A stretch of DNA of 64,000 nucleotides, taken from the IMG/VR virus record IMGVR_UViG_3300009509_000001, positions 64,001 to 128,000 of that record. One strand, 5' to 3'. Below, in pieces: positions 1 through 64,000 of this stretch (its first letter is position 1; the number at the start of each line of letters is the position of its first letter). Origin of the DNA: a virus. The translations under genes were made by a program, and so were the position numbers. The notes under the pieces were generated by a model. That model searched no databases, had not been told where the DNA came from, and worked only from the letters and a program-made list of their open reading frames with translations.

Positions 1-46
1 GACGAACTGCATCGACTCAAGGTCTGCCTGCTTTTTGATCATATCT

Positions 47-373
47 TCATTCGGCACGGGTCGTGTCCTCCGGTTGAATATATTTGAAACTTATGGTTCT
101 TAAAAGTATCTTCCAGGTCTCGAGCCTGGGGACCCACTGCTTTTCTTCGAACGAGATGTGGGTCCAGCCCTTGGCTACCTCGTCGATTATCCGGTTATAA
201 GCCTTTATGTCTTCGGCATCGCTCATGACGAACACCTGCAGTTTCGTCGTGTGCACCCGACGCGGCCGCATACGTGGCGGATCGTCGTTCTTCAGATTAA
301 GTGCCGGCCCTTCGTAGGGCAGCCCTTCGTACATCCCGCGAATGTACGTCATTCCTGGTTCTGGTGTACTCAT
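47..373 (-). CDS. Hypothetical protein, virion-module neighbour
   Basis: 108-aa ORF; ATGA overlap with upstream gene. Confidence 0.7.
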   Translation of the reverse strand: MSTPEPGMTYIRGMYEGLPYEGPALNLKNDDPPRMRPRRVHTTKLQVFVMSDAEDIKAYNRIIDEVAKGWTHISFEEKQWVPRLETWKILLRTISFKYIQPEDTTRAE

Positions 374-696
374 ACAAACATATCGCGCCGGCGCGATTCA
401 TCCTGCTGTTGTCTCTTTCGTTCGATCAGCTTGCGTTTCAACGCCTGCATCTGACGCTGGCGCAGTGCGAGCTGTTCCCGCACGGTCGCGTCGACGACGC
501 GTTCCTGCAAAGCTTCCTTGTCGCTGTCGGTCGGAGAACTCATCTTCGACGCCAGATAGCCGAACGCCGCACCGCCGACGAGCGGGACGCCGACCAGGTA
601 AGGTCCGATACTGCCGAGGCCCTCGCCGATGCCTTCGATGGCGTCGCCCCAGCCGAACTTGGCTTTCTTATGCATGAAAGTGGTGAACTTGTCCAT
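370..696 (-). CDS. Putative virion protein (KxA leader, Gly-rich hydrophobic segment, coiled coil)
   Basis: MDKFTTFMHKKA leader; GVPLVGGAAFGYLA; AGGAG RBS. Confidence 0.65.
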   Translation of the reverse strand: MDKFTTFMHKKAKFGWGDAIEGIGEGLGSIGPYLVGVPLVGGAAFGYLASKMSSPTDSDKEALQERVVDATVREQLALRQRQMQALKRKLIERKRQQQDESRRRDMFV

Positions 697-705
697 GTGC
701 TTCTC

Positions 706-1560
706 CTATGAAATTAAACCGGTCGTACGCAATGCTCCGGCCAGTCCGCCGGTTACGCTGGCAATGCGCGTAACGTCCTTCGGCAATGCGAAAATGTTTC
801 CAAGCGCGTAGGCCGTCACGGCGGCACCTGCAAATCCGAGGCCCGCCCGGATCGCGCCGTTGGTCAGGTCAGCCATGCTGGTGTTCCCGCTGCGTCTGTC
901 CGAGCTCGTATTGTCGAATATGGTGCCGATAGCGGCCTTCTGACCACTGGTCAGGAATCTGTCGTTGGCCACGATCTCTTTGGCGTGATCCAGCGGTATG
1001 ACATCCATGGACATCACCGCCTGATTGCTCGCATCGCCCATACCACCTAACATAGCCGTTTTTTGAATAGGTTTCAACGCTGCAGTCTTCTGCCGATCCC
1101 GATCCATGTAGTTCCAACGGGTCATACTCTTCCACGGATGCTTAGTGTCCAGATTGCTGGCCACGCTCAGCCCGCCGGCTCCAAGAGCTGCGATGAGCGC
1201 CAACCGCCTGCGGAACTTCGAGATCTCCTCGTCGGTGACCGGCTGTGCGCCCATCCCGGGGACCATCTGTGCTCCACGGCCCATGAGCCGCGCTATGATC
1301 GGCGCAGCCAGATAAGCACCGCCACCAGCAACCGTAGCTGCGGCCAAGGCGCTTCCCGCCGGGTTTACCGTGTACTTTTTCCACTTCTTGTACGGAACCG
1401 TCCAGTCGGCATTGCTGAGAATGTTGCCGCCACTGGAGGCGCCGGCGCTTGCGTCGTATTCCTTACTGGGGCCGGCGTCGCGACTCTTCAGGTCGGTCGT
1501 CGGTCCTTTGGGCTTCTGTGCCAGCGGGACTTTCTTATCTTTTTTAACGGTTACTGCCAT
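706..1560 (-). CDS. Putative virion protein with Gly-rich hydrophobic segments and internal KTA motifs
   Basis: Start moved to ATG 1560 (after upstream stop at 1563); RQKTAALKPIQKTAM; several GxxxG segments. Confidence 0.65.
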   Translation of the reverse strand: MAVTVKKDKKVPLAQKPKGPTTDLKSRDAGPSKEYDASAGASSGGNILSNADWTVPYKKWKKYTVNPAGSALAAATVAGGGAYLAAPIIARLMGRGAQMVPGMGAQPVTDEEISKFRRRLALIAALGAGGLSVASNLDTKHPWKSMTRWNYMDRDRQKTAALKPIQKTAMLGGMGDASNQAVMSMDVIPLDHAKEIVANDRFLTSGQKAAIGTIFDNTSSDRRSGNTSMADLTNGAIRAGLGFAGAAVTAYALGNIFALPKDVTRIASVTGGLAGALRTTGLIS

Positions 1561-1562
1561 GG

Positions 1563-2363
1563 TCACACCCGCATATTGTTCATGAAGTTGGTGAATGCAC
1601 TGCCGCGCTGTGGCTGCGGCCGTCTGAAATTCCTGTTCGCCGCCCACCAGTTGGGGTTCTGCGGGTTCTGCTGTGCCTGGGCCTGCTGCTGCGGTTTGTC
1701 TCCGCCGAACAGACCTCCGGCCAGGAGCAGACCGCCGGCGCCGATCGCCAGCTTGCCCCAGTTGCCCTTCATCCAGTCGCCGATCTTTTTGTTGCGCTCG
1801 GTCTTATACTTGTCGTAGGCTCCCTTGGTGCCTGACATGAAGCCCTGGTTGAACTGCTTGGACACTTCCAGATCCGGATCAATGGCTTTACTGGGCTGCG
1901 CCGGCTGCGCCCCATCGTTCATGCCGAACATGCCCTTGACCATCTGTTTGCCTCTTTCGGCGGCGTCCACCACAGTGTTCACCGCAGGGGCTGCCGTAGT
2001 CGCCATCCGGTATTTCGGATCGCTCTCGGACATGATGCGCCGGTCTTCCGGGCTGAACTGTATCCGACGTTGCTCGGGCGTTAGCGTGCGCAGATAGTTT
2101 CCGTAGGATTCGATCTCCTGAGCGCGTCCACCGCCGGTAAGCCCTTCCCACACGCCCTTGCCCTGGACGTATCCGGTTACAAGTTTGCGTCCGGCCGCTG
2201 CACCTATCTGGTTCGCTTCTGCCGGGGTCTTGCCGGCCTTCAGCGCCGCCGCTCTGGCTCGCACGGTAGCGCTCGCCGCCTGCTGCCGCAGGGCGTTCAT
2301 GCGCTTGATCTGCTCGGGCGACATGCCCTGGGCCGTTTTCAGCAATGCTTCTTTAAGATGCAC
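1563..2363 (-). CDS. Putative virion protein (KTA leader)
   Basis: MHLKEALLKTAQ; GKLAIGAGGLLLAGGLFG. Confidence 0.7.
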   Translation of the reverse strand: MHLKEALLKTAQGMSPEQIKRMNALRQQAASATVRARAAALKAGKTPAEANQIGAAAGRKLVTGYVQGKGVWEGLTGGGRAQEIESYGNYLRTLTPEQRRIQFSPEDRRIMSESDPKYRMATTAAPAVNTVVDAAERGKQMVKGMFGMNDGAQPAQPSKAIDPDLEVSKQFNQGFMSGTKGAYDKYKTERNKKIGDWMKGNWGKLAIGAGGLLLAGGLFGGDKPQQQAQAQQNPQNPNWWAANRNFRRPQPQRGSAFTNFMNNMRV

Positions 2364-2375
2364 GGGACGCTCTAG

Positions 2376-3830
2376 TTAAAGGGTTGGTTTTTTCTTGACC
2401 AGCGGCGGTTGCCCGGCGACCACCTGTTTGGGTTCTTCCGGCTTCTTGGTCTTCGACAAAATCTGTTCAGCGCCGCTTAGGAGTTGCGGGTTCGTCTCAC
2501 CGCTGGCCGCCCGCTTGGCGTCCTGCCGCGCCTTGAACCGCTGCCCGGGCGTCAGCTCGGTATCCGTCGAAGCCACCGCAGGTGTCGCGGGTGTCACCGG
2601 CTTCTCGGCAGTCGGGGCATTCCTGCGCGCCTGAACGAGCTGCTGGTGCTGCTGCATGGTAAGTGGTGACAGTCCGGCGCCTTGGCGCTGCTTGTTGGCT
2701 TCCGCCAACGTGCTTTCAGTCGGATAAACCACTCTTCCACCGACGTTCATGCTGCCGGCAATGGCTTCTTGATTTATCTTTGACGCTTTGTCCCATGTCG
2801 ATGCGTCAGCAGGCCCGAAAATCTTCGCCCCGCCGGCATTCACATGCTCCTGGAACTGTGCGTCGGTCATATTGCTGTCGGCGAGCTCCTTCGGCATCAT
2901 GTAAATGTTGCCCTGAAATTCGACCGGCCGATCGTTGGCGCTCGGCTGATATGCGTCGGTGGTAGCGGCTGCGGCCTGCTCGGGCTTCTGCACGGTCTCG
3001 GGCTGCTTCGTCATGGCGGCCTCCACCTCGGGGTTCAGCATGGACGTGCGCTTAGCTTCTTCAGCCACTGCTTCGCCCTTTTTAAGCTCCTCGGCTTGCT
3101 GCCTGGCTGCGCGCTCGGCCCGTGCACGCTCTACGTCGGCGCGGGAAATGGGTGGGGTGGACGCGATGGTTTCCGCTGCCACGGGCGGTTTCGCGGTCTG
3201 CCCCGTAGTCTGAACGGCATCGGTACCCTTCGTGACGTCGTCGGCCTGCGGCTCGTTCTGGACGCGTTCCTGCGTAGTTCCCGGGTTTTTGATGGTGGTG
3301 TTGATATGGTCCTGCATGACGGCCCGGTCTTCTTCGCTGGCACCGGGGACAGCCGTATCAATGGCACTGTCCATCGCGGTCTCCATGTCCTTCGGCAACC
3401 AGCCGAACTCACGAGCGGCGTACATGCCGAGCCCCGCGATAAGTCCACCGATAGCAGCACCCTTGGCTCCGCCGAAGGCTCCACCGACCAGTGCGCCGAT
3501 AATGGCGCCGCCGACGCCGGCACCGACAGTGTATCGATTGATCTTGGCACCACCAAGAGCCTCGCGCATACCGCCTTCCAGCGCGGTCTTCGCCCACTCG
3601 GCCTTTATGGCCGCCTGCTCCTCGGGAGTCTTGTCCTTCAGCTTTTCGCCGATCTCCCGGTCGTGCTTGGCCTTCCAGTATTCGCCGGTCTTCAGCGGGT
3701 TCAGGGCGTCCTCCGGATTCTGCAGGGGCTTCTCCAGCCACTGGTTGAACTGCTGCCCGATGTCCCCTGGTTCGGCCGTCTTACGAAGCCCTTCACGGGC
3801 CGCTCTCAAATCTGCTTTGGTGACGCTCAT
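2376..3830 (-). CDS. Putative virion/ejection protein (KTA leader, glycine zipper)
   Basis: GLRKTAEP; GAGVGGAIIGALVGGAFGGAKGAAIGGLIAGLG; long Ala/Gln/Pro-rich C-terminus. Confidence 0.7.
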   Translation of the reverse strand: MSVTKADLRAAREGLRKTAEPGDIGQQFNQWLEKPLQNPEDALNPLKTGEYWKAKHDREIGEKLKDKTPEEQAAIKAEWAKTALEGGMREALGGAKINRYTVGAGVGGAIIGALVGGAFGGAKGAAIGGLIAGLGMYAAREFGWLPKDMETAMDSAIDTAVPGASEEDRAVMQDHINTTIKNPGTTQERVQNEPQADDVTKGTDAVQTTGQTAKPPVAAETIASTPPISRADVERARAERAARQQAEELKKGEAVAEEAKRTSMLNPEVEAAMTKQPETVQKPEQAAAATTDAYQPSANDRPVEFQGNIYMMPKELADSNMTDAQFQEHVNAGGAKIFGPADASTWDKASKINQEAIAGSMNVGGRVVYPTESTLAEANKQRQGAGLSPLTMQQHQQLVQARRNAPTAEKPVTPATPAVASTDTELTPGQRFKARQDAKRAASGETNPQLLSGAEQILSKTKKPEEPKQVVAGQPPLVKKKPTL

Positions 3831-3839
3831 GATCGACTC

Positions 3840-4322
3840 CTAGTTTGAACCCGGAGCGCTTAGCATCCAGTTGGTGTCCATAGCCTGCTGCTTGGCTTCG
3901 GCCACGCGTTGATCGTTCATATCGCGAACCTCGTTCTGAAGCTGGTTCGCCTTGATGAATTCCTTCTGGGCCTTGGCCACGTTCTGGGCCGCCTTGCCCT
4001 TCTGCTGGAGCCGTGCGGCCGCTTCGTTGGTCTGCTCGGTCTGCTGCTCGAACGCCTGCTTTTCCTTTTCCTGCTGCGCCATCTGCGCCTGCTGAGCCTG
4101 CATCTGGTTCGAGCGCTGGGACATGTTCATGGGAGTGGCCGACGGCATCGGTGCGGCCTGGGCCGGCATGGTACTCGCTGCAGCGCCCATCGACGGGTTC
4201 TGCGGCATGGTTGCCGGGGCGGAAGGCGCCTGTGCGGCGGATTGTGGTTGCTGCACGGCAGCTAGTTTACGCAACGCCGCTACACCTACGGCGGCTTCCA
4301 ATTTAGGGTCGAGCATGGTCAA
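3840..4322 (-). CDS. Putative virion protein, Q/A-rich coiled coil
   Basis: AGGAGG RBS; ALRKLAA leader. Confidence 0.7.
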   Translation of the reverse strand: MTMLDPKLEAAVGVAALRKLAAVQQPQSAAQAPSAPATMPQNPSMGAAASTMPAQAAPMPSATPMNMSQRSNQMQAQQAQMAQQEKEKQAFEQQTEQTNEAAARLQQKGKAAQNVAKAQKEFIKANQLQNEVRDMNDQRVAEAKQQAMDTNWMLSAPGSN

Positions 4323-4364
4323 GCCTCCTGAATTTTTTCATAAATATTACTATATCACCGGGAG

Positions 4365-6224
4365 CTACATCATGCCACCCTGGGCCTTTGCCTGGGTGAG
4401 TGCTTGCGACTGCACTCCCTGCTCCATTTTCTGCAATTCCTCTTTGACGAGTGCGCTCATGGTCGGGTCCGTCTTGTTCAGGTTCGCGAGCTGACTCTGA
4501 CGGTCAGGTGCAGAGAATACCTGCTGCGCGAATGCGGCCGCATCGGCCTGCATCTGATCCAGTGTCGGTGGTCCGCCACCGCCAACCGGCATTCCGGGTG
4601 CGGGCGCTCCGCCGGCCGCAGGCATTACGCCGCCGGCCGCTGGTGGTGCCGCTTCGCCCTGCGGAAGCCCCATGTTGGCCTGCGCCGCGTTCGGCGGGAT
4701 CTGCCCGGGTGGCGCCATCTGGACGTATTCGTCCAGCATCTGGGCCTTGGACTCCTTGGCGTTCTCTTCGCGTGCGTCGTCGGCCATTTGGCGACGTTCC
4801 TCCTTGAGGCGCTCGCGCTCGATCTCCGGATCGATGTGGAAAGCTTTGAGGGCCGTGGTCTGCGAGACGACGCCGGCGCTGGCCAGATTCAATTTGACCT
4901 GCTTGGTGACGTCGTCTTCCGCGATCGACACATAGACCAGGCGGCCGTGAATCTCTTTCCAGCCGATCTGTTCGCTGCAGGCTTCGAGATACCAGTTTAT
5001 CCAGGTCGAGATCGGATCGGTGAAATGGCTCCAGCTGCGTTCGAAGGCTCTGAGGCCGATCGGTGGTCCGTTGACGGAAGCGAAGCTGCTGCGGTAGAAT
5101 TCGGTGGCCACGCCCATCGTGGTCAAAAGCTGGTCGTATCGGCGCTCGATCTGCTCGGCCGGGGTGATGCTCTGGCCTTCACCGCCGGCGATGTTGTAAT
5201 CGACGGGGGCCGGCAGCGTGTGCCAGCCGGTCGGATCGCTCTTGTGACGGCTGATCATGGCCTTCACGTTGCCCATGAAGTTCTGCATGCCGAAAGTCTG
5301 CAGCGGGTCGACGCCACCCTTGGTGGTGGCTGGCGTCAGATAACGGAGCGGGACGATCCAGTCGCTGGCGATGGCTTCGTCGAAACGCTCGAGCATCTGA
5401 AGCTGCACGACCTGACTGAAACAGCTCATGAACAGGGGTATTCCCCACCCGTCGTTAAGCCTGAATCCGCCTGCGGCCGGTTCGATCGAAAGGTGCTTGA
5501 AGGTCTCCGGGTCGAACCGAAGTCGTGTGCGGTCCTTGACAGCCTCGATGAACTCCCATGGAATGGAGCATAGCGACAAGTGGTCGCCCTTCTGGATCTT
5601 GCCGGCGCTTCGGCCGTCGATCCGCAGATAGAACTCGCGGCGGCCGCTCAGGCGGCAGAAATCGATCTCGACGTCGCGTGGGTCCCAGCGGATGACGACG
5701 AGCCCGCTCTTGTGGCTCTTGTCCTGTGAATCCTTGCGCTTATGTGCGCCGTGAAAGCCGCACGCTGGACAGGTGGACAGAAATTCATAGCCGGCCGACC
5801 ATTTGTAGTCGATGTCGGGCTTGAGTTTTTCGAGCACGCGGGTCATTCCGCACTCCGGACACTGGATGGACCGGTTGATGGGAAGCGTCAGACTGGTAAA
5901 GCTGTTGCCGAACCCGATAAGGTCGTCACCGACCAGACCGGCGTTCTCCAGGATGTTGAAGTCGCGATGGAGCTGGAGCGTGTAGTCCTTCCGCTCCGCG
6001 ACGCTCAGGTCCTCCCCATAGATCTCGAGTTCGTTCAGGAAATATCGAATGGACCGTTTGATGGCCATCGTATAGACGCCGTGACGATTCCACAGCCATT
6101 CCGCCCACTGAAGGACCTCGTCCATCGTGCGCGGGTATATGAGATTGGCGTAGGTTCTAAACGGATTCGCTACGCCCGTTGAGTCCAGGTCCCTTTTGTC
6201 GTATGGATTCAGCTCTATTGGCAT
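4365..6224 (-). CDS. Probable portal protein with Zn-ribbon insertion
   Basis: 619 aa; portal-like DDLIGFGNSF segment, IRWDPRDV, helical core, AGVVSQTTAL crown segment, P/Q/G-rich tail; CPEC and CPAC pair; AGGAG RBS. Confidence 0.6.
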   Translation of the reverse strand: MPIELNPYDKRDLDSTGVANPFRTYANLIYPRTMDEVLQWAEWLWNRHGVYTMAIKRSIRYFLNELEIYGEDLSVAERKDYTLQLHRDFNILENAGLVGDDLIGFGNSFTSLTLPINRSIQCPECGMTRVLEKLKPDIDYKWSAGYEFLSTCPACGFHGAHKRKDSQDKSHKSGLVVIRWDPRDVEIDFCRLSGRREFYLRIDGRSAGKIQKGDHLSLCSIPWEFIEAVKDRTRLRFDPETFKHLSIEPAAGGFRLNDGWGIPLFMSCFSQVVQLQMLERFDEAIASDWIVPLRYLTPATTKGGVDPLQTFGMQNFMGNVKAMISRHKSDPTGWHTLPAPVDYNIAGGEGQSITPAEQIERRYDQLLTTMGVATEFYRSSFASVNGPPIGLRAFERSWSHFTDPISTWINWYLEACSEQIGWKEIHGRLVYVSIAEDDVTKQVKLNLASAGVVSQTTALKAFHIDPEIERERLKEERRQMADDAREENAKESKAQMLDEYVQMAPPGQIPPNAAQANMGLPQGEAAPPAAGGVMPAAGGAPAPGMPVGGGGPPTLDQMQADAAAFAQQVFSAPDRQSQLANLNKTDPTMSALVKEELQKMEQGVQSQALTQAKAQGGMM

Positions 6225-6375
6225 GGATGTCTCCTGTAGCCGCTATGGATGTCAGATTGTCGTCACCGGAATCACGGCACGCCCCGCAGACCGGCACCGA
6301 TTCAAAGCCGGAGACGGCCGGGTTCTTGCGACATCTGCAGCAAACGATCCGCTCACTGCTGTTTTTCTTAATCAT
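6157..6375 (-). CDS. Small Zn-finger protein
   Basis: CCRC...CGAC; overlaps the portal start, so start/end are uncertain. Confidence 0.45.
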   Translation of the reverse strand: MIKKNSSERIVCCRCRKNPAVSGFESVPVCGACRDSGDDNLTSIAATGDIHANRAESIRQKGPGLNGRSESV

Positions 6376-7169
6376 GAGATGTCTCCGATGGGTTCTGCAC
6401 AGAAAGGCATTATTAGTAATATATCGCCCTTGTAGGTGAAACTCAAACCGAGGTTGAGTACACTGTGCGCGTTGCCGTCGAACTCGACGGACAGCGGCAT
6501 TTCATGGCTGATCGGCGGTTCGTACATGGAATCCTGGTTCTTCGAACTCGCGAGCACGATGAACCGCTCCTGGGCAAAGGCCGATGCATACGTCGTGGTC
6601 ATACGCCCGAAGGCGCCGCTGAACGTCACGCGGACGCCGTTCTTGGTGACGGGTGCCGTCTCCGGGGCAGGCTGCACTGCCGCTGCTTGCGGCTGCGCCT
6701 GTGGCTGCGCGTTCTGCATGAACATGTTCATCATCTGCATCATCATCTGCATCGGATCGACCGATCCGGGCATCTGTTGAGCCGTCTTCGGCATCGTGCC
6801 TGGCGCCGGCGTGTTGAACATGACGTCGCCGAGGTCTTCCGGAATGCCGGAAGCGGCGGCCTCTTTCGCGTCATTCCCGAACAGGTCGGGCTTAAAGTTG
6901 TCTTCTTCGTGCATAACCATGAATGCTCCGTTTGCGTCGGCCCCTACCTGGCGGCGTTTGAACCCGTCGCCGTACCGCCTTTCCTCGGCAGTCGCCTTAC
7001 CGCTGATGCCACCATCCTTGGTGCTGCGCGGTACGATGGTGTTCTTGCCCATACTTCCATACGTGCCTTCGTCGAGGCCGTTCTCGTCATCAATGCAGAC
7101 GAGCGTCACGTTTCCTGACTTGTGGAACTTCTGAGCGTTCCTGAATACTTCAGATAATGGTTCGCCCAT
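6372..7169 (-). CDS. Hypothetical protein with M/Q/P low-complexity linker
   Basis: 265-aa ORF, GGAGG RBS, PMQMMMQMMNMFMQ. Confidence 0.75.
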   Translation of the reverse strand: MGEPLSEVFRNAQKFHKSGNVTLVCIDDENGLDEGTYGSMGKNTIVPRSTKDGGISGKATAEERRYGDGFKRRQVGADANGAFMVMHEEDNFKPDLFGNDAKEAAASGIPEDLGDVMFNTPAPGTMPKTAQQMPGSVDPMQMMMQMMNMFMQNAQPQAQPQAAAVQPAPETAPVTKNGVRVTFSGAFGRMTTTYASAFAQERFIVLASSKNQDSMYEPPISHEMPLSVEFDGNAHSVLNLGLSFTYKGDILLIMPFCAEPIGDIS

Positions 7170-7216
7170 GAGGGGGTCCTCCGTGTTAATGGTAATTTCC
7201 AGGAGATCCTGGAAAT

Positions 7217-7417
7217 CTACGCGTCGGCCTGCTGCAGCTCGTCGCGGGAAACGCCCTCACGCTGACTCAGGTAACCCGACATGTATCCATCGACGCTCGG
7301 GTCGTTGTTCGGGTTGTCCCGAAGATACCCGGCCATGAAGCCGGCCTGGAATGCGTTGGTCTGTTCGACTGGAATCTGTTGTTCCTGTTCTTGTTGGATG
7401 GTTTCTTCGTCAGGCAT
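7217..7417 (-). CDS. Small acidic hypothetical protein
   Basis: AAAGGAGG RBS; follows sigma70-like promoter. Confidence 0.6.
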   Translation of the reverse strand: MPDEETIQQEQEQQIPVEQTNAFQAGFMAGYLRDNPNNDPSVDGYMSGYLSQREGVSRDELQQADA

Positions 7418-7443
7418 GGTAACCTCCTTTGGTTGTTACTCTT

Positions 7444-7471
7444 AATGTACATATTTACGCCCGTACGTCAA
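7444..7471 (-). promoter_or_regulatory. Sigma70-like promoter
   Basis: TTGACG-N16-TACATT on minus strand. Confidence 0.55.
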
Positions 7472-7474
7472 GAC

Positions 7475-7505
7475 AAAACAGCCCCGGGCGTTTTTGCCAC
7501 GGGGC
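7475..7505 (-). terminator. Rho-independent terminator
   Basis: GCCCCG/CGGGGC stem followed by TGTTTT, downstream of 7553 gene. Confidence 0.5.
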
Positions 7506-7552
7506 CATCGAATAAGAATGAACTATTACTCTAGCCCCGCGGCGGCTTATTG

Positions 7553-8158
7553 TCAAACTTCGTGCAGGTTGTACTCGCCGCATTTGCAGCAGCATTTGTT
7601 TCCGGGGTCCTGCCACTCGTCACACACGGCACAGGCCACGATGATCGTCATCGTATACTCGTCCTCCGGCTCCTCGCCGAGCACGTCGACGGCCGTGTTC
7701 CACAGGATCTCGGCCGTCTGCTTGAATATCCTGAAGCGCATCCGATTGTAATTGATGGACTTGAATATGTTGTGCTCTTCTGGGTCTTCGTGCCGCTGAA
7801 CGGCCGCGCTCCAGTCCACCAGCATTTCGACCATATCGACCAGGTTCATCCCGTTGATACCGTTCTCGAAATGCTCCGGATGATGGCGGTTGTTCGCGTA
7901 ATGGTGCTTGAGCGCCGGCTGGAGCGAGCCCTTGAGCAGGGCATTGTACTCCTTCGACCCGTACTTCAGTTCGCGGAGTTCGGCCGCGGCCGCGAAGTAC
8001 GGCAGTTCCTCCTTGCGGAGCTTGCTTCGGTCGTGCCGGCGCCCACGCAGGCGCATCAGGTTGCTGACGGCATCCAGCTGTCCTCGTACATTGTGCTGGT
8101 GAATGAGGATGCCGTCGCGTTCTGCCAGTAACTGGTCACGTGTTGGTTCGGGTGTCAT
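7553..8158 (-). CDS. DUF5662-like HD-related protein with C-terminal Cys cluster
   Basis: HDRSK...ALKHHYANNRHHPEHF...DMVEMLVDW. Confidence 0.75.
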   Translation of the reverse strand: MTPEPTRDQLLAERDGILIHQHNVRGQLDAVSNLMRLRGRRHDRSKLRKEELPYFAAAAELRELKYGSKEYNALLKGSLQPALKHHYANNRHHPEHFENGINGMNLVDMVEMLVDWSAAVQRHEDPEEHNIFKSINYNRMRFRIFKQTAEILWNTAVDVLGEEPEDEYTMTIIVACAVCDEWQDPGNKCCCKCGEYNLHEV

Positions 8159-8679
8159 TGGTTGCCGTCCTCCGCCATGGTCGACGGTTCGTCCGTCGAT
8201 TCGGGGAACGCGGCCTCTTCCAGGGACCTCAGTCGCTGCGCCTGCAGCATGGCCAGATCCGGCCCCATGTACTGCAGGAACGCTTCCTTATGGTGCGGAG
8301 CGGTGATCACGAACGCCTGGCCGTTGATGACCAGCGTGTGCCCTGGAAGCCACTTGAGCCTCTTGGCTCGTTTACCCATCAGGGCCACGCGAATACCGGC
8401 CTTCGACGTGCCGATCACCCGCATCTTGATGCCTTCATGTCCGTTGATGCGCTCGCCGACCGAGAAGTGCTTCGAGCAGTCGTACTCGGGCTTCTTGGGT
8501 TCCTCCTTCGGCGGATCGAGCGTCGCCATGATAGCGGCGACATCCGCCCGCTGCTCCGGCGTCCAGTCCTTCGTCGGATCTTCACCAAGCAGCACGTCGG
8601 CCGCCTCGTCAAGGCCGAGCTGTGGTTGATCTTTCGTTTCTTCTTCCGTCATACTTACCTCCTCAGAATGGTATGTCAT
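8155..8679 (-). CDS. Hypothetical protein
   Basis: ORF with ATGA overlap; start may be M at ~8652. Confidence 0.6.
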   Translation of the reverse strand: MTYHSEEVSMTEEETKDQPQLGLDEAADVLLGEDPTKDWTPEQRADVAAIMATLDPPKEEPKKPEYDCSKHFSVGERINGHEGIKMRVIGTSKAGIRVALMGKRAKRLKWLPGHTLVINGQAFVITAPHHKEAFLQYMGPDLAMLQAQRLRSLEEAAFPESTDEPSTMAEDGNQ

Positions 8680-9154
8680 CGATTGATTCGTCGCTTACGT
8701 CGAACGGGTCGTCGTCGCTCCCGGCGGGGAACGGCGGCGGTTTGGGCCGACTGGGCTGATACGCCGGCGGCTGATAGGCAGGGGACTGCACGGGAGCCGG
8801 GCCGTCGCCGCTGTCCGTCATTTCATTCTGCGTGATCACGGCCTCTGCAGTGATCCGCACGGCACTGCGCTTTCCACCGCCGTTGGGGTCGTCCCAGGAC
8901 TCGTAGGTCAAACGACCCTGTACGATCACGAACATGGCCGCCTTGAGTTTGTCCCGGAACTGAAGGGCCTGGTCGCCCCAGGCTTTGACTTCGAAGAAGC
9001 CGTGCTCCTGCCGGGCCTGGCCCGCCCACACGTATTCGCGGGCACACCGGATTGAGAACGTGAGCAGCGCCGTTCCGTTGTTGCCCACGTTGCGCATCTC
9101 GGGTTCGCGCGTGACGATCCCGGATATAGTGATTGAATTAAGGTCTTTCATCAT
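8663..9154 (-). CDS. ssb: Single-stranded DNA-binding protein
   Basis: LNSITISGIVTREPEMR, VKAWG, VQGRL, acidic tail ending DDIPF. Confidence 0.93.
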   Translation of the reverse strand: MMKDLNSITISGIVTREPEMRNVGNNGTALLTFSIRCAREYVWAGQARQEHGFFEVKAWGDQALQFRDKLKAAMFVIVQGRLTYESWDDPNGGGKRSAVRITAEAVITQNEMTDSGDGPAPVQSPAYQPPAYQPSRPKPPPFPAGSDDDPFDVSDESIDDIPF

Positions 9155-10981
9155 CGATCCTTCAGCTGCATCTGTTCCGTACGCTGATCGAACTTGTCGC
9201 GCAATATACGCTGGTAGTCGTCGGTGCGCTGCTCCGGCGGGAAGAACTTATCGAAGGTCTTCTTCGGGTTCTTCTCGGGCTGCGGCTGCAGCGGCATCGG
9301 GAACTCCGGCTTGGCGGATTCCGCAGCCATGTGGGCGCAGGTGGCCTCCACGGCCTCCTTCAGCTTCTTGATCTCCTCGGCCATCATGGTGATCAGCTCC
9401 TTGTCGGCCGCGCGTGCGATGGCCAACTCGTGTTCCATGATCTCCATCCGGGCATCCTTTGTCGCAAGCTCCCGCTCATGCATCATCGTCGTGCGGAGAT
9501 TCCAGCCGACGGCCGCACCGATGGCGGCCAGGGTCATGGCTATCAGCACCTTCATAGAGTCCTCTGCTATCTTCTGCCAGTTCATTCCTCACCCTCCGGG
9601 TACTCGGCCGAGAGCATGTCCAGCGTCACGTCAGGCGGCGGCAGCAGGCCGGTGCCGCACGTGCATTCCGGGATTATGCGGTCGCATGTGCCGCACCTTC
9701 CGTTGAACGCACGGCTCAGCGTCTCTTCCGCCGTGCCGTCTTCCATATCCTCCTTATCGGGGGCTATTCCCATGATCGCGGCTGCGGCATGCAGCGCCTT
9801 CCGCCGAATGATCGGAATGGGGCCGAAGGAGTCGGCCATCGGGTCGATGCTCCGGGTGGTGCAGGCGTTGGCTATGGCGACCAGGCGGTCGACGGTTTCC
9901 AGCTCTGCAGGCGTCTTTATCTCGCTCATTGCGTGGTCTCCACTTTGTGTATGTTGTTGTCCGGATAAAACTTGTCGGCCTTCTCCGTCACGTTGTAGCT
10001 GTTGAAATGGCCGTGCATGGCCCGCTTGTTCAGGTACCCGAGCTCCACGAGCTTCTCGAGCCGCCTGTACACCCAGTTGCCCTTCACATGCATACCGTGG
10101 CGATCGGCGGCGCCGGTAACGTCCGGGACGCGGGCGCGCAGCCCGTCGCGATACCGGACGGCGTCACGAACCATGTCGATCCAGAACTTGCGCAGCTCTT
10201 TAGTTGCCAGCATCGGACCTCCTTCTCAACCGCCGCTTCCGCATGTTGATGGCGTTGATCTCGGCCTTGGTCTCGCGTTTGAGTTTCTCGGAGTCCTCGT
10301 CGGTCATGTGCTCGTAGCACTCGAGAAACCGGCGCCGGTCGCTTATGGCGCATTCCAGTATGAACATACTGAACTCAGTCGAGGATTCGAAATGTTTGGG
10401 CGTGCTCACCACTTGATCTGCACCTCCTTGGGGCTTCCGCCGATCGCGGCGTGCAGACTGTCGCTCGTGGAGTCCATGGTCTTCTCGGCCTCGTCCCGCC
10501 AATGCTCGAGGTCGGCCTGCTGCGCCCGGCAAAGCTCCTCCATCTCCTTCAGCTGTTCGTTGCGGGTCTCGATCGCCTGGTCCTGCTCCAGCCGCTTCTC
10601 CTGCAGGCGCTGAACCTCGTCCTTGGCTTTGTCCAGCTGCGCCGCGGCCTTCTTCAGATCCCTGATTTCATCAAGGTACGATTCGATGAGTTCTCTGGAA
10701 AGGGTGTTGTTGCTCATGCCGTCCTCAAAGAAGTAGACGGGATTTTCCACCCACTCGGCGTCCTTGGGCGCCTGCTTGACCACGACCTTTCCACGGTACC
10801 GTTCGGTATACTTGCTGCTGTTGCCGTCGTTCAGATCCGCTTCCATGTTCCAGTCGATGAATTCATCACCTTCAAGCCACAGGATCGGCTTGCCGAAAAG
10901 CTCGGTGGCCGTGTCGGGGATGTACGGATGTTCCCGCACGATCTGCGGCTCGTTGTCGGTGGTTTTCTTTTTAGGCGACAT
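9151..10981 (-). other. Run of five small CDSs (9151-9585, 9582-9929, 9926-10213 wHTH-like, ~10210-10409, 10406-10981 coiled coil)
   Basis: Consecutive ATGA/GTGA-overlapping ORFs. Confidence 0.6.
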
Positions 10982-11441
10982 CAGGGTACCTCAATGTTGC
11001 TAATTCAGTTACATATCCCACGACGCTGTCGGGGGAACGGTCGAAGGCGGAGCATTGATGCGCATAGAATGTGGACAGTGCGCCCGATCTCGGCATGACT
11101 GGAACGGGTCCGGCCGGATCGCGGTATTCAATATCCTCCCAGCAGGCGGTGCTCCACAAGCCGTGGAAGTGCGTGCTGAGCTTAACAAAGTTCATGAAGT
11201 TGTACTCGTCGCACAGCGTACGGTAGCTACGGTTCATCTGGCAGTGGTAGTTCATGTGGCAATCGCCGCACAGCGTCACGCCGTTATCCGGGTCGAACCG
11301 GAGTTCCGGGAAGTACGTGGCGTGGTTCACGTGGTGGGCATGCCGGTTCTGCAGGCTGTTGCAAATCACGCAGCGTTTGTCGCGCATGATCACGGTTGCC
11401 CGCCAGACGCGGTACTCGTAGGTGTCTCTCCAGTCACTCAT
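10971..11441 (-). CDS. HNH endonuclease
   Basis: RDKRCVIC...HAHH...DNGVTLCGDCH. Confidence 0.85.
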   Translation of the reverse strand: MSDWRDTYEYRVWRATVIMRDKRCVICNSLQNRHAHHVNHATYFPELRFDPDNGVTLCGDCHMNYHCQMNRSYRTLCDEYNFMNFVKLSTHFHGLWSTACWEDIEYRDPAGPVPVMPRSGALSTFYAHQCSAFDRSPDSVVGYVTELATLRYPDVA

Positions 11442-12851
11442 TGTTTACCTCCTTTGAAGTCAAACTTATCACGGGTCAGCCTGTAGTGGGGCGGTAGCAT
11501 TCCATGCGCTTCCCAGTACAGTGTCTTCTCCTTCTCGTTCAGTCTCGGGCCGTTACGGTCCCGGGCGGCGAAACGCTCCAGTATCTTGACGACCCTGAAC
11601 ATCTCATCGTCCGACAGGCGTCGTATCAGCTTATCCAGGTACTCTACGTCCCGCTCGTGCTCAGTCATCGGTCGGTACCCTTCAGTGTGGGTTTGGTATA
11701 AGCGTGTAGGCACTCGAAGCTGCAGAAGTCCTTATTGGTCACGCGGCGGCAGCCCATGACCTGGAACTGTATAGCTACCCAGCCCGCGAAGGGCGACGGG
11801 CCACCGATGGACATCTCCTTGTCGGACTCTTCGATCTTCTTGCACTGATCGCAGGTCTTTCTGGTTATCTCTCGCGTGCTCATTTCAATCTGCTCCAGCT
11901 TTTTATAAGGTTGACGATCATGAGGAAGCCCGTGGTTATCATGAGCGGCGTGAAAAGCCCGATTTCCCCTACGGCTCGGTGCAAGAAATAGGCGTAGAGC
12001 AGTCCGAGCATCAGCATGCCGACCACGTCACGGGTGATTCCTTTGATCAGCTTGTTCATCAGCCGTCCAGCTCCGTCGTCGTCGTTGCCGGCGGCCATTC
12101 GCTGCAGCCTTCGGTCGGCACCCCGTTGATCAGCCGGTTGAGCTCCATGATCTGGTCGGCATTGAAATGGTGGATATAGAACTTGTCACGGCCGCGATCG
12201 AGCGACTTGTGGCTCAGATAGCCCTTGTAGTTCTTGCCGCTGGCCCGCTCGTGCACGGCGCCGTCCCTCAGCAGCTCCAACACCTTCTCGGGCTTCAGGC
12301 TGCCGCAGTACGTGCAGGTGTGATCGTTGCGCCAGTAGTCCTTACCGTCCTTCAGGAAGAACACGCCGGTTCCGGCTCCGACCTCCTGGGCGCGTCGCGG
12401 GCATACGCCGCTTTCCTGTGGCTCCCAGGTCTCGTGGTTCTGCGTGTTGCGGATATACATGGCCTGCATGGCGTATTCGTTGGCGATGGTCTGAAGGCCG
12501 TCGTTGAGCTTCTCCATCTCGGGCAGTCCGATCGTGCCCAGGCCATCCTTGCCGTAGATGAAGGTCGTCGGGTCCTTGTCGGCGTTCACGAGCACGACGA
12601 ACGCGGCCTTTACGTCAGTGTTTTCCAGCAGTTTGATGATCTGATCTTGCGTCGTCATCCGATTTCTCCTTATGAATTATGCGTGGGAACGTCACTCGCG
12701 ATCCGATACGCTGTTTGCACTTCGGGCACTCATGCACGTATTTGGGCGGGTTCACCATAAGCGTCTCACCCGTAAACTTCATGATCTCGGTGCATTCGTC
12801 GCACCATAGGTCTTCACGATAGGCGGCAACCTCTGTCGTAACGATCGTCAC
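11438..12851 (-). other. Run of small hypothetical CDSs (11438-11713, 11665-11883 Zn, 11880-12098 membrane, 12059-12658, 12615-12851 Zn)
   Basis: Overlapping ORFs; CxxC pairs; hydrophobic segments. Confidence 0.55.
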
Positions 12852-13462
12852 TCAGGGTACTCCGGCGGTGCGGGGTACTCCGACGTGTCTTCGAGTGGGG
12901 TGGGCTCGAGTGGGGTGGGCTCGTCCGACCGGGCCTTGTCGATCGCCTCCAGCTTCCTGGCCGTTTCGTCCTGGATGGCCCGCGACTTCTCGTCGATCTC
13001 GTCAAGCGGAATCTTCGGGATGTCGTCGAGGATCTTGCGGTCCTCTTCGTTCTTGATCTCCTGGGTCATCTTGTCCATGGCCATCTGCTGCGCACGCTCT
13101 TCGCCGTCCGTCATGATCTTCTCGAGCACGTCCTGGGCCTGCGCCGACGCTTTCAGCGGATCGCGTCGTACCACGGGCTCGACGACGGTCGTGGTCGTAC
13201 GGTCCTGTTCAAGGTCGATGGCGCGGTTGAGTGCGGCCATGGCCCCCTTCAGGTCGGCGAGCTTGTCGCCCTTGCCGCGCTGGCCGGGCATGAGCAGCTT
13301 CTTGATGCAGTGCGCGATGGCCGGGCACGTGACGCCGAACGCTTCGAGAACCGCGTATACGTCGACCTGGATGGCCGCGCGCTTTCCGGGCTCGAGGGCC
13401 ACCGGGCTGATGATGCGTTTGAGGTACTTGGACCCTTCGTGTTTGGTGATGTCTTCCGGCAT
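12848..13462 (-). CDS. DUF3310-like N-terminal domain plus acidic/coiled C-terminus
   Basis: DVYAVLEAF..CPAIAHCIKKLL.PG.RG...DL. Confidence 0.7.
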   Translation of the reverse strand: MPEDITKHEGSKYLKRIISPVALEPGKRAAIQVDVYAVLEAFGVTCPAIAHCIKKLLMPGQRGKGDKLADLKGAMAALNRAIDLEQDRTTTTVVEPVVRRDPLKASAQAQDVLEKIMTDGEERAQQMAMDKMTQEIKNEEDRKILDDIPKIPLDEIDEKSRAIQDETARKLEAIDKARSDEPTPLEPTPLEDTSEYPAPPEYPE

Positions 13463-13464
13463 TC

Positions 13465-13833
13465 TTATTCCTCCGATGTTTCGAGCAGGCTCTGCCCGTG
13501 TGTGTTAAGTTCGAGTTCCCCCTGGCTGATGCGACGGAGCACGCGTTTGTACGCGCGGTCCAGCACGCCGGTGGTTATGTAGGTGTCGAGCTGCACGTTG
13601 AAGGCGAACCGCTGAAGCAGATCGCCGCGCCTGGCCCTGTCCACGAGCTCGCGCATGGGCAGGCAGGTATCTTCCATGTAAGTGTCGTATGCACGGCGCA
13701 ACACGTAGGCGGCGGTATTTCCGCTCGGGTCGTCAACGAGCTGCAGCAGCACGGCGTCGCACATGTCGTCCCGTTCGCACACGCGGCGAAACAGCGCGAC
13801 GGCCTTGTCCAGTTGCAGCTTCAGTTGAGTCAT
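13465..13833 (-). CDS. Hypothetical protein
   Basis: Start at ATG 13833, overlapping the upstream stop. Confidence 0.6.
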   Translation of the reverse strand: MTQLKLQLDKAVALFRRVCERDDMCDAVLLQLVDDPSGNTAAYVLRRAYDTYMEDTCLPMRELVDRARRGDLLQRFAFNVQLDTYITTGVLDRAYKRVLRRISQGELELNTHGQSLLETSEE

Positions 13834-14456
13834 AGCAGCGGCCTTATGGAGTTTCGTCCCGTGCGCCGATGCCGGAACTGGATTTCGCCGTTGCAGCCGC
13901 GGACCACCGGGTATCCCATGAACTCGAAGTTGTCGAAGAGCTTCATGTCTTCGTACGGCACGCGGAATTCGTAGCATCGTTTGTCGCCCTCGCTGTTGAC
14001 GGCCTTCATGACCGCGGCCATCATCTCCCTGATGACCGACATGGGAAGGCCGAGCACCGACTCCTCCCCGTCCGGGATCGGCTCCGGCTTGAGCACGACG
14101 TCCTTGAACTCGTCGCCGGGCATGAACCCGTTCACTTCGTCGAGGACCTGGCTGACGAACATGGAACGGCGGCGGAATCCGCCCTTGCCGTACTTGGCCT
14201 CCAGGCCCTCGAGTCCCGGTATGCTCCCGCTCATGTCCGGCCGGGCCTTCTGTACCTTGATCTTGCGGCCGCCCTTGACCTCTTCGACCTCGATGACCGC
14301 CAGTACGCTGGGAACGGTCGTGGTGAAATCGTCATGCAGATAATGTTCGGTCGGTTCGCACTCGGTGGTGACGTCGAGTATCGTGATCCCCTGGGCTGCC
14401 GGGAGCGTACGCACGGGGTCTTTGACGCGCTCCTGTAGGCGGGTCTTTTTCGCCAT
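13830..14456 (-). CDS. Hypothetical protein
   Basis: AAAGGAG RBS before MAKKTR. Confidence 0.7.
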   Translation of the reverse strand: MAKKTRLQERVKDPVRTLPAAQGITILDVTTECEPTEHYLHDDFTTTVPSVLAVIEVEEVKGGRKIKVQKARPDMSGSIPGLEGLEAKYGKGGFRRRSMFVSQVLDEVNGFMPGDEFKDVVLKPEPIPDGEESVLGLPMSVIREMMAAVMKAVNSEGDKRCYEFRVPYEDMKLFDNFEFMGYPVVRGCNGEIQFRHRRTGRNSIRPLL

Positions 14457-14482
14457 TCTTATTCTCTCCTTTACGTGTCGAC

Positions 14483-14511
14483 ACGATAGCGCGGAATCAC
14501 CGAAGTTGCAA
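14483..14511 (-). promoter_or_regulatory. Sigma70-like promoter overlapped by a 10-bp inverted repeat
   Basis: TTGCAA-N17-TATCGT; GCGCGGAATC-N15-GATTCCGCGC at 14489-14523. Confidence 0.5.
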
Positions 14512-14536
14512 GCGATTCCGCGCAATATGCCGCACT

Positions 14537-15007
14537 TTACCCTGAACTTTCAGGAGTTCCTGACTTTTCATCCAGCCTTGCTGTCATGAACATGCTCACC
14601 GGTTTGAAGCCGCAGGACTCGTAGCACCTGATGGCGCCGACGTTGTCCGCATGAACATTGAGGTTGACGTGCTTCAGGCCGGCGGCCTTCATCGAACTCA
14701 TGACCAGCTTTATGGCCAGTTTGCCATAGCCGTGTCCCCAGTACTTCTCGTAAAGCACGATGTCGCCGATGGCGCCCGCTTCGTCGAAGTTGTGGGACTC
14801 CTGGCTGAGGATGACGCCGGCGACCTCATCGTCGACCATGATCATGTCGACCTTGTAGTCGTCGAGATCGAAGTGCGGGTTGCGCAGCTTCATGTCGCGG
14901 GCGTCGAACAGCTTCAGCTGAACCATATGAAGCCGCCCGAGCAGATCGAACACGTGGCTCGTGTGCTCGAGCGGATCATAATCAAGCAATGACACCGTCA
15001 CGCTCAT
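14537..15007 (-). CDS. GNAT family N-acetyltransferase
   Basis: YWGHGYGK motif A; N.GAIRCYESCGF. Confidence 0.88.
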   Translation of the reverse strand: MSVTVSLLDYDPLEHTSHVFDLLGRLHMVQLKLFDARDMKLRNPHFDLDDYKVDMIMVDDEVAGVILSQESHNFDEAGAIGDIVLYEKYWGHGYGKLAIKLVMSSMKAAGLKHVNLNVHADNVGAIRCYESCGFKPVSMFMTARLDEKSGTPESSG

Positions 15008-15519
15008 TCAGCCGACTCCGTGATGGTCTCGTCGCTGTTAGCGCGGTAGCCCGTGTTCGACGGGCCGATGTTGCAGCCGTACTGGTCCGTATAACCGGGG
15101 TTCACGATGTCTTCGTTCTTGAAGACGTGGCGCCGGAAGTCGACGTTGCGGGTCAGGCTGCGCATGACCTCCATGGTATTGTTGGCGACGGTTGTCTGGG
15201 CACTCAGCTTCTGCTCAAGCTCGAAGACCTTCCTGTCGCGCTCGAACATTCCACGTTCATGCGTCAACTGCGCCTCCTGGGCGCTGAGGTCGTCGGCCAG
15301 CTTCTCGAGCTTGTCGGCCTTCAGCTTCAGATCGCGGAGAGCGCAGAGCTCCTTGGCGTTCTCGGTTATGGTCACGTCCTGCTCCGCGATCCGCTTCTCC
15401 ATCTGGTCGGCCTCGGACAACCGGTCCTTGACGAAGCCGCAGACGTGCTCCGGCATTTCGGCTTTGAGCAGCTTGACCATGTCGTCATGCAGCTTCTTGC
15501 TCAGCTTCTGTTCACTCAT
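15004..15519 (-). CDS. Coiled-coil hypothetical protein
   Basis: AAAGGAG RBS before MSEQKL. Confidence 0.75.
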   Translation of the reverse strand: MSEQKLSKKLHDDMVKLLKAEMPEHVCGFVKDRLSEADQMEKRIAEQDVTITENAKELCALRDLKLKADKLEKLADDLSAQEAQLTHERGMFERDRKVFELEQKLSAQTTVANNTMEVMRSLTRNVDFRRHVFKNEDIVNPGYTDQYGCNIGPSNTGYRANSDETITESAE

Positions 15520-15548
15520 GGGTATCTCCTTTGTGTTAATGGTAATGG

Positions 15549-16421
15549 TTATACGGCGATCGGGGCGATGATGGCCGGATGCGGATCGTACCCGATCCAC
15601 TCGACGTCTTCGTGCGTCCAGCCGAAGATGCCGCCGGGGTTCGTCACCTTGACGCATGGCAGATCCCGCATCTTGCGCCGCAGCTGCTCCTCGATCTGCT
15701 CGATGTGGTTGACGTACACGTGGCAGTCGCAGAGCGTGCCGGTAAGTCGTCCGGGCGTCGCGCCGATCTCACGGCACAGCAGCACGAGCAGCATGGCGTA
15801 GCTCGCGATGTTGAAGGGCACGCCCAGGAACATGTCGCAGCTCCGCTGATGCCAGTGCAGGTTGATCACGCCGTTGACGTACGTGATGTTCCACAGGACG
15901 TGGCAGGGCGGAAGCGCCATCTCGCCGTGCTGTACCGGGTTCCAGGCGCTGCATACCATGCGCCGGTCGTTCGGCATGTTGTGCAGCTTCCAGACGATGT
16001 TGGCCAGCTGGTCGGTCGAGCTCATGTACTCGGGCTCCTTCTTCAGGCCGGCGCTCACCAGCTTGTAGGGCTGCCCGTGGCGGCGCCACTGGTAGCCGTA
16101 GATCGGCCCCAGGTCGTTCCAGTCCTCCTGGCTCATGCCGTAAGGACGGGTCAGCGAGTTGCTCCACTCGTTCCAGATGTTGCACTTGCGGTCCTTGTAC
16201 CACTGCTTGTCCGTGATGCCGCCGATGAAGCCCTCGAGCTCCACGAGCATGGTGCGCTTGGCCATCTTCTTGGTGGTCAGCAGGGGGAAGCCCTCCTTCA
16301 TGTCGTGTTCGAAGTGCTGGGGCGGCAAAACGAGCGTGTCGACGCCCGTGCGGTTCTCCTTCACGTCACTGTCCTGAAGACAGCGCTGAAGCATGTCAAG
16401 ATAACAGAGTTCACCGTTCAT
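15549..16421 (-). CDS. thyA: Thymidylate synthase
   Basis: ENRTGV, GFPLLTTKK, DLGPIYGYQWR, RRMVCSAWNP, MALPPCH, QRSCDMFLGVPFNIASY, HVYVNH. Confidence 0.97.
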   Translation of the reverse strand: MNGELCYLDMLQRCLQDSDVKENRTGVDTLVLPPQHFEHDMKEGFPLLTTKKMAKRTMLVELEGFIGGITDKQWYKDRKCNIWNEWSNSLTRPYGMSQEDWNDLGPIYGYQWRRHGQPYKLVSAGLKKEPEYMSSTDQLANIVWKLHNMPNDRRMVCSAWNPVQHGEMALPPCHVLWNITYVNGVINLHWHQRSCDMFLGVPFNIASYAMLLVLLCREIGATPGRLTGTLCDCHVYVNHIEQIEEQLRRKMRDLPCVKVTNPGGIFGWTHEDVEWIGYDPHPAIIAPIAV

Positions 16422-16438
16422 CCGTAATTCCTTTAGGG

Positions 16439-16954
16439 TTAGAGTTGCGCTTGGATCGGGTGCGCATGGGGCGCAAGCGGCATGGCCAACGGGCTTTGCT
16501 CCGTCAGCGACGGCTGGTTCCAGTTGGTGTGATCCCCGTCGTAGTAGGCTACGGTGGACATCAGGACCCCGAAGTCGAAGCCCTCGAGATGCGCATAAAG
16601 CTCCGGCAGCATAATCCGGACGTGCTCGCGTTGTTCTTGCGGGAACATGGCGTTGAACTGACCGGCGATCAACGACGGCGCCTCGTGGCAGAAGTCGACG
16701 AGCGCCTTGGCCTTCTCGGGCATGGCCAGTTCCCACAGGTCGCACATCATGCGGACGGTGCTGACGCGCACCATCCTGATGCACGGCCGTTCCAGGAAGT
16801 CCGAGAGACTGCTGGGCCGAAGCGCGAACGAGCCGCCGGGCCATGTGGGCGCCAGCAGGTCGAACAGTTCGGGCGGCCGGGCTTCACGCATCAGCCGCTT
16901 GGCGATGTCGGTCGTGTTCTCGGCACACTCGATGAGTTGCATAATGTCGCTCAT
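16439..16954 (-). CDS. Hypothetical protein
   Basis: 171-aa ORF in operon. Confidence 0.6.
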   Translation of the reverse strand: MSDIMQLIECAENTTDIAKRLMREARPPELFDLLAPTWPGGSFALRPSSLSDFLERPCIRMVRVSTVRMMCDLWELAMPEKAKALVDFCHEAPSLIAGQFNAMFPQEQREHVRIMLPELYAHLEGFDFGVLMSTVAYYDGDHTNWNQPSLTEQSPLAMPLAPHAHPIQAQL

Positions 16955-17109
16955 TCTGCTTTGTCGCCCATTGGCTTGGCAATGACCTTGGCGCCCTCGC
17001 CGACCACGGATTCGGCCGCGGCCTGCACTTCGTCGATCAGGCGTTCTTCCTGCTCATCGTCGATGAGCACCGGCAGTTGTACCACGAGGTACTTGTTTCG
17101 CTTCTCCAT
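16951..17109 (-). CDS. Small acidic protein (52 aa; not in ORF track)
   Basis: AAAGGAG RBS, MEKRNKYLVVQLPVLIDDEQEE..., ATGA overlap with next gene. Confidence 0.65.
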   Translation of the reverse strand: MEKRNKYLVVQLPVLIDDEQEERLIDEVQAAAESVVGEGAKVIAKPMGDKAE

Positions 17110-17125
17110 GAGTAGCTCCTTTGTG

Positions 17126-18013
17126 TTAATAGGTATAATGGGAAAGTTCTGTCTCGTCGTCGTCTTCCGGGAACAGGTCGCGCGCCTTTTCGGTCCGGTT
17201 GTTGGCCTGCGCCCGCGCCGTCTCCAGCGTGCTCATCGCCCGGGTGAGGCTGTTCTGCGTCTGCTTCATCGTATTGATCAGCCGGTCCATTTCAGGATCC
17301 TGCACGATCTGGTCCTTGCGCTGCTTGAGCGAGTCCAGGGCCGTGCGGTGCGTCCACGACTGTCGACCGCTCACGTCGACGATCACGCCCTCGCTTCGCA
17401 GGAAGTCCCGGACGTCCTCCAGCTCCTTGATCTTCTTTTCGATGCGCTCCTGCCGCTCCCGTGTGGCCGAGAGCTCGTGGGCCAGACTGCTCCGCAGCAT
17501 TCTGCCGATGGTCAGCGCGTCCTGCTCCAGCTCCATCGACCGCTTGACCCTGGCGATCCGTTCCTCGCGCGTGAACTCCGACTTGTCCATGAGCCCCAGC
17601 TTGTTGAGGATCATACCTAAAAAATAGACGGGGCGATAGGTTACCGTGCGGTACGGCGCCTTTTTGACGGTGCGCATGCCCGTCCCGTTCTTGTGAACGT
17701 ATATGAGTCCGGCGTCTGCCGGCACTTCATCCTTCTTGATGACGCCGTGCGGGCACACGAAATACAGGTTGTTGCACATCTCGAGGTACTGGTGCCACTT
17801 CTCGTCCTGCACGAAGTCCTGGCGGCTCACCTTGATCTCGTAGCCCCATATCTGGATCTTGCTGTAGGCGGGCTTGATCGCGATCGCGTCGATGCGGCTC
17901 TGGTGCCCCAGGACGCTGCGGCCGTAGTCCGTCACCTCGTCGAAGAAGATGTGGCGCTGCGATTCCGCGCGCTTCATAAGCAGATGCCTGATGTCCCTTG
18001 CCGTGATGTTCAT
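17126..18013 (-). CDS. MmcB-like PD-(D/E)XK nuclease-fold protein
   Basis: RIDAIAI...GYEIKVSRQDF..DEKW..Y...CN.LYFVCP...AGLIYV. Confidence 0.8.
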   Translation of the reverse strand: MNITARDIRHLLMKRAESQRHIFFDEVTDYGRSVLGHQSRIDAIAIKPAYSKIQIWGYEIKVSRQDFVQDEKWHQYLEMCNNLYFVCPHGVIKKDEVPADAGLIYVHKNGTGMRTVKKAPYRTVTYRPVYFLGMILNKLGLMDKSEFTREERIARVKRSMELEQDALTIGRMLRSSLAHELSATRERQERIEKKIKELEDVRDFLRSEGVIVDVSGRQSWTHRTALDSLKQRKDQIVQDPEMDRLINTMKQTQNSLTRAMSTLETARAQANNRTEKARDLFPEDDDETELSHYTY

Positions 18014-18774
18014 GCCAGTTCAAGCGCCTCCTCATAGACTTCGAGCAGGTCTTTGCCGGGCGGCGTCCGAAGCAGCAGATCGAGTTCCATCTCGACACAC
18101 CGCATGTCGTTGAGTTTGCGCCACGGCCCGGCGAATATGATCGAGGCGTTGGCGAGCAGCGTGTTCAGGAAGGCGATGCGGTTCATGTGGATCTCGGCCC
18201 AGTTCGGTATCTTGATCTCCGTGGCCTCCTGGATGACCCGGAAGCCGTTGCGCAACGTGCCGCCGTAGTTGTAGGTGGTTAGCGGCAGGAAGTCCAGTGC
18301 CCGGATGGCCAGGAACGCTTCGGGGTACGCGGCGTCCGTGTGGAACAGGTCGAGAGTGCCGGTGCATCCGAAGTAGGCCGTCATGTTGATCAGGCACTCT
18401 ACCTGCACGATCGCACCGTGCTTGATTCCCAGCGTCTTCAGCATGTCGTAGGCGTAGTCGGCACTGCGCTTCTCGTTGTCGCGGAAGCGCGGGTCGTACA
18501 CTACGTCGTGCAGGATGATGGCCAGGTGCAGGATCGCACGGTCCACGTTCTCGTGGATAAGTTCGTGGAAGGTTCCGGCGTCGCTCATCATCTGCGCCAC
18601 ATGGCCGACGGCTCCGTCGGCCTGGAACATGACGTGGTAGCGCCTGCCGGCGTGCTCGTCGTAGCAGTGGAGCACGGCGTAGAACGCCTGGGTGATCTTC
18701 TCGTCGTTCGTCGCGCCGAGTTTCTTGCAGGCGGCGAACCATACCTGCCGCATCATTTCTGGTCTGCTTATCAT
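18010..18774 (-). CDS. HD-domain metal-dependent phosphohydrolase
   Basis: RRYH...H; LAIILHDVVYDPR..DNEKRSA. Confidence 0.8.
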   Translation of the reverse strand: MISRPEMMRQVWFAACKKLGATNDEKITQAFYAVLHCYDEHAGRRYHVMFQADGAVGHVAQMMSDAGTFHELIHENVDRAILHLAIILHDVVYDPRFRDNEKRSADYAYDMLKTLGIKHGAIVQVECLINMTAYFGCTGTLDLFHTDAAYPEAFLAIRALDFLPLTTYNYGGTLRNGFRVIQEATEIKIPNWAEIHMNRIAFLNTLLANASIIFAGPWRKLNDMRCVEMELDLLLRTPPGKDLLEVYEEALELA

Positions 18775-18782
18775 TCTTATCC

Positions 18783-19061
18783 TCAGTTCCGCTGCTGCGG
18801 GTGTTCCTCGTTGTCTTTCCTGATGGCCTCGTACAGGTTCATCAGGGCTTCTCGCGTGTGCGGCGATTGGCCGCCGCCGGCGCCGATCGAACAGAACTCC
18901 ATCGACGGGATCATGCTGGGCCTTGCGGCATCGTCCAGCACGAAGCCGATTATGACGTCGCCATCCTCCTGCAGCATCACCGTGATGCGGCCGCGGGGGC
19001 TCATGTCTTCGAATCTGGTTACCGGTTCTTTCATTGGCGTAAAAAGGGCGGGGGATGCCAC
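18783..19061 (-). CDS. Hypothetical protein
   Basis: 92-aa ORF in operon. Confidence 0.6.
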   Translation of the reverse strand: MASPALFTPMKEPVTRFEDMSPRGRITVMLQEDGDVIIGFVLDDAARPSMIPSMEFCSIGAGGGQSPHTREALMNLYEAIRKDNEEHPQQRN

Positions 19062-19105
19062 ACGGCCGAGGCCATGATGGTCCCCCGCCCGACCTTTGTG
19101 AAAAG

Positions 19106-19792
19106 TTAGGGTCTAAGGCGCCCTTCAACGCCGCGCTTCTCGCGGTCGCTCGTGCGCTTGTTCATCCACATGAGCGCCTCTTCCAGACGCATGATGGCCT
19201 GCTCGTTCTCCTTGCAGGCGTACTTGCCGGCCTGGAACGCCTGCATGCGGTCGATGATTATGGCGATCAGCGGCTCGTGCTGCAGACCGTTGACGCCGTT
19301 GTGCTTGACGGGGCCTTCCTGGAAGTGGATGCTCATCAGGCTGCGGCCGTGGTCCGTGTCGTCGTTGCTGAACACCTCGTACTGGTGGCACGCTCCGCCG
19401 GGACCCGGCCGGTCCATGCTGCAGACCTCAAGGGCCTTGTCGCTGTAGATCACCCGCACGTGCTCGGGCACGTCCACGATCTTCGGCGCTTCGGCCTTCG
19501 GCTTGTAGACCGGGGGCGTGAACGTGATCTCGTGGGCCGGATCGCCGTCGACGAATATGGTGAACGTCGTGTGGTCGATGTGCTGGGCCTTCTGCAGCGT
19601 ATGGTTGTCGAACACGTAGCCCAGGATGTGCGCGTAGTGCGGCGAATCCTGCAGCATGTCGTGGAACTCGTCGGGAACCCGGATGAACACCACCCGGTCC
19701 TGCCCGCGGTACTGCCGGAGCGCACGGCGCAGCGGGGTCGTGTCCACGCGCTCCAGGTAAAGCTCGTTCGGTGTCGGTATGTAGTCTGCCAT
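19106..19792 (-). CDS. tad1: Tad1-like immune-signal sponge with ~110-aa N-terminal extension
   Basis: GPGGACHQY, IHFQEGP, DRMQAFQAG, ENEQAI..LEEALMWMNKR..DR..R.V.G match the conserved blocks of Clostridium Tad1 as recalled. Confidence 0.85.
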   Translation of the reverse strand: MADYIPTPNELYLERVDTTPLRRALRQYRGQDRVVFIRVPDEFHDMLQDSPHYAHILGYVFDNHTLQKAQHIDHTTFTIFVDGDPAHEITFTPPVYKPKAEAPKIVDVPEHVRVIYSDKALEVCSMDRPGPGGACHQYEVFSNDDTDHGRSLMSIHFQEGPVKHNGVNGLQHEPLIAIIIDRMQAFQAGKYACKENEQAIMRLEEALMWMNKRTSDREKRGVEGRLRP

Positions 19793-19802
19793 TGTATCCT
19801 CC

Positions 19803-20564
19803 TTATGTCGATAAACTTATGTTGTCCGTCAGTGCGTTCTTCGCCGCATCCAGCTCGGCCTGAAGCTTCTTCCATTCGGCGCTCATGTCGAGTCCGAACT
19901 CGGCCAGGGCCGTCTGCTTGCTGACCACTCCGGCCTGCATGGCCTTCATGAACACGTTCGGCTGCGTGTTGGGCGTGCCCTGGAACTGTACCGGCTGTTT
20001 GAACTGATGCCACTTGCCGACGCCCTGTTTCTTCGGCGCCATGCGGCCCTGCGCATAGGCTTCGCGGATGACCATGTTGGCCAGGCGCACGTCTATCTTG
20101 CAGACGCGGACGACGTCCTGGCGCTGGAACCACGGACTCTTCTTGGACTTGCACCACTCGCGAATCTTCTCGATGTGAACGTCCAGCGACTGCTTGGACA
20201 CCACGGGCCATCTGGTCCACCGCCGAAACCGCGGTTTTTTATGCTCGCGAGTAATCCTGATGCCGCCGATCGCCTGCATGTCCATGCGGTCGACGTGGTT
20301 GCCCGGAAAGACCTGCATGCCCCAAAGGGTCGGCTCGGCCATGCCGTGACTTGTCTGATACTTCTGACTGCGCCGAAGCCCGTCGTAGGCCGCCGGCGGG
20401 ATCATCAGCGCCACGTTGTCGGCGTCGATGCTCGCCCGGTTCAACCCTGCCCAGGCGCCTGCGGCCGCCAGCTCCGAGAGCGTGATGCCCATGGCCTGGG
20501 CGGTCGCTTCGCGCTCCGACAGCTTCTTGGGGTCCTGCAGCATGTTCTGATTCTGGTACATCAT
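19803..20564 (-). CDS. Mosaic protein: capsid-like segment, wHTH, portal-like C-terminal segment
   Basis: PTLWGMQVF; RQDVV...GKWHQF; AGVVSKQTAL.EF.LD matches this window's portal. Confidence 0.65.
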   Translation of the reverse strand: MMYQNQNMLQDPKKLSEREATAQAMGITLSELAAAGAWAGLNRASIDADNVALMIPPAAYDGLRRSQKYQTSHGMAEPTLWGMQVFPGNHVDRMDMQAIGGIRITREHKKPRFRRWTRWPVVSKQSLDVHIEKIREWCKSKKSPWFQRQDVVRVCKIDVRLANMVIREAYAQGRMAPKKQGVGKWHQFKQPVQFQGTPNTQPNVFMKAMQAGVVSKQTALAEFGLDMSAEWKKLQAELDAAKNALTDNISLST

Positions 20565-21217
20565 GGTCTGAACGCCTCGCCGAACATGGTGTTCTTGTAG
20601 AATTCGTTCATCATCTGCTCGCCGAACTCCTTCGGTATGGTCGCGCTTCCGCTGCGGGCCATGTTCTTGAGCGTGGCGACGCGGCGCTTCCACCAGCGGC
20701 CCGACCGCTCGATCAGCTTGTAGCTCTCGGCGTCCTTGAGCATGCGATGGGCCTTGCTCTTCGTGACGTCGAACTCCTTCATGACCATGCCACGGTTGAT
20801 GTAGCTGCTGCCGGTCTGTTCCTCGCGCCGCTTCAGCATGTCCTCGATCTGCTCGTAGTGGAGCCAACGGGCGCCGACGTTGAAATTCACGGCCTTGACG
20901 GCGCTGGCGTTGGCTACGCTGGCGCCGACCTGCTCGCGCACCCGGAACTGCATCATGTATGCCTTGTCCTTGCCGACGGCCGGATCGACGTGGACGTCGA
21001 ACGGCTGGTTCTGGTACTCGCTCATGAAGCGCTTCCGGACATCGTCCTGCCGATGCGGTATGAGCGCTGCGTGCGGGTTATTACGCGGGATGGTTATCAC
21101 CACTTCCTGCGGCGGCACGGCCTTGAGCCGGCCGTTCTTGTCGATGGTCACGAAGCCGTCGCCGTACAGCAGGGCGTCGCGCGTCGCCTTCTCCATTTCG
21201 TGTTCGAACTCTGTCAT
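20561..21217 (-). CDS. Mosaic protein: portal-, terminase- and capsid-like segments plus wHTH
   Basis: DALLYGDGF; FMSEYQNQP; VDPAVGKD; RGMVM...GRWWKR; GSATIPKEF. Confidence 0.65.
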   Translation of the reverse strand: MTEFEHEMEKATRDALLYGDGFVTIDKNGRLKAVPPQEVVITIPRNNPHAALIPHRQDDVRKRFMSEYQNQPFDVHVDPAVGKDKAYMMQFRVREQVGASVANASAVKAVNFNVGARWLHYEQIEDMLKRREEQTGSSYINRGMVMKEFDVTKSKAHRMLKDAESYKLIERSGRWWKRRVATLKNMARSGSATIPKEFGEQMMNEFYKNTMFGEAFRP

Positions 21218-21697
21218 TTATCGTACCTCGAATTTAACGTCTATTACATGGGCCGGCTGTTGAACCGTCACGTCGACCAGCAGCCTGTTCGGATCGTTCG
21301 GGTCCACGCGCACCTCGTCCACGTCGAAGATCTTGCGGGCGAACCCGTCTTCGCGCTGGCGCATGCGCAGGTAGTCGTTGGACGCCTTGGCCAGTGCCTT
21401 GGGCTCGGTCGTCAGCTCGTACCATTTACCGACGCGCTTGGCCTTGAGCATGGTCACCGCCCATTTCAGGATCTTGGCCGCCTCCGCCTCCGTCAGATTC
21501 GCGTGACGAAGCAGGTCGCTGCGCCGCACGTAGAACTTTCCGTTCTCGTCCGGGTTCTTGCCGGCCGTGGCCTTGGCCACCACGGAGTCCCATACGGGTC
21601 CGTAGGCCAGGCCGTCCTCGAGATCGTCGAGCAATCCCTTGATGATCGCCTGGTTCACTCTGGTCAGCTTCGAAACCGTTTCGTCGAATGCTTTCAT
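21218..21697 (-). CDS. wHTH protein with sheath-like C-terminal segment
   Basis: RRSDLL...GKWYEL; VDPNDPNRLLVDV. Confidence 0.6.
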   Translation of the reverse strand: MKAFDETVSKLTRVNQAIIKGLLDDLEDGLAYGPVWDSVVAKATAGKNPDENGKFYVRRSDLLRHANLTEAEAAKILKWAVTMLKAKRVGKWYELTTEPKALAKASNDYLRMRQREDGFARKIFDVDEVRVDPNDPNRLLVDVTVQQPAHVIDVKFEVR

Positions 21698-22155
21698 GTC
21701 GTCTCCGGCGCCTTGTGTTTGTACGGATGTCTGTCCGGTAGTTGGTCGTACAGCCCATGTCGATGGGCCATGTAGCCTTCCACCTTCTCGCGGATGGCGG
21801 TCTGCCGGTCCTTGAACCGGTACCAGCAGCCGTTGGCGTGCCGGAGCATGCCGCCCCTGATCAGGGTCTCGAGCGCCTCTTCGGCTTTCGGCCCGAACAG
21901 ACGGAAGAGCTCCGACCGGCAGGTGTAGACGCAGCCCGACTCGTCCGGCGTCTTCCGCTCCAGGAACTCGGCGAGCTTAGTGCGGTAGTGCGTGAACGTC
22001 TGCGGCCTCGGGATGTCCTCGTGCACGACGGCAAACCCGTTCGTGATGGCCTTCACGCTTATGACTCCGTCCTCCGGGTCCTTGAAGCTGACGAACTCGC
22101 TGTCCATCACTTGCGGAACGACGGGCGACGGGAAGCTCATGCCGTAGGTGTTCAC
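21694..22155 (-). CDS. wHTH protein
   Basis: RSELF...LIRGGML....GCWYRF. Confidence 0.6.
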   Translation of the reverse strand: MNTYGMSFPSPVVPQVMDSEFVSFKDPEDGVISVKAITNGFAVVHEDIPRPQTFTHYRTKLAEFLERKTPDESGCVYTCRSELFRLFGPKAEEALETLIRGGMLRHANGCWYRFKDRQTAIREKVEGYMAHRHGLYDQLPDRHPYKHKAPETT

Positions 22156-22418
22156 AGAATGTCCTCGTTGGTCAGGGCCTTACGCACTTCGGCCAACAGC
22201 CCTTCCTGGTTCACGTAATGTCGTTTGCTGTGCTTGCCGCTGGCCCACCGGCCGTTGACGCGCAGTCTGTATTTGTAATCGTCGGCGGGATCGTTGGTCC
22301 ACTGGGATTTGCGGAACACTTCGATCCTGCATGAGCCTTCCCGCCCACGCAACAAAGTCAGGTTGCCCACGGGTAGTCGTTTCTCAGCCATTTGTCGGTA
22401 CCTTTGCTTCTTGGCCAT
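22152..22418 (-). CDS. Small basic hypothetical protein
   Basis: First ORF after the 22.5 kb intergenic region. Confidence 0.6.
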   Translation of the reverse strand: MAKKQRYRQMAEKRLPVGNLTLLRGREGSCRIEVFRKSQWTNDPADDYKYRLRVNGRWASGKHSKRHYVNQEGLLAEVRKALTNEDIL

Positions 22419-22521
22419 GGCATTTCACGGGCGGTTCGCCTGAGCGCCATTGCAGCTTCGTTTACGGCTAATATGCGGCGTTACAGCGGCAACTTCAAGC
22501 GCTGCCGGAAAAAAGGCATGA

Positions 22522-22548
22522 AAAAAGCCGCCGGTCGACCCGGCGGCC
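22522..22548 (-). terminator. Rho-independent terminator
   Basis: GCCGCCGG GTCGA CCGGCGGC TTTTTT on minus strand. Confidence 0.85.
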
Positions 22549-22572
22549 AGGGAGAGAAGAGTCCGAAAGGGT

Positions 22573-22818
22573 TCAACGGACTCCGATGGCGTTCAATTTC
22601 TCTATGATCAGGTCATGGATCTCCGGGGCGGCCTCCTTCCCGGTAAAGTCCACGAATTTGTCGTCCAGGCTTCGGTATGCCGTGGACGTAACTGGTACCT
22701 TGGTCCCGAACAGGACCGTCAGGTCGAAGATGCTGCGTCTGATGGTCACCAACACCAGAACGCGCCCCTCCACGTTGTCTTTGCCGAGGTATCTTACCTC
22801 CTTCGTCATTGCCTCCAT
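22573..22818 (-). CDS. Hypothetical protein
   Basis: AGGAGG RBS. Confidence 0.65.
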   Translation of the reverse strand: MEAMTKEVRYLGKDNVEGRVLVLVTIRRSIFDLTVLFGTKVPVTSTAYRSLDDKFVDFTGKEAAPEIHDLIIEKLNAIGVR

Positions 22819-22836
22819 GCCTCCTAGCGTTTGGCG

Positions 22837-23283
22837 TTACAGAAACTTCTCCAGCTCGTCGTTGAGCTTCAGATAGCCTTCAGGGGCTTTGTCGCCCTTG
22901 AAAATCAATTCGACCTTTGCCTTCGTGTTGCGGCTGAACATGCCGCGGCGCATTTCGATGCTCATCTCGTGCTTGCACTCGTCGTCGTCGCACTCGTGTT
23001 CGTCCAGGCCACCGATCTCCACGTCGAACTCCATGCGCATCTTGTCGAGGCGAATGCCGCTGGCTGGCATGAGCGCAAGCATCGGCACTTCGATCTCTCG
23101 CATGGCTCCATCGCCGCCCGGCACCGGAACCTGCAGCTTGAGGGTCTTGACCTTTCCGTCCTCGTCGATGTGCTGCTTGATCGTATCAAGATGCTGGTTG
23201 CGCACCAGTTCCTGGGCCTTGATCACCGCGTTCTGCAGCGCCCGTATAAGTTTGCTCAGTCCCGTTACTCGTTTGTGTGCCAT
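22837..23283 (-). CDS. DUF2589-family protein (short type)
   Basis: LIRALQNAVIKAQ...IEVPMLALMP...LDKMRMEFDV...KVELIFKG..PEG. Confidence 0.8.
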   Translation of the reverse strand: MAHKRVTGLSKLIRALQNAVIKAQELVRNQHLDTIKQHIDEDGKVKTLKLQVPVPGGDGAMREIEVPMLALMPASGIRLDKMRMEFDVEIGGLDEHECDDDECKHEMSIEMRRGMFSRNTKAKVELIFKGDKAPEGYLKLNDELEKFL

Positions 23284-23540
23284 TACATCTTAACCCTGTG
23301 TGTTACGATTCCGACCTTCTTGACGACGGTGATGCCGCGCGCCGACTTCATCTCGCAGTAAGAGGAGTCCAGCGCCTGGCTGCTGCAGCCGCGGCCCACG
23401 ATGTAGCCGCAGGCCGTGCAGACTTCGACCATGGCGGTGCCGTCGCACCCACTGCACTTGCGCGTCCGCTTCTTCGGGTCGCGGCCCGTGCCGTTGCAGT
23501 CCGGGCAAATGCCCTTCTTCGTATCGAGCCGACCGATCAT
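23283..23540 (-). CDS. DnaJ-type Zn-finger small protein
   Basis: CPDCNGTG, CSGCDGT. Confidence 0.65.
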   Translation of the reverse strand: MIGRLDTKKGICPDCNGTGRDPKKRTRKCSGCDGTAMVEVCTACGYIVGRGCSSQALDSSYCEMKSARGITVVKKVGIVTHRVKM

Positions 23541-23914
23541 GGCTGCTCCTTGTACCATTTATCGTAGTATTTGTCGTCGCTTCCCAGAACCCGTCCGGCA
23601 TACTTCCGCATGTTGACCTTGCAGTTCTTGCACGTCACGTCGTCGATTACTTTGGTCTTGTCGTACCCTGTATGCTCTCGGGCGAAACCGCATTGGTGTA
23701 CGCCGTCGTAATGAACTTTCAGCGCTTTCAGCGCTTTCACGGCAACCGGCTTCTTACGGGATGCCTTCTCGCGCTCCGCCCGCTTCTTCTCTTTGTACTC
23801 ACGCGTCTTCACCATCTGCCTGAGTGTGCTGCAGAAGGAGCTGCATGTCTTCTGGTTGGCCCTATGTGCGTAATACGGTTTACCGCACATGCGGCATATA
23901 CGGCGTTTCTTCAT
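23537..23914 (-). CDS. Basic Zn-finger hypothetical protein
   Basis: CRMCGK...CS.FC; CKNC. Confidence 0.6.
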   Translation of the reverse strand: MKKRRICRMCGKPYYAHRANQKTCSSFCSTLRQMVKTREYKEKKRAEREKASRKKPVAVKALKALKVHYDGVHQCGFAREHTGYDKTKVIDDVTCKNCKVNMRKYAGRVLGSDDKYYDKWYKEQP

Positions 23915-24201
23915 AATACCGGCTGCTCCTCCGTGATACGCGGCTGTCTGGTAAATCCGATGTGGTAGACTATGTGCTGGAGCACTACCTGGTGCTCGCC
24001 CATCTGGTACACGGCGAAGCCTTTCTCCTGCCCGATCAGCTTGCCCCTTGGGGACGACCGGTTGATGAGGAAGTTCACCTTGTCCATCGCCTTTCGGATC
24101 TCCTCTTCCGTCTTGATCCTGCTTGGATCGGTGTTACCCACGACGACCCGCTCTACGTGTCGGATCGCCGTGAGATCGAATGGTTTGTCGTCGTGCGACA
24201 T
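23911..24201 (-). CDS. Conserved-type hypothetical protein
   Basis: Well-formed 96-aa ORF with overlaps at both ends. Confidence 0.7.
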   Translation of the reverse strand: MSHDDKPFDLTAIRHVERVVVGNTDPSRIKTEEEIRKAMDKVNFLINRSSPRGKLIGQEKGFAVYQMGEHQVVLQHIVYHIGFTRQPRITEEQPVL

Positions 24202-24836
24202 CAGGGCGTTGTTGCCGGGGTTGGGCTGATGGCGTCGTTCATCATGTCGAGAACGCGGGCCAATCCTTCAGGCATGCCGCTGTCCGACGCACTGACCGTG
24301 ACGTCGTACTTGGCGCTGTTGTCGCTCTTGCGCGTGTGCGCCGAGTGCGACGAGGTCTTGCCATGCACCTTGACCGTGGCCTTGAACGGACCCCAGCCGA
24401 CACTGGCGCTGCCTTCGAAGCCGGCTTCGCTGTCGCTGGCCTCGGTGTCCTCGGTACTGGAGTTGACGCTCATGGTGAAGGCGATGTCCACCTTGTCGAC
24501 CTTGAGGGACGGCATGGGGATGATGGCCAGCAGCGGTACGTCGATCTCCACGTTCTTCGGGGTGATCTTGGAAACCGTCTTGGTCTTGTCGGCCGGGTCC
24601 TCCACCTGTTCAAGGATGTTCTGCATGTAGCCGAACTTCACCATGTTGGCGACCTTGATCGTCTTGGTCTTGTCGGCCGGGTCCTCCACTTCCTGGAATC
24701 CGGTCTTCAGAATGAAATCCGCGTTCGCACTGATCATCTGCGCGTTCGCCTTGGCTGCGGCCTGCAAAGGGCCGCCGATCAGGGAATCCATCGGCAGGTT
24801 GCCGAATTGTTTACCCATGTCTACGAGTCCAGGCAT
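24201..24836 (-). CDS. DUF2589-family protein (long type)
   Basis: LPMDSLIGGPL.AA..A, IDVPLLAIIP.PSLKVD.VDI.F.M.V, SAKYDV.V.A....PEGL; GGAGG RBS. Confidence 0.88.
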   Translation of the reverse strand: MPGLVDMGKQFGNLPMDSLIGGPLQAAAKANAQMISANADFILKTGFQEVEDPADKTKTIKVANMVKFGYMQNILEQVEDPADKTKTVSKITPKNVEIDVPLLAIIPMPSLKVDKVDIAFTMSVNSSTEDTEASDSEAGFEGSASVGWGPFKATVKVHGKTSSHSAHTRKSDNSAKYDVTVSASDSGMPEGLARVLDMMNDAISPTPATTP

Positions 24837-24885
24837 CTGGTACCTCCGTTTGTTTGTTCTTGTTGCCCTTTGTGTTAATGAAAAT

Positions 24886-24995
24886 GGTAGCCCCGGTTTC
24901 CTGATCGCGCTGTCAACGAGCCCCTTCCGGCTGAGGCTTTAACGGCTCCCACGCGATCAGTGCCGGCTGCCCGGCAAGGCACAAGGGCACTACCT
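24886..24995 (-). ncRNA. Structured RNA element (motif copy B)
   Basis: Nested helices GGTAG/CTACC, GTGCC/GGCAC, CTGATCGCG/CGCGATCAG, GAGCC/GGCTC and a CC-GGAA-GG tetraloop. Confidence 0.55.
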
Positions 24996-24997
24996 GA

Positions 24998-25149
24998 TGG
25001 CCAGGAAGGCGGGACTTGAACCCGCATAAGGATGCATCCACACCGACGGTCGGAACGCGAACGCGCTGACTACGCGCTCCAACCAAGCTACCCGGCCGAG
25101 CCGGGTCACTGCCAGTTGTGTCGGTGGCCTACCGTTCGGCCACTCCCTG
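24998..25149 (-). ncRNA. tRNA-like RNA (152 nt) with a 72-nt insert replacing the anticodon loop
   Basis: Acceptor CAGGGAG/CTTCCTG + G-CCA; D arm GCC/GGC; helix CACCGAC/GTCGGTG; variable arm GGAT/ATCC; T arm GCGGG-TTCAAGT-CCCGC. Confidence 0.8.
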
Positions 25150-25238
25150 GAATGCCTCTGACCCATACGCCGGTCTAAGGCGGTAGCGACGTCCGTAGAG
25201 CCCGTGCGCTCCTTGGCTACTTCTGTAAGGCACGGTGT

Positions 25239-25336
25239 TGGTGAAGAGTGACGGATTTGAACCGCCTTCAAGTGCGTCCTGCCCAACGGCCGAAGCCGTG
25301 CTCCGCTCTTGCTTTACCGACATAAGATAACCCTTC
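25239..25336 (-). ncRNA. tRNA-like RNA (98 nt) with expanded anticodon arm
   Basis: Acceptor GAAGGGT/ACTCTTC + A-CCA; T arm GGCGG-TTCAAAT-CCGTC; CAAG.GCG/CGC.CTTG helix enclosing an ACGGC-TTCG-GCCGT hairpin. Confidence 0.75.
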
Positions 25337-25411
25337 AATAAATGCCGACCCCTTACCACCATCATGTGTCAGGTAGTGCGCGGGTCGGCGCAATCAATGG
25401 AGGCAAGGTAC

Positions 25412-25663
25412 TCAAGTGAACCCGGAAGGGTACTGCTGCCATTTTATCGGCGGCCCCGAAAACAGGGCCATACCCTCCTCCAAACAGCCCGCTATGTCCA
25501 CCTCCAGGACGGGGGCCTGAGTTCCACAGGCGATGAGCAGACATGGCACGTCGGCGCTACCGAAGTCGCAGTGCGCCGGGTGGTTGTGGCCGCCCCTGCA
25601 TAGGACGTGATGCTTCACTGGCTGTACGGTGATCAAACCCGCCGCGAGCAAAGTCATCAACAT
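25412..25663 (-). CDS. Small Cys/His-rich protein with hydrophobic N-terminus
   Basis: AGGAGG RBS before ATG; MLMTLLAAGLITV. Confidence 0.4.
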   Translation of the reverse strand: MLMTLLAAGLITVQPVKHHVLCRGGHNHPAHCDFGSADVPCLLIACGTQAPVLEVDIAGCLEEGMALFSGPPIKWQQYPSGFT

Positions 25664-25825
25664 GGCTGCACCTCCTGTGTTGAAATCTAAAGGGCACTTC
25701 CCTCCCTCCCCTTCGTGAGCCACGTTCGCTCCGTCCAGTTCGGGAGGTGCCGGCGACCCGGCAAGGCAAGAACCCGCCTGCGGGAGCGCGGCGGCGATGC
25801 GCCGTCAATCACGCTCCATGCTTTA

Positions 25826-25854
25826 TCTATAACGGGAGTTTGCCGCTAAGTCAA
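25826..25854 (-). promoter_or_regulatory. Sigma70-like promoter driving the RNA locus
   Basis: TTGACT-N17-TATAGA. Confidence 0.6.
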
Positions 25855-25871
25855 GGCAACTTGGAAATTAC

Positions 25872-25900
25872 TCAGTGGATAATCAGTGGATAATCAGTGG
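25872..25900. repeat. 11-bp tandem repeat, about 2.6 copies
   Basis: TCAGTGGATAA x2 + TCAGTGG. Confidence 0.85.
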
Positions 25901-25910
25901 CTAACTTAAA

Positions 25911-26219
25911 TTACCAGGAAGTATTCTGCGGATGGTGCACGGCCTCGGGCGGCGTGTCGTCGAAGAGTATGCGGTGCGGCTGCACGTCGAAGATGATGCG
26001 GTACTGGATGCCGGCCCGCTCCATGTCGGCCAGGATCGTGCGCTTCGTGTTCTCGATGCTCCAGGGCTTGCCGTGGTCGTGCAGGCCGCGCATGGTGATG
26101 AGTATGATGTCATGGCCCTCGTCGTGAACGCGCTGCAGCCGCTCGAAGGCGCCGGGCAGCCACTCGCCCGTGTGGTAGTTCACGAGCGTTCCGTCAATGT
26201 CGTAGATGTGCGTGCTCAT
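25911..26219 (-). CDS. Small HAD-superfamily phosphatase
   Basis: DIDGT, LITMR, ILFDD. Confidence 0.8.
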   Translation of the reverse strand: MSTHIYDIDGTLVNYHTGEWLPGAFERLQRVHDEGHDIILITMRGLHDHGKPWSIENTKRTILADMERAGIQYRIIFDVQPHRILFDDTPPEAVHHPQNTSW

Positions 26220-26736
26220 CGTATGAACCCATAGGCTATGAGTCCGGCGCTCAGGCCGACGATGATCCAGAAGCACCAGGCCATGACCTTGGCCCTGCGG
26301 GCGGACACCTTATGCTGCGGCGTCCAGTTGTTGGCGTCGGCGATTCGCCGCGCTTCGGCCTTGGCTTCCTTGTACGCTTCCTTCTTCTGGCGCTTGTGCC
26401 GCTCGGCCAGCTTGCGCTTGTTGGTCGTACGGTGGCTGTTGTGCTTGCGGTTCCAGTTGAGGGTCCTGCTGCGCTCCTGGTTGTTCACATAGCTCATGGG
26501 ATCGTGTACTCCATCACTTCGTTGAAATCCTTGATGGCGGCCTGGGCGTTCGGATGCGGATCGGTGCCGGCGCCACGCTGGTTGCCGTTGATGAAGAACT
26601 GCCAGCGCCAGAAACTGTCATGTCCCTTGGTGGCGGCCCCGCCCGTGTAGGGCTCGGTCGGTTTTCCGCAATGCTCCTTCATGCCGGGGCCGCGGCCGCC
26701 GCACTCGGTGCATACCATCATCAGTCGTTGCGTCAT
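26216..26736 (-). other. Two small CDSs (26216-26497 basic with C-terminal TM helix; 26494-26736 Zn-finger)
   Basis: ATGA overlaps. Confidence 0.6.
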
Positions 26737-26746
26737 GTCATCCTCC

Positions 26747-28267
26747 TTATAGTCTTACCCACCAGACGTAGTCGTCTTCCAGGTGAAGTTCCAATTTGGC
26801 CGTGGCCACGAACTCGTCGACGGCCTGCTTCACCTGTGGTCCGAAGGTCGTGCCGTTGCGCGTCGGGTGGTTGTAGTCGTGGCCCGCCAGTATCCCGCCG
26901 GACTTCACGCGGTTTCGCCACATTGAAATGTCCTTGGACACCGCCTTGTAGCTGTGGTCCGCATCCAGGAACACCAGGTCGAACAGGCTGCCCGGCGTGT
27001 TCCTGTACGCCTGTTCGCTCGTGGCCTTTCGCACACGGATGCGCTTACCATACGGGTACAGCGCCCACATGGCGTCCAGCATGTTTAGTCGATGCCGCTT
27101 GTCGTCCTGGTTGGCGATGTAGTCGCCGGTCGCCGCATACTCGCTGCCCGTCGGCGGCGGCGCCCAGACGTCGACCGCCAGTATGTTGGCGGATGGAATG
27201 GCTGCGGCCAGGTAGGCCGTCGTCTCGCCGCGGTAGACGCCGATCTCGGCGATGCGTGGATTGGCGATCCCATCAAGAAGCCGGTGGAGTACACGGGCAC
27301 GCCCATACGGCGCACGCGGCTCCGGCCGCTCATCATAGCGGGCCAGCTTTATCGGCATCTTCTCGAAGTGCTCCCACTGGCCACTGAAGCCGCTAGTGTC
27401 CTTACGTAGCCACGTAGTGGTGAGTTCGCTTCGATCACTGATCGTCGTGTAGCCACGGATGGCTATGTGCGGAACACCGTCACGAAAAGCCACGACCCAC
27501 CACCATTCCATGCGGCTGCAGCCCTGACCAATGGTTCCGTCTGCCCGAAGCTCGATGTCCCTGGAGTCGTGGCCCACGCGTTCATACTTGTAGAATCCGG
27601 CGAACTCCTGATAAAGCTCGTAATCCTCGAACGGCATGTCCAGGTGATGGCTCTCGGCAAGCTGGTCGCCGGCACTCTGCAATGACCGCCACTTGTGGGC
27701 GCCGATCACGGGGATGCCGGCCTCGATGGATTCCCGCGCCGTCACCAGCCAGTTGAACACCCGTGGCAAATATGATACCTCGACGTCCATAATCCCGACG
27801 GCCATGTTCAATGCCGTCTGCTCCATGAACGGACTTGCGTCCAGTATGACGTCCTCGGTGAGCCGCCGGGCCACCCGCAGATAGTCGGCGTGCCCTCTGT
27901 TCATGATCATGAGACCTGCGTTGAAGTAGTTGGCCGACGTGGCGCCAAACTTCTCCATGCATTCGTCGATGACATGGGCGGCGTAGTTGACGTCCCTTAC
28001 CACCTGGAGCTTGCCGTCAATAACCTCCGCCGGGTTCCATTGTCGGCAGAACAGGATGTCAGCGTCGAAGTAGATCACTGTGTCGGCGTCCACGTAGTCG
28101 AACGCATACGTGCGCATGAGCGACGGGTTCAAGCATCCGCTGTCCTCGTACTCACGGTCACCGAGGATCGTCACGGGCAGGCCCGTACAAAGCTCGAAGC
28201 GCCGTGCCGCTTCCTGCGCCAGCGGCAAGTGTCCGCCGGTTCCTACAGTCAGTCCGATCATATTCAT
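26747..28267 (-). CDS. Glycosyltransferase (GT8-like GT-A) fused to class I SAM methyltransferase
   Basis: YFDAD, YFNAGL, EQTALN; AEIGV..G, LVFLDADHSY, GGILAGHDY. Confidence 0.85.
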   Translation of the reverse strand: MNMIGLTVGTGGHLPLAQEAARRFELCTGLPVTILGDREYEDSGCLNPSLMRTYAFDYVDADTVIYFDADILFCRQWNPAEVIDGKLQVVRDVNYAAHVIDECMEKFGATSANYFNAGLMIMNRGHADYLRVARRLTEDVILDASPFMEQTALNMAVGIMDVEVSYLPRVFNWLVTARESIEAGIPVIGAHKWRSLQSAGDQLAESHHLDMPFEDYELYQEFAGFYKYERVGHDSRDIELRADGTIGQGCSRMEWWWVVAFRDGVPHIAIRGYTTISDRSELTTTWLRKDTSGFSGQWEHFEKMPIKLARYDERPEPRAPYGRARVLHRLLDGIANPRIAEIGVYRGETTAYLAAAIPSANILAVDVWAPPPTGSEYAATGDYIANQDDKRHRLNMLDAMWALYPYGKRIRVRKATSEQAYRNTPGSLFDLVFLDADHSYKAVSKDISMWRNRVKSGGILAGHDYNHPTRNGTTFGPQVKQAVDEFVATAKLELHLEDDYVWWVRL

Positions 28268-30474
28268 CGCAAGCGCTCCCTGCCTTCGTCCCAGTCACGT
28301 ATCTTCAGCGACCAGCCTGGGTCGGGCCACCAACGGTGATCACGGCCGCTCGGATTGAACTCATGGCCGCCGCCGTAGGGTATGGTGAACTTCTCGCCTC
28401 CCGGTGCTCCGCCCCATTTCATGCGGTAATGCGTAGCGTTCCAGTTGCCGAAGGTGTTACGGTTATGCTTGGCATATACCGGGTCGCTGCCGACGGTCCG
28501 GCTTCCGCCGCCACTCTCGATGTCCACCGCGCCTATCTCCATGGGCGCGTCCATGGTCGTCTCCGTACCCGCATTGCATCTGGGCAGGTGGTAGTATTTG
28601 GCCCCAGCCAGTTCGCAACGCCTGACGAAGTCGTTGTCCTCGAAATAGGCCGGGTAAAAGTTCTCGTCGAACCAGCCGACCTTGTGTATGAACGACGTAT
28701 GAAGTCTGAAGGCGTTGAAGCCGCCGAGCATCCACAATACATCGTCGGGGCCGCACGGAACCTGCTCCTCCATATACGCGAGTGTCCCGGGCAGCAGCCG
28801 GGTATCGTTCGAGCTTATGGTTATGCGGTCGTACCCAAGTGACATTCCATGCATGACGATCCTATTCCAGGAAGCGGCCACACCGAGATTGTACCTGGGT
28901 GAATACAGATCGAACTTCAGTTCCCTGGACATGGCCTTCAGCCTGTCGTTGAATTCCTGATCGTAAGTGTTGTTGTTGACTACGAATATATCGGCCGGGT
29001 AGTCGATGGATCGTACGCACTGTTCAAGAAGGTCGATCCGGTTGAGTACCGGTATTCCCACGAACACGCGGCCACTTCCCCCGCCATGGGCCGCCGGGGC
29101 ACTGATCATACGCTCCTCCACTCTACGGCATACGCACAGGAAGGACCAATCTTCCTGCACAGGTTCACATTTGATTACCTCGAATCCACCTATAAGCCTT
29201 ATAACACGGCAAAAGCTGTCCATAGTGAATGAATGCTCATGCGTAGGATCGAGGTTAATGGTTCGGTTGCCTCCACGGCGCAAGCCGTCTTCATCGGGAA
29301 CCACTACGGCCATATGCCCGCCTGTCTTCAGCACACGCTTCCATTCCTGGAGCGTCTTCACGTAGTCTACGTAATGCTCGATGTTGTGTCTGGCTACAAC
29401 GAAGTCCAGTTCCCCGTCCGCAAACATATGTAGATCATCTCCGCTGGCCTGTATATCGGCCTGGCTGGGCTGTCCCGCAGTACAGCCGACGGAACCCCGC
29501 TGGCCGGCAGCTACAAGGTCAACGCCTATACAGTTTGCCGATGACTTTCGATGCCCACACCCGACATCAACTCCTTTACCTTTCAGGCAGTATGGGAGTA
29601 CAGCGAGCCGCTCCGGGTGCATGGCCTCGCCGCCATTCGGCGGAGGGTACAGCATCTGCGCGTATTTACCCTGATCCTCCTGAACTGTGCGGGGCAACGC
29701 CTCGTCCACAGGAACGGCTGTATACCGGTGACGGCGTCCAAACAGATCATCGCCGGTTTCCAGGCACCTTATTATGTGTTCCGGGTTGAGTGCTATCCCA
29801 GCGTGCTCGGTATGCGCGTAGGCCATAAGCTTAGCACATATGGCATCAATGCCTCCCTGGAAGCTATAATGCCACCCGGCCGGGCAATCCAATAAATATG
29901 TGTGCACTCCGCGTTTACGCATGACATCACCGTTAAGGTCCGTTCCACGCATGCCCTCCTCATGTGTGAATATAGTCCCTGCACACCACAAACCTTCCTC
30001 AGCCTGCAGGTAGTTCAGGAAATAGTAATAAGTTCGCGTCGGTACGCGACACTGGTTCTTGGCAGGGTCGAATACCTCGTAAGCCGACGAATGCGGGATC
30101 TCGTCAAGATCGAATACGCCGATGACGTCACGTGGCTCAGAGTGAGGCTGCTCGTGTAGGCATGTGACGTGACAGTCATAGTAGCCCGAAGCCCCCTGGC
30201 TCGTCGTGCTTCGCTGGAAGTTCTCGCGGAACCAGACGCCACCAATCTCCGTAAGGTCGACCATTATGTACTTGATCTTATGATGCCATGGCTTGAAGCG
30301 GTCCCAATTATCCTTCAGGTACAAAGGCTTGTCGGGTCCTGCATGCGCTTGGTTGGCCTCAGCTATGACGAACACGTCGACGATCTCATCCAGTTCTCGT
30401 AGGCGCAGCTCCAATAGATCCAACTCGTTGAAAAAGGTTACACAATCATATACACGGCGTCCGTCTTTTCGCAT
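28264..30474 (-). CDS. Triple fusion: GT17-like glycosyltransferase, SAM methyltransferase, GT2-like glycosyltransferase
   Basis: FFNELDLLELR, DLDEIP, GWHYSF; VDVGCG, HNIEH, RVLKTGG; GWFDENFYPAYFEDND. Confidence 0.85.
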   Translation of the reverse strand: MRKDGRRVYDCVTFFNELDLLELRLRELDEIVDVFVIAEANQAHAGPDKPLYLKDNWDRFKPWHHKIKYIMVDLTEIGGVWFRENFQRSTTSQGASGYYDCHVTCLHEQPHSEPRDVIGVFDLDEIPHSSAYEVFDPAKNQCRVPTRTYYYFLNYLQAEEGLWCAGTIFTHEEGMRGTDLNGDVMRKRGVHTYLLDCPAGWHYSFQGGIDAICAKLMAYAHTEHAGIALNPEHIIRCLETGDDLFGRRHRYTAVPVDEALPRTVQEDQGKYAQMLYPPPNGGEAMHPERLAVLPYCLKGKGVDVGCGHRKSSANCIGVDLVAAGQRGSVGCTAGQPSQADIQASGDDLHMFADGELDFVVARHNIEHYVDYVKTLQEWKRVLKTGGHMAVVVPDEDGLRRGGNRTINLDPTHEHSFTMDSFCRVIRLIGGFEVIKCEPVQEDWSFLCVCRRVEERMISAPAAHGGGSGRVFVGIPVLNRIDLLEQCVRSIDYPADIFVVNNNTYDQEFNDRLKAMSRELKFDLYSPRYNLGVAASWNRIVMHGMSLGYDRITISSNDTRLLPGTLAYMEEQVPCGPDDVLWMLGGFNAFRLHTSFIHKVGWFDENFYPAYFEDNDFVRRCELAGAKYYHLPRCNAGTETTMDAPMEIGAVDIESGGGSRTVGSDPVYAKHNRNTFGNWNATHYRMKWGGAPGGEKFTIPYGGGHEFNPSGRDHRWWPDPGWSLKIRDWDEGRERLR

Positions 30475-30476
30475 AA

Positions 30477-31775
30477 TTACTTATTGTCCTCGAGAATGCC
30501 AAGGCACTCCGAAAGAAGCTCGTCGCGTACCTCCTGGCTGTTTACTTTTATCGGCCCGGCTCCCCTTGTACCGATCCGCTGCCATTCGAGCATGGCTTCC
30601 TTTTCAGGGTACTCCACCAGCCTGTATCCGAGCCGGTGTATCATGTTGGTGAACGGCACTTCACTCATTCCCTCGTGTGCGCTTACACCACGTCGGTCCG
30701 TGATTCGCCAATGCGGCAATATCGGGTATTGCAGGTCCTCGGCAATGGTCTGCTCCCGAACCTTGTACAGTATCTCTCTGGTGGTCACTCCGACGCCGCC
30801 GGAGCAGTGGGGCGCTCCCGGATGCCCTATGCCACCGCACATGCCGACGAATCCGATCTGCTGGCCACCTATTCGTATCATGGTCTCGAGTGCGATCTTG
30901 AACACATTGTCGGCAAGCTGTATGCAGTCGTCCTCCACGAAGAACCAGGAGTCGTACGCATGGTGTAACGTGCGGAAGGCATGATCATAGGCCCCGAACG
31001 ATATGCCGATATTCGGCCGCTCCAGCACGTATATCCGACCGTTCGGCGTCTCCTGACCATGCATACTGTAAAGGAAGTCCATGTTTGCCTTGAACGCGGC
31101 ATCGTCCAATATCGGATCATTGGCAAGCGGATAGTTATGAACGAGCAACGTATCCACCGGCATTCCCTGGTCAAGCGTCAGCTCCTTGGCACAGGTGCAC
31201 TTCAGCACGTTCAGGTAGTCCGCTATGGTCTTCGGCGGCTCCCGCCTGGTGCCTGCCCAGCACGCAATGACCTTGGCACTCCTGCCCGTGTGTCGCGGTA
31301 TCGGATCGGACACGTCCAGCCGCACACCAACGTCGATGTCGGTGGTGTCGGTCTCGTAGAATCCTACGTGCTTGTCCACTTTAAGCGCCCGCACATTCTC
31401 GTGCAGCACCCTTCCCGTGAACGCCTGCAGTCCCATGTCGCGGCCGATCTCGCGCAGGGCTTTGTATGCCTTCCACACGTGTCCTTTGCCACGGGCGCTG
31501 GGGGCTATGTCCATCCCTATGCTCATGGTGCGGTTGACGACGTCCTTATGGCCCGTACGCACATAGCCGACGAACTCGCCGGAATCGCCGTCCTCGATGG
31601 CCAGCCATTCAGGTCGATCCGTCCTGAACCACTCGACGGCCTGCTCGATGGTGTAGGCTTCCTGTGTATGCAGCCACTTCAAAGTGTCCTCATGGTTACG
31701 AATCTCGAGCACGGCCGGAAGATCCTGCTCAGTAAGTTCACGAAATCGTACACTGACGCCCATCACAGTCCCCAC
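30477..31775 (-). CDS. GNAT acetyltransferase (PseH/RimL-like) fused to GT-A-like domain
   Basis: LEIRNH, ARGKG, VLHENVRA; RPNIGISFGAY, FFVEDD. Confidence 0.75.
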   Translation of the reverse strand: MGTVMGVSVRFRELTEQDLPAVLEIRNHEDTLKWLHTQEAYTIEQAVEWFRTDRPEWLAIEDGDSGEFVGYVRTGHKDVVNRTMSIGMDIAPSARGKGHVWKAYKALREIGRDMGLQAFTGRVLHENVRALKVDKHVGFYETDTTDIDVGVRLDVSDPIPRHTGRSAKVIACWAGTRREPPKTIADYLNVLKCTCAKELTLDQGMPVDTLLVHNYPLANDPILDDAAFKANMDFLYSMHGQETPNGRIYVLERPNIGISFGAYDHAFRTLHHAYDSWFFVEDDCIQLADNVFKIALETMIRIGGQQIGFVGMCGGIGHPGAPHCSGGVGVTTREILYKVREQTIAEDLQYPILPHWRITDRRGVSAHEGMSEVPFTNMIHRLGYRLVEYPEKEAMLEWQRIGTRGAGPIKVNSQEVRDELLSECLGILEDNK

Positions 31776-32839
31776 TCGTTTATGGTTTTCACAACATGGT
31801 CACGATCGCTGACGGTGAGCCACCATCCGACGGGTATGGAAATCTGACGGTCGTAAAACATGGAGACGCCTGGAAGATCTCGCGAGTACTGACTGAACGC
31901 CGTGAACTCGTCGTTGCGTCGATGCACGGGGCTCGTCGCTATGCCGGCATCCTCCATATGGGTCTGGAACGCCTGTTTATCGTCTACAAGTATGGTGTAA
32001 ACCCAGTATGATGCACGGTCGTCGTACGGGATGAGCGTCACATGCGGGTTCTTTATGGAGTCTGCGTAGTGCCTGGCATTGGCTCTGTGGGATCCGACGA
32101 CGTATTCAAGGCACTCGAGATTACTGAGTCCGATCGAAGCGTTTATGTCGTTCATGTGGAACTTGAATCCGGCCTCCGCTATATCCTGCGCGCACCTGAA
32201 AGACTTTGAAGACTTCCTGGAAAGCCCGTACCAGCGCAACAGCTCGGCACGCTCGTGCTGATCCGGGGGAACGACCAATATGCCGCCATCGCCGCTGGTA
32301 AGATGTTTGATGGCCTGCAGGCTGAAGCATACATAATCACCGCCGGAGTCGGCGACGTGTCTCCCGTCGTACATGGTGCCGATGGCATGAGCCGCATCCT
32401 CTATGATCGGAATGCCGAATTTACGCAATGCCTCGTAGTCGCATGGAACCCCGGCCCAGTCCACGCATACGATTGCTTTGGTCTTGTCGGTGATAAGCCG
32501 CTCGACGGATTCAGGGTCTATGAGCCCTGTAGTCGCGTCGACGTCCGCCCACACGATGTCGGCACCGGAGTTTCGTATGGGTGTGTTCGTCGCCGAGCAT
32601 GTCATCGGTGTCGTTATAACCTCATCCCCGGGGCCGGCGTCCACCATATGAAGGGCGAGAGTTATCGCCGACGTCGCCGAATTCACCGTAAGCGGTCGGC
32701 GCTCACTGTTGAAATAAGCCCGTAGCTTCTCCTCGAACAGGTCCACCACCGGACCCTGGCCTATATATCCGCTATTCAGAACTTCGGTGACGGCGCGTGG
32801 TGCCTCGTCGGACATAAACACCTTGAACAATGGAATCAT
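31763..32839 (-). CDS. DegT/DnrJ/EryC1/StrS PLP-dependent sugar aminotransferase
   Basis: NSATSA, TPMTCSAT, IEDAAHA, FSLQAIKHLTSGDGG, GFKFHMND; AAGGAG RBS. Confidence 0.95.
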   Translation of the reverse strand: MIPLFKVFMSDEAPRAVTEVLNSGYIGQGPVVDLFEEKLRAYFNSERRPLTVNSATSAITLALHMVDAGPGDEVITTPMTCSATNTPIRNSGADIVWADVDATTGLIDPESVERLITDKTKAIVCVDWAGVPCDYEALRKFGIPIIEDAAHAIGTMYDGRHVADSGGDYVCFSLQAIKHLTSGDGGILVVPPDQHERAELLRWYGLSRKSSKSFRCAQDIAEAGFKFHMNDINASIGLSNLECLEYVVGSHRANARHYADSIKNPHVTLIPYDDRASYWVYTILVDDKQAFQTHMEDAGIATSPVHRRNDEFTAFSQYSRDLPGVSMFYDRQISIPVGWWLTVSDRDHVVKTINEWGL

Positions 32840-32864
32840 GTGCGTCTCCTTTGCGTTACGATCT

Positions 32865-32893
32865 AAAGTAGCGGAACTTGCCGCCGGTGTCAA
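32865..32893 (-). promoter_or_regulatory. Sigma70 promoter of the glyco-operon
   Basis: TTGACA-N17-TACTTT. Confidence 0.8.
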
Positions 32894-32901
32894 GCAAAAC
32901 C

Positions 32902-32980
32902 AAAAAGGCCCCGGCTAAATACCGAGGCCCGGATGGGATAGGGATACCGTTACAGTACGTCGGTTTGCCGGGAAAGTCAA
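32902..32980 (-). ncRNA. Promoter-sRNA-terminator cassette 2
   Basis: TTGACT(32980-32975)-N17-TACTGT, ~20 nt C/U-rich stretch, hairpin GGCCTCGG/CCGGGGCC + TTTTT. Confidence 0.65.
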
Positions 32981-33039
32981 GCGAAATCGTTTGGTGAGTG
33001 ATTTTCATGTTGCCTGTGAATTGTAGGAGCCCGGGCACG

Positions 33040-33133
33040 AAAAAGCCCCCATGAACTAAATGATCAGGGGGGCTCGGTGTTTTACCGGGGTGAGAACTTG
33101 GCATAGTATACGAAGGAACTCCGCCGCTTTCAA
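33040..33133 (-). ncRNA. Promoter-sRNA-terminator cassette 1
   Basis: TTGAAA(33133-33128)-N17-TATACT, ~27 nt leader, hairpin GCCCCCC/GGGGGGC + TTTTT. Confidence 0.65.
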
Positions 33134-33144
33134 GCCCCTATACG

Positions 33145-33175
33145 AAAAAAGGCCCCGGATTACCGGGACCTTCTG
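33145..33175 (-). terminator. Terminator ending the virion operon
   Basis: GGTCCCGG TAAT CCGGGGCC TTTTTT. Confidence 0.85.
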
Positions 33176-33202
33176 CACACCAATCGCTACTAGGAGGGAA
33201 AT

Positions 33203-35119
33203 CTATTCGTACGTCGTGACGTCGGGGGCGGCCGGCGGCAGGCCCTGCTGCTTGCGGCGCTCGTTGAGTTTACGCTGCATGGCCTGCATCTTCTGGATGC
33301 TCAGCTGCTCTTCCCGTCGGTTCTCTTCGATGGCGCCGCTTACGTCCGTGTACAGGCCGGGTATGTCACTCGGCCCGAACTTCGGGTTGCTAATGGCGCC
33401 GACGAACGCCGGGTTGTTCACGAAGTCGCCCTGGAACCGCTCGCCGAGCATGCCGCCCACGCCCTTGCGGATACGCTCCGGGTCGCCGGCCGCATCGCGC
33501 TTGATCTTGGCGATGTCCCACAAAGCCTTGTTGATCTGTTCGCGGGAGAGCTGCTCGCGGAACTCCGGCTTTATCGGCAACAGGTCCAGGTTGCGCATGG
33601 TCTTCTCGAGACTCGGGTGATCGCCGTACGAGCCGGCCTTGCCCTTGCTGAGATCCAGGGACGGTGCCGGTGTCTTGTGCTTGGCATAGGCCAGGGCCGC
33701 GGCCGCTCCGCCCAGGCCGAGGCTTGCAAGCCCCCAGCCCAACCGGTTCTCGGGACTGTTCATGGCCTTGATCGCCGAGTAGGCGCTGCCGGCACCGGCC
33801 AGACCCGCGCCGATCTCGTACTTGTAATCCTTGGCGTTCTCCCACATGGCCTTGCCGGCCTTCTTCCAGTCGAAGGCGCTGGTCTTGCGCAGGTCCTTCA
33901 CGTTCTGGTCGGCCATGGCCTTGCGCTTCTTCAGGCTCTTGAGCAGCATGCGGTCGGACTCAGCCGTGTCGGGCTTGCCGGCGAACCGCTTGTTCATGGC
34001 ATGAAGCAGGTACGGCAGTGCCGCGCCGCCCAGGCCGCCAAGCGTGCTCCACAGCAGCTTGTTCTTGTCGGCCGTCAGCCAGCCGAGGCTCGATCCCAGC
34101 GTGCCGCCCACCAGGCCGGCAACCACCGGGTTGAAATTGTATTTGTCGCTCTTGGCCTGCTCGTCGCGCACCAGCTTGGCGTCCTCGAAAGCGGCCAGCT
34201 TGTCGTTGATGTCCATCTGTGCGGCAAGGGCCGCATCGGTCTGGGCACTCCTGCCGCTCTTGTCGGCTTTGCCCACCATCATCTTGTCGGCGACGTACGC
34301 CGATCCCATCGGTACGGCGCCGGCCACTGCGGTCTTGGCCGCCCGTGCCATCGGACGCTGCCGGCCCGCATAGGCCCTGGGCGCCGATCCGAGCGGTCCC
34401 TCGACGCGTTTGCCGACGGCGCTCATGGCGCTTCGTGGCGTAAGCGGGATCTCACGGCCGAGCGTCGGATGGTCCTTGATGTATTTCTTGGCCTTCTTGC
34501 CGCCGAGCAGGTACATGAGGGCGGCGCTGCTGACGCCTGCGGTGGCGCCCATCTGTGCCGTCTCCTTCTGCATGTTGATGCCGAACAGTGGATCGTCCGG
34601 GTAGTCGACCTTGCCGACCGTGGCCTTCTTGTCGCCGTAATGGGCCTGCGCCCCGACGTGCGGCTCTTTGCCGCCGAGTATCAGCTCGACGTTCCCGCCG
34701 ACGGTCTCGCCGCTCGGTTCGATCTTAACCGGGTTGTACTCTCCGACGGTGCGGGCCACGTCGCCGACCTTGCGCTTGACGCTCTCGGGTAGAACGGTGC
34801 TCAACCCTTCCTTGACGCCCTTGATGCCCCTGAGCGTGTCGACCAGTGGCGGCAACGCCGTGTCGATCACCTTGCCGGTGAAATCCTTGTCGCGTCCCGC
34901 CGCTTCGTCGATCTTCGCCTGCTCTTCCGGCGTGCGCTGGCTGCGGCCGTACATCGACAGCATGACCGCCGGTGTGCCCAGCCGCAGGGCTGTGCTGCCC
35001 ATGGCCTTGGGCGCCGCCTTCATGCGGAGAACCGCCGCCTTGCGCTTCCAGGGGTTGGTGAAGAGGGTGCCTTTGCCGGCCGCCGTCTTCTGTATCGGTT
35101 TGTCGAGCAGACGTCCCAT
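33203..35119 (-). CDS. Putative virion protein (KTA leader, multiple Gly zippers)
   Basis: MGRLLDKPIQKTAA; several GxxxG hydrophobic pairs. Confidence 0.8.
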   Translation of the reverse strand: MGRLLDKPIQKTAAGKGTLFTNPWKRKAAVLRMKAAPKAMGSTALRLGTPAVMLSMYGRSQRTPEEQAKIDEAAGRDKDFTGKVIDTALPPLVDTLRGIKGVKEGLSTVLPESVKRKVGDVARTVGEYNPVKIEPSGETVGGNVELILGGKEPHVGAQAHYGDKKATVGKVDYPDDPLFGINMQKETAQMGATAGVSSAALMYLLGGKKAKKYIKDHPTLGREIPLTPRSAMSAVGKRVEGPLGSAPRAYAGRQRPMARAAKTAVAGAVPMGSAYVADKMMVGKADKSGRSAQTDAALAAQMDINDKLAAFEDAKLVRDEQAKSDKYNFNPVVAGLVGGTLGSSLGWLTADKNKLLWSTLGGLGGAALPYLLHAMNKRFAGKPDTAESDRMLLKSLKKRKAMADQNVKDLRKTSAFDWKKAGKAMWENAKDYKYEIGAGLAGAGSAYSAIKAMNSPENRLGWGLASLGLGGAAAALAYAKHKTPAPSLDLSKGKAGSYGDHPSLEKTMRNLDLLPIKPEFREQLSREQINKALWDIAKIKRDAAGDPERIRKGVGGMLGERFQGDFVNNPAFVGAISNPKFGPSDIPGLYTDVSGAIEENRREEQLSIQKMQAMQRKLNERRKQQGLPPAAPDVTTYE

Positions 35120-35122
35120 GGG

Positions 35123-35875
35123 TTATGCCTTCTTCTTCTCGCGTTCCTTGATGTACTTGGCGAGCAATGCCGCCAGTCCGGCACCGGTCAATGCACCGCC
35201 GGCCGCGCCGATGAGGCCGCTGCCCATGCGGTTGCCCAGCGCGTATCCGCCGATGCCGCCGGCCAGGGCGCCGGCCGCTCCTGCCTGGAGCTCCTGATTG
35301 TTCTTGATCTCTTCGAGCAGTTCCTGCCATACGCTGGTGCGCGGGGCCGCCGTGCTGTGGGTCGTGTCCTTGGGCGGGTTGTAGTCGCTTACCATCCCGG
35401 TGGGACTCAGCTTCTCGCCGACCTTCTTGCCGACCGCTGCGGTGCCCAGCGTGCTTCCGGCCAGAATGGCCTTTCCTTTCTTGGTCTTGGCCAGTTCGCT
35501 TACTTCCGGACTCTTGGTGGCTTTGCCGTAGACACTGCCGGCCTTGGTGGCCTTGGGGACCGTGCCGCCGCTCGGAGCCGTAATAGTGGAACCGGCCTGC
35601 CCCGCCTGGCGGCCATAGTTGAAGTCGCTGACGATCTCGCCGGGACGGCGGGCCGCACCCTTCAGTGCGTCGACCGGCTTCTTCGTCTTGTCGAGGAGGC
35701 CGCCGACCAGATTCCTGATCGGGGTCCGCTTCGGCGGCATGGTCGCATCCATCAATTCGCCGAGCGAAGGCTTCTTCGCCTGCTTGTGTAGCTGTGCGGT
35801 CTTGGCCATCGGTTCATTGAAGCCGAAGGCCGTACGGAGTTCGCTCATCCGCTGGGGTGATACTGCATGTGTCAT
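35123..35875 (-). CDS. Putative virion protein (KTA/KQA, C-terminal glycine zipper)
   Basis: PMAKTAQLHKQAKK; AGAAGALAGGIGG...GAGLAALL. Confidence 0.8.
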   Translation of the reverse strand: MTHAVSPQRMSELRTAFGFNEPMAKTAQLHKQAKKPSLGELMDATMPPKRTPIRNLVGGLLDKTKKPVDALKGAARRPGEIVSDFNYGRQAGQAGSTITAPSGGTVPKATKAGSVYGKATKSPEVSELAKTKKGKAILAGSTLGTAAVGKKVGEKLSPTGMVSDYNPPKDTTHSTAAPRTSVWQELLEEIKNNQELQAGAAGALAGGIGGYALGNRMGSGLIGAAGGALTGAGLAALLAKYIKEREKKKA

Positions 35876-35891
35876 AGTGTGCTCCTGTATA

Positions 35892-37868
35892 CTATTTAGG
35901 TGTCATGGCGTTCATCTCGTCGTACCAGCTCTGGTTGGAAGCCGCCTGTCGGGCCTTCTCGGCCTGGTTGCGCAGCCTTGCGGCCCGCACGATCTCCTGG
36001 ATGCGTTCACCGAGGCTGGTGTCGGCACTCATGCTCTCGGCCCACTTGTTGCCGGCGGTCAGCTCGCCAAGCGTGTTGACGCTCTCGACGCCGCCGCGGA
36101 GTACGTTGCCGAACACCGGCACGCCCTCGCTGAAGTTTCGAACGAACCCGGTCGCACCGCCCCTCTTGCTGGTCTGCCGAAGGATGTCGCCGATCTCCGA
36201 CGGTTTGAGGGCCTCGGCCTCGAGCTTCGCACGGGCCATAAGGTCCTTGTACTCGGCATACACAGCGTCTCGTTCGTACCCGCTCATTTCATCAAAGTTC
36301 TTGCCTTCCGCGCCCACCATGCGCTTGGCGTGATGGGTGAGCAGATGGTGCGCCCTCCCGACGTCGCGCTTGGACTTCAGGGCTGCCACCGCCTTGTAGA
36401 AATCGTTCAGCTGCACCCGCTGCTCGAGCGGGCTTCCCTTGGTCGCCAGCGCATGGCCATAGGACAGTCCGATGCGCGCCGGGTTGTAGACCTGCATGGT
36501 CGTGCCAAGCGTGCCGAGTCCCATGACCTTCAATGCGTCGTTGCGCTTCTGGTTCCACTCGTCGTCCGTCATCTCGCCGGCCTGGTACTTCTTGAAATCG
36601 TCTTCCAGCATCGCTGCGGCTTCGGGTATGGCCTCCGCCATCTGCCGGGCGTTCTGCAGCTCGACCGGCGCCTTCTGCTCCAGATTGGATACGGCGGCAT
36701 TGAGCATCTTGTCGCCCTGACGGCCACGGTCGCCCTGCGTGACAAGGTTGGCAAAGTCCTCGAGCTCGATGGTCTTCTCGCCGGTCTTGGGATCGGTGGC
36801 CAGCATCTGGTAGGATTCCACGATGTTGTCGGCGATCTCAATGGGTATAAGGAGCTTGCCGGCCAGTTTCTCGGCACCGGGGCGCATCGCCGTGGGGCCG
36901 AAGCGTGCGGCCAGGTTGACGGGCAGCCCCAGCTGTCCGGCGATGATACCGGCCCGGTTCTCGGGATCGCTGGTCATCTGCGACCATAGATTGCTGACCT
37001 TCTCCACCGGCCCGCCGGCGCTTCCGCTTATGGGAATGCCCTCGGGAGTCGTCGTATAGGTTCCGTAGTCCTTCCAGCCGTGAGTGCCTTCCTTGCCCTC
37101 GACGATGTCGGCCATGGCATTGGTGATCCGGTTCGGGTGCATCGGGCTTATCTCGCCACTGCCGACCATACTGAAAATGGATCGCTCCGCCCGCTGGATG
37201 TCCTGGGGCGTCGGGATCTTGCCGGTCTTGTACTTGTGGACCACGGCGTAGTCGGTGAGCAGCTGGCGGCGCAGTTCGGGCGGCAGGCTGACGGTGGCAC
37301 CGCTGCCGACCGTGCCCTTGGCTTCGTAGGGCGCCACCTTCATGATGTCGCGCAAGGCCCCGCTCACTTCCTGAACGTCCTCGGGCTTCATCGTTTCGAA
37401 CTTGAGGTTCTCGTAGAGCGGCGCGTCCTCCTGCTGGAGCTGCTTGACGTCGGCCTGGTACTGGGCCTCGTCCTGCTTCTGAATGATGTCGCCCCGCTTG
37501 ACCCGCCGCTGCGGCTTGCCGGTACGGGGATCGATCGGAGTCGGCGGGGCCGCAACCTGTGGCTGCTGTGGCGTCGGCGGCTGTCCTGGCGTCGGCGGCG
37601 GCTGCGGCGTCGGCGGCGGTTTCGGGGAAGCCGCGCTTGTCGGCGGCTGTTTGCCGAAGCCCTGGCTCAGCGTGTTCTTGAACCGGTCGACCATCTTCGG
37701 GTCGTCCCATGCCTGGTAGCCCAGACCGGCTGCGGCGCCGAGCAGTGTGCCAGCACCGCTTACGCGGCCACGCAACGCCCATTCACCGAGGGTACCGGCT
37801 CCTGCGCCGATGCCGCCGGCGATCAACGCCTTTACCAGGTCGTCGCCTTTAAGTCGTGGTTTCGCCAA
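35892..37868 (-). CDS. Large putative virion/ejection protein
   Basis: TTG start after GGGAGG RBS; N-terminal Gly zipper, Pro-rich linker, helical body. Confidence 0.75.
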   Translation of the reverse strand: MAKPRLKGDDLVKALIAGGIGAGAGTLGEWALRGRVSGAGTLLGAAAGLGYQAWDDPKMVDRFKNTLSQGFGKQPPTSAASPKPPPTPQPPPTPGQPPTPQQPQVAAPPTPIDPRTGKPQRRVKRGDIIQKQDEAQYQADVKQLQQEDAPLYENLKFETMKPEDVQEVSGALRDIMKVAPYEAKGTVGSGATVSLPPELRRQLLTDYAVVHKYKTGKIPTPQDIQRAERSIFSMVGSGEISPMHPNRITNAMADIVEGKEGTHGWKDYGTYTTTPEGIPISGSAGGPVEKVSNLWSQMTSDPENRAGIIAGQLGLPVNLAARFGPTAMRPGAEKLAGKLLIPIEIADNIVESYQMLATDPKTGEKTIELEDFANLVTQGDRGRQGDKMLNAAVSNLEQKAPVELQNARQMAEAIPEAAAMLEDDFKKYQAGEMTDDEWNQKRNDALKVMGLGTLGTTMQVYNPARIGLSYGHALATKGSPLEQRVQLNDFYKAVAALKSKRDVGRAHHLLTHHAKRMVGAEGKNFDEMSGYERDAVYAEYKDLMARAKLEAEALKPSEIGDILRQTSKRGGATGFVRNFSEGVPVFGNVLRGGVESVNTLGELTAGNKWAESMSADTSLGERIQEIVRAARLRNQAEKARQAASNQSWYDEMNAMTPK

Positions 37869-38898
37869 CTGTTCCTCCCTTGCCGATGTTCCATTCACGG
37901 CCGTAGGTGCTGCCGAGGCCCGCACCGGCCAATGCACCGCCGCCACCGCCGAGCAGTATGCCCAGCATGTAATCGGCCGCATCGGGGTTGGTTTTCATAA
38001 GTTTGGTGATGAGCATGCCCAAGCCGGCTCCGAGGGGTACGCCGGCCGCAGCGCCGACAAGGCCCTTGCTGCCGCGGTCAACCTTCTCGTTCAAAGCCTT
38101 CAGATGTTCGCCGACTTCGCCAACGCTCTTCTTGGTGGAACCCAGGTCCTCGCGGATCTGCTGGGTGCCTTCCTGGATGTCGCCCTTGACCCACGCCTCC
38201 TTGCGCATCATCTCGATCGTGTGGTCGATCAGCTCGAACATATTTCCAGGAACTCCTGGATTTGCGGTCTTCTCGATGCTGGCGTTCGGGGTCTTGCCAC
38301 GCTTGGCGAACGGCGTGGTGCCGACGCCCTGGTCGGCGTCCATGACCTGGAAGCTGTGGGGGTTCGATCCCTCGGTCTTCGAGTTACGGATCTTCTCGGC
38401 GAGCTGGCCGCGTGCATGCTTGCGGCAGGCGGCGGCCTTGATGACCCCGGCGACCTTGTGCATGACCCGCTGCTTGACGCCGGGCTCGTACTCGGCGTTC
38501 TTGATCAGATGCTCGGCGAGTAAACCGGTGCCGGCGGTCTTCTTCAGACTCGGGTACTTGGCGTGGACCTTGGCCCGGACCTGTGCCTTCTCTTCGTCGG
38601 TGCCGTGCATGCCCACCAGGCGAAGGGCGGAGCGTGCATGCTCGATGTCGTGTATCGGGTAGTTGCCGCTCTTCTTCTTTTCCTTGGCGTTCTCAGCCTT
38701 TCCGGGGATGGCGAAATTCTTCGTGGCGATGTGGCTGCGCTGCTTGGCCTTGAGGGTCGCTGACTTCTTGTGGCCCTTCTTCTTCTGCTTGTTGGCGGTG
38801 GCGTAGAAGATCTGTTCGCCCTTCTTGTCGCCGTACTGCTTCTTCATCTGGGCCATGACCTCTTCGCCCTTGCCGTCGTAGTATTTGGATAGTGGCAT
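37849..38898 (-). CDS. Putative virion protein with small basic domains and C-terminal Gly zipper
   Basis: MKKQYGDKKGEQIFYA, YPIHDIEHARSAL, LKKTAG, IEKTAN. Confidence 0.8.
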   Translation of the reverse strand: MPLSKYYDGKGEEVMAQMKKQYGDKKGEQIFYATANKQKKKGHKKSATLKAKQRSHIATKNFAIPGKAENAKEKKKSGNYPIHDIEHARSALRLVGMHGTDEEKAQVRAKVHAKYPSLKKTAGTGLLAEHLIKNAEYEPGVKQRVMHKVAGVIKAAACRKHARGQLAEKIRNSKTEGSNPHSFQVMDADQGVGTTPFAKRGKTPNASIEKTANPGVPGNMFELIDHTIEMMRKEAWVKGDIQEGTQQIREDLGSTKKSVGEVGEHLKALNEKVDRGSKGLVGAAAGVPLGAGLGMLITKLMKTNPDAADYMLGILLGGGGGALAGAGLGSTYGREWNIGKGGTVGETTT

Positions 38899-38909
38899 GT
38901 GTGCCCTCC

Positions 38910-39233
38910 TTAACGGGGTATGCGCCGTTGCACCAGCTCCTGCCGGGGCTTGAAGTCACGGTCCACGTAACCGCCCCGATTGTAGCTGGCTTTGCTGACG
39001 TTCATCGGCTGCTTGCTGGCCACGTTGGCTGGGTCGATCGGTGCACCCTTGATCTCGCGGCTTCCGGTCGGGCTCTGGCCACGCTTCATCCGTGCCAGGT
39101 TCTGTTGACGGAGCTTCTCGGCTGCCGCCTTCTTCGCTTGGGCCGCCCGCTGCATCTCCATCATCTGTTGCCGGGCGGCGGCGTTGCGATCGAAAGCCGT
39201 CTTGCGGATCAACGCGTCTTTGAGATGTCCCAT
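38910..39233 (-). CDS. Small basic putative virion protein (KTA leader)
   Basis: MGHLKDALIRKTAF; AGGAGG RBS. Confidence 0.8.
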   Translation of the reverse strand: MGHLKDALIRKTAFDRNAAARQQMMEMQRAAQAKKAAAEKLRQQNLARMKRGQSPTGSREIKGAPIDPANVASKQPMNVSKASYNRGGYVDRDFKPRQELVQRRIPR

Positions 39234-39242
39234 GGTCGCCTC

Positions 39243-40517
39243 CTACTTCTTAGTGGCGTCGTACTTGTGCTGGGCCACGATGGCCTTGCGGGCACCAGGG
39301 CTCACGCGGCCTTTGAAGTTGACGTTCGGGTACTTCTTCTTGGCGGCCTTCAGGCCCATGTTCTCGGCCTTGGTCTCAGCCTGCTCGACCTTCAGGTTCT
39401 TGCGGCCGGCCGCGGCGTCCGTCTGTTCACCGACGGCGACTGCGGCCTGCTTCGTGAGCAGGGCTGCCACCAGGTCGTTGACGACTTCATGCTTGACGCT
39501 TGCGGCCTTGCTGAGGTCTGCCCGCTCGTTGGCACGGGGCCTGGCCGGCGGGAACGTGCTCGGTGTCAATGACGGGGCGCCCAGTCCCGGCTTGGGCGGA
39601 TACTTCTTGCGGATCATCTCGTAAATCTTGCGCTTTTTGCTCTCCGGGCTTTCCTGCACGGCGCTTGGCTGAGTGGCGCCCGGCATTCCCAGCGGGGCGA
39701 TGGGCTTGGGCATCGTCTGTACGCCGGCGGCGACTCCGCCTGCGTTGCCGCCCTGCCGCACGGATTCTAAAATGCCTTTGCCGATTCTGCTGAGATTTCC
39801 GGATCTGGCAGTTTTACGGATAAGTGCTTCAGTTAACAGTCCCATTGGTGTGTCTCCTTGTTGTTCTGCGGTCTTCGGCAGCTGGCGGCCTTCGCTCATC
39901 TGCTGTGCAAGTATCTTCCAGTCTTCGGGCGTCATGGTTTCGCGCCGTGCCATCCAGCGGCCGAGGGCGCTGCCCATACCGGTACCGAGTGCGGCACCGC
40001 CCAGTCCACCGGCCACTCCGCCGATTGCGGCGGCGGTACCCTTGGCGTCGTCACTGGCCTTGTTGAACAGGGCGAGCATGATCGCCGCACCCATGCCGGC
40101 GCCGGTGGCTCCGCCGACCAGACCGCCGCTTGCGCCGCCCAGTCCCTGGAGTGCAGCGGACTCGAGCCGGCTGCTGCCACGGGCGGGTCGGGCCAAACCA
40201 TGAGCGGCACCACCCACGAACGGGATGGTCTGGATCAAATCTGTCTTGTCGTCGAAGGCGGCGGCTTTCATGATCACCGGGCCACCCTTCTCGTTGGCGG
40301 CGTCAAGCGCTGCCTGAGCCTGGGACTTCAGCTTCTCGGCCTCAAGTTCCTTGGAATGCGTGTCGACGTACCACTGGGCAGTGCGCCGCACATGCTCCGG
40401 CGTATTCGGATCGTCGAGTACGGCCTGGGCCTTTTCGATCTCGGCGGCCTTGTCGACCTTGAACATATCCATGAGTCCGGCAGTCTTGCGGACGAGGGCA
40501 TTTGCGAGTAGCGGCAT
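39243..40517 (-). CDS. Putative virion protein; in-frame tandem of two KTA-leader units (second ATG at 39845)
   Basis: MPLLANALVRKTAG and internal AAGGAG-RBS MGLLTEALIRKTAR. Confidence 0.75.
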   Translation of the reverse strand: MPLLANALVRKTAGLMDMFKVDKAAEIEKAQAVLDDPNTPEHVRRTAQWYVDTHSKELEAEKLKSQAQAALDAANEKGGPVIMKAAAFDDKTDLIQTIPFVGGAAHGLARPARGSSRLESAALQGLGGASGGLVGGATGAGMGAAIMLALFNKASDDAKGTAAAIGGVAGGLGGAALGTGMGSALGRWMARRETMTPEDWKILAQQMSEGRQLPKTAEQQGDTPMGLLTEALIRKTARSGNLSRIGKGILESVRQGGNAGGVAAGVQTMPKPIAPLGMPGATQPSAVQESPESKKRKIYEMIRKKYPPKPGLGAPSLTPSTFPPARPRANERADLSKAASVKHEVVNDLVAALLTKQAAVAVGEQTDAAAGRKNLKVEQAETKAENMGLKAAKKKYPNVNFKGRVSPGARKAIVAQHKYDATKK

Positions 40518-40740
40518 ATCTGGATCTCCTGTATGATTCGGTGTTAGTCGCTTCCTGTTAATATACTCCACCGGTTTCGCGCACGCAAGCAACGACCCCG
40601 GTCTGCGGATGGCACGGCACACGCCTCGTCGGGCAGGCCCCCTTACGGGGCCTCGATGGTTTGCATGCGCTTACACGTTGTCCGTGTGCAATCCGTTGCC
40701 CCGGAGGGGCACCTGTTCGTTCCGGAAAATGTCCTGGATT

Positions 40741-43566
40741 TCATTTGCCGACCGCCCGCTTCACCATGGTCTTGATCTTGCCGGTGTTTTTCGTGACGCC
40801 CTTGGCCTTGTCGTCGTATATGGCGGTGCAATACATGTCCTTGACGCAGGTGATGGGCAGTACCTGGCCAATGTGGGCCATGCACCACTTGTCGATGTGG
40901 TAGCGGGCCTTCCCGTCGTCGCCGCTTGCCCGGGCAGTCAGGATCTTTACCTTCTTGCCGTCGGCGAGCCATGCCTTTACCCGGTCGACCATGGGCTTGA
41001 TCGGTGCGCCGATGTGGCCACGGCCCTTCCATTCGGTATATCGGGCCAGCGTGCCGTCAAGGTCCACGCCGATCCATTCCTTTGCCGGGTCGTATTTGAG
41101 GGCTTTCTTGTGCAGGTCGTATCGTTGTGCGGCCGCCCGCAGCTCTTCCTGCGGTATGCCGACGTTGTGTTCATTGAGCTTGGGCCGTACGGCGTCGGCC
41201 GGTACCCGGAACATACCGCACAGCTCGCGCAGCTTGGCCTCCAGCTGGTCGGCGTCCATCGCCGCGGTCTTCCGCAGCCGTCGACTCAATGCCAGTAAAG
41301 CGGGTGCCGCCAGTGCACCGGTCGCTCCGCCGGCCAAGGCGCCGATAAGCTTGTCGTCGGCGAGCCATGCGCCGGCCGCTCCGCCCAGGCCCAGCCCGGC
41401 CAATGCCGCAGTGCCGTAGCCGCCCGGTGCCTTGGCCTTCGGCTGTTGCGGCTGCGGTTGTGGCCGTGGCGTCTGTGTGACCTGCGGTTCGACGCCTGTT
41501 TCGGGTTCGCCGTTATCGCGCATGAGCAATGCCGTGCCGCCGGCGGTGGCCGCAGTCGCCGCAGTGGCGATCGCCGCCTTCTTGCCGGTCGACATCTTGC
41601 CGGTCGCCGGCGGGTCGGTGATTCTTGCCGTGGGCTTGGCCGGCGGTGGATCGGTGATGCGTGCCGTGGACTTGGCGAAAGGCTCCGGTGCCGGCAGGGG
41701 CTCGAACCACGACCTGTTGTGCGTCGGGTCCGCGTTCCAGTCGTCGCCGTAGCCCATGACCGTTCTTGAATTTACGTTGCGCCCCTTTCCGGTCGCTTCC
41801 TGAAACTTCAGCGCCGTATCCATGTATTCGCCGGCGGCCCGCGAAAGCTTGTCGGAGTCTACGTTGCCCCTGAGCGACGGGTCTTTGCGCAGGCGATCCT
41901 TTATCGCCATGCTGACGTCGTACGGCCCGCGGCCGGACGTGTACGTGTGTCCCGGGTGGACGCGATCGATCAGCTTTTGATGGAGCCGCTGGGCGCGCGG
42001 ACCCTCCAAGTACCGCATCGCGTCCATGTACGGCATTTCGCCGGCCTTCTCGTACATGCGCTTCAGCACGCCGAAAGCGCGGGTCGCGTCCGACTCGAAC
42101 TTGAACGCCGGCGTCTTGGCCGCAGCGGTCTTCGGCAGCAGGTTGCCGACCACCACGAGCCGGTCGCGAAGGCTCGGATTCGCCATGAGCCTGAAATGGG
42201 CGTCCGCCTGCTTCTTCAGCTGCTTGGCCTTGGCGCTGGTGGTCGCCGCCACCGGACCGCCGGCCGGCAACAGCTTCTTGATGCGCAGCGCCAGGAGCTT
42301 GCGGCCGTTGATGGTGGGCTGGCCGTTCTCGTCGGTTCCTATACTTTCAACCTTCACAGGCTTGTTCTTGAATCTGCCTACGAGAACGGTGTCGCCCATC
42401 TCTATGTCGAGCACGATCTTCGCGATCTTGCGCAGCCGCGGGTCGGCCAACCGCTGCTTCAGCCGGATCTCCCGGTCGATCGCCCTGATGTCCATGTGGT
42501 AAGTTTTTATCTCAGCCTGCTTCGCCAGGGGCTTGAGCTCTCCCTTGGTCGGGCCGTCGCTCATGGCCCATTCCTTGAATTCGGCCCACGGCAGTTCGAC
42601 CACGGCGCCGTCGCGGTCCCAGCCGTCCTCGTAGTTCTGCCGGTAGGCTTGCACCGCCTGCTGCTTCGTGACGTAGCCGATCATGCACTTGTGCTCGTCG
42701 AACTTGCCGTCGGCGTCCAGCTGGTTGATCACGTACACGCTCTCGGCGTCCCATATGGTCTCGTCGTGGGGTATGCCCGGATTGATGAAGACGTCGAGAT
42801 GATCCTTGTCGTAGCCCCTGCTGCCGCGGATGTAGCCGTAGTCGTCCCACATGGTCTGGCTCCATTCGTTACCGTCGTCGTCCACTCCGCTCCTGACGGA
42901 CTTGAACGGGTTCTCGATGCTGATGTCCAGGCCGTCGATGGTTACGTGCGCCTTCTTGTAGTTCTCGGCCTTGATCTGGGCCTCGGTCGGCTGTAGCTCC
43001 ATGTCCTGGCCCTTGGCCACCCCATGCTCGACCTCCGCGGCGGTCTTGGCCAGGCGCGGTATGAGCAGCGTACTGTAGCGGTCGGCCGGGTTGCTCCACC
43101 GGATGGCGCTGATCGGAAACTTCTGGCCGCTCACGAAATTGGCGAGCCGTGCGTACTTGGCGGGGTCCACGTCCTTCTTCAGGTAGGCGACGGTGACGTG
43201 CGGCCGGTAGGTCTTGTGCGTTTCGCCCGGCATCCTGACGCCGGCGCGCACCGCCTTGTTCAATGCATGCAGGTCCGGACTGTCGACGTCGAACTTCAGC
43301 ACCTTGTAGTCGCCCTGGTCGAAGTGACTGAGCCCGCCGACGGTACCCTGCCCCTGCAGGATTTCCTTGATCGCCTCCTTCGTGGAGCGCGGGTCGTCTT
43401 CTTCATGCCCGTAGGCAAGCGTGACGTGTGGATGCTTCTCGAGGCCGAACCCGTCCTCGTCGTACAAATCCTCCTTGGCGATGGCGCGCTGGATCATAGC
43501 GATCCGAAGCGCCACGCTCCTGGGCATGTCGATGCCCATCCAACCGTATGATTTTTCTTTAGCCAT
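40741..43566 (-). CDS. Polyvalent protein: 2H phosphoesterase (Acb1-like), InPase-like domain, small beta domain, TM/Gly zipper, HAD phosphatase
   Basis: Two HxT motifs (PHVTL, PHVTV); PTEAQ..AENYKK..ISIENP...YGYI...D.DHLDVF...FDEHK; DLDGT...LTAR...IYDD. Confidence 0.85.
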   Translation of the reverse strand: MAKEKSYGWMGIDMPRSVALRIAMIQRAIAKEDLYDEDGFGLEKHPHVTLAYGHEEDDPRSTKEAIKEILQGQGTVGGLSHFDQGDYKVLKFDVDSPDLHALNKAVRAGVRMPGETHKTYRPHVTVAYLKKDVDPAKYARLANFVSGQKFPISAIRWSNPADRYSTLLIPRLAKTAAEVEHGVAKGQDMELQPTEAQIKAENYKKAHVTIDGLDISIENPFKSVRSGVDDDGNEWSQTMWDDYGYIRGSRGYDKDHLDVFINPGIPHDETIWDAESVYVINQLDADGKFDEHKCMIGYVTKQQAVQAYRQNYEDGWDRDGAVVELPWAEFKEWAMSDGPTKGELKPLAKQAEIKTYHMDIRAIDREIRLKQRLADPRLRKIAKIVLDIEMGDTVLVGRFKNKPVKVESIGTDENGQPTINGRKLLALRIKKLLPAGGPVAATTSAKAKQLKKQADAHFRLMANPSLRDRLVVVGNLLPKTAAAKTPAFKFESDATRAFGVLKRMYEKAGEMPYMDAMRYLEGPRAQRLHQKLIDRVHPGHTYTSGRGPYDVSMAIKDRLRKDPSLRGNVDSDKLSRAAGEYMDTALKFQEATGKGRNVNSRTVMGYGDDWNADPTHNRSWFEPLPAPEPFAKSTARITDPPPAKPTARITDPPATGKMSTGKKAAIATAATAATAGGTALLMRDNGEPETGVEPQVTQTPRPQPQPQQPKAKAPGGYGTAALAGLGLGGAAGAWLADDKLIGALAGGATGALAAPALLALSRRLRKTAAMDADQLEAKLRELCGMFRVPADAVRPKLNEHNVGIPQEELRAAAQRYDLHKKALKYDPAKEWIGVDLDGTLARYTEWKGRGHIGAPIKPMVDRVKAWLADGKKVKILTARASGDDGKARYHIDKWCMAHIGQVLPITCVKDMYCTAIYDDKAKGVTKNTGKIKTMVKRAVGK

Positions 43567-43592
43567 GGGTATAATATAGCCCGGTCATAGCT

Positions 43593-43629
43593 AAAAGAAA
43601 AGGCAGGGTCCTTAAAGGAACCTGCCTGG
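43593..43629 (-). terminator. Terminator separating early-type genes from the virion operon
   Basis: GGCAGG...CCTGCC stem followed by TTTTCTTTT. Confidence 0.75.
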
Positions 43630-43729
43630 ATAATCGGATGATGATGTTACCGGTAATATACACCGGCCATCATCACCCTGCAACCCACATCTTGTGGTTT
43701 GCGTGCGTTTTTTCTCAATATCTTGTGGT

Positions 43730-44113
43730 TTATCCGGCGAACAGATGCCGCAGACGGCTCACGAGGCCCGTGAAGTCGAAGTGCGGCCAGTTCTGATGGT
43801 TGACGATCCGCTGCATGAATTCGCCGCGCTGCTCGTCCATGAGCCTGCAGGCGATCTCGTACTTCTTGCGGCGCAATACGAACGTGCATCCGTAGATGTC
43901 CGAGTCGAAATGCTCCTCGTCGGTCTCCTCGCACAGGGCCACGCGGACCCGGTAGTGGCAGTTGACGATGTCGGTGCTCAGCCGCAGGGTGGCGACGAGT
44001 TCGCAGAACTGGTAGTCCTCGTCCTCTTCGTCCCGTTCGCACGGCGGGTTGAACTCGATGACTCCGAGCGCTCCGAACATCTGCGCCCTGGGCGCGTCGA
44101 TCAATACGTTCAT
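43730..44113 (-). CDS. Hypothetical protein
   Basis: 127-aa ORF with AAGGA RBS. Confidence 0.65.
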   Translation of the reverse strand: MNVLIDAPRAQMFGALGVIEFNPPCERDEEDEDYQFCELVATLRLSTDIVNCHYRVRVALCEETDEEHFDSDIYGCTFVLRRKKYEIACRLMDEQRGEFMQRIVNHQNWPHFDFTGLVSRLRHLFAG

Positions 44114-44679
44114 GATATTTCCTTGATTAGCTTTTCATACATCTTGACCACCGCCTTCGAGTGTTCGACGTTGGCCTTCCATTGGTCGCACAGGCGCTGC
44201 ATGCGTCGCCTGTGCAGGTCCAGTATCAGCTCGGGCACGAGGCTCGACACGTAAAGCGTCGGCTTCTCGACCATCCACTCGGGTGCCGGCTCGGTGAGCC
44301 AGTACTCCTGCAGGATGGGGCAGCGCCACGAACTGACGTTGCCCGCCTGCACGTAGCCCGGTTCCATGTCGATGAGCCGGTACTGGATGCGCACGCTTGG
44401 CCGGTCGTGCCGGTTGCTGTAGCCGCTGCAGAAGACCTTGACCGCCACGCCGAGCGCGCGGTCGGGCTTCTTCACATGCTCGAACATGCCGTGGTCGTCG
44501 GCCACCTGGTCGTCCAGGGACTCGACCTCGAGCGCACGGCACAGGAGCCTTGCGGTCTTGGCGCTCGGCTCCATGTGCCCGTTCTCGATGCGGCTGATGT
44601 GCTGGTACGACACGTCGGCACGCTTGGCCAGTGCGGCCTGGGTGAGGCCACGGGCCTTCCGCAGTTCGCGCAGGTTCAT
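44110..44679 (-). CDS. XRE-family HTH protein with C-terminal extension
   Basis: LRELRKARGLTQAALAKRADVSYQHISRIENG. Confidence 0.85.
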   Translation of the reverse strand: MNLRELRKARGLTQAALAKRADVSYQHISRIENGHMEPSAKTARLLCRALEVESLDDQVADDHGMFEHVKKPDRALGVAVKVFCSGYSNRHDRPSVRIQYRLIDMEPGYVQAGNVSSWRCPILQEYWLTEPAPEWMVEKPTLYVSSLVPELILDLHRRRMQRLCDQWKANVEHSKAVVKMYEKLIKEIS

Positions 44680-45350
44680 CAGTACGCCTTCCCGCCGTGG
44701 CGGTGCGACCGCGTGGCGTTGTAGCGTACCTTGGCGATCATGGCGCCGACCACGTCCATCTTGTTGCCGGCACTGAAGTCCAGGATGCGGATCATGGTGT
44801 CGGCCAGCTCCTCCTCGATGCCGCTGAACTCCTGAATGTGGTCGCTCGGCTTGTTGCCCTTGCGATCCCACTCCATGGCCTCGGCGAGCTCGCTCACCAT
44901 AAGCATGAAGTTCGTGGCATTGTTGTTCGGGTTCTCCCACCAGCCGTTCGCGCGGTTGACGGCGTGCAGCTGCTGCTGGAACTTACGGAGATCCGGCAGG
45001 TCCAGGAAGTCGCTTTCGTCCTTGACGTCCCAGGGGAACGGATAGGTCTCCATGACTTCCCAGTGAAGGGCCGCAAGCCCCGTGCCGAACGACCTTACCG
45101 AATTCATCAGAAGGCAGAAGGTGCCGGTGTTCGCGTACTTGTCGTGCACGTTGATGCCGTTGATGGTCGTCTTCTCGGGATCGATGCCACGGGACTTCTG
45201 GTACTCGAACAGGTTCTGCGGCAACGCGATGAACGGCTGCTTGCCGCGCTCGCGCTTGTACAGCTCGGCGAGCGCCGAGTCGAGCGCGTGCAGAAAGCTC
45301 CTGGTGTCGTCCAGGCTCATGCCCGGAATGGCATTAAGCAGAGTGCTCAT
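44679..45350 (-). CDS. MazG-like nucleotide pyrophosphohydrolase
   Basis: GWW...LMVSELAEAME..R...EEELAD..IRILD...K..YN..R...HG. Confidence 0.85.
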   Translation of the reverse strand: MSTLLNAIPGMSLDDTRSFLHALDSALAELYKRERGKQPFIALPQNLFEYQKSRGIDPEKTTINGINVHDKYANTGTFCLLMNSVRSFGTGLAALHWEVMETYPFPWDVKDESDFLDLPDLRKFQQQLHAVNRANGWWENPNNNATNFMLMVSELAEAMEWDRKGNKPSDHIQEFSGIEEELADTMIRILDFSAGNKMDVVGAMIAKVRYNATRSHRHGGKAY

Positions 45351-48300
45351 GATTGGTTCTCCAGTTGATGCATGGCCAGCCGCAGGCCGACCCAATGCTG
45401 TTTCAATGTGTGTGGCATGACCTCGCCCCAGAGCCAGGGGTCGTAGTCCGTCCAGTTGGCGCCCAGGAACTGCTCGCCGTTGGTGGCGAGCCAGTGGCTG
45501 AACTCGTCCTTGTTGGCCGAGGCGGCTTTGGCCTCGCGCACCAGGTCGAGATCCACGTGCTCGTCGTACTCCAGCAGATCCTTGACGTTCTCGTCGATGC
45601 GGCGCTCGCACTCGTTCGTGTCCCAGTCCATCCAGCGACGGCCGCTGCCGTCGGGACTTGCCTGACACTTCTCGTGCAGATAGCTGATGCCGCACTTGGC
45701 CCAGCCGTCGAGCCGCATGTTGTCATACACGCCGTAGATGGCTTCGCCGCAGTCGCCGCGCACGATCAGGCTGTTGCCGACCGCCATGAAGATCATGAGG
45801 TAGCTGCTGCTCGTGGGCCGGCCCCAGATCAGGTAGTCGATCTGGTTGCCGTTGTCGACCTGGCCGGCGTGGCGCTTGGCCAGGTGGTCCTTGAAGTCGT
45901 TGGCGATCATCTGAACGCCGCGGTCTTCGTGGTGATGGGGGAACAACGCTTTAAGATCCACGTTCGGCCTCCTTCGACGGGAAGGTCAGTGCGTGCGACT
46001 CCATGGCGTCCTTCACCTCGTACTTCTTGCCGATGAAGGTGCTTCCGTGGTCGTCGTCGAACCAGCCCTCGAACTCGCGACTGCTCACGCGTTCGATCGT
46101 GGCCTTGCGGCCGTTGAACACGTACTCGGTCTTCGGACCCTTCTTCGGCTGTGCCGGGAAGATGTGGGCCAGACAGTGTTCGTCGATCTTGGTCACGGGC
46201 TCCGGGTTGTACATGGTCGGATGCTCTTCAGTGAACTTCCGGGCCTTGGCGCGCTGCCGGATGAGGCTGCGGCCCGTGGCGTAGAAGTTGGCGTTGAGTA
46301 TGGCCTCCATCCGGTCGATCTCGATCGCCATCTGGTTGAAGAGGTGCTTGTCCTTCTCGGTCTCGCACTTGGCCGCCAGGTCGTCGATCTCAAGCTGCAC
46401 GAGGGCGCCGATCTCGTGCATGAGCGTCGCCAGATACATGATGGCGTCGGTCTTGGATTCGTTCTCGATCGAGTCCGATGCCCAGTCGAAGGCGTTGCAC
46501 GGGCACTCGGCCGTGCAGTCGGCGGGGCAGTCCAATGCCTCCTGGTCGTCGCGCAGCTTGAGAATGCGGGTCTTGAACTCCGCGGCTTCCTTGCCGCCCT
46601 CGTCTTCGTCCGGGAACCAGGTCCCGATGTCTTCGAGTATGTTGTACAGGGTCTCGATGGTCTCTGCTCTATTCATCGATGGTTCCTCCATTTCGTTTGA
46701 TTACGTCAATGAGACCTTCCTCGGTTTCGACCGACAGGCGGCCGTGATTCTCGGAGATCTCCTTGAATATGTTCTGAAGCGCGGTCAACATGTCGGCCTC
46801 GGCGTCGGGCCGATCGACCGGGCGGTGGCCCGCGCGCCGCATCATTCTGACCCAGCGCTCGCGCAGCTCCTCGCAGTATTGGGCGGTGTCCACGCGTTCG
46901 CAGCAGCCGCCGTTCAGCATCAGGTAGGTGTTGCCGTCGCAACGCTCCTCGATGCGGTATCCTTTTTCTTCGTCAGCCATTGGTGTTCTCCATTAGTTCA
47001 TTATTGCTTCGAACAGGCTCTTGGCCCAGTCCGCTACTTGGGATGCGGCTGCCACCAGGACGAGCAGCACCCCCACGCAGCAGCAACAGCCTGCTCCGCC
47101 GTCATCGCTGCCGCTGTCGTTGACATGTGAGCCTTTGACGTTGACGCGTCCAGGCTTTCTGTAGCCGTCAAGCTGCCGTGGGAATCGCCGGGTGTGTGGT
47201 TTACGGTCGTGTCCCATGTCACTGCGGCTCCAGTTCGGACGCGGCGATCACGTCCTCGACGGTTATGAGTTGATCGTCTTCAACCGGGTCCCGCTCCGGG
47301 AATCTCCAGTAGGAGATGGGTCCCGGGAACCACGGATCCGTGCCATAGTAGAATCGAAAGCCCTTGACCGGGTCGACGCCGTTGATGTAGACGCCTGCCC
47401 AACGGTCTTTCGAATCCTTCGCCACCATGGCCTCGCAATGCCCCTTCGGGCCTGCGCGGAGCATCCGCACCAGATGGCTCATGGCCTTGTCATAGCGCTC
47501 CTGTTGTTCCTTGTTCATTGTTCGAGCTCCAGGAACGCGTTTACGGTTTCGATCCAGCACTGCCTGCAGTCGGCGTCCATGTCGCACGCGCGCTTCAGGC
47601 CGAACTTGGTGTGGGACCACGGCTTCAGGTCCTCCGGCGGGCAGTCGCCGATCGGCGCGTGTGCGTCGGCCAGGCGGTCGACCACCTCGGGAAGTTCGTG
47701 CACGATCACCCGGAATCTGTCCATGTTCATTTTGCTCAGCTCTTTAACGTGGGTCTGCGCCCACAGCTGGCCGTCCTGATCCATGAACACCGGGAAGTCG
47801 TCGTACAGCCGATCCTCTTCGATGTGCCATATGCTGAATTTCATAACGTGAAGATTATCTCCTCGATGTCTTTGCGCAGGGCCATGGTGTAGCCACGGTC
47901 GATGGCTTCCTTGGCCTTTGCGCTCTTGAACGGTTTCTTCTTGTCGGCCAGCCGCTCCGCGAGCATGTGCACGTCCGCGGTTGTCTGGGTGCTCTCGACT
48001 ACGATGTCGTATCCGTCGAGCTCCCGGTTTATCAGGAACAGGATGTTCCTGGGGAGCCCCTGGACTTCGACGTGACTTACGATTACGGTCTGCATACTCA
48101 GTCTCCGAACGCTTCGGGGTTCTTGCGGCGCCACCAGCCCTCGACCTTGATCAGGCAGGGCAGGCCCGGCAGTTGTCCGACGGGTGGATCGGGCATGGCC
48201 CCCTTCATGATGTAGGGGGTCACGCTCTTCGGAATCCATATCTGGACCTTGGTGGACTCGATCTCCATCAGCCGCGCCTTTTCGCTTTCGCGGATAAGGA

Positions 48301-51300
48301 AACAGTCGATGTGATCATCCATTGGACGGCCTCGGCACTATGACGGGCTCGCCGTCCTCGATGGGCGGGATGTCCGCGAACGGATCGGGCTCGTCCTTGC
48401 GGGAAGCCTTACGCGCGGCATCGACGAGACCCGCCAGGAAGTCCCCGCCCATCTGGCGCGGGTAGATCATGGAGAAGCACTCGTGCACCAGCTGCTCGTC
48501 GATGAGCAGGTCCATGGCCATGAACTGGTGAACCAGTATGAGCCGGAGTGCCTGCTCGGGCAACGTGTTCGTGGCACTGTCCCGGTCGACGGCGTACGGC
48601 TGGTCACCGTGCTTCAACGCAATCTCGGTGTGGATCACGAACGTCTGCTCGGCCCATTCGAGGAGCTGCGGGTTTTCGTGGGTCACGTCGTGGGTCACGG
48701 CCACCTGCCGCTCACTACGCACCTCCACCCGGAGGTTAGCCTTTATGAGCTCCGTGTGGGCGTTCAGCCGCCCGAGCATCGCCGTCGACATTTCCATGTT
48801 CTTCTCCATGGCTTCGACGGCAGCGTCTTTCGCCACTTTCGTGATGTCGGGCTTCGTTTCTTTGTGCTTGGTCACTTTACGTTCTCCTTCACGCGATTGC
48901 GCCAGCCGGAGCAGCGCATGGTTTTGAATTCATCGCCCATGGCGATGTCGTGTACGGCCACGACGTCGGCGGCGACGTTCAGTCGCTTCGAGTCCTGGTC
49001 GTGATCAGTGTTCTCCAGATAGGCGATGATGTCTTCCAGCTGCTCGGCCTTGGCGTCATACACCAGGAACGGCACGAGCATGTTCACGTCGACCCCGGTA
49101 TCCTTGAACAGAGCCAGAACCAGGTTGATGCATTTCATCAAAACCTGCTGGTGTTCAAGGCCCGCGGCGACTTTTCCTGCCAGTTCAATATCCATGTTAC
49201 TTGTCCACTGTTGCGCCGACGACCCGACAGACGTCACTCCACCTGAAGCCGCACTCGGTGCAGCGCATGTGGACGTGAAGCCGGTAATCCGTGTCGTCGT
49301 CGTAGGTTACTATTCCGATCGTGCTGTTCTTGCCGATCTTGGCGACCGCCGAGCAGCACGGGCAGTGTTTGGGGTCCTCGCTGCGGCGGTTGGCCACGAG
49401 CGTTTCCAGGTCTTCGCCCAGGTTCTCGTACATGTGTACGTAGCCCAGGTGTTCCATGATCGGCTCGCCGTCCTCGAACAGGGTAACCTGCTCGCCGGCG
49501 GCGCGCGTCGCCCAGTCCGTGACTGATTGGCGCTTGTACTCCCGGTAGATCGAACGGGCGGTTTCGCCATCAGTGTCGTCGAAGACGGTACCGATGTTAC
49601 CAACGATGACTTGATATTTACTCATTGGCCACCTCCACGGGATCTATGGGCAGAAGCATGCGCAGCGGCAGCCGGCGCTTACCGAACGGCGGGATCGCGA
49701 TCTCGGCGCCGCTCACCTGTTCTTCGCCGTCGACGACGGTCCAGAAGCTTTCGACCTTTCGGGGTTTGAGATCCTTGACGTCGAATTTCTTCGGGTCGAT
49801 CTCCTCACCGGGTTTCAGGTCGTTGGCCACGTAGACCAGCGTGCCGGGACGGAACTCGCGGGATTCCACGATCTTGCCGTCGGCGTCCTTCACGTTGTGT
49901 GCCAAAGCCCCGCCGATCTCGGCGACCGGAATGGGTTGCGAGGTTTTGTTCACCTTCGACTCGAATCCCGAGCCGAATGCCGATGGGTCACATCCGCTCA
50001 TGGTAACAGCTGCTCCTTCGCCACGCCGGTGAGTGCCGACGCCAGCATGTATGTGTCCTTGAACGCGTTGAAGTCGCCGAGGTCCGTGTTCGGCACCTCG
50101 TTCAACGCACGCTGGATGGTCTCGAACAGCTTGCGCGGCAACACGACCACGTCGTTGTCGAAGCTGACGGTGTCCGGTGCGATCCAGTGCTTGACCTCGA
50201 CGTCGAGCGCCGGCCTGCTGTCCAGGACCTCGACGCCCTCGTCCTCCATCGTGCACATCAGCTGGTCGCCGATGGCCTCGCTGCAGAGTTCGTGCTCGAT
50301 GTCCGCGTCCATCGGTTCATCGTCGTCGTAACGATTCTGTTTGTCGATGTCGATGGCGATCAATGCCTTGTAGTATTTGACGTTCATGATTGTTCCTTTA
50401 ACGTTGACACTCCGTAAGAGAAGTGGTTGAGTCTGTTTATGACGTAGCCGCGCTTGACCATGGCCTCTTTGAACTTGTTCATCAGGTGGTAGTTCTCGTA
50501 GGCCACGTTCAGCATCGGAGCGAAATCGCCGCCGTCGCACATGATGATCATGACCATGTCGTCGGTCGGCATGCACGTGGCGGGCCAGCCGGCCCATTCA
50601 TCCTTGAACCACTGCACGGTGTGGAACGCCTTGCAGCCGCCGCAGTACGGTTTCTCGCCGTAGGCTTCGATCGCTGCGTCGAGCGCGGCCATCGCCGCCG
50701 TGGTGGCTTCGGGCGTGGCGAGCGCCGTGTTCAGCGACTCGAGCTCGTCGATCTTGAAGTACAGATCGCCGTTGATCTCGGGCTCCGGCACGATGGTCTG
50801 ATTGGAATGGACGGTGAACGGTACGGTGTCGCCGTAGGGTTCCCCGTCGTAGTCCTTCAGCACGATGCGGTCGGAGCGCACGAGCTCCTCGCCCGCGTAG
50901 GTGAGTAGCAGGTAGTTTTCCATGTTGTTCTCCAGTTATGGTTTCGGGAAGAATTTGCGGCACTTGGCGTTCATCTCGACCTGACGGCCCTCGGCGTATT
51001 CCCAGAAGCGTCTGGAATCCTCGCTGCCGTTCGGTCGGTAGATGTCGTCGTGCCGCCCTTTGTAGCCTTCCATGCAGTATGCGCGTGCCAGCGGCCCGTT
51101 GCCGCACTGAATCACGCAGTGCCTGCAGTTCTCGCAGCGCTTGGGCAGCGTGTAGCCGCACTCGTGCCGCCAGTCGACGCCGTCGGCCTTAGCGTCGTCC
51201 GAGCGGACGGGCCGCCAGCCGGCCGGCATCGAATCGTCTTTGACCAGCACGACGAAGCCCGGATGCTTCGGCTTTCCGTCGAGGGTGTTCTCCTCGACGT

Positions 51301-52010
51301 AGGCGTTCAGCGCATCGCAGTGCTTCTGTGCCGTCGGCAACCGCATCCAGCTGAGCGGGCTGTCGCTGACGAACGAAAGGTTGTAGTCCTTTACGGTGCC
51401 GTCGTTCCACCGCTTTATCAGCGTGAGGAGGTGGTACTCCTTCAGGCCGGGCCTGTTGAGCGCTATTCGGTACCGCATGATTCATACCGGTTGGTGTTGC
51501 TGTTCGCCAGCAGCCACAGGAAGAACAGGCCGATGGGCCAGAGCACGGACATGATTATCAGGGTGACGGTCATGCCGAGCGTCCAGTGCTGGTTGAGGCC
51601 CCGTACTTTGCGGGCCAGGTTGACTTCTTGAATGAACACGGCCATAACGATGATGGCCGCGATCACGTACAGTAGCGTGTATAGATAGTTCATATTGAAA
51701 TGTGCCTGAATGAGTGTTCAACGGACTTCGTGATCATATCCAGAATCTGCACGGTGAGGTGCACGACCTGATCGTCATTCATTCCGTATAGTTTCTTCAT
51801 CGCCTCGTTCACGGAGTTGTTGGCTCCGAGAATCTTGTCGAACGCCGCTTCCAGCTTGGGAAGCTTCGCACGACTGATGATGATGTAGGTTTTCTTGTCG
51901 ACGCCGCCGAGTTCCGAGAAGAAGCTGTGGATTTCCCCGAACTCAGGGCTCACCCGCGCCAATACGCGCATCTTCTCGCCGATCTCGCGGCGCGTCATTT
52001 TTCGATCCAT
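45347..52010 (-). other. Array of about 17 small early-type hypothetical CDSs (e.g. 45347-45961, 45951-46691, 46669-46980, 47219-47518, 47515-47844, 47841-48095, 48098-48322, 48315-48875, 48872-49237, 49197-49625, 49618-50001, 49998-50387, 50384-50923, 50936-51478, 51463-51693, 51690-52010)
   Basis: Tight overlapping ORFs with RBSs; no recognisable family motifs. Confidence 0.6.
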
Positions 52011-52256
52011 CTTGGTTCTCCAGTTTAACTATTATCAGTGGCTGGGCGCTACGCCAGTATACGTCGCACATAAGGCTGCTGAGCGCCTTGTAGTACGGGT
52101 CTTCCAGGACGCGCTGCATGCGTGTGCGCCATTCCCGTTCATAAAGGGGATGCCATTGTGGCGGCATCCCCTTCATAGCCTCGTCGATCATGTATTGCTG
52201 CCAACATTGGAGCTCGGTGACTACCGCCTGTTCCTTCTCCGTGAGGTAGCCGGGAA

Positions 52257-53342
52257 CTACTTCTCCAACTTCACCAAGCATGTCGCAATCGAGGTCCCGC
52301 TGCTGCGGAACGCTCCCTGATCGATCTCTATCACCGTCGCCTCTTTCTCCTGCAGCCAATTTCTGAATTCCTTCTGTAGTTTGTTGTTGCCGGTTTTCCA
52401 GCCGATGCTCATGACGCTGACCAGGACTCCTCCGTCGGCCAGTAAGTCGTACATGTGCTGCACGTGCCGGATGTCCTGGTTGTTCGTGAACGGCGGGTTC
52501 GCCAGTATGACGTCGAACATGTAGCCCGGATCGAACTCCATGAAGTCGTCGCCCACCAGCGTGTAGCCCTCGTTGAGCAGATACTCGCGGTTCTCGGGAT
52601 CGAGCTCGCAGCAGCGCACCTGGCTCTTGGGTATCCCCTCGACCAGAGCGCCGCGGCCGGCACTGGGCTCGAGAACCACGGCGTCCGTGATCGGACCGGC
52701 GAGGTCCCTGACGATCTTGACGACTTCCGGCGGCGTGTAGAACTGCTGGAACTTCTTCTTGTCGTCGATTACTTCGCCGGCCATGAGCCTGGACTTGATG
52801 TCCTGTGCGTCCTTGCCCTTGAAGGCGAACCCGTTCTTCGAGTACTTGCCGCCGGCCCGGATCATAAGATCCTTCAGCTCGTCGTAGCACTTCTTGCTGA
52901 ACCTGACGTCTTGTGGCAGCTCAAGCCGGGCGCCTTTGGACGGCATGCGGCTCAACGCGTGATTGACGTCGGTGATCTCGTGGATCACGGGCTTATCCTT
53001 CTCGGGCTTGAACGTACGGGGGCCGCTGCCTTTTTCAAGGCACTCGTCGTAATCCGTCCAGCCGTTGTTGACGCAGTCTTCGCGGTGATCGCGAGCCCAG
53101 GAGTTCCACAAATCCAGGAGTTCCTGGAAATGACGGATCTTCAAGCTCTCGAAATCAACGCCCTTGCATCGCATGGCCTGTAGGCGTATCTGTGCGAGAC
53201 TCAGGACCTTCGGCGGGTAGAGACTGCTGTCGCTCTGCATGCAGAGCATGGCGTTGTTTACCCGTCCGCTGGTAGCCCCGGTCTCGTACTCACCGGCGTC
53301 CAGATCATCGTCGATGGCTTCGAGGAGATCCGCGCTGTTCAT
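52257..53342 (-). CDS. N6-adenine DNA methyltransferase (class I SAM)
   Basis: QFYTP, VLEPSAGRG, DFM, ILANPPF, F..SGT.I.T. Confidence 0.88.
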   Translation of the reverse strand: MNSADLLEAIDDDLDAGEYETGATSGRVNNAMLCMQSDSSLYPPKVLSLAQIRLQAMRCKGVDFESLKIRHFQELLDLWNSWARDHREDCVNNGWTDYDECLEKGSGPRTFKPEKDKPVIHEITDVNHALSRMPSKGARLELPQDVRFSKKCYDELKDLMIRAGGKYSKNGFAFKGKDAQDIKSRLMAGEVIDDKKKFQQFYTPPEVVKIVRDLAGPITDAVVLEPSAGRGALVEGIPKSQVRCCELDPENREYLLNEGYTLVGDDFMEFDPGYMFDVILANPPFTNNQDIRHVQHMYDLLADGGVLVSVMSIGWKTGNNKLQKEFRNWLQEKEATVIEIDQGAFRSSGTSIATCLVKLEK

Positions 53343-54140
53343 TAATCGTCCTCCGTGGGAAAGCGTCCGAGCATGATGACGTTGCTCTTCTTCTCGATCC
53401 CTACCAGGACGTGCCGCTTCAGCATGTCGTCGCCGAACACGTCGTACATCATCAGGGCGATCATGTCGCGCGGCAGTATGTACGTGAGCTCGGCAAGCAG
53501 CATGCAGGCCATCGTCGGAAGGAACTGGCCTCCCTCGTCGTTGTATTCTTCGCGAATGGAGCCATAGGCGCCGATGGCCTCGAGCTCCTCGATGTAGGTG
53601 CTGCCCGCGCCGCTAAAGAACTGCTGGATCTTGTCCTTTCGCTCTTCGGGACTCAGGGCGGGGTCGAGCCCCGTCTGGTAGCGGTTGAAGGCGGCCAGGG
53701 CCTGAAGGGCCACGGCATGCGCTTTCCGCCGGCGTCCGATTTCCTTCTCAGTCGGAGGTTGTAGTTCTTCACTCATTTTTCCATGTAACCTTGTATTTGT
53801 CTTTCAATTTGTCGAGCGTCTTGTACAGACGGTCGATGTCGGATTTAGGGGCCTCGTCAACGGACACCAGCGTGAGTCCGATGTGCACGTACAGCTTGCA
53901 CCGTCCGTCCTTGAATTCACGCAGCAGCAGTCCGACGACGCCGGGCTGCAGATCGCGCACCGCCACCTTCTCCTTCGAGACCAGGCGCACGTGATCGACG
54001 TATTCAGTCTTTGGCATGATTGTTCTCCAGATTGTATGGGAAGCTTTCGGCTTCCATTGCCTCCTTGACGCACGGCTCGCACACCTTGTGCGAGTCGTCG
54101 TCAGGAATGAATACGCCGCCGCAGTGCCCGCAAACGGCAC
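53342..54140 (-). other. Small hypothetical CDSs (53342-53776 and downstream-start part of 53769-54140)
   Basis: TAATG overlap; compact ORFs. Confidence 0.55.
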
Positions 54141-54163
54141 GGCGGCGACGCAGGTCGGCCAGT

Positions 54164-56173
54164 TCAGCCTTGGTCAGCTTCATGACCACTGTCTTTTCCG
54201 GTTTCATTACTCAGGTCCATACCCATTTCTTCCGCGTACTTGATGACGGTGCACGCCTGCCTCTCCCAGCAGCTGTGGTCGAGGTCGTGTTTACTCAGTT
54301 CTTCGGCGCGAAGCTTCAGCCGCTCGAGCTCGCGGATCACGTGGTCGTACTCGCGCTTGGCGGTGGTGACCTCGGGATAGTCTTCGATCAGGGATTCGGC
54401 TTCCGCATCAAGCTGGAGGAGGGCGGCCAGTTCGGCCTTGCGTCCCTGCTCGAACAGCGCATGTTCCTTGGCGTCGACCTTCGAGGCGAACACACGCAGC
54501 TTGTCAATCTGCGTGAGTTCGGTAGCCTGCTCCTCCTCCTCCTCCTCGGCGGGAACTTCGAAGCCCAGCTCCTCCTGCACGTCTTCGGCCGGCTTCTTGC
54601 TCTTGTACTGGATCTGGTCGAGTTTGCGGCCGTGATCCTGACTGTAGGCGTCGAGCGCGAACACGTCGGCGAGCGTCGTCTCCTTGGACTTGTCCAGGTC
54701 CTCGCGGATAGCGGGGATAAGCACGTCCTTGGCGAACTCGATGCCGGGAGTCTTCGCAATCACCGAACGGCTGCCCTGGTTCTTGAACGTGTGGATCGCG
54801 TCCAGGAAGAGGCAGGCGAAGGTGCCCGACGACTCGGAGAAGTAGGTCACCCTTCCGATGTCGGCGAGAAGCTTCTCAGCCGCCTCCTTCTGCACGTCGT
54901 TCCCCTCCGAGTAGCACTTGCCGATGGCGGCCAGCACCGTGGAGCCATTGAGCTTGAACCGGCGGTAGCTGACGATCTCGCCCGAGCGATTGTGCTTGGT
55001 GAGATATTCCTTGTACCGGGCGTAGCTCATGTAACACAGGAAGCTGTATAAGCTTACCGGCATGTCCGAGATCAGCTCGGTGGGCTCGAGCTGTTCAGCT
55101 TCCGGCGCGACGGGCGGCTTCGGCATGGCCGATGGCTGGACGGTCTCCGGCGGCACCGGCTGCATGACCGGCATGGCCATGTTCGTGCTGGGCGACCACC
55201 AGTCATTGAATCCGACGAGAGCCTTCTCGTAGGTGAGCGCTCCCACGGCGAACAGCGCGTCGAGCGCCGTCAGATGCGTGGAACGAGCCGTGTCCGGGTA
55301 CCAGGCCAGCGGCGGCTTGGTGACGTTCCTGGTTGTGCCAGGCACCTTGCGGCGGCAGTTGAGCTTGACGTCCCACCATGCATCCGTGTCCTTGGTGGCC
55401 AGGAGATGCGTGTCGTGGACCCGATCGATGCGGACCGTTCCGTCGTCGAGGGTCACGACCTTGATCTTGGTGACCGCGTACCAGTAAAGTATGGCGCGCG
55501 GCGTCTTGCTCGTCACCTTCTTCGGGTTGATGGTGTGCATGAGGCTTACCGCCTTGATCACGCCCTCGTCCCGGTAGTTGGTGTTGGTGTAGGCGCGCAT
55601 GTCCAGCATCACGGCGCCGATGGCCGCACGCCACTCCGGCGTGTCCACCATGTTGTGGATGTACATGTCGTACAGCGTGTGCAGATTGCCGCGAGCGCCG
55701 TAGTTGATCAGGAACGTGGCCGTGAACTGGCCGCGGTCCTCCTTGGCGTAGCCCCTGTCCTTGCGGGTCTTGACGATGTGGTGCGGAAGCGACGGCAGCG
55801 AGCCGGGCACGAACAACGGCGGAAGCTCCAGCGGGGTGACGGAATCCTCGTTGTTCCAATGGGCGTGAACCTGCCGGAGGGCTTCGACGAGGTTCACCAT
55901 TCCGCAAGCCTGCAGGGTGTCGCCGCTGAGCTGGTTGATGAACTGGTTGAAGACGTTCCCGTTCGTGAGCTCCCAGCGCCAGAACAACGCGACGTTCTTG
56001 TGGACGCTGTTCATGGCCAGGCGGCGCGTGAGCGGCGTATCGGCCGTGAGAAAGCTGATGCAGCTGGTGAAGTAGCGATAGACGTTTCGCTCCGTCTTGG
56101 TCTTTGCCGGGCGAGCCTTCATAAGACTCATGAGATCCTGGTACTTTGCGGTTGCGGTTGCGTTCATGTTCAT
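54164..56173 (-). CDS. Large hypothetical protein (669 aa) with acidic coiled-coil C-terminus
   Basis: Long ORF, GAGG RBS. Confidence 0.8.
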   Translation of the reverse strand: MNMNATATAKYQDLMSLMKARPAKTKTERNVYRYFTSCISFLTADTPLTRRLAMNSVHKNVALFWRWELTNGNVFNQFINQLSGDTLQACGMVNLVEALRQVHAHWNNEDSVTPLELPPLFVPGSLPSLPHHIVKTRKDRGYAKEDRGQFTATFLINYGARGNLHTLYDMYIHNMVDTPEWRAAIGAVMLDMRAYTNTNYRDEGVIKAVSLMHTINPKKVTSKTPRAILYWYAVTKIKVVTLDDGTVRIDRVHDTHLLATKDTDAWWDVKLNCRRKVPGTTRNVTKPPLAWYPDTARSTHLTALDALFAVGALTYEKALVGFNDWWSPSTNMAMPVMQPVPPETVQPSAMPKPPVAPEAEQLEPTELISDMPVSLYSFLCYMSYARYKEYLTKHNRSGEIVSYRRFKLNGSTVLAAIGKCYSEGNDVQKEAAEKLLADIGRVTYFSESSGTFACLFLDAIHTFKNQGSRSVIAKTPGIEFAKDVLIPAIREDLDKSKETTLADVFALDAYSQDHGRKLDQIQYKSKKPAEDVQEELGFEVPAEEEEEEQATELTQIDKLRVFASKVDAKEHALFEQGRKAELAALLQLDAEAESLIEDYPEVTTAKREYDHVIRELERLKLRAEELSKHDLDHSCWERQACTVIKYAEEMGMDLSNETGKDSGHEADQG

Positions 56174-56175
56174 TC

Positions 56176-57369
56176 TTATTCCTCTGTGGTAGATTGGTTT
56201 ACAGTGTTAAGGTAACGTGCGAACTCCTGCTCGTCCATCATTTCCGCTGGAGAAAGCTGGAGTCCGAATACTTGGCATTTCAGGTAATTGCCGGCCAACA
56301 CGGCGTTGACGCGGCCGGCCAGCATGCGCCCGTCCGGGCTCACGCAACGATAGCGGAAACCCGGCTCGCTGCGAAGATGCGGGATCGTCGCCTGCCAGAG
56401 CCTGGCCCTCCAGTCCTCTGGGTGCTGATCAACGAGACCACGGACCGCCCGCATGATCGCCTTCTGGTACACGATGTGCGCTGCGCAGCTGTTGGCCCGC
56501 AGCTCCTCGGCGCTCTGCGACCAGTTCTGTTCGAGGCCGACCAGCCACAGGTTCTTGAGCCCCTCGAGAACCTCGCCGATCAGGTCGAAGTCTTCCTGGG
56601 TGAACCCGTCCTTGTCGCCCTTCTCCGAAAAGAACTCGCGCATCATGGCGGTGACGCCGGCGACCGTGAATATCATGTCGCTTTTGCCGCTCACGATATT
56701 CTTGTCGATGTCGGTGCGCCCGCGGAACACGAAGTGCGTGCCGATCAGGTGAGCGACCCCTGCGTTGAAGTCGTTCGCCTTGTCGAAGAACAGGTTGATC
56801 GACTTGCTGGGCTTGCTGGCGTTGCCGTTGACGTCGGCGAACACCTGCTGCATCTGCTCGGCGCCGAACACCGGAAGGACCATGGCCGTGACCGTGACGT
56901 AGTCGAGGTCGCGACCGTTGTACTCCTTGCGCTCGTTGCGCTTGAGCTGGCTCAGGAACTGCATGGCGTAGCGGATGCCCTCGACCCGGTGCTGGCCGTC
57001 AATGATGACGACGGTCGTCCCGGCCTCGAGCGTCTCCTCGCTGGCCGTGGAGTAGAAGTCGAAGTACCCGTTGTCCCTGCGCCAACCGTCGGCGCCTCGT
57101 GGCGGCTCGAGCATGATGAGCAGCGGCGGGATGATGAAGTCCTTCTTCTCCCTGATACGGTCGAGCAGGTACTCGCCGAACTTGCGGGCTCTGGCCTTGT
57201 TGAGGCTTCGCTGCACACGCTCGCCTTCGTACTCGGTGCGGGAGTTCCGCGTGGAGCACAGGCGCATGAAGTCCTGGGCGGCCAGGCTGATCACCGCACC
57301 CATCTTGGTGCCGGTGGCGGTGGTCATGAACTTCTTGACTACGACGTCACTCGATGTCGTGTAGATCAT
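56176..57369 (-). CDS. dndB: DndB-like DGQHR-domain protein
   Basis: QRSLN..R, YL, IIPPL, IIDGQHR, QQVFADVN..A.KPSKSINLFFD. Confidence 0.85.
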   Translation of the reverse strand: MIYTTSSDVVVKKFMTTATGTKMGAVISLAAQDFMRLCSTRNSRTEYEGERVQRSLNKARARKFGEYLLDRIREKKDFIIPPLLIMLEPPRGADGWRRDNGYFDFYSTASEETLEAGTTVVIIDGQHRVEGIRYAMQFLSQLKRNERKEYNGRDLDYVTVTAMVLPVFGAEQMQQVFADVNGNASKPSKSINLFFDKANDFNAGVAHLIGTHFVFRGRTDIDKNIVSGKSDMIFTVAGVTAMMREFFSEKGDKDGFTQEDFDLIGEVLEGLKNLWLVGLEQNWSQSAEELRANSCAAHIVYQKAIMRAVRGLVDQHPEDWRARLWQATIPHLRSEPGFRYRCVSPDGRMLAGRVNAVLAGNYLKCQVFGLQLSPAEMMDEQEFARYLNTVNQSTTEE

Positions 57370-57656
57370 ACTGGTACCTTTCTGAATGTTGGTTTGATGT
57401 TGTGCGTACTCTCGATCAGGCTGAAAAGCGCTTTGAAATTGCGGTTCGGTTCTTCAGGATCACCAACTTCATCGCCGTCGGCGTGAGGATGGGGATCCTG
57501 AAGAACCAGAGGAGAATGCCCGTTTGCATGCGGGCTGCAGGCGTGGCGCCTGCGAACTCCCTGATCAGGGGTACTGGATCGCAGCGCCCGAACGGCGCCG
57601 GGTGTGGATGGCGGACTCAGTTTGCCGGCGAAGCGCCGGCTACCGCTACCCCAGGT

Positions 57657-58559
57657 TTACAGCTCGATTACGCTGATAAACGAGCGGCGGCAGTTGACGC
57701 GTTCACCCTGTTCCTGGGAATTTTCCGGGTTCAGGGCGGCGGTCTTGCCTTCGGTAATCAGAAATTCGGCCCATTCGTCGTACAGCTCGACGAGCTCTCC
57801 TTCGAAGTGACCTTTGCGTTTGTGACTGACGGCGTAACGTTTGCCGACGACCAGGTCGTGACTCTGCACCGTGGTTGGTTCCTTTTTGGGTTGGCGGCCG
57901 CCCGGCAGGTCTTCCGGCCGTTCGAACAGCTCGGACTGCGGCGGCTCCTTGGGGGTTATCGTCATCTCATACGGCCGGCAGAACGCCGAGGCGTACTCGG
58001 GGTGCATCTCGTACCAGCCGGTCGGCGGGAACTCGGCCAGAAACGGGTCCTTGCCCATGCTGACGAGTTGCGCCTGCATCTCGTTGCAGCCGTCGAGCAA
58101 CGCCTGTTCGAATATCATCTTCTTGGCGGGCGACAATACGTCTAGCGCGTGCGTGACTTCCGGGTATTCATGGAAGATCAGGGCACCTGCCTCGATGTAC
58201 TCCTTCATGCTGTGGTTGAGTTCGTACTCGTGCGGGAACACTCTGATCTGCTCGCCCATGAATATGATTGCACGCGCCTCGCTCCAGTCGGGGCACAGCT
58301 GCCCCCAGAAGTCGAGGAACGCGTTGTTCGCCGGACTGTAGCCTGTGTTCACCTGGACCTTGTGCTTGCGCATGAGTTCCCGGTACTCGGCGCCGCCCAG
58401 GCGACCGTCGGGGTCGGTAGACTCGACGTGATTGAGCAGCTTCTTCACCGCCAGGTCGGCGTCACTGTGCCGGCCGTCGAGCCACGGCTCACTCCAGTGG
58501 AAGCTCAGCTTCGGCGGACTCGGCCGCGTCGGCGGCTTTCTTCTCAGCATTATCCACAT
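57657..58559 (-). CDS. Hypothetical protein
   Basis: Start at ATG 58559. Confidence 0.65.
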   Translation of the reverse strand: MWIMLRRKPPTRPSPPKLSFHWSEPWLDGRHSDADLAVKKLLNHVESTDPDGRLGGAEYRELMRKHKVQVNTGYSPANNAFLDFWGQLCPDWSEARAIIFMGEQIRVFPHEYELNHSMKEYIEAGALIFHEYPEVTHALDVLSPAKKMIFEQALLDGCNEMQAQLVSMGKDPFLAEFPPTGWYEMHPEYASAFCRPYEMTITPKEPPQSELFERPEDLPGGRQPKKEPTTVQSHDLVVGKRYAVSHKRKGHFEGELVELYDEWAEFLITEGKTAALNPENSQEQGERVNCRRSFISVIEL

Positions 58560-59097
58560 CAGCGATACCTCATCGGTTTGAACGTTCCTGGGGCATGGTT
58601 GCTGAAGATCTCGCGAATCCGATGCTCCCCGTTGTTTGTCTCTATGGCCTTGCACATTTCCATGCACTCGCCGTAGTCGTCATAGATCCAGGCGCCGCGG
58701 TTGATCACGGCCACCCGGTGCGGGTTCATGTACTCGAAGAACTCACGCTTGGTCGAGATCTCCCGGAGGTTCTCGATCTGTGCCTCCGTGAGTTCGATTC
58801 CGTCCATGACGGGCGGACCCATGTGGCTTACTACCCAGCTCACCGCTAGAGATCCTCAAGCTGTTCGGTCAGCTCGATTCCGTAGATGCCGACCGCACAG
58901 CCGAGGGCCGCCTGCAGCTTCTGGGAACGCTCTTCATCCTCGGGGTTGTCCGACGCGGCCAGGTCCTTTATCTCCTGGATGCGTTTGTCGGTGACGGCGC
59001 TGAGCTCCGCTACGACCTCGTTGCACATGGCCGTGACGTCTTCGCCAGCCTCTGCGAGCATGCCCTTGAGCATGATTTTCTGCATTTTCTGATCCAT
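58559..59097 (-). other. Two small hypothetical CDSs (58559-58843, 58846-59097)
   Basis: Compact ORFs. Confidence 0.6.
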
Positions 59098-59099
59098 GT

Positions 59100-59786
59100 T
59101 TACTTCTCCAACAGGTGTTGCAGTTCCGGGTGTATCGGAACGCGGGTTTCAATGTGTTTGTGGTTGAACCAGGACAGGATGTGGAATCCCCAGTCCGTAG
59201 TGTGCAGGGGTTTGAACGATTCGCCGAAGTCGTTCTTCTTGTGCACGACGTTCGAGTAGTCATCCACGCGCATGTCGCTCTTGAGCTCATCCTCCAGGTA
59301 GATGTTCATCCACCGTGAAGTCCAGGTCGTCATGAGCATGAACAGCGTGTTGGGGTTCTCCTCGATCAGCTTGCGCACGGGCTCGCAGTAGTCCATGAAC
59401 ACGATCTCGCCGTAGTTCTCGCCGACACCGCCGAAGTCCACCAGCACGAGGTCGTGCTTGAGTCCCTTCATCTCGGCGGGGCGCGTGTACTTCTTGACGT
59501 GGATGGGCGTCGTGATGCCCTCGAGCATACGGGCCATCCCGATGAACTGGCTCTTTCCATCGTCGTCCGCCAGCCAGGCCACGGTGATCTCCCGGGGCAG
59601 CTCGTAGGTGTGTTCCAACGTCGTCTGCTTGGCCAGCTGCTTCTGGGCGGTGAGATAAGCTTTGTCCTTCATCTTGACGAACTGCTCGTCGCTGAGACGC
59701 GCCCGCATGTCCTTGAGATCCGATATGCTCAACGTGTGGGGGTCGAGCTTCATGACCTCTTCGATCGGCATTTCCTTGATATTCAT
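59100..59786 (-). CDS. Protein with CheY-like receiver-fold C-terminal domain
   Basis: ITVAWLADDD...HDLVLVDFG...FMLMTT. Confidence 0.5.
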   Translation of the reverse strand: MNIKEMPIEEVMKLDPHTLSISDLKDMRARLSDEQFVKMKDKAYLTAQKQLAKQTTLEHTYELPREITVAWLADDDGKSQFIGMARMLEGITTPIHVKKYTRPAEMKGLKHDLVLVDFGGVGENYGEIVFMDYCEPVRKLIEENPNTLFMLMTTWTSRWMNIYLEDELKSDMRVDDYSNVVHKKNDFGESFKPLHTTDWGFHILSWFNHKHIETRVPIHPELQHLLEK

Positions 59787-62027
59787 AGCATTTCCTCGAT
59801 TTCTGCGATCAGTCTGAGCCGCTCATCCTCGTCCTCTTCGGCGAGCATTGCGGCGATTTCGGATTCATGATCCTTGAGCAGCTGCAGGATGATGCGGCCG
59901 AGACCGCACGGCCAGAACTCGCTGCCGAAGTCGGCGTGGACCACGATCCGCCGATAATGCGGCGTGGCCTCTTCGCGCTCCGGGTAAGTCCTAGTTCCGT
60001 CGCATCCATTGCGGTAAGCCCGCAGCAGCGGCGTGACACTCAGCACATCGTCTTCAGGCTCTCCGGCAAGTTCGCCCGGAGTCAGAATCTCAAATCCGGC
60101 GAAGCTCGCCATCGTCAGGTTCTCCTGCCTGGTCTCGATGCGTAGCGGTATCCGCACGTCGACGTGAGTGCGGATGACCTTTGGTTCAATGCGCTTGCGT
60201 TTACTCATGGTCGATCCCTCGGGTCTTTCGGAACGAGCCGGTCGAGAAGCTCGGTCTTCTCTTTAAGTTCCTTCTGCAGCTTCTCGTTCTGTCTCTCCAG
60301 GCGCTTGGCCCTGGCCGCCATGTTTCTGGTGCAGGGATTGCACACGGGCCATGCCCGCGAGCCCCGCATCTCCCTGTGGCATTCAGTGCAATTCATCGAC
60401 GCACTCCTCCGGGACCGGTATGTCCTCGCTGCTGGGCACGGCGTGGCCGGGATGCCAGGTCTGCTGCGTGAAGTAGCCGTTTCCGTGGTTGACGCGATAA
60501 CGAACCGTCCGGGTTACGCGCTGAGCGATGCGCTTGACCCCAGGCACCTCGACGCCTTCGGCACGGAGCTGCTCGTGGAGTTTGTATGTTTCCGCGAAGT
60601 TGATTACCGGGTTCAGGCCGGCCAGAACTTGTTCGGCATAATTCATAGTTTTGATCTCCTTGTTATGAGTCGGTAAAGGTTGAATCGATCTTCGCACACT
60701 GGGTTGCCGGGGCCGCCCCACTGCACGAGCGCGCACTCATGCGTGCGCCATCGGTAGTCACTGAACCAGTAGGCGTACCACGACATGTCACGATCACGCA
60801 ACACGGCGGTGGACGGGTCGGCCAGGTACTCCTTGTAGGCTTGAAGGTCGAAGTTCCTGTAGTAGCTTGGGAGCGACGACGGGTAGGGCTCGAACTCGGC
60901 CTTGAATCCCTCCTTCTCATGAAACCTGCGCGTATCCTTCGGCACGCGGCGCATGACCTCGGCGGGAAACCAGTAGGACCCGTTCGGCCATTGCGTCTCA
61001 TTCGGATGGCGCTTGATCAGGTGCCAATACCTGGGGCTGTAGCTCTCCTCCACATGGCCGTTTGCGGCGAACCACGCAAGGCTTGCGTGGATGCCGCCTG
61101 CGATGCTTCCCCTCGGATCGGTGCGCACTCTGCTGAGCACGTAGACGAACGGAGATTTGTAGTCGCGGGCGTGCCTGGCCTTGGCCGCCAGGTAGAGACC
61201 TGGGTAAGGCCCCGCCATCGGCACGAGGTCGGCAAAACCGCGTTTGTAGAGGTTGATCAGCACGAGGTGCATCAACCACCCGCAGTATGTTTTGTGAGCC
61301 TCTATGGCTTCGGCGTCGCCGAAGATCTCATCCATGTCCTCCCGTACATCGTTTACAGTCATCATCATCTTGTGTCTCCAGACTGGCCATGAGCGCCTCT
61401 ATCTGTTCGGGATTGTCCATCACTCGTTCGATCTTCAACTGCATGTCGGCGTACAACGACGTCAACACAGTCGCACGGGTCGCTGCTTCCAGCAGCCCGG
61501 CGTCACCCAACGCAAGATCGGCAAGCGCATCCGCGCGAGTGGCCAGGGCCTCACAGGTCGTGGCGGTACTCACGCGGTGCGCTTCGATAATGGAGTCAAT
61601 CTCCTGACAAATGTCTTCAGCTCTGCTCAAGTATGTCTTTCTTGGTTTGTTCGACGAGCTCTTCGAGAGTGATGTCACCCTCTACGATCTCCTCGATGAT
61701 TTCAGGCGGCGAGAACAAGGCGTTCCGGATGCGGATCGCCGTTGGATAAGCATGGCTCGATCCAAACTTTCCCGCCAGGTTGTACAAGGCGACGTCGTCC
61801 ATATCCTCGATGGCGTCGCCGATGGCTTCGGCCGGAGCGTTGGCCGGAAGCCCGACCAGCTCGGCGAGGTTCACGCCCTCGTCGGGCAACAGGTCGCCGC
61901 CCGCTGCCTGTTCGCGGAAGTCCTCCTCCTCGCGATCACCCATCAGGGTGTAGTCTACGAGGTTGCGGACGTCTTCCATGGTGGCCAGTATGCCGTGGAG
62001 TCCACGGACTTTCGGTGGTTCTGTCAT
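59783..62027 (-). other. Run of small hypothetical CDSs (59783-60208, 60205-60396, 60383-60646, 60643-61368, 61328-61678, 61617-62027)
   Basis: Overlapping ORFs. Confidence 0.6.
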
Positions 62028-63082
62028 ATCGCTTCCTTTAGGCTTGCGCCGCACTGGCGCAGGAATTCACGGGTATACCCTTTCGGGTCGCTTGTATCCA
62101 GGAGGCCCTTCATGAACTCATGGGCATCCGGATAGTCCTTCTTCGGCACTGCGATCGGCAATGCGTCGTTAAGGCTCGCGGCTGCGAACTCGGTGAGATC
62201 GCGCGCGTCTTCGATGTCCTCGGCTGCCTTCGGAACGAGGATCACGCCCTCGAACTCCGACGGGTCGAGATTGCCGAGCACCTCAGGATCATAATGGACG
62301 ACCGGCGGGAGAAGGTGGTTCTCGGCGATGGTGTCCTTGATGTCCTGAACCTCGGTAACGTCGAAGTACTTCCTGGTCTCGAGCTTCCAATGCGCGAGCG
62401 TCGCATGCTCGTGGACGAGGAACACGCCGTGCTCCGCATCACACTCGCTGACGCGCCAGACCCACGGCGAGCCGCAGGACGCGATCTTGACGCCGCGCTT
62501 GGTCATCGTTTCGTCGTGCACGTGAACGTGGCCGACGAGAACAAGCTTCTTGACGTTCTCGGGCACCTGCTCCTTGGTCATGTCGTAGGCGCCTTCGAAT
62601 CCGATGAGATGGCGGAAGCCCGTGTGCAGACACAACACGTCGCATTCCGGCACCTGGGCCAGACGTTCGTGCAGCTTTGCTACCGGGCAATAGTCGATAC
62701 CGTAATAGGTCATGCCGTCGATCTCGACTTTGCGCTGGCCAAGAGGCAGTGCGCCCAGCGAGCTGAGCAGCCGATGCTCGTCGTAGTAGCGGTCGGACAG
62801 ATGCGGGTTCTTGTTCACCCGGTCGTGATTTCCTTCAATGTAGTACACCAGCGTGTTCTGCTGATGCATCTTGTTGATGAAGTTGAAAATACGATAGATG
62901 GATTCGCCGCACGGGCTGTTGCTGTCGAACACGTCTCCGCCAAGTATGACGGCCCGGACACTGTTGCGCACCGCGATCTCCTCGATCTGATCGACGGCGA
63001 TGAACGCATCGTCTTTCAGAAGATTCTTCCGGTACACGCTGGCCGGCTTGACGTGCAAGTCCGACGTCCATAATACACTCAT
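62024..63082 (-). CDS. SbcD/Mre11-like metallophosphoesterase nuclease
   Basis: SDLH, GGDVFD, GNHD, LH, GHVH, GSP. Confidence 0.88.
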   Translation of the reverse strand: MSVLWTSDLHVKPASVYRKNLLKDDAFIAVDQIEEIAVRNSVRAVILGGDVFDSNSPCGESIYRIFNFINKMHQQNTLVYYIEGNHDRVNKNPHLSDRYYDEHRLLSSLGALPLGQRKVEIDGMTYYGIDYCPVAKLHERLAQVPECDVLCLHTGFRHLIGFEGAYDMTKEQVPENVKKLVLVGHVHVHDETMTKRGVKIASCGSPWVWRVSECDAEHGVFLVHEHATLAHWKLETRKYFDVTEVQDIKDTIAENHLLPPVVHYDPEVLGNLDPSEFEGVILVPKAAEDIEDARDLTEFAAASLNDALPIAVPKKDYPDAHEFMKGLLDTSDPKGYTREFLRQCGASLKEAI

Positions 63083-63164
63083 ATCAGTTCTCCTTTTGGT
63101 TAATGTATGGATGCCGCCGCCTGCGTCAAGCGGCGGCTGTTCTTGGACCCTAGTTACCTTAATA

Positions 63165-63758
63165 TCAGTAGTCCAGTCCCTTGCGTTTGAGCATGTCGAC
63201 GTAACGCGACAGTAGCCGCTGGAAGCGAAGAAGGTTCGGCGTCGAGTAGTCCTTCAGGTACTCGCCGTATTGCCCTTCGTCGGCCGATCGTGTCGGGCAT
63301 GAGAATTCAGGCACCTCGCCGCCGCGGTTGTGTATGACACCGCTGACGTCGAACAGCCATTCCATGGCCATGCCGTAGGGATCGGTGGTAAGATCGAACT
63401 CACGGACGGTTTCCTTGAGCTCGTTCATGACACCGGCCGTAAGGTTGCGCTGGCGCTTCAGGTCCGCGTACTTGCCGGCCGACCAATCCTTGCGGAAGTG
63501 GTGGTAGGCAGCGATCCAGTCGATGGCCCGTACATACCTGACGCCGGGACGGTCGGGCATATCGGGACGATCATACGCCGCCTGATACAACGGCAGGCCG
63601 ATGCCCCAGTAGGCACCGCCATGGTCGTATCCCTGAGCGTTGATCTTGACCAACTGGATATGGACCTTGGTACCGGCCGGTGGCGGCTCATGCCGCTCGA
63701 CCCGACCCATTGGGGCGCCGCGGCCGGTGTTCTCCAGATTAGGCAGGTATTTATTCAT
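63165..63758 (-). CDS. Hypothetical protein
   Basis: GAPMGR...GYD.GGAYWG.G.PLY. Confidence 0.7.
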   Translation of the reverse strand: MNKYLPNLENTGRGAPMGRVERHEPPPAGTKVHIQLVKINAQGYDHGGAYWGIGLPLYQAAYDRPDMPDRPGVRYVRAIDWIAAYHHFRKDWSAGKYADLKRQRNLTAGVMNELKETVREFDLTTDPYGMAMEWLFDVSGVIHNRGGEVPEFSCPTRSADEGQYGEYLKDYSTPNLLRFQRLLSRYVDMLKRKGLDY

Positions 63759-63978
63759 CGGACGCGCTTTCCTTCAGTTCTTCGAGGATCCTGTTCATGG
63801 CCTCGAAGTCCGTGTAGTCCGGCCCGTCCTCGAGCCCAGCGCAAATCTGGTCGATGACGTCGCCGGAGTTGTCCAGTTCGAGTTCCAGAAGCTGCTCGAG
63901 CTGACGGGTGGCTTCCCAGGCCGATAACTTGTTGTGGACGAGATGCCGCGCAAGCTCCATCTCCTCGGTGAGTTCCAC
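63751..63978 (-). CDS. Small acidic hypothetical protein (start may lie further upstream)
   Basis: ORF at window edge. Confidence 0.55.
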   Translation of the reverse strand: MELTEEMELARHLVHNKLSAWEATRQLEQLLELELDNSGDVIDQICAGLEDGPDYTDFEAMNRILEELKESASDE

Positions 63979-64000
63979 GATGTCCTCAAGCTTGAGCTGT

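Follow-up and report, generated by a model that had tools for sequence, protein, structure and literature searches.

A five-residue motif, h-x-K-x-A (h = L, I, M, V or F), recurs in proteins of an uncultured phage and is best explained as the site that the phage's own head-maturation protease (the product of genome positions 49268–50710) recognises and cuts; we put the probability of this reading at about 0.7. Judged from sequence, the motif marks a predicted capsid propeptide, multi-site scaffold-like proteins, the C-terminal linker of the protease and short N-terminal leaders. The marked set comprises the capsid protein, the scaffold proteins and about a dozen probable packaged 'cargo' proteins. 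The analysis establishes the statistics, positions and conservation of the motif and the fold of the protease; cleavage itself, at a bond that may follow the Ala (as the earlier note assumed) or the Lys, the targeting role and the virion location of the second block are inferred.

Enrichment of the motif in two gene blocks

The survey covered the complete phage genome (194,576 bp); the window is the 64-kb stretch analysed here, and the protease and capsid genes lie outside it. Expected counts were obtained from shuffles that keep the composition of each protein. KTA occurred 39 times (17.4 ± 3.6 expected), with 11 copies in the first 30 residues of proteins (1.9 ± 1.2 expected). The pattern h-[RKQYHL]-K-[TQNKLS]-A occurred 35 times (8.2 ± 2.8 expected), including 16 copies in the first 30 residues (1.0 ± 1.0 expected). 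The best form of the motif was h-x-K-x-A, usually followed by Ser, Ala or Glu and then by an acidic residue.

An earlier note on this DNA had claimed that the motif is concentrated in two blocks, and this was borne out: the blocks hold 32 of the 35 copies of the longer pattern, and when 1,600 gapped residue pairs were scanned without bias, K.A ranked third in the blocks (z 5.1) and 358th elsewhere (z 0.9). By a test set beforehand, the motif also exceeds the expectation from composition, with 78 copies of h-x-K-x-A in the blocks against 24.6 expected (ratio 3.18, z 11.7) and a background level outside them. Of the 27 block proteins, 18 have a copy within residues 1–40, as against 8 of the 212 others (Fisher p 1e-14). 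Tail genes 20–39 of the gene list have 4 copies in ∼8,000 residues. Within the blocks, h-x-R-x-A, h-x-E-x-A, h-x-Q-x-A, h-x-K-x-S, h-x-K-x-G and the reversed motif gave ratios of 0.5–1.3, that is, no enrichment. Glu-type motifs gave 1.15 ([LI]-x-E) and 0.97 ([SAG]-x-E), an indirect measure taken from motif counts. As a positive control, the same statistic applied to T4 core proteins ranks I.E first and L.E second, matching the known I/L-x-E motif.

A, K and E are abundant in the block proteins, helices are predicted at some of the copies, and designed coiled coils with L-K-K-I-A give weak matches to the protease-family profile. The enrichment might thus stem from Lys/Ala-rich amphipathic or coiled-coil helices, combined with duplicated 5′ gene ends, and not from a specific signal. 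We disfavour this explanation and regard it as very improbable: the shuffles hold the composition of each protein, and chemically similar patterns, with K changed to R, E or Q, A changed to S or G, or the order reversed, are not enriched. The motif is also fixed at the N-termini of proteins with unrelated bodies, and its K and A are conserved in orthologues while neighbouring residues vary. Synonymous codons differ between leaders, which makes recent duplication unlikely and places the conservation at the protein rather than the DNA level.

Leaders and internal copies in the window

The genes of the window that bear on the motif are all on the minus strand.

370..696 (−): small protein of 108 aa; 12-residue leader (nt 661–696) ending MHKKA, then a Gly-rich hydrophobic segment
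706..1563 (−): head-module protein of 285 aa; single internal copy, IQKTA (aa 166–170, nt 1054–1068)
1563..2363 (−): 266 aa, GTG start; 11-residue leader (nt 2331–2363) ending LLKTA; extended-leader group
2376..3830 (−): head-module protein of 484 aa; 19-residue leader (nt 3774–3830) ending LRKTA; Gly-rich hydrophobic segment at about aa 85–135
3840..4316 (−): 158 aa, directly downstream of the portal gene; 19-residue leader (nt 4260–4316) ending LRKLA
4365..6224 (−): portal protein of 619 aa, first gene of the head operon; zero motif copies
33203..35119 (−): orphan of 638 aa, putative head cargo; 13-residue leader (nt 35081–35119) ending IQKTA
35123..35875 (−): 250 aa; adjacent copies MAKTA (aa 23) and LHKQA (aa 29) (nt 35777–35875); C-terminal Gly-zipper-like segment
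35892..37868 (−): orphan of 658 aa without an N-terminal leader; N-terminal Gly-rich hydrophobic segment; internal copy at aa 175
37849..38898 (−): 349 aa; six internal copies (aa 118, 131, 146, 152, 208 and 231); Gly-zipper-like segment
38910..39233 (−): basic protein of 107 aa; 13-residue extended leader (nt 39195–39233) ending IRKTA
39243..40517 (−): ORF of 424 aa with seven copies; N-terminal extended leader (nt 40479–40517)
40741..43566 (−): polyvalent enzyme polyprotein of 941 aa (932 or 918 aa from alternative starts)

All of the N-termini quoted in the earlier note were found, at minus-strand starts 2363, 3830, 4322/4316, 696, 35119, 35875, 39233, 39845 and 40517, as was an internal copy of the 35119 leader core, in gene 706–1563. 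Most of the quoted leader starts are preceded by an AGGAG ribosome-binding site. The assignment of 39845 as a separate protein start did not hold, since this position is in frame inside ORF 39243–40517/40622. It begins a second complete leader (nt 39807–39845) that has its own AGGAG upstream, an arrangement that points to a fusion of two cargo genes or to a nested start. A search for homologues of this ORF found none.

Orthologues of the head-operon proteins in L001 and L002 keep the motif. For 370..696, h-x-K-x-A is kept in place with changed flanks; for 1563..2363, LRKTA is retained; for 3840..4316, LRKTA or LRKQA is retained; and for 2376..3830, IPKEA or IEKTA stands at the corresponding position. 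The portal protein has a weak match to phrog_2739 and 26–29% identity to the portals of Arash and Vibrio phage D69. The 33203..35119 protein has no homologue among cultured phages or in IMG/VR, and a search with the proteins of block 33203–43566 found no homologues of known location; these proteins are predicted, from sequence, to be in the virion.

The 13-residue leader is common to four or five proteins whose bodies are not alignable, the likeness being confined to the leader; the 38910..39233 protein, for example, resembles other leader-bearers over residues 1–17 only. A strict 11–12-residue regular expression gave exactly five matches in the six frames of the 194,576-bp genome, each 2–3 residues past a start codon. 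In a complete 185-kb relative, another leader, of 15 residues and again ending in K-x-A, is common to six unrelated proteins. The leaders of the present genome end in the enriched h-x-K-x-A motif, and the sequences indicate that the extended leader is genome-specific and h-x-K-x-A its conserved core. The earlier proposal of a protease-processing motif therefore stands in part: by its statistics and positions the motif acts like a head-maturation protease recognition site, but the conserved core is h-x-K-x-A and not L-x-x-x-[LI]-x-R-K-T-A.

Capsid and scaffold-like proteins

The motif had been described as a mark of cargo proteins; the capsid protein, the protease and the scaffold-like proteins carry it as well. 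The capsid protein (genome 46244–47212, phrog_2522) has it at residue 24, and 116 of 120 capsid homologues have it within the first 45 residues, nearly all at residue 24–25. Scaffold-like neighbours of the protease have 6–11 copies each.

Ten of 12 distinct uncultured relatives show the h-x-K-x-A signature; the remaining two (L015 and L017) show weak K.A enrichment in the bare K-x-A form. The head modules of the relatives hold 402 copies against 95.8 expected, while their genes past the capsid gene hold 21 against 21.0. K.A ranks second among 1,600 residue pairs in the relatives and first in the head module of Arash, a cultured Salmonella phage that carries the signature; D69 was checked less fully. 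The residue after the motif Ala is S or A at 43% of sites in the relatives.

A candidate prohead protease with a gp21-type fold

The earlier note had called for a prohead protease to be found, and a candidate with a T4 gp21-type fold is encoded ∼13.3 kb upstream of the window (genome 49268–50710, 480 aa). The gene order is portal ... protease, a 348-aa multi-site protein, a 132-aa protein, a 172-aa protein and then the capsid protein, and the order from portal to capsid is the same in the relatives and in Arash. In the AlphaFold2 model (pLDDT 89), residues 1–229 have the fold of T4 gp21 and herpesvirus assemblin. The best structural match was T4 gp21 (5jbl_A; Z 10.7, rmsd 3.1 Å, 147 of 165 residues), and Foldseek gave a probability of 0.94 and a target-normalised TM of 0.56. 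The herpesvirus proteases scored Z 5.6 (VZV), 4.1 (HCMV) and 2.3, and the best unrelated structure 4.4. The protein also has an inserted Cys/His cluster and a long helical C-terminal region.

At the sequence level, PF03420 (S77) and PF04586 (S78) had no match in the genome at E ≤ 1, hhalign of the protease family with T4 gp21 gave a probability of 0.2, and the family profile found nothing among PDB sequences. The relationship to gp21 is, as modelled, one of fold without a sequence-level match. Candidate Ser/His/His catalytic residues are H119, S171 (in F-S-M-G) and H197, of which the first two are invariant across 49 homologues and the third nearly so. Bacillus phage G encodes a distant homologue, gp19, with the annotation head maturation protease (bioRxiv 10.1101/2024.12.16.628780).

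The family numbers 2273 representative proteins, across which LRKVA-S (the family consensus at its site) and L-x-K-L-A are kept directly C-terminal to the catalytic domain, in segments that are disordered in the model. Several motif copies, located within the folded protease domain or in predicted helices, are unlikely to be cut.

Leaders can also be processed by the host: a Prp/L27-type leader on the capsid and scaffold proteins of Staphylococcus phage 80alpha is removed by a host protease. Many of the leader-bearing proteins here have Gly-rich hydrophobic (Gly-zipper-like) segments, as might fit leaders that signal to host factors, for host proteolysis or membrane insertion. We give this explanation very little weight, as the leaders are not hydrophobic signal peptides, the motif also stands at conserved positions inside the phage protease, and motif and protease family are conserved over phages of very different hosts (Salmonella, Vibrio, sediment and marine metagenomes).

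The polyvalent enzyme polyprotein

Polyvalent (DarB-like) multi-enzyme proteins occur in phages and conjugative elements and carry an InPase domain. The 941-aa protein likewise mixes unrelated enzyme domains: a 2H phosphoesterase domain (aa 43–152; PF13563, 2.4e-12), an InPase domain (aa 195–334; PF18823, 4.5e-49) and a C-terminal folded domain. Its eight motif copies (h at aa 172, 347, 378, 450, 477, 764, 818 and 934) flank the folded domains. The AlphaFold2 model is poor (pLDDT 54.9). In it, 45% of the protein scores below pLDDT 50, and these segments contain only four of the eight sites. Homologues combine shuffled domain sets, among them GNAT, HD, ligase and SET domains. The close polyvalent homologues are enriched for the motif (z 1.6–7, 13 of 14 above 2), whereas most of the distant InPase-bearing proteins of other phages are not; unlike those, the 941-aa protein has the clade's protease motif in its inter-domain spacers. 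This placement suggests that it may be cut into separate enzymes inside the head. Its PHROG matches include DarB-like, minor head protein and virion structural protein families and, together with the motif between domains, point indirectly to packaging in the virion.

Another way to read the motif is as an uncleaved docking peptide for the scaffold core, the capsid interior, the portal or a chaperone, with the protease cutting at other, unrecognised sites. The extended leader, common to unrelated proteins in one genome and different between genomes, behaves as a co-evolving interface would. Docking nevertheless leaves unexplained the even spread of 6–11 copies in scaffold-like proteins, the conserved copies in the disordered linker right past the protease domain and those between the polyprotein enzyme domains, and in T4 the same layout and statistic match real cleavage sites (PMC9958956). 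We consider docking unlikely, though the least improbable of the alternatives, and favour cleavage by the phage protease.

Comparison with known maturation systems

The earlier note had likened the arrangement to those of T4 and phiKZ, and the motif layout is indeed the same as in T4 and phiKZ/SPN3US. T4 gp21 cuts at (Leu/Ile)-x-Glu, and the internal proteins IPII and IPIII carry a capsid-targeting sequence (PMC9958956). The CTS-like trait of this genome is a short N-terminal peptide common to otherwise unrelated proteins. Shared with T4 are the gp21 fold, a protease gene in the head operon beside scaffold and capsid genes, site-studded scaffold/core proteins, an N-terminal capsid propeptide, short common leaders (about 10–20 residues) on otherwise unrelated head proteins and a hydrophobic residue two positions ahead of a charged one. 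In contrast to T4, the charged residue is Lys instead of Glu with a required Ala two positions on, I/L-x-E is not enriched, there is no sequence-level similarity to gp21, and the protease, at 480 aa, carries a Cys/His insertion and extends into a long helical C-terminal region. Leader-bearers are also many more than in T4, and include RNA-polymerase-linked head-operon proteins and the enzyme polyprotein.

The phiKZ gp175 and SPN3US gp245 sites are (Ser/Ala/Gly)-x-Glu and Ala-x-Glu (PMC5694885, PMC10052503). Like these phages, the present one is large, with a predicted protein-rich head that appears to include a virion RNA polymerase, N-terminal propeptides with several candidate sites, paralogues with identical N-terminal leaders and, as the motif suggests, protease auto-cleavage at the C-terminus. 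Their proteases cut after Glu and are recognised by sequence as Pfam S77; the present family, with its Lys-x-Ala motif, is unrecognised by Pfam. Those phage prohead proteases for which the literature consulted defines a motif (T4, phiKZ, 201phi2-1 and SPN3US) all cut after Glu, and we found no published report of Lys-x-Ala specificity in a prohead protease. The system is a variant of the T4/phiKZ propeptide system with a different predicted specificity.

The maturation and release sites of herpesvirus assemblin are (Val/Leu/Ile)-x-Ala|Ser. The related fold, the frequent Ser or Ala after Ala and the family consensus LRKVA-S resemble assemblin; if Ala is P1, however, P3 is Lys instead of hydrophobic and the hydrophobic residue is at P5. 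If a gp21-fold enzyme follows a Lys-x-Ala rule, this ancient protease lineage of phages and herpesviruses would have a wider range of specificities than is known so far.

Proposed maturation pathway and implications

Inside the prohead, the protease would first release itself at the conserved sites just past its catalytic domain and would then trim the ∼28-residue propeptide off the capsid protein. The multi-site scaffold/core proteins would next be chopped to small peptides, leaders of 9–33 residues would be clipped off the small head proteins and the proteins of block 33203–43566, and finally the 941-aa polyvalent protein would be cut between its enzyme domains. By analogy with the T4 capsid-targeting sequence, a role in loading these proteins into the prohead is probable for the longer, genome-specific part of the leader. 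As that sequence does in T4, a short defined leader could tag foreign proteins for capsid loading.

The motif rule provides a simple sequence test to predict head-internal or injected cargo among the orphan proteins of Arash-like phages. This is of use because the group apparently packages an RNA polymerase of its own as well as enzyme polyproteins. The cleavage prediction is directly testable, because Arash and Vibrio phages D69, D181 and D148, with the same protease family, are in culture.

More tentatively, and at somewhat less than even odds, phages of this large and almost wholly uncultured clade (roughly 150–205 kb) may share a two-layer packaging code, in which a clade-wide Lys-x-Ala cleavage rule, set by a divergent gp21-fold protease, is combined with a genome-specific, portable capsid-address leader of 11–15 residues. 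If so, these phages could load, trim and inject arbitrary proteins, including polyproteins cut inside the head, and gene fusions like 39243–40517 would keep the internal leader as a cut site.

The motif is concentrated in two gene blocks

The earlier note had proposed that a lysine-based motif addresses cargo proteins to the phage head and marks where they are processed. We wrote this motif as h-x-K-x-A, where h is L, I, M, V or F, and counted it in the 239 genes called on the whole genome (194,576 bp, with direct terminal repeats, rated complete), the expected counts being taken from per-protein shuffles. KTA occurred 39 times where 17.4 ± 3.6 copies were expected, which places it above the frequency given by composition, and 11 times within the first 30 residues where 1.9 ± 1.2 were expected. 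The pattern h-[RKQYHL]-K-[TQNKLS]-A was found in 35 copies (8.2 ± 2.8 expected), with 16 in the first 30 residues (1.0 ± 1.0 expected). The concentration in two putative virion blocks, which had been judged by eye, was borne out, with 32 of the 35 copies lying within them. The window spans bases 64001–128000 of this genome, is ∼60% G+C, and has nearly all of its genes on the minus strand.

The two blocks and the head genes discussed below
Genome 25383–68316: block 1, mostly the head operon at 46244–68316, whose last third is window 1–6224
Genome 46244–47212: capsid gene (phrog_2522)
Genome 49268–50710: putative head-maturation protease, 480 aa, gene placed between the portal and capsid genes
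Window 33203–43497 (43566 with the longest polyprotein start), minus strand: block 2

Within the first 40 residues, h-x-K-x-A was present in 18 of 27 block proteins compared with 8 of 212 others (p 1e-14). The density in head and cargo genes reaches 2.3 copies per 100 residues; there are four copies in the tail genes (∼8,000 residues) and none in the portal.

As the motif patterns had been shaped on the same data, we added a scan free of this bias, covering the 1,600 residue pairs with gaps of 0–3. The gapped pair K.A ranked third in the blocks (z 5.1) and 358th elsewhere in the genome; L.K was also high in the blocks. With T4 gp67, gp68, gp21 and gp22 as a positive control, the same statistic placed I.E first and L.E second, and thus recovers the known gp21 motif. 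The enrichment ratio of h-x-K-x-A is 3.2 in this genome and 4.5 in relatives. It was lost (ratios 0.5–1.3) when K was replaced by R, E, Q or D, when A was replaced by S, G, L or E, or when the motif was reversed, and the T4-type and phiKZ-type motifs tested alongside were not enriched. A generic amphipathic-helix bias is rejected, since such variant patterns show no enrichment.

Two genes outside the window, at a distance from either block, seem to encode additional substrates. One product has 216 aa (genome 184210–184860, minus strand) and a 13-residue leader ending in LTKNA; the other has 342 aa (genome 186025–187053, plus strand) and seven motif copies.

A putative prohead protease with the gp21 fold

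The earlier note had listed finding the prohead protease as a check; the candidate was located outside the window. A match in the ESM Atlas gave the lead to prohead serine proteases; the Atlas returned nothing usable for a 559-aa protein. A full phmmer scan yielded 2273 representative homologous proteins, and an AlphaFold2 model from a 49-sequence alignment had a pLDDT of 89. Residues 1–229 matched T4 gp21 with Z 10.7 (rmsd 3.1 Å, 147 of 165 residues), in agreement with Foldseek; the Varicella-zoster and cytomegalovirus proteases came next, and unrelated structures scored 4.4 or less. H119 and S171 are invariant in the 49-sequence alignment and H197 nearly so.

Pfam S78 and S77 had no match in the phage's own genome, the family profile gave only chance coiled-coil matches against PDB sequences, and hhalign of the family with T4 gp21 returned a probability of 0.2. 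Because sequence methods link it neither to S77/S78 nor to gp21, we set the protease apart as a distinct family, with a gp21/assemblin fold predicted by the model. Gp19 of Bacillus phage G, an annotated head maturation protease (bioRxiv 10.1101/2024.12.16.628780), is a distant homologue.

Two features lie close to the putative nucleophile Ser171. Residues 179–197 contain an inserted, conserved Cys/His cluster (D179, C181, C184, C195, H197), which may be a zinc-binding element; T4 gp21 is not known to have a comparable element. The proteases of the related loci L011–L013 and L019–L021 are 862–873 aa long, and many homologues are ∼860 aa. These longer forms have a ∼370-residue insertion near residue 175–180, adjoining the invariant Ser171; the insertion resembles an intein or a homing element placed within the active-site region.

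The motif is retained in relatives

We collected 15 loci, 12 of them distinct, with proteases 29–75% identical to the one described here. Their head modules contain 402 motif copies compared with 95.8 expected; the genes after the capsid gene contain 21 compared with 21.0 expected. K.A is the second most enriched pair (z 14.6), exceeded only by the zinc-finger pair C..C. Two contigs with portals 71–72% identical have four orthologous genes whose products keep the motif at the N-terminus amid changed surrounding residues. In two loci (L015 and L017, proteases 32–35% identical), the hydrophobic position is absent and bare K-x-A is modestly enriched (z about 3); specificity may be relaxed or shifted there. 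Both proteases retain the two conserved motif copies that follow the catalytic domain.

Judged by the portal and protease proteins (26–34% identity), the closest phages in culture are Salmonella phage Arash and Vibrio phages D69, D181 and D148. Among Arash gp218–gp226, K.A ranks first and L.K second; LVKEA occurs at residue 25 of the capsid protein, and gp220, gp223 and gp225 have 6–9 motif copies each.

Motif positions resemble those of gp21 cleavage sites

Two motif copies, with consensus LRKVA-S and L-x-K-L-A, directly follow the catalytic domain of the protease and are kept even at 30% identity; both are in or beside the two stretches that are disordered in the AlphaFold2 model. A further conserved copy occupies residues 33–37. 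In the capsid protein, IRKQA occupies residues 24–28, and in 116 of 120 homologues of this protein the motif falls within residues 1–45, almost always at residue 24–25. The proteins flanking the protease have 6–8 copies here and 7–11 in relatives. In T4, gp21 breaks gp22, gp67 and gp68 down to peptides, and takes 65 residues off gp23 and short N-terminal peptides off internal proteins (PMC9958956). The layout here, over the protease, the capsid protein, the flanking proteins and the short leaders, is that of the gp21 sites, so that by analogy the motif appears to sit where cleavage sites sit.

The interpretation in the earlier note is supported in part: the processing it proposed has strong computational support, and capsid targeting is a candidate role. 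We put the probability that h-x-K-x-A is the cleavage motif of this protease at roughly 0.7; the enzyme would cut at these sites inside the prohead. Either of two registers could apply. One has the hydrophobic residue at P3 and Lys in the P1 position, matching T4 except that the charge is reversed. The other has Ala at P1 and Ser or Ala at P1′, as in the geometry of herpesvirus proteases. In relatives, 43% of sites have S or A following the motif Ala, and in 33% an acidic residue comes next. The prohead proteases of T4, phiKZ, 201phi2-1 and SPN3US all cut after Glu (PMC5694885, PMC10052503), in contrast to the Lys-x-Ala rule predicted here; a literature search for lysine- or alanine-type prohead protease motifs found no report of such a rule.

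Leaders as candidate tags

A strict regular expression for the long-form leader gave five matches in six frames of the whole genome, each 2–3 residues past a start codon.

Long-form leader starts (strict regular expression)
Window 2363, minus strand
Window 35119, minus strand
Window 39233, minus strand
Window 39845, minus strand (in frame within ORF 39243–40517)
Window 40517, minus strand

All of the N-termini that the earlier note had quoted are present at the minus-strand starts it assigned, most with AGGAG upstream. The one at 39845 does not open a separate ORF; it is in frame within the 424-aa ORF and has its own ribosome-binding site. This complete second leader (window 39807–39845, with its own AGGAG) in the middle of the ORF looks as if two tagged genes had fused, or like a nested internal start; a search for stand-alone homologues of the C-terminal half, which would decide between the two, found none.

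Of 14 residues, 10 are identical between the leaders at 39233 and 39845, and seven of these 10 are encoded by different codons. Conservation is therefore at the level of protein, and a DNA-level repeat or regulatory element is rejected. Paralogy of the leader-bearing proteins is likewise rejected, as those with the 13-residue leader cannot be aligned past residues 17–23. The shared leaders may nevertheless stem from duplicated 5′ gene ends.

In a complete relative of 185 kb, whose protease is 40% identical, six dissimilar proteins (120–232 aa) have in common a different 15-residue leader, which ends in h-x-K-x-A in five and in K-x-S in the sixth; some 20 kb separate one of the six genes from the head operon. 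A control with the pattern reversed found none. As this different leader again mostly ends in K-x-A, the ending is clade-wide and the rest genome-specific. Such a pattern would be consistent with a tag that a co-evolving partner recognises, by analogy with the T4 capsid-targeting sequence.

The second block and its polyprotein

When the second block was compared with cultured phages by megablast, no DNA-level similarity was found; most leader-bearing proteins had no match in PHROG and Pfam scans, and the 424-aa, 638-aa and 658-aa proteins had no relatives in IMG/VR or in cultured phages. All second-block proteins are orphans except a 941-aa protein with 2H-phosphoesterase and InPase domains, whose relatives are domain mosaics. 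Eight motif copies bracket its confidently folded parts (172 and 347 flank InPase, 818 and 934 the C-terminal domain), an arrangement of little statistical weight given a model that is poor overall. Its close homologues are motif-enriched (z 1.6–7, 13 of 14 above 2) and the majority of distant proteins with InPase from other phages show no enrichment, so the motif belongs to the lineage rather than to the domains. The polyprotein start is ambiguous at or above window 43566, giving 941, 932 or 918 aa; no Shine-Dalgarno sequence precedes the longest form, which has a TATA-rich stretch upstream.

The motif, together with shared Gly-rich hydrophobic segments, suggests that the other second-block proteins may be present in the virion. 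Many leader-bearing proteins have such Gly/Ala-rich segments, 40–60 residues long and resembling glycine zippers.

Genes with Gly/Ala-rich hydrophobic segments
Window 370–696
Window 2376–3830
Window 35123–35875
Window 35892–37868
Window 37849–38898
Window 39243–40517
Window 40741–43497
Genome 57238–57942 (further case)

Two of the proteins with these segments match each other by blastp (E 5e-7), and the segments may serve ejection proteins as hairpins that insert into membranes.

Follow-up and report, generated by a model that had tools for sequence, protein, structure and literature searches.

A conserved phage accessory operon that joins segments related to virion proteins to winged-helix cores beside a Tad1 homologue, and its possible part in counter-defence

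The 64,000-nt window analysed here (the whole stretch of DNA under study) is contained in a complete 194.6-kb phage genome (G000), and coordinates refer to the window unless marked as genome positions. Four tandem genes that share a winged-helix (wHTH) core, P0004, P0003, P0002 and P0001, occupy positions 19803-22155 of the minus strand. The features of the locus, and the portal gene to which one of them is related, are listed below.

22526..22548, minus strand: intrinsic-terminator-like hairpin ending the upstream unit (9 pairs, 8 of them G-C, followed by a T-run)
22470..22498, minus strand: possible sigma-70-type promoter (hexamers 4/6 and 4/6, 17-nt spacer; found by eye, under the scanner threshold)
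22152..22418, minus strand: leader gene of 88 aa without a wHTH; homologues head the arrays of L020, L021, L023, L026 and L027
21694..22155, minus strand: P0004, first wHTH paralogue, 153 aa
21706..21801, minus strand: P0004 aa 119-150, copy of a LamG-repeat end motif (E 2e-8 to 4e-6 against five repeat ends)
21218..21697, minus strand: P0003, wHTH paralogue, 159 aa, core at about aa 55-95 (21413-21535)
21242..21388, minus strand: P0003 aa 104-152, copy of the major capsid protein's N-arm (MCP aa 30-71; E 1.6e-6, hhalign E 2.7e-8)
20561..21217, minus strand: P0002, wHTH paralogue, 218 aa, core at about aa 121-180 (20678-20857)
21086..21196, minus strand: P0002 aa 8-44, weak generic portal-like N-terminal motif, kept in the orthologue P0018
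20870..20974, minus strand: P0002 aa 82-116, segment probably related to the MCP C-terminus (MCP aa 277-313)
19803..20564, minus strand: P0001, 253 aa, with a conserved N-domain (about aa 25-120), a wHTH core (about aa 127-190, 19995-20186) and a tail
19845..19955, minus strand: P0001 aa 204-240, copy of the portal crown helix (portal aa 443-483)
19106..19792, minus strand: P0005, Tad1 homologue, with the Tad1 domain at aa 124-225 (19118-19423) and an N-terminal extension of about 120 aa
4365..6224, minus strand: portal gene P0006, of which aa 443-483 (4776-4898) form the source-type segment for the P0001 tail

The leader gene is followed by the tandem wHTH paralogues and then by the Tad1 sponge, all tightly coupled and downstream of a strong terminator. 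The three open reading frames described in the initial annotation (19803-20564, 20561-21217 and 21218-21697, all on the minus strand) were recovered, with GC3 values of 0.82-0.89, a GAGG/GGAG ribosome-binding site at every start and identical lengths in independent gene calls from two other assemblies; P0004 is a fourth member lying immediately beyond the range given there. The array sits among early-type accessory genes and Tad1; the MCP gene lies about 37 kb away and the portal gene 13.5 kb away. This stretch forms the core of an accessory operon conserved among phages. An identical locus is also present in Logan contigs.

The winged-helix cores proposed earlier are supported by an alignment of the core shared by the four paralogues, in which a G-x-W motif in the wing is invariant, and by an AF2 model of P0003 that displays the strand-helix-helix-wing succession (E55-58, H59-65, H70-82, E86-89, E92-95; pLDDT 72-81). 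In Foldseek searches nearly all of the best matches were wHTH proteins, yet with E-values of 0.018 or higher, and the Atlas model of P0001 reached TM scores of only 0.3-0.36 against wHTH clusters and families. AF2 with single-sequence input gave a low pLDDT of 39 for P0002. No Pfam HTH family and no PDB profile matched the core. Weak matches to the lambda Ren-like exclusion family phrog_142 came from the wHTH cores of two P0001-type homologues (E 3e-4 and 8e-4); given that only these two of six family members match and that P0001 itself does not, we regard them as a lead and not as membership. The predicted fold suggests DNA binding.

The Tad1 neighbour reported in the initial annotation was confirmed by profile comparison of P0005 aa 124-225 with solved Tad1 chains (8kbb_A, E 9.3e-23; 7uav_A, E 7.2e-18). 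P0005 also matches phrog_2428 (E 4.6e-37), and scores 17 bits against the Pfam family Acb2_Tad1_hairpin, under the gathering cut-off of 27; a precomputed table still lists that family (PF24729). By homology, P0005 is a true Tad1 homologue, and its likeness to known Tad1 is limited to this neighbour gene, which carries the additional N-terminal region. A Tad1-domain gene closes the array in the four cases that were checked, G000, L026, L020 and L023, the domain being fused to HTH_3 instead in L020 and L023. Acr-Aca fusions and Aca regulators, for example AcrIIA1, are known cases in which an HTH domain is fused to an anti-defence module or lies next to one. The operon resembles these in combining a small DNA-binding-type domain with a variable effector module, and in placing HTH proteins, through overlapping or adjacent genes ending in Tad1, in one operon with a proven class of anti-defence gene. 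It differs from them in that the core is a winged helix without a Pfam family, that arrays hold 3-6 paralogues, and that the modules are copies of virion-protein segments.

The proteins to which the modules are related are encoded in the same genome. P0008 (genome 46244-47212, beyond the window) matches the major head protein family phrog_2522 (E 5.1e-7) and has full-length orthologues with 50-83% identity in five IMG/VR contigs; on this family match and its conservation in relatives, it is taken to be the HK97-type MCP. The portal P0006 matches phrog_2739 (E 1.9e-4), with orthologues of 31-50% identity in four contigs. A third source is the motif that closes each LamG repeat of the virion proteins P0009 and P0010 (genome 37049-41999, beyond the window). 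The modules measure 30-50 residues, and each has its counterpart among the phage's own virion proteins. An all-against-all BLAST of the 194-kb genome yielded about six real internal similarities, two of which are P0003 with the MCP and P0004 with the fibre repeats. Family profiles strengthened both relationships: the N-arm module matched the MCP profile with an E-value of 6.9e-9, and the LamG module matched the fibre repeat ends with an E-value of 4.4e-16. Orthologues of P0004 match phrog_10356.

The identity of 13 out of 27 residues originally reported between P0001 and the portal is exact (P0001 aa 211-237, 19854-19934; portal aa 450-476, 4797-4877). Taken alone, this match is weak (pairwise E 0.015, genome-wide E 4.4), and several motifs named in the initial annotation are at chance level, both of which would favour chance matches of short motifs as the source of the similarities. 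Against this, the single P0001 sequence scored P 1.4e-4 with the portal family profile, and the P0001 family profile matched the portal profile with 90.6% probability (E 1.3e-6). P0003, P0002 and P0001 each scored above all 142 control proteins of the genome with the MCP or portal profile; profile E-values ranged from 1e-5 to 1e-16, and independent homologues match the same source segments. Chance matching is refuted for P0003, P0004 and P0001, and for the set as a whole its probability is negligible. We also considered a decayed duplicate of a whole structural module, and rejected it since the fragments lack collinearity with their source genes and the other frames hold no further homology.

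The case of P0002 is less clear-cut. The MCP is the top non-self BLAST match of P0002 aa 82-116 (E 0.07), hhalign places this match above all 142 controls (P 1.4e-3), and the segment is similar (P 3.5e-4) to the clearer C-terminal modules of L020 and L023, which themselves match the MCP (E 1.2e-5). A relationship of P0002 aa 82-116 to the MCP C-terminus is probable rather than certain. P0002 had been described as capsid-related through a motif at aa 190-198; the relation to the capsid protein stands, at aa 82-116, while the motif itself is a post-wing helix common to the four paralogues. Most of the individual labels, those of terminase, sheath and two capsid motifs (this one included) among them, are unsupported. 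The terminase-like motifs of P0002 (aa 64-72 and 77-84) found no match anywhere we searched, and Terminase_6N was undetectable anywhere in the genome. The sheath-like 13-mer of P0003 (aa 131-143) falls within the MCP N-arm copy, and no sheath family, Phage_sheath_1 included, could be detected in the genome. The capsid-like stretch of P0001 (aa 54-85) gave E-values of 0.7 with the single sequence and 0.55 with the family profile. For the portal-like motif of P0002 (aa 14-22), the N-terminal region that contains it has weak generic portal matches only (phrog_12, E 0.01; PF04860, E 0.16), none of them to the phage's own portal, and a better match to a family of unknown function (phrog_27442, E 8.9e-8). 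The general architecture proposed at the outset, in which a constant winged-helix core bears short virion-protein pieces and shares an operon with tad1, is nevertheless supported.

Searching 50,697 phage records by megablast and tblastn with the locus and with P0001-P0003 gave no match, word-seeded searches of 5.8 billion proteins returned nothing beyond the proteins themselves, and scans of viral contigs with queries from the family brought up no relatives. An exhaustive profile search, the sole search to yield relatives, revealed homologous arrays of 3-6 paralogues in at least five other uncultured phages (L020, L021/L022, L023/L024, L025, L026 and L027). Five module types are found on the constant core in related phages: MCP N-arm, MCP mid-segment, MCP C-terminal, LamG and portal-crown. 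The mid-segment module, from the arrays of relatives, matches the MCP in profile-profile comparison with an E-value of 1.2e-15. The initial annotation had proposed to look for fragment swapping around a constant wHTH in homologues, and such swapping is what we observed, the position of the module relative to the core varying as well.

The wHTH family is fast-evolving and tandemly duplicated, and the copies are old, with a dS to the source gene of 0.8-2.2. In most orthologue pairs the modules are conserved at least as well as the wHTH core (module against core identity of 0.71 v 0.41, with omega 0.07 v 0.44, and of 0.47 v 0.29, 0.56 v 0.38 and 0.54 v 0.23; dS is saturated). Within proteins of the N-arm, mid-segment and LamG types, conservation is highest in the module. 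Across six N-arm-type orthologues nine residues are invariant, and six of these fall inside the module; portal-type modules are conserved no better than the core. Purifying selection acts on the modules, whose types are found again in distant phages; because these phages share the arrangement, the copies have been retained by selection. These observations bear on another explanation, that the proteins are ordinary Aca-like or early transcription regulators whose virion-derived tails are functionless recombination debris merely extending them. HTH genes are common companions of anti-defence genes, relatives also have MCP fragments in the form of free small ORFs, and those of G002 adjoin an HNH homing endonuclease and contain tandem repeats, as is typical of recombination debris. 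Moreover, the copies do not preferentially keep residues invariant in the MCP or portal families to a significant degree (Fisher p 0.13, 0.68 and 0.34). This explanation is unlikely, however, in view of orthologues that keep the same module types at saturated synonymous divergence, of modules that are the best-conserved part of three types of protein, and of the concentration of every detectable virion-gene fragment of G000 in a single paralogue family.

Selection on the modules would also be in keeping with their coupling the wHTH proteins to assembly or packaging, by docking them onto partners of the MCP N-arm or P-domain, the portal crown and the fibre, such as the scaffold, the prohead protease, a chaperone or the growing particle. 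Variants of this explanation would tie gene regulation to the state of assembly, or load the proteins into virions for co-injection. The MCP N-arm, spine-helix region and C-terminal strands and the portal crown would be, as in HK97-fold capsids generally, contact or interior elements, and the wHTH fold suggests that the docked protein could bind DNA. We nevertheless consider assembly coupling rather unlikely: the genes sit among early-type accessory genes and Tad1, far from the MCP and portal genes; one targeting tag would suffice, yet five module types are kept; and the LamG fibre motif is ill-suited to interior docking. The origin of the fragments in assembly-contact regions, together with the rapid evolution and tandem duplication of the family, would also suit weapons against rival phages, with the fragments inhibiting, in a dominant-negative manner, the assembly of a related co-infecting phage's capsid or portal. 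On the contrary, the copies are no closer to the MCP and portal of relatives than to the phage's own, so that such weapons should poison self-assembly too, and the linkage to Tad1 would be left unexplained; this makes them very unlikely. Identity does decrease from the phage's own protein to near and then to distant relatives; we discarded this gradient as evidence because a match chosen on the own protein would show it regardless. The identity of the P0003 tail across different MCPs does not single out the own MCP.

We favour, tentatively, a reading in which the modules are molecular mimics that may compete for factors recognising virion proteins, for example those of capsid-sensing immunity. 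Each module would rival its genuine virion counterpart for any factor that binds the segment concerned, and the likeliest targets would be host sensors triggered by capsid, portal or fibre (Thoeris ThsB, CBASS cyclases, and sensors of the Avs, CapRel or Lit type), which the fragment would occupy without completing an active complex. The wHTH core may contribute autoregulatory DNA binding of the kind found in Acr-Aca fusions, or act as a dimerising scaffold. In a more specific form, which we hold still more tentatively, the array would be a battery of trigger mimics in which one capsid, portal or fibre peptide per wHTH protein jams the matching sensor; the array would blunt sensing and Tad1 would mop up the signal still made, giving a two-layer counter-defence made out of the phage's own structural genes. 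As would be expected of decoys, the candidates are homologous to virion proteins of the kind that sensors recognise. Lit reads the 29-residue Gol region of T4 gp23 and CapRel senses the MCP; defined parts of the MCP can therefore be what immunity recognises, which makes fragment mimics conceivable. Thoeris ThsB1/B2 is activated on binding MCP monomers via two separate MCP loops, the E-loop and the P-loop (PMC12578639), and partial binders could therefore in principle block the complex. According to a 2026 review, many sensors recognise core virion proteins (PMC13728456).

The evidence for the original suggestion of a decoy for Avs/CapRel-type sensors, or of a poison of rival assembly, is circumstantial: the Tad1 linkage, purifying selection and the existence of capsid-sensing Thoeris (PMC12578639). 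Several considerations count against mimicry. Many sensors read folded shapes, which linear pieces of 30-50 residues may not reproduce; a true mimic might activate the sensor instead of blocking it; and it is not obvious why a decoy would need a DNA-binding fold. We also counted against it the non-significant retention of MCP and portal invariant residues, the conservation of portal-type modules at no better than core level, and the MCP-sharing relatives G001-G005, on whose available contigs P0001, P0002, P0005, an MmcB-like neighbour and the wHTH profile are all absent. Known capsid sensing (Thoeris, Lit/Gol, CapRel) consists of host sensors and their triggers, whereas the fragments here are phage-encoded, and in the literature searched we found neither a phage-encoded virion fragment that blocks capsid sensors nor a published description of the virion-fragment/wHTH architecture. 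DSAD1 is a phage inhibitor of DSR2, a tail-tube sensor (PMC11087589). The likeness lies in a phage protein directed against a sensor of a virion protein. By contrast, the candidate inhibitors here are themselves homologous to virion proteins, while DSAD1 is, to our knowledge, not derived from the tube protein.

Many bacterial defences fire on capsid, portal or tail proteins, and a countermeasure made of pieces of those same proteins would be new in the literature searched. The operon provides a compact, conserved and testable candidate, in which a single scaffold carries five module types and is genetically linked to a proven sponge. Should the modules bind sensors, they would point out the short regions of virion proteins that immunity reads and could serve as probes for unknown sensors. 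Should they bind assembly factors instead, they would connect early gene products with particle assembly in a new way. In both cases, phages have repeatedly exapted fragments of their own structural genes into an accessory protein family.

The virus record is complete (194,576 bp, with direct terminal repeats); the window, its bases 64001-128000, has a G+C content of 59% and carries nearly all genes on the minus strand. Four tandem genes for winged-helix (wHTH) proteins, P0001 to P0004, form an operon with a homologue of Tad1, P0005, and are organized as follows:

22548-22526 (-), strong terminator-like hairpin, preceding the operon
22498-22470 (-), candidate weak sigma-70-like promoter, read by eye
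22152-22418 (-), leader gene, 88 aa, no wHTH, heading the operon after the hairpin
21694-22155 (-), P0004, 153 aa, directly upstream of P0003
21218-21697 (-), P0003, 159 aa
20561-21217 (-), P0002, 218 aa, between P0003 and P0001
19803-20564 (-), P0001, 253 aa, one of three tightly packed genes
19106-19792 (-), P0005, 228 aa, directly downstream of P0001

P0001 to P0005 have the base composition typical of genuine coding sequence (GC3 0.82-0.89, GC2 0.36-0.42), a GAGG/GGAG site precedes each start, and the same gene lengths were called on two independent assemblies of the locus. The leader gene, which perhaps belongs to the system, has clear homologues (79-116 aa) at the head of the arrays of related phages on contigs L020, L021, L023, L026 and L027. 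The wider neighbourhood is syntenic, as a DUF2589 gene (22837-23283, -) lies upstream of the operon and others lie upstream of the L020 and L027 arrays. Downstream of the Tad1 gene are an MmcB-like gene (PF06319; 17126-18013, -), whose synteny is kept in L026, and a gene (15549-16844, -) for an N-terminally extended thymidylate synthase.

Judging from their sequences, P0001 to P0004 are paralogues (E 3e-6 for P0003 against P0004) that align over a core of about 65 residues. The core ends with a G-x-W wing motif, invariant in all four, after which comes a helix that they have in common. AF2 predicts a strand-helix-helix-wing arrangement for the P0003 core (pLDDT 72-81), and winged-helix proteins (Sso10a, IclR, MarR, TubR, ArsR, CRP) make up nearly all of its best Foldseek matches, none of them significant (best E 0.018); a similar resemblance to wHTH families is seen in the Atlas model of P0001. 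None of the wHTH proteins matched a Pfam family. We accept the winged-helix core proposed in the initial annotation as the predicted fold, belonging to no named family.

Whole-genome BLAST revealed two strong matches internal to this genome, neither of them named in the initial annotation. A segment of P0003 (aa 107-152) shares 50% identity with aa 33-71 of the 322-aa P0008 (E 1.6e-6), and one of P0004 (aa 119-153) resembles the ends of five repeats in the two large proteins P0009 and P0010 (E 2e-8 to 4e-6). P0008 is the major capsid protein (MCP; phrog_2522, E 5.1e-7, with full-length orthologues in five IMG/VR contigs), and both P0009 and P0010 are virion proteins with LamG repeats (phrog_10356). 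Comparing the 194-kb genome with itself, all against all, gave only about six real paralogous relationships at E 1e-3, these two among them. Of its small genes, the most strongly matching paralogue pair lies outside the window (genome 131492-132238, -, and 148080-148856, -; 48% identity over 128 aa, E 4e-41).

P0001 to P0003 were also compared with two family profiles built from relatives, A1 for the MCP and A3 for the portal. P0003 aa 104-138 matched MCP aa 30-62 (95% probability, E 2.7e-8), P0002 aa 82-113 matched MCP aa 277-308 (P 1.4e-3), and P0001 aa 208-239 matched portal aa 447-478 (P 1.4e-4). As an empirical null, 142 further proteins of this genome (80-300 aa) were run through the same procedure; P0001, P0002 and P0003 each rank first of 143. 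Against the MCP profile, P0003 and P0002 score 57.3 and 29.6 versus 22.4 for the best control; against the portal profile, P0001 scores 39.4 versus 36.7 and 27.4 for the two best controls. The best portal control, a protein of about 240 aa encoded just outside the window (genome 129617-130348, -), matches the portal zinc ribbon (aa 90-165; hhalign 36.7) and may simply be another zinc ribbon. The segment shared by P0002 and its orthologue P0018 gives a modest direct match to the MCP profile (4.7e-3); it matches clearer C-terminal modules (P 3.5e-4), so that its MCP origin is supported by transitivity. We are highly confident of the anatomy of P0003, P0004 and P0001, and reasonably so of that of P0002; chance similarity is an extremely improbable explanation.

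The initial annotation is partly confirmed. The P0001 tail and the portal do share exactly the 13/27 identity that it reported, but on its own this match stands at chance level (pairwise E 0.015; E 4.4 against all genome ORFs). Several of its motif labels are not borne out: P0001 aa 54-85, called capsid-like, gives E 0.7 (0.55 with the family profile); the terminase-like motifs of P0002 have no match (Terminase_6N is undetectable in the genome); and the second capsid-like motif, in P0002, also unmatched, sits in a helix common to all four paralogues. The portal-like N-terminus of P0002 gives only weak, generic portal-like matches, and the sheath-like motif of P0003 falls within the MCP N-arm copy (Phage_sheath_1 is undetectable in the genome). 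Its architectural reading is supported and now extends to relatives.

Word-seeded protein searches and phage BLAST with these proteins found no relatives among 5.8 billion proteins and 50,697 phage records. With the core alignment (A4) as query, HMMER run exhaustively over 1.84 billion representatives recovered P0001 to P0004 and nine small proteins taken as relatives (E 4e-8 to 1.4e-4); four large multi-stretch matches were set aside as probable false positives. Homologous tandem arrays occur on contigs L020, L021/L022, L023/L024, L025, L026 and L027, all from metagenomes and with a G+C content of 55-59% where measured. The fullest array, on L023, reads:

leader gene, no wHTH
8562-8918, wHTH and MCP C-terminal module
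8915-9286, wHTH and MCP mid-segment module
9283-9618, wHTH and LamG motif
9618-10004, wHTH and MCP N-arm module
10001-10729, N-domain, wHTH and portal-crown tail
97-aa gene, unassigned, between the portal-crown type gene and the last gene
last gene, HTH_3 fused to a Tad1 domain

The closest synteny to the window is found in L026 (N-arm, P0002 and P0001 types, then Tad1, then the MmcB-like gene). Scored singly against profiles from the clade of our phage, every homologue matches the same source segment as its counterpart here. Family-level comparisons gave:

N-arm modules, MCP, E 6.9e-9
mid modules, MCP aa 96-146, E 1.2e-15
C-terminal modules, MCP aa 285-309, E 1.2e-5
LamG modules, fibre repeat ends, E 4.4e-16
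portal-crown modules, portal, E 1.3e-6

Fragments are indeed swapped around a constant wHTH, module types and positions varying among related arrays. The MCP-like piece precedes the core in P0002 and P0018 and follows it in L020 and L023, and the portal-crown-like segment of P0024 (L027:10001-10765) lies N-terminal of the core, not C-terminal, and therefore indicates module shuffling within the family. A partial ORF upstream of a P0003 homologue (L019:2-211) has a strand-rich tail resembling P0003 at its extreme C-terminus (aa 139-159); this contig has adaptor-like ends.

The Tad1 neighbour is genuine, P0005 being homologous to solved Tad1 chains (E 9.3e-23), and the genes ending the arrays in L020, L023 and L026 likewise encode such a domain (46% identity over 108 aa, E 3e-32). 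In L020:11004-11663 and L023:11025-11675 an HTH_3 (Xre-type) domain is fused to it at the N-terminal side; P0005 and the L026 gene carry a different N-terminal extension of 85-120 aa instead.

The module copies are old, with dS between copy and source of 0.8-2.2. Among orthologues at saturated dS, modules are mostly conserved at least as well as the core:

N-arm type, pair 1: identity 0.71 in module, 0.41 in core; omega 0.07 and 0.44
N-arm type, pair 2: 0.47 and 0.29
N-arm type, pair 3: 0.52 and 0.25
mid type: 0.56 and 0.38
LamG type: 0.54 and 0.23
MCP C-terminal type: 0.61 and 0.77, core better kept
portal type: module about equal to core, or lower

Among six N-arm-type proteins, nine residues are invariant, and six of these fall in the module. 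This conservation argues against neutral debris, and hence against plain regulators with functionless tails, which we consider improbable. The copies show no preferential retention of residues invariant in the source-protein families. They do show a similarity gradient towards the phage's own MCP or portal, which is uninformative because a selected match would show it anyway.

More distant relatives that lack the wHTH family have MCP fragments too, in the form of free small ORFs. In G004 (L017:7587-8014, equal to L012:1178-1644), adjacent ORFs of 87 and 59 aa correspond to MCP aa 98-154 and about aa 30-75 (E 1.8e-5 and 1.9e-11 against that phage's own MCP); they have no wHTH, lie 120 kb from the MCP gene and adjoin a deaminase-like gene. 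In G002 (L018:2816-4946) and G003, an HNH-endonuclease-like gene directly 3' of the MCP gene is followed by small ORFs copying MCP aa 103-156 with internal tandem repeats, which look like homing or recombination debris. These ORFs indicate that MCP fragments arise readily in the clade, probably through recombination; it is in the wHTH family that virion fragments became fixed.

Our results establish a conserved operon of chimeric wHTH proteins whose variable modules are homologous to defined capsid, portal and fibre segments, kept by selection and linked to Tad1. The modules would act as mimics competing for whatever binds the corresponding virion segments. We tentatively favour host sensors as these binders, a reading helped by the conserved Tad1 linkage, by arms-race features (orphan status, tandem duplication, module shuffling) and by the maintenance of five epitope types where one tag would do. 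The last point also counts against the docking of wHTH proteins to assembly partners for regulation or packaging, an unlikely alternative. Thoeris, countered by Tad1, is activated once ThsB1 and ThsB2 bind the MCP monomer via two separate loops (PMC12578639), and core virion proteins are read by many other sensors (PMC13728456); both observations favour host sensors, the former because a partial binder could stall the ThsB1/ThsB2-MCP complex. Modules serving to poison other phages seem quite improbable, and some probability is kept for an explanation outside this list.

The closest analogies in function are Acr-Aca fusions, which join an HTH to an anti-defence module, and inhibitors of virion-sensing defences such as DSAD1; neither group is known to be built from pieces of virion proteins. 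Two homologues weakly match lambda Ren-like proteins, a resemblance that is only a lead. Full-text literature searches found no account of fragment-bearing decoys or of this architecture. We regard the operon as a phage accessory system of a new kind.

Follow-up and report, generated by a model that had tools for sequence, protein, structure and literature searches.

The DNA analysed here (hereafter the window, 64,000 nucleotides) corresponds to bases 64001-128000 of a 194,576-bp IMG/VR virus record, which carries direct terminal repeats and is rated complete. The phage has a G+C content of about 59-60%, and its minus strand carries nearly all genes. Judging from its genes it is a large tailed phage; among them are a homologue of thymidylate synthase, glycosyl- and methyltransferase fusions, a giant InPase/2H-phosphoesterase protein and SbcD. 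A bacterial host fits this gene content, the Shine-Dalgarno sites and the encoded CCA ends described below. A retron-type reverse transcriptase is also encoded in the genome, and one large gene at another place in the window matches Acb1 (anti-CBASS) weakly and below threshold (E = 5e-4). The sequencing runs that contain the phage DNA are mainly marine-sediment metagenomes, with small shares in other sediment, mangrove and soil runs, and no RNA run was seen among them. Four DNA sequencing runs yielded only short contigs, all identical to the window, without variants or joints.

With default settings, ARAGORN reports neither tRNA nor tmRNA genes, be it in the window or across all 194,576 bp of the genome; by this program, the phage has no canonical tRNA gene. 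Only two sites in the whole genome combine a T-loop with CCA, and one of them is the T arm of a tRNA-shaped RNA gene that we call element A (Table 1). In all three phages in which this element was found, it sits in the 5' leader of a DUF2589 gene, 50-160 nt before the start codon. The final ~45 nt of this leader are conserved, and no terminator was found between element A and the DUF2589 gene. The leader that follows the candidate promoter listed in Table 1 is conserved in one of the two related contigs described below (L053); the promoter itself was not called in a consensus promoter scan.

In a second gene of this kind, element B, a UUCG tetraloop closes a long and irregular arm, and A73 and CCA are present. 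It matches the Rfam tRNA-Sec family at 24.3 bits (E = 0.08) and a covariance model of element A, R2, at 18 bits (E = 0.009). Its minimum free energy (MFE) fold is no better than those of shuffled sequences (z = -1.2), and it is absent from both contigs that carry homologues of element A (L053 and L003).

Table 1. Features of the element A locus, in window coordinates
Feature	Position	Strand	Description or basis
Possible promoter, TTGACT-17 nt-TATAGA	25826..25854	minus	by eye; ahead of leader; putative
Element B, second anticodon-less tRNA-shaped gene	25239..25337	minus	sequence
Element A, whole tRNA-shaped RNA gene	24998..25149	minus	152 nt; sequence, MFE cloverleaf, covariance model matches
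Acceptor stem 5' strand, CAGGGAG	25143..25149	minus	pairs with 25002-25008
D arm, GGCC-GAACGGUA-GGCC	25126..25141	minus	class II / tRNA-Leu-like; MFE, RNAalifold, alignment to T4/T5 tRNA-Leu D arm
Anticodon-type stem 5' strand, ACCGAC	25120..25125	minus	pairs with 25042-25047
J1 linker, ACAACUGGC	25111..25119	minus	9 nt, single-stranded; identical in 3/3 homologues
P2 hairpin	25086..25110	minus	invariant base AG.GACCC / GGGUA.CU; variable apex CCCGGC-UCG-GCCGGG
P3 hairpin	25048..25084	minus	12-bp helix GGUUGGAGCGCG/CGCGUUCCGACC, 13-nt loop
Anticodon-type stem 3' strand, GUCGGU	25042..25047	minus	MFE fold, pair counts
Long variable arm, GU-GGA-UGCA-UCC-UUAU	25026..25041	minus	MFE, RNAalifold; one compensatory pair
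T arm, GCGGG-UUCAAGU-CCCGC	25009..25025	minus	MFE, pair counts; one compensatory pair
Acceptor stem 3' strand CUUCCUG, discriminator G, encoded CCA	24998..25008	minus	sequence
DUF2589 gene	24201..24836	minus	Pfam PF11655, E = 1.7e-36; downstream of element A

Fold of element A

The original prediction, made from the sequence alone, described a complete tRNA core with a 7-bp acceptor, G73, CCA, a type-II D arm, a variable hairpin and a T arm, and both the sequence and the MFE fold bear this description out. The acceptor stem (CAGGGAG/CUUCCUG) comprises seven base pairs, one of them G.U, and is followed by G73 and an encoded CCA; the acceptor/T branch is of the 7/5 type and the D stem has 3-4 bp. 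The nucleotides that build the L-shape through tertiary contacts are all present (U8, A14, the D-loop GG, the T-loop UUC and A58). In place of the 7-nt anticodon loop, a stem of 6-7 bp, (C)ACCGAC/GUCGGU(G), closes exactly 72 nt. This enclosing stem had also been predicted (as CACCGAC/GUCGGUG); it is exact in the sequence, and RNAfold and RNAalifold agree on it. According to RNAfold, the class II cloverleaf is the MFE structure of element A at -73.9 kcal/mol, compared with a mean of -61.5 kcal/mol for shuffled sequences, none of which (0/200) folds as well (z = -3.0).

The 72-nt insert forms a three-way junction within the stem, in which the linker J1 is followed by the hairpin P2 and then by the hairpin P3. 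J1 and the next two bases make up the block ACAACUGGCAG, which is invariant among the homologues. P3 adjoins the 3' strand of the anticodon-type stem without any spacer and should therefore be able to stack on this stem. The original prediction had proposed two hairpins in the insert. One of them, CCCGGC-UCG-GCCGGG, corresponds to the apex of P2, in which conservation is restricted to the base. The other, AGCGCG/CGCGUU, has to give way to the longer 12-bp helix of P3, which is backed by the comparison of homologues.

Checks with ARAGORN and Rfam, proposed in the original prediction, produced no call for element A at default and gathering thresholds, respectively. The best weak Rfam match over the element is tRNA-Sec (RF01852), with 16.8 bits against a threshold of 47, and the general tRNA family (RF00005) gives no match even at E up to 10. 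An identity as tRNA-Sec was rejected, since element A has a 7/5 branch and a D stem of 3-4 bp instead of an 8/5 or 9/4 branch and a 6-bp D stem, and a UCA anticodon is absent. Genes like element A are missed by ARAGORN, by thresholded Rfam searches and by routine annotation.

Homologues, covariation and module borders

BLAST of the element A region against 50,697 phage records returned no match, and scans of IMG/VR, JGI metagenome contigs and GTDB genomes with exact and IUPAC patterns returned only chance matches, located in coding DNA or in ordinary tRNAs. Two homologues could nevertheless be identified on related metagenomic phage contigs, at L003:67-226 and L053:2013-2164. L003 is a 1.3-kb Logan contig whose DUF2589 protein is 91% identical to that of the window. 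Its element is recognized at 74 bits (E = 5e-15) by a model for which the window sequence was the only input. The L003 element has the acceptor GUUGACG/CGUCAGC, A73, the stem CACCGCC/GGCGGUG and a D arm of the same type as in element A; the two RNAs have the blocks ACAACUGGCAG, GACCC...GGGU and AGCUUGG in common without any difference. L053 was reached through the upstream HAD-like protein, of which it carries a 96% identical relative. Its element is 96.8% identical to element A and was matched at 168 bits with the covariance model; covariance model matches to element A itself amount to 179-194 bits. R2 found no match in 16 IMG/VR records with DUF2589 relatives and 10 with portal relatives, a negative of little weight since most of these records are fragments. 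Similarly, among DUF2589 relatives at 55-86% identity (L002, L021-L029), either there is no intergenic room upstream of the gene or this room contains no match.

RNAalifold applied to the alignment of the three sequences returns the same fold as the RNAfold MFE prediction. The alignment had been fitted to the structure; in it, pairing holds for 96.4% of cells and 13 pairs have changed on both sides yet are kept, although the three sequences represent two lineages (element A and L053 being 97% identical) and nearly all covariation comes from the single comparison of element A with L003. None of 500 shuffles reaches 13 pairs, and slid controls give 0-3. The double changes are distributed over the acceptor (4), P3 (6), the stem (1), the variable arm (1) and the T arm (1). 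In the acceptor of L003, five of seven pairs differ overall from those of element A, four of them by double changes that leave the pair intact; half of the 12 pairs of P3 are double-changed, with pairing kept. The affected pair of the stem is A-U in element A, C-G in L003 and G.U in L053. Element A and L053 show five differences, of which three keep or improve a pair, one turns G.U into U.U and one falls on RNA position 42 (25108), an unconstrained site that is U, A or G across the three sequences. The encoded CCA is present in all three RNAs, and the discriminator is G in two of them and A in L003.

Element A is a sharply bounded module. Compared with L053, the window contains a cassette of 540 nt (an 83-codon open reading frame plus element B) located exactly at the 5' end of element A, and about 100 nt of extra DNA located exactly at its 3' end. 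Identity between the window and L053 is 96.8% over the element, and 90% and 67% over the flanks. The flanks differ again in L003, in which a canonical tRNA-Met precedes the element (5') and another structured RNA follows it (3').

The distribution of changes within the element is uneven. Of 87 four-fold degenerate sites in the DUF2589 gene, 26 (30%) are different between the window and L003. From the 3' strand of the D stem through J1 to the base of P2, there are only two differences in 28 nt, and GGGUAGCUUGG shows none. The invariant core of the insert amounts to 27 nt, made of J1 with its two following bases (ACAACUGGCAG), the P2 base GACCC/GGGU and J2 (AGCUUGG). The main elements that determine charging identity (acceptor stem and discriminator) differ between element A and L003, whereas the insert core does not. 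Because the acceptor and discriminator vary while the core is invariant, this pattern points to the insert, rather than the charging end, as the part under selection. The invariance of the core could, however, partly reflect a recent exchange of the module instead of long purifying selection.

One may ask if the element is a decaying pseudo-tRNA or a recombination scar left by a former phage tRNA array, devoid of function. The locus is indeed a hot spot for cassettes, with tRNA-Met in L003, element B in the window and neither of them in L053. Parts of the insert also resemble D-arm sequence, AACUGGCAG being the D loop of tRNA-Asn in L012. This reading is difficult to reconcile with 13 compensatory pairs and 96% pairing across homologues, with an identity of 96.8% in the element as compared with 67-90% in the neighbouring DNA, and with a core that is invariant against a divergence of 30% at four-fold sites. 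The homologues do not show the normal 7-nt loop and random decay expected from a pseudo-tRNA; instead, their insert core is invariant and their helices are kept. We consider a functionless relic extremely unlikely. Element A is a real, selected and non-decoding tRNA-shaped RNA.

Possible roles of the insert and of the tRNA body

The catalytic core of group I introns (P3-P9) usually comprises 200 nt or more. With its 72 nt, the insert is neither a group I nor a group II intron, as already noted in the original prediction, and Rfam gives no match to group I introns or to any known ribozyme, even at E up to 10. The same prediction had left room for an intron removed by proteins, which would turn element A into a decoding tRNA. 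The element does share the presence of extra RNA at the anticodon position with intron-containing tRNAs, be they archaeal (BHB), bacterial (group I) or from Lak phages. In its intron mode, ARAGORN calls all three sequences tRNA-Gly (acc, gcc and gcc) in the same register. Furthermore, base pairing between the putative intron and the 'anticodon' would resemble that of some pre-tRNAs, and there is a phage precedent in the tRNAs of Lak megaphages, which contain 'enigmatic introns' (PMC6784885) proposed to be removed by a protein machinery.

However, the loop predicted by ARAGORN is non-canonical in two of the three sequences (G33), and the predicted splice sites are located within a covarying helix and differ between homologues (28/29 versus 30/31). 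When the insert was deleted by hand in the two plausible 5-bp registers of the stem, no U33 loop common to element A and L003 was obtained. A loose search for BHB motifs returned scattered chance matches in this G+C-rich RNA, and the sole candidate located at the stem conflicts with the covariation of this stem from A-U to C-G. Nor does a body of class II carrying G73 or A73 match any identity set for Gly, and both the Shine-Dalgarno sites and the encoded CCA suggest that the host is a bacterium. In addition, we could not detect any gene for a tRNA-intron endonuclease (PF01974), RtcB, an Rnl-type ligase or a CCA-adding enzyme in the complete genome, whereas each of them was detected in control genomes. 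Element A thus differs from intron-containing tRNAs by the absence of a canonical loop after removal of the insert, of a BHB motif and of a group I core, and by a genome without splicing enzymes. The lack of a canonical loop, of splice motifs and of splicing enzymes, together with the covariation and the frozen core, makes both an intron-bearing tRNA and a decaying pseudo-tRNA unlikely, and we hold protein splicing for very unlikely. A role as a modulator of the ribosome or of RelA, which had also been proposed, finds no support because element A lacks an anticodon.

Another possibility would be that the tRNA body itself is the working part. Its shell (elbow, acceptor end and CCA) would be a decoy or chargeable mimic that soaks up host enzymes binding or modifying tRNAs independently of the anticodon, the insert merely preventing decoding. 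Candidate targets would be defence toxins acting on the acceptor end, LeuRS/SerRS and EF-Tu. In agreement with this proposal, the nucleotides involved in tertiary contacts and the encoded CCA are kept in all three RNAs. The shell is of class II (Leu/Ser type), and synthetases of this class (Leu/Ser) do not read the anticodon. Element A also lies in a region of small genes, in the same window as the weak Acb1 match. Nevertheless, a functional charging end predicts the opposite of what is observed, namely five of seven acceptor pairs that differ and a discriminator changed from G to A next to an invariant core. A simple hairpin, such as that of element B, would suffice against decoding, and a stoichiometric decoy would be inefficient against an enzyme. 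The aminoacylatable scaffold or decoy put forward in the original prediction therefore keeps some plausibility, but the variation of the acceptor and discriminator beside an invariant core leaves it doubtful.

The position of the element in the DUF2589 leader in three of three phages, with the last ~45 nt of the leader conserved and no terminator in between, would also be compatible with a pure processing signal acting in cis. In this case, RNase P and 3' trimming would cut the leader and give the mRNA of the DUF2589 operon a short and stable 5' end (tRNA punctuation), and the released RNA would have no task of its own. Processing by RNase P and 3' maturation needs only the acceptor/T half, however, which leaves the invariant 27-nt core and the covarying 12-bp P3 unexplained. 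Furthermore, distant relatives (L002, L021-L029) express their DUF2589 gene without such an element. A role restricted to processing of the leader hence appears quite unlikely.

We favour, with a probability of about one half, a model in which the tRNA body is a frame for processing and stability and the invariant core of the insert does the actual work, most likely by docking a partner. Element A would be transcribed together with the leader of the DUF2589 operon and excised by the host enzymes of tRNA maturation, with RNase P acting at the 5' end and trimming of the 3' end to the encoded CCA. The released RNA of ~152 nt would then persist as a stable RNA, for which RNA1 and RNA2 of phage T5 provide a precedent; by analogy with these, the tRNA body would ensure both processing and stability. 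The core of the insert, formed by J1, the base of P2 and J2, would dock a protein or an RNA of the host or the phage. Judging from the pattern of conservation, binding of a partner is the most likely function of the insert.

It is also tempting to view the insert as a natural RNA cargo on a tRNA frame, acting as a sequence-specific sponge or aptamer for a host factor such as a protein involved in defence or RNA metabolism, a possibility that we put forward tentatively. The comparison of homologues, in which charging determinants drift and the insert core is frozen, argues for the insert as the payload and the body as the frame that delivers and stabilizes it.

Several other ideas were explored and abandoned. 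A search for antisense targets of J1 showed no enrichment of its complement in the phage genome. The genome contains no site complementary to the 3' ends of element A or B, which speaks against these RNAs being tRNA primers for the retron-type reverse transcriptase. The insert could be viewed as a nested or permuted tRNA, with P2 as a closed acceptor-like stem followed by the D-arm-like UAGCUUGG; no coherent cloverleaf emerges from this arrangement, and it is not conserved in L003 as judged by eye. A switch in which J1 would pair with the stem's 3' strand can be drawn for element A and L053, but the compensatory change in L003 weakens the case for it. Pairing of the UGGC of J1 with the 3' GCCA end shows no covariation with A73 of L003. 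Finally, an overlapping open reading frame of 98 aa was dismissed as a protein gene, since the homologues lack its upstream part and the substitutions follow the RNA helices.

Comparison with known tRNA-like RNAs

The tRNA body of element A is close to a class II tRNA-Leu. When R2 was run without filters over the tRNA clusters of T5 and T4, tRNA-Leu ranked first in both (22.6 and 32 bits, respectively). In the alignment with T4 tRNA-Leu all arms correspond, and 93 insert positions of the model fall on the 7-nt anticodon loop. This ranking and the alignment of the arms indicate a Leu-like shell. The anticodon loop of 7 nt in tRNA-Leu contrasts with 72 nt in element A, which is called neither by ARAGORN nor by the Rfam tRNA model. 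The identity of tRNA-Leu also makes use of A73, whereas two of the three element sequences have G as their discriminator.

Like tmRNA, element A combines a tRNA-like acceptor/T domain and CCA with another structure in place of the anticodon arm. It differs from tmRNA in that its D stem is normal, that it carries G3-C70 instead of G3.U70 and that its 152 nt contain neither a tag frame nor pseudoknots; both the ARAGORN tmRNA search and Rfam were negative. This agrees with the original prediction, which had noted the absence of tmRNA hallmarks. The Y RNAs of the YrlA type, which bind Ro60/Rsr, likewise combine a non-coding RNA that mimics tRNA with a module for protein binding. YrlA is reportedly permuted, ending in the Ro-binding stem, with a loop that closes the acceptor-like stem. 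We rejected a Y RNA identity, since element A has no match to YrlA in Rfam and the TROVE domain (PF05731), detected in control genomes, is absent from the complete phage genome.

A man-made counterpart of element A exists in the tRNA scaffold engineered by Ponchon and Dardel, in which the acceptor, D and T arms are kept and the cargo is placed in the anticodon arm. An RNA inserted in this manner is processed and protected in Escherichia coli (PMC3753655). Being artificial, this scaffold shows only that the design works in bacteria.

Small stable RNAs with no known role have been a puzzle for decades in the tRNA cluster of phage T4, in which they are known as the species 1 and 2 RNAs (rnaC and rnaD; PMC3014915). 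The rnaC RNA, which scores 17.5 bits with R2, resembles element A in its T arm and long arm. In MFE folds, however, it has no clear D arm and no 7-bp acceptor, and rnaD is not tRNA-shaped.

The closest parallel is found in phage T5, whose record (AY543070.1) lists RNA1 (30501-30644) and RNA2 (32959-33083) as 'tRNA-like stable RNA with unknown functions'. In its predicted fold, each of the two has a class II body whose anticodon arm is enlarged. Similar to element A, they are encoded by a phage, among or next to genes of the tRNA type, and possess acceptor, D, long variable and T arms, as well as a closing stem of ~6 bp around a structured insert, which measures 50 nt in RNA1 and 55 nt in RNA2. 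On the other hand, their inserts have no sequence similarity to that of element A, and R2 matches RNA1 and RNA2 at only 7.9 and 11.7 bits, below real tRNAs. RNA1 has no encoded CCA, in contrast to element A, and the T5 RNAs are located inside a large array of real tRNAs, whereas the phage of element A has no canonical tRNA. Element A thus belongs with T5 RNA1 and RNA2 by architecture and not by sequence, and may, like them, accumulate as a stable processed RNA in infected cells. The 'new tRNA-mimic class' announced in the original prediction is therefore not new, as RNAs sharing this architecture had been annotated earlier. What element A adds is the occurrence of the RNA1/RNA2 build in an unrelated and uncultured phage of 195 kb without any real tRNA. 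If the cargo reading is true, shells without an anticodon, such as T5 RNA1 and RNA2 and elements A and B, could represent a general phage device that delivers small functional RNAs via the tRNA-maturation pathway of the host.

Insertions at the ends of the tRNA-shaped gene

Comparison of the window with L053, a metagenomic phage contig carrying a homologue of element A (the tRNA-shaped RNA gene with a structured insert in place of its anticodon loop), revealed two insertions in the window, one abutting element A precisely at its 5' end and the other precisely at its 3' end. The ends of the tRNA-shaped gene thus serve as borders for cassettes. The 5' insertion contains an 83-codon ORF (25412-25663) and a second tRNA-shaped gene, element B, and the 3' insertion repeats the GCCUUGCCGGG..CCGGC hairpin, which also occurs at 25747-25768.

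Coordinates of the features discussed (window positions unless a contig or genome is named)
Feature	Location	Strand	Remarks
540-nt insertion	25150-25689	-	5' end of element A; relative to L053
~100-nt insertion	24893-24994	-	3' end of element A; relative to L053
Element B, lacking an anticodon	25239-25337	-	sequence and predicted fold
tRNA-Met(CAU), CCA encoded	L003:1-58		canonical; Rfam tRNA, 36 bits
GC-rich structured stretch	L003:228-340		after A-type element
DUF2589 paralogues (two, ~1 kb apart)	22837-23283; 24201-24836	-	
941-aa multidomain protein	40741-43566	-	
Reverse transcriptase, 387 aa	G000:C1:163459-164136 (L051:1114-2277)	-	outside window

Element B and its counterparts

The predicted acceptor stem of element B (GAAGGGU/ACUCUUC) is followed by discriminator A73 and CCA, its T arm reads GGCGG-UUCAAAU-CCGUC, and where an anticodon arm would be expected it has a long, irregular arm with a UUCG tetraloop at the tip. 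Element B is missing from both related contigs compared, L053 and L003, and its fold is no better than that of shuffled sequences (z = -1.2). In L003, a close relative, the canonical tRNA-Met(CAU) gene occupies the place held by element B in the window, and the structured stretch on the other side of the A-type element, ending in ...CCUCCUACCA, has no tRNA shape. Across the whole phage genome (194,576 bp), ARAGORN with default settings detected no canonical tRNA or tmRNA gene, and a search for T-loop-plus-CCA sites returned only elements A and B.

Neighbouring and distant genes

The DUF2589 paralogue pair and its intervening small ORFs recur in all related phage contigs. Between the HAD-like gene upstream of element A and the promoter-like site, CCACTGATTAT is repeated three times in tandem on the minus strand (25871-25900), the last copy being imperfect.

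No direct repeats were found near the reverse transcriptase gene, nor any connection of this enzyme with the tRNA-like RNAs. The protein matches Pfam RVT_1 (62 bits) and most resembles retron-type enzymes, with a hit to the NCBIfam retron St85 family at E = 7e-47 that does not reach that family's cut-off. The 941-aa protein includes a 2H phosphoesterase that is LigT/2',5'-ligase-like and weakly Acb1-like, a C-terminal polynucleotide-kinase-like stretch, and an InPase domain of the kind known from giant virion or DarB-like phage proteins.

Follow-up and report, generated by a model that had tools for sequence, protein, structure and literature searches.

A 98-nt tRNA-framed element without an anticodon loop in the accessory region of a complete phage genome

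The window analyzed here is a stretch of 64,000 nucleotides and comprises bases 64001-128000 of a virus record that is complete, 194,576 bp in length, ~60% G+C and bounded by direct terminal repeats. On its minus strand lies a 98-nt element, hereafter RNA2, which has the frame of a tRNA but no anticodon loop. It is found between an orphan 83-aa gene and a second tRNA-framed element, RNA1, located 89 nt further downstream on the same strand (Table 1). Genes identified in the vicinity encode a portal-like protein, glycosyltransferase-methyltransferase fusions, two DUF2589 proteins and, 5.4 kb downstream of RNA2 in the same gene array, a homolog of Tad1 (Thoeris anti-defence 1). In this 228-aa protein the C-terminal ~100 residues account for the match, while the N-terminal ~120 residues are extra, and its presence in the array fits an accessory region of counter-defence type. 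ARAGORN reported zero tRNA and zero tmRNA genes in the window, and the Rfam tRNA model (RF00005) gave nothing above the cut-off genome-wide. Canonical tRNA genes are absent from the genome, and RNA2 and RNA1 are thus not stragglers of a decoding set.

Table 1. Features of the RNA2 locus, with positions given in window coordinates
Feature	Position	Strand	Basis and remarks
Sigma-70-like promoter candidate	25826..25854	-	-35 hexamer, 17-nt spacer, -10 hexamer; read directly
Block absent from L044, 540 nt	25150..25689	-	BLAST of window against L044: flanks ~97% identical, 2 nt instead of block
Orphan 83-aa gene	25412..25663	-	AGGAGG 7 nt before ATG; GC3 0.75, gene-like
Inverted repeat, upstream arm	25369..25379	-	perfect, 11 bp; brackets RNA2 and RNA1
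RNA2, tRNA-framed element without anticodon loop, 98 nt	25239..25336	-	read directly; strict frame scan
RNA2 acceptor stem, 5' strand (RNA positions 1-7)	25330..25336	-	7/7 pairs with 25243-25249, one G-U
RNA2 U8	25329	-	directly after acceptor 5' strand
RNA2 D region	25311..25327	-	3-bp stem and U-C mismatch; 9-nt loop with A14, G18, G19, A21
RNA2 rod in place of anticodon arm, 43 nt	25269..25311	-	minimum-energy and centroid folds
RNA2 rod closing stem, 8 positions, one A-A mismatch	25311-25304 with 25276-25269	-	encloses 27-nt stretch
RNA2 terminal hairpin, 5 bp, C(UUCG)G tetraloop	25286..25299	-	C-G closed; UUCG = 25291-25294
RNA2 T arm	25250..25266	-	5-bp stem, one G-U; canonical 7-nt loop (T54, psi55, C56, A58 letters)
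RNA2 acceptor stem 3' strand / A73 / encoded CCA	25243-25249 / 25242 / 25239-25241	-	read directly
RNA1, tRNA-framed, 152 nt, 72-nt insert for anticodon loop	24998..25149	-	L044:2013-2164, L007:67-226
Inverted repeat, downstream arm	24987..24997	-	directly after CCA of RNA1
Tad1 homolog	19106-19792	-	E = 9e-23 against solved Tad1 structures

An earlier note, written from the letters of the sequence, had described an acceptor stem, an A-CCA end, a T arm, a D-loop GG and an insert in this stretch. All of these were recovered on the minus strand, and the UUCG hairpin that the note placed at the anticodon position was likewise found, the tetraloop hairpin (25299-25286) lying inside the 27-nt stretch. 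The acceptor stem, the T stem and the terminal hairpin contain no mismatches, with pair probabilities of 0.74-1.0 for the acceptor, ~0.95 for the T stem and 0.84-0.91 for the hairpin and the closing stem. Within the rod, a purine-rich 2-by-4 internal loop, in which tandem G-A pairs could form, is followed by a 2-bp helix, a 3-nt bulge and the terminal hairpin. The sole hairpin loop of this central domain is the 4-nt UUCG, and no 7-nt anticodon loop can be drawn. A mismatch-free hairpin with a C(UUCG)G cap is what would be expected of a structured RNA. The canonical D-stem pairs receive little weight in the energy model, the minimum-energy fold having a different D hairpin, and only 2-3 nt are left at the position of the variable loop. 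Due to this weak D stem and the short variable region, an L-shape is not assured. The folding energy of RNA2 as a whole is not unusual (z = -1.17; 25/200 shuffles fold as well). The base preceding G1 (position -1) is a U.

The stretch is not coding. A 78-aa frame overlapping RNA2 has a GC3 of 0.58, as compared with 0.65-0.90 in real genes nearby, and in independent assemblies of the same phage no gene is called between the 83-aa gene and DUF2589. When this frame was compared exhaustively with 1.8 billion representative proteins, a single match to a repeat protein was obtained, which was rejected, as the short motif coincides with the translated T arm.

To estimate how often such a frame arises by chance, the genome was scanned with a strict tRNA-frame pattern that needs a T-loop motif, a 5-bp T stem, a 7-bp acceptor stem, U8 and N73-CCA. 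Exactly two sites were found in the 194,576 bp, RNA2 and RNA1 (24998-25149), both on the same strand, whereas 200 dinucleotide-shuffled genomes gave 0 sites. RNA2 is thus a real element that descends from a tRNA. At genome positions 40355-40532 the frame is matched a third time, with CCA missing; this site lies inside a 405-aa reading frame and was dismissed as a chance match. RNA2 is not called by ARAGORN, nor when introns are allowed, a setting under which RNA1 is called, and it has no Rfam match at gathering thresholds. Compared with a tRNA feature by feature, it has the acceptor stem, the discriminator, the CCA, the T arm and G18/G19, with a D stem of 3 pairs only, and it fails on the 5-bp anticodon stem with a 7-nt loop, on U33 and on the anticodon. 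RNA2 clearly descends from a tRNA and cannot decode.

The best Rfam match of RNA2 is to tRNA-Sec (RF01852); it scores 24.3 bits (E = 0.035 in a 1.1-kb search), where the threshold is 47. tRNA-Sec is characterized by an 8/5 acceptor/T geometry, a 6-bp D stem and a long variable arm. The sub-threshold match covers the acceptor and the T arm only, and the assignment was rejected. The same applies to tmRNA, as the tmRNA mode of ARAGORN finds none and the 3-70 position is A-U. RNA2 was also not placed in a conserved class of the type represented by RNA1, since it has no homolog and is absent from the near-identical contig L044 described below; RNA1 itself qualifies.

Homologs of RNA2 were searched for in several collections. 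Using blastn, positions 24900-25420 gave no match among 50,697 phage records. Neither the exact 28-nt 3' string nor a gapped pattern combining the D loop and the T loop was found in IMG/VR, and exact matches to the 22-nt string spanning the T arm and the acceptor are lacking from 185,579 prokaryote species, each represented by one genome. The gapped pattern gave 20 matches among 241 million metagenome records, all unrelated to RNA2, being either ordinary tRNAs preceded by a chance D-loop string or intron-bearing tRNAs, some of them in tRNA tandem arrays. As RNA2 is without homologs in the searched collections, there is no covariation to count. Routes through the neighboring genes were also followed. 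The DUF2589 neighbor has 777 homologs, and in the more distant relatives (DUF2589 identity 59-83%) there is no room for the RNAs upstream. The GT8-methyltransferase neighbor has no relative in IMG/VR, and the portal protein led to short fragments only, on which the RNAs are not located. The environmental sequences also contained a family of tRNA genes (on contigs L014, L021, L023, L025 and L026) with a canonical frame and an anticodon loop of 27-28 nt, for which ARAGORN reports a four-base anticodon; they probably encode tRNA-Thr(GGU), position 37 being followed by 20-21 inserted nt.

The earlier note had further proposed that two RNAs of the same design occur here. This holds, since in RNA1, 89 nt from RNA2, the anticodon loop is also replaced by structured RNA. 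RNA1 is kept in three phages, the present one and those represented by contigs L044 and L007, and in each of them it lies within the 5' leader of the DUF2589 operon. Across these phages its insert measures 72-80 nt and is composed of multiple hairpins with a conserved single-stranded motif, in addition to a variable-arm hairpin. In L007, six of the seven acceptor pairs differ, and all seven still pair. The alignment fold accounts for four pairs changed on both sides and one on one side; the seventh pair, which this fold puts in the D stem, was read by eye. Compensatory changes are also found in the anticodon-like stem, the variable hairpin and the T stem, and RNAalifold reports 11 pairs with double changes in total. 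In L044, C-G has replaced a U-A pair of the 12-bp insert hairpin. L007 has A instead of G as the discriminator. Nearly identical sequence is retained in the D arm, in the 18 nt with which the insert begins and in an 11-nt motif that follows its first hairpin. With introns allowed, ARAGORN calls RNA1 as tRNA-Gly with a 69-nt intron. The conserved 18-nt insert motif is not present elsewhere in IMG/VR, and a gapped search combining the RNA1 motif and the T loop in the species genomes gave 10 chance matches upstream of ordinary tRNAs. RNA1 and RNA2 have no sequence in common beyond generic T-arm letters, which rules out recent paralogy. The lineage does maintain anticodon-less tRNA frames, and RNA2 has that design; RNA1 is the conserved member, the stronger lead and a better representative of the class than RNA2.

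Comparison with the two related contigs shows how the locus changes. L044 is a 3-kb Logan contig carrying a 96% identical copy of the 102-aa gene upstream of the locus, followed by the promoter-like site and leader (97.8% identical), 2 nt, RNA1 (96.8% identical) and DUF2589. The 2 nt take the place of a 540-nt block that in the window contains a ribosome-binding site, the orphan 83-aa gene, a long hairpin, RNA2 and the 89-nt spacer. RNA2 is thus dispensable for this phage, which is ~97% identical on either side of the block, and it is an accessory element. The 83-aa product, which shares the block with RNA2, has a hydrophobic N-terminus, six cysteines and five histidines, and no homolog except itself was found among 5.8 billion proteins. 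A second window-specific segment of 102 nt, following RNA1, is likewise absent from L044.

L007 is a 1.3-kb contig with a DUF2589 protein 91% identical to that of the window. It begins inside a near-canonical tRNA(CAU), of which the 3' two-thirds are preserved (L007:1-58) with one A-C mismatch in the anticodon stem, located 7 nt upstream of a diverged RNA1. This arrangement fits descent from an ordinary tRNA gene. After RNA1, at L007:228-395, a third tRNA-framed element was identified. Its acceptor stem has 7 bp and its insert measures ~110 nt, and it also has a D-like hairpin and a T-like arm of non-canonical form. Together with RNA1, this element indicates that the lineage uses anticodon-less tRNA frames repeatedly. 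The leader and RNA1 of the window are ~97% identical to L044 and ~70% to L007, whereas the start of DUF2589 is 90% identical to L007 and 79% to L044. The locus is therefore a recombination mosaic, and in the comparison of positions 24700-25900 with both contigs the identity switches at the 3' end of RNA1. High turnover at the locus and the nearby Tad1 homolog fit an accessory region of counter-defence type.

The promoter candidate, which is identical in L044, would by its sequence drive the whole series from the leader through the 83-aa gene, RNA2 and RNA1 to the DUF2589 operon; the consensus promoter scan did not report it because its -10 hexamer is without the final T. The same type of scan detected no promoter or terminator belonging to RNA2 itself. 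Directly upstream of RNA2, a long hairpin is followed by a U-rich run, which could stop transcription before RNA2. The 11-bp inverted repeat bracketing both RNAs is real, yet not compelling as evidence of design, as such a repeat occurs somewhere in 8.9% of shuffles of the 851-nt region.

Two further observations concern the surroundings of RNA1. A 22-nt hairpin motif occurs at 24960-24981 and 25747-25768 (minus strand) and at no other site in the 194.6-kb genome; the copies are identical at 20/22 positions, and both differences fall in the 4-nt loop. One copy lies in the operon leader, where it is also present in L044, and the other in the window-specific segment after RNA1, adjoining a copy of the last 9 nt of the leader. 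Based on these two repeated stretches, the segment 24893-24994 looks like a rearranged partial duplicate of the leader. In addition, two independent Logan assemblies of the same phage are both interrupted in the DUF2589 gene, 25-59 codons after its start, which suggests a repeat or population variation at that spot.

The claim of the earlier note that RNA2 reflects selection rather than decay was not borne out, as RNA2 has no homologs, the 540-nt block is missing in L044 and L007 carries a tRNA(CAU) at the locus. By analogy with RNA1, and from the intactness of RNA2 itself (mismatch-free stems and an extra-stable tetraloop), a case for selection may be made, resting on these and not on covariation. 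None of the observations points specifically to protection against anticodon nucleases, an idea raised in that note. The main alternative, which is quite possible, is a disabled tRNA gene, namely one that lost its anticodon loop by rearrangement or palindromic insertion and persists as a neutral remnant beside the orphan 83-aa gene. The absence of RNA2 from the nearly identical L044 is in line with this, as are its sub-canonical D arm and variable region and its lack of both homologs and a folding-energy signal. The tRNA(CAU) located 7 nt before RNA1 in L007 indicates that ordinary tRNA genes visit this position, and if the event was recent the encoded CCA and the intact stems would simply have been inherited. 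However, not a single mismatch has accumulated in the acceptor stem, the T stem or the terminal hairpin, and the former loop is unrecognizable, having given way to a continuous rod with an extra-stable tetraloop rather than to a simple insertion. Two more anticodon-less tRNA frames are present in the lineage, one of them under clear structural constraint, and dead DNA is seldom kept for long in a dense phage genome. We consider it unlikely that RNA2 is purely a processing signal, whose frame would recruit RNase P and 3' processing and separate the 83-aa message from the RNA1/DUF2589 message, the released RNA having no role of its own. Its location between an ORF and the next units of one same-strand array, the U at position -1, the inverted repeat that brackets both RNAs like a processing stem and the fact that all three phages have RNA1 in the DUF2589 operon's 5' leader would agree with such a function. 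A minihelix would be sufficient for RNase P, though, leaving no need for the elaborate capped rod or the D-loop letters; the significance of the inverted repeat is weak, and the same operon exists in L044 without RNA2.

An explanation that would return RNA2 to the decoding tRNAs is that the 27-nt insert is an intron whose removal restores the anticodon loop. Metagenomes do hold intron-bearing tRNAs with the same D-loop letters, and ARAGORN reads RNA1 as a tRNA-Gly when introns are allowed, but under that setting RNA2 is still not called, neither side of the insert has a residual U33 or purine-37 context, and group I introns are far longer than the insert. Searches for RtcB, an Rnl2-type ligase and a CCA-adding enzyme found none of them in the phage, and splicing is therefore highly improbable; a search for Rnl1 gave no signal anywhere and carries no weight as an absence. 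It is hardly credible that RNA2 is an attachment site, serving integration into a host tRNA gene through a copy of its 3' part. Copied tRNA 3' ends are common at phage attachment sites, but RNA2 has both acceptor strands and not the 3' part alone, and its 22-nt string of T arm and acceptor has no exact match in the 185,579 species genomes. The genome has direct terminal repeats, and no integrase was found among the neighboring genes scanned.

The reading we favor, with a probability of roughly 45%, is that RNA2 is an accessory, non-decoding tRNA-framed RNA that is cut out by the tRNA-processing enzymes of the host. It would be co-transcribed with the orphan 83-aa gene from the operon promoter at ~25850 and then excised by host tRNA-maturation enzymes, RNase P presumably cleaving before G1, which is preceded by U, and the 3' side being trimmed back as far as the encoded CCA. 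What RNase P and 3' trimming require is present in RNA2, namely the intact minihelix, the elbow letters, the U at -1 and the encoded CCA. The product would be a stable RNA of ~98 nt, behaving in the manner of engineered tRNA scaffolds. As the 'cargo' of RNA2 is only a stiff capped rod, the active part may be the tRNA body itself, i.e. the acceptor/T-arm minihelix, the elbow letters of the D loop and T loop, A73 and CCA. RNA2 could then act as a shape mimic that occupies proteins recognizing the elbow and the acceptor end of tRNA and not the anticodon, or alternatively as a processing and stability module for its transcript. Either way it is not a core gene but belongs to a cluster of tRNA-framed RNAs that changes fast, its gain or loss being recent. 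A more speculative extension, to which we assign a low probability, is that the lineage keeps a fast-changing arsenal of natural 'tRNA scaffolds', of which RNA2 would be the minimal form, a pure tRNA-body decoy that does not itself enter translation and soaks up a host immune effector or toxin docking on the elbow or acceptor end.

Phage tRNA genes are usually taken to assist codon usage or to replace tRNAs that host defences have cut. If the favored reading is true, an RNA with all that processing and shape recognition of a tRNA demand, but unable to decode, would indicate that this virus puts the tRNA fold to a different use; it could serve as a decoy or competitor, or as a stable RNA module that processes itself. 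RNA2 is of value mostly because this recombination-prone locus contains three or four elements of the kind. In the literature, we found no description of phage anticodon-less tRNA mimics or decoys.

Among known systems, RNA2 shares with canonical phage tRNA genes the acceptor stem, the T arm, the elbow letters, the CCA and the clustering with tRNA-type genes, but it has no 7-nt anticodon loop, lies below every detector threshold and is non-decoding. With the tRNA-like domain of tmRNA it shares an acceptor/T-arm minihelix ending in CCA and the replacement of the anticodon arm by other RNA. tmRNA, however, is distinguished by its G3-U70 alanine identity, its pseudoknots and its tag reading frame, whereas RNA2 has A3-U70 and a length of 98 nt. 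YrlA, a bacterial Y-RNA-like molecule, is a non-decoding mimic of the tRNA elbow and acceptor arm, in which both ends of the chain are located in the Ro-binding stem, on the anticodon side, while a loop closes the acceptor-like stem. Compared by description, RNA2 differs in having ordinary tRNA topology with free acceptor ends and CCA, and no Y-RNA match was obtained for it in Rfam. RNAs C and D of phage T4 are small stable RNAs located among tRNA genes and matured with them, their role being unassigned; RNA2 is likened to these by description only, and we do not claim membership. The same architecture is found in the engineered tRNA scaffolds of Ponchon and Dardel, chimeras that are recognized by cellular factors of E. 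coli and accumulate as stable RNAs (PMC3753655). As described for naturally stable RNAs such as tRNAs, this recognition brings precise processing and protection from degradation (PMC3753655). The acceptor stem, T arm and D arm are kept in these scaffolds and a hairpin replaces the anticodon stem-loop, as in RNA2, but they are laboratory constructs carrying a cargo RNA, whereas RNA2 is natural, has only a capped rod as its cargo and is merely predicted to be processed and stable. tRNA-like phage RNAs and tRNA mimics are known kinds; a natural tRNA frame in which a capped rod stands in for the anticodon arm is a new variant.
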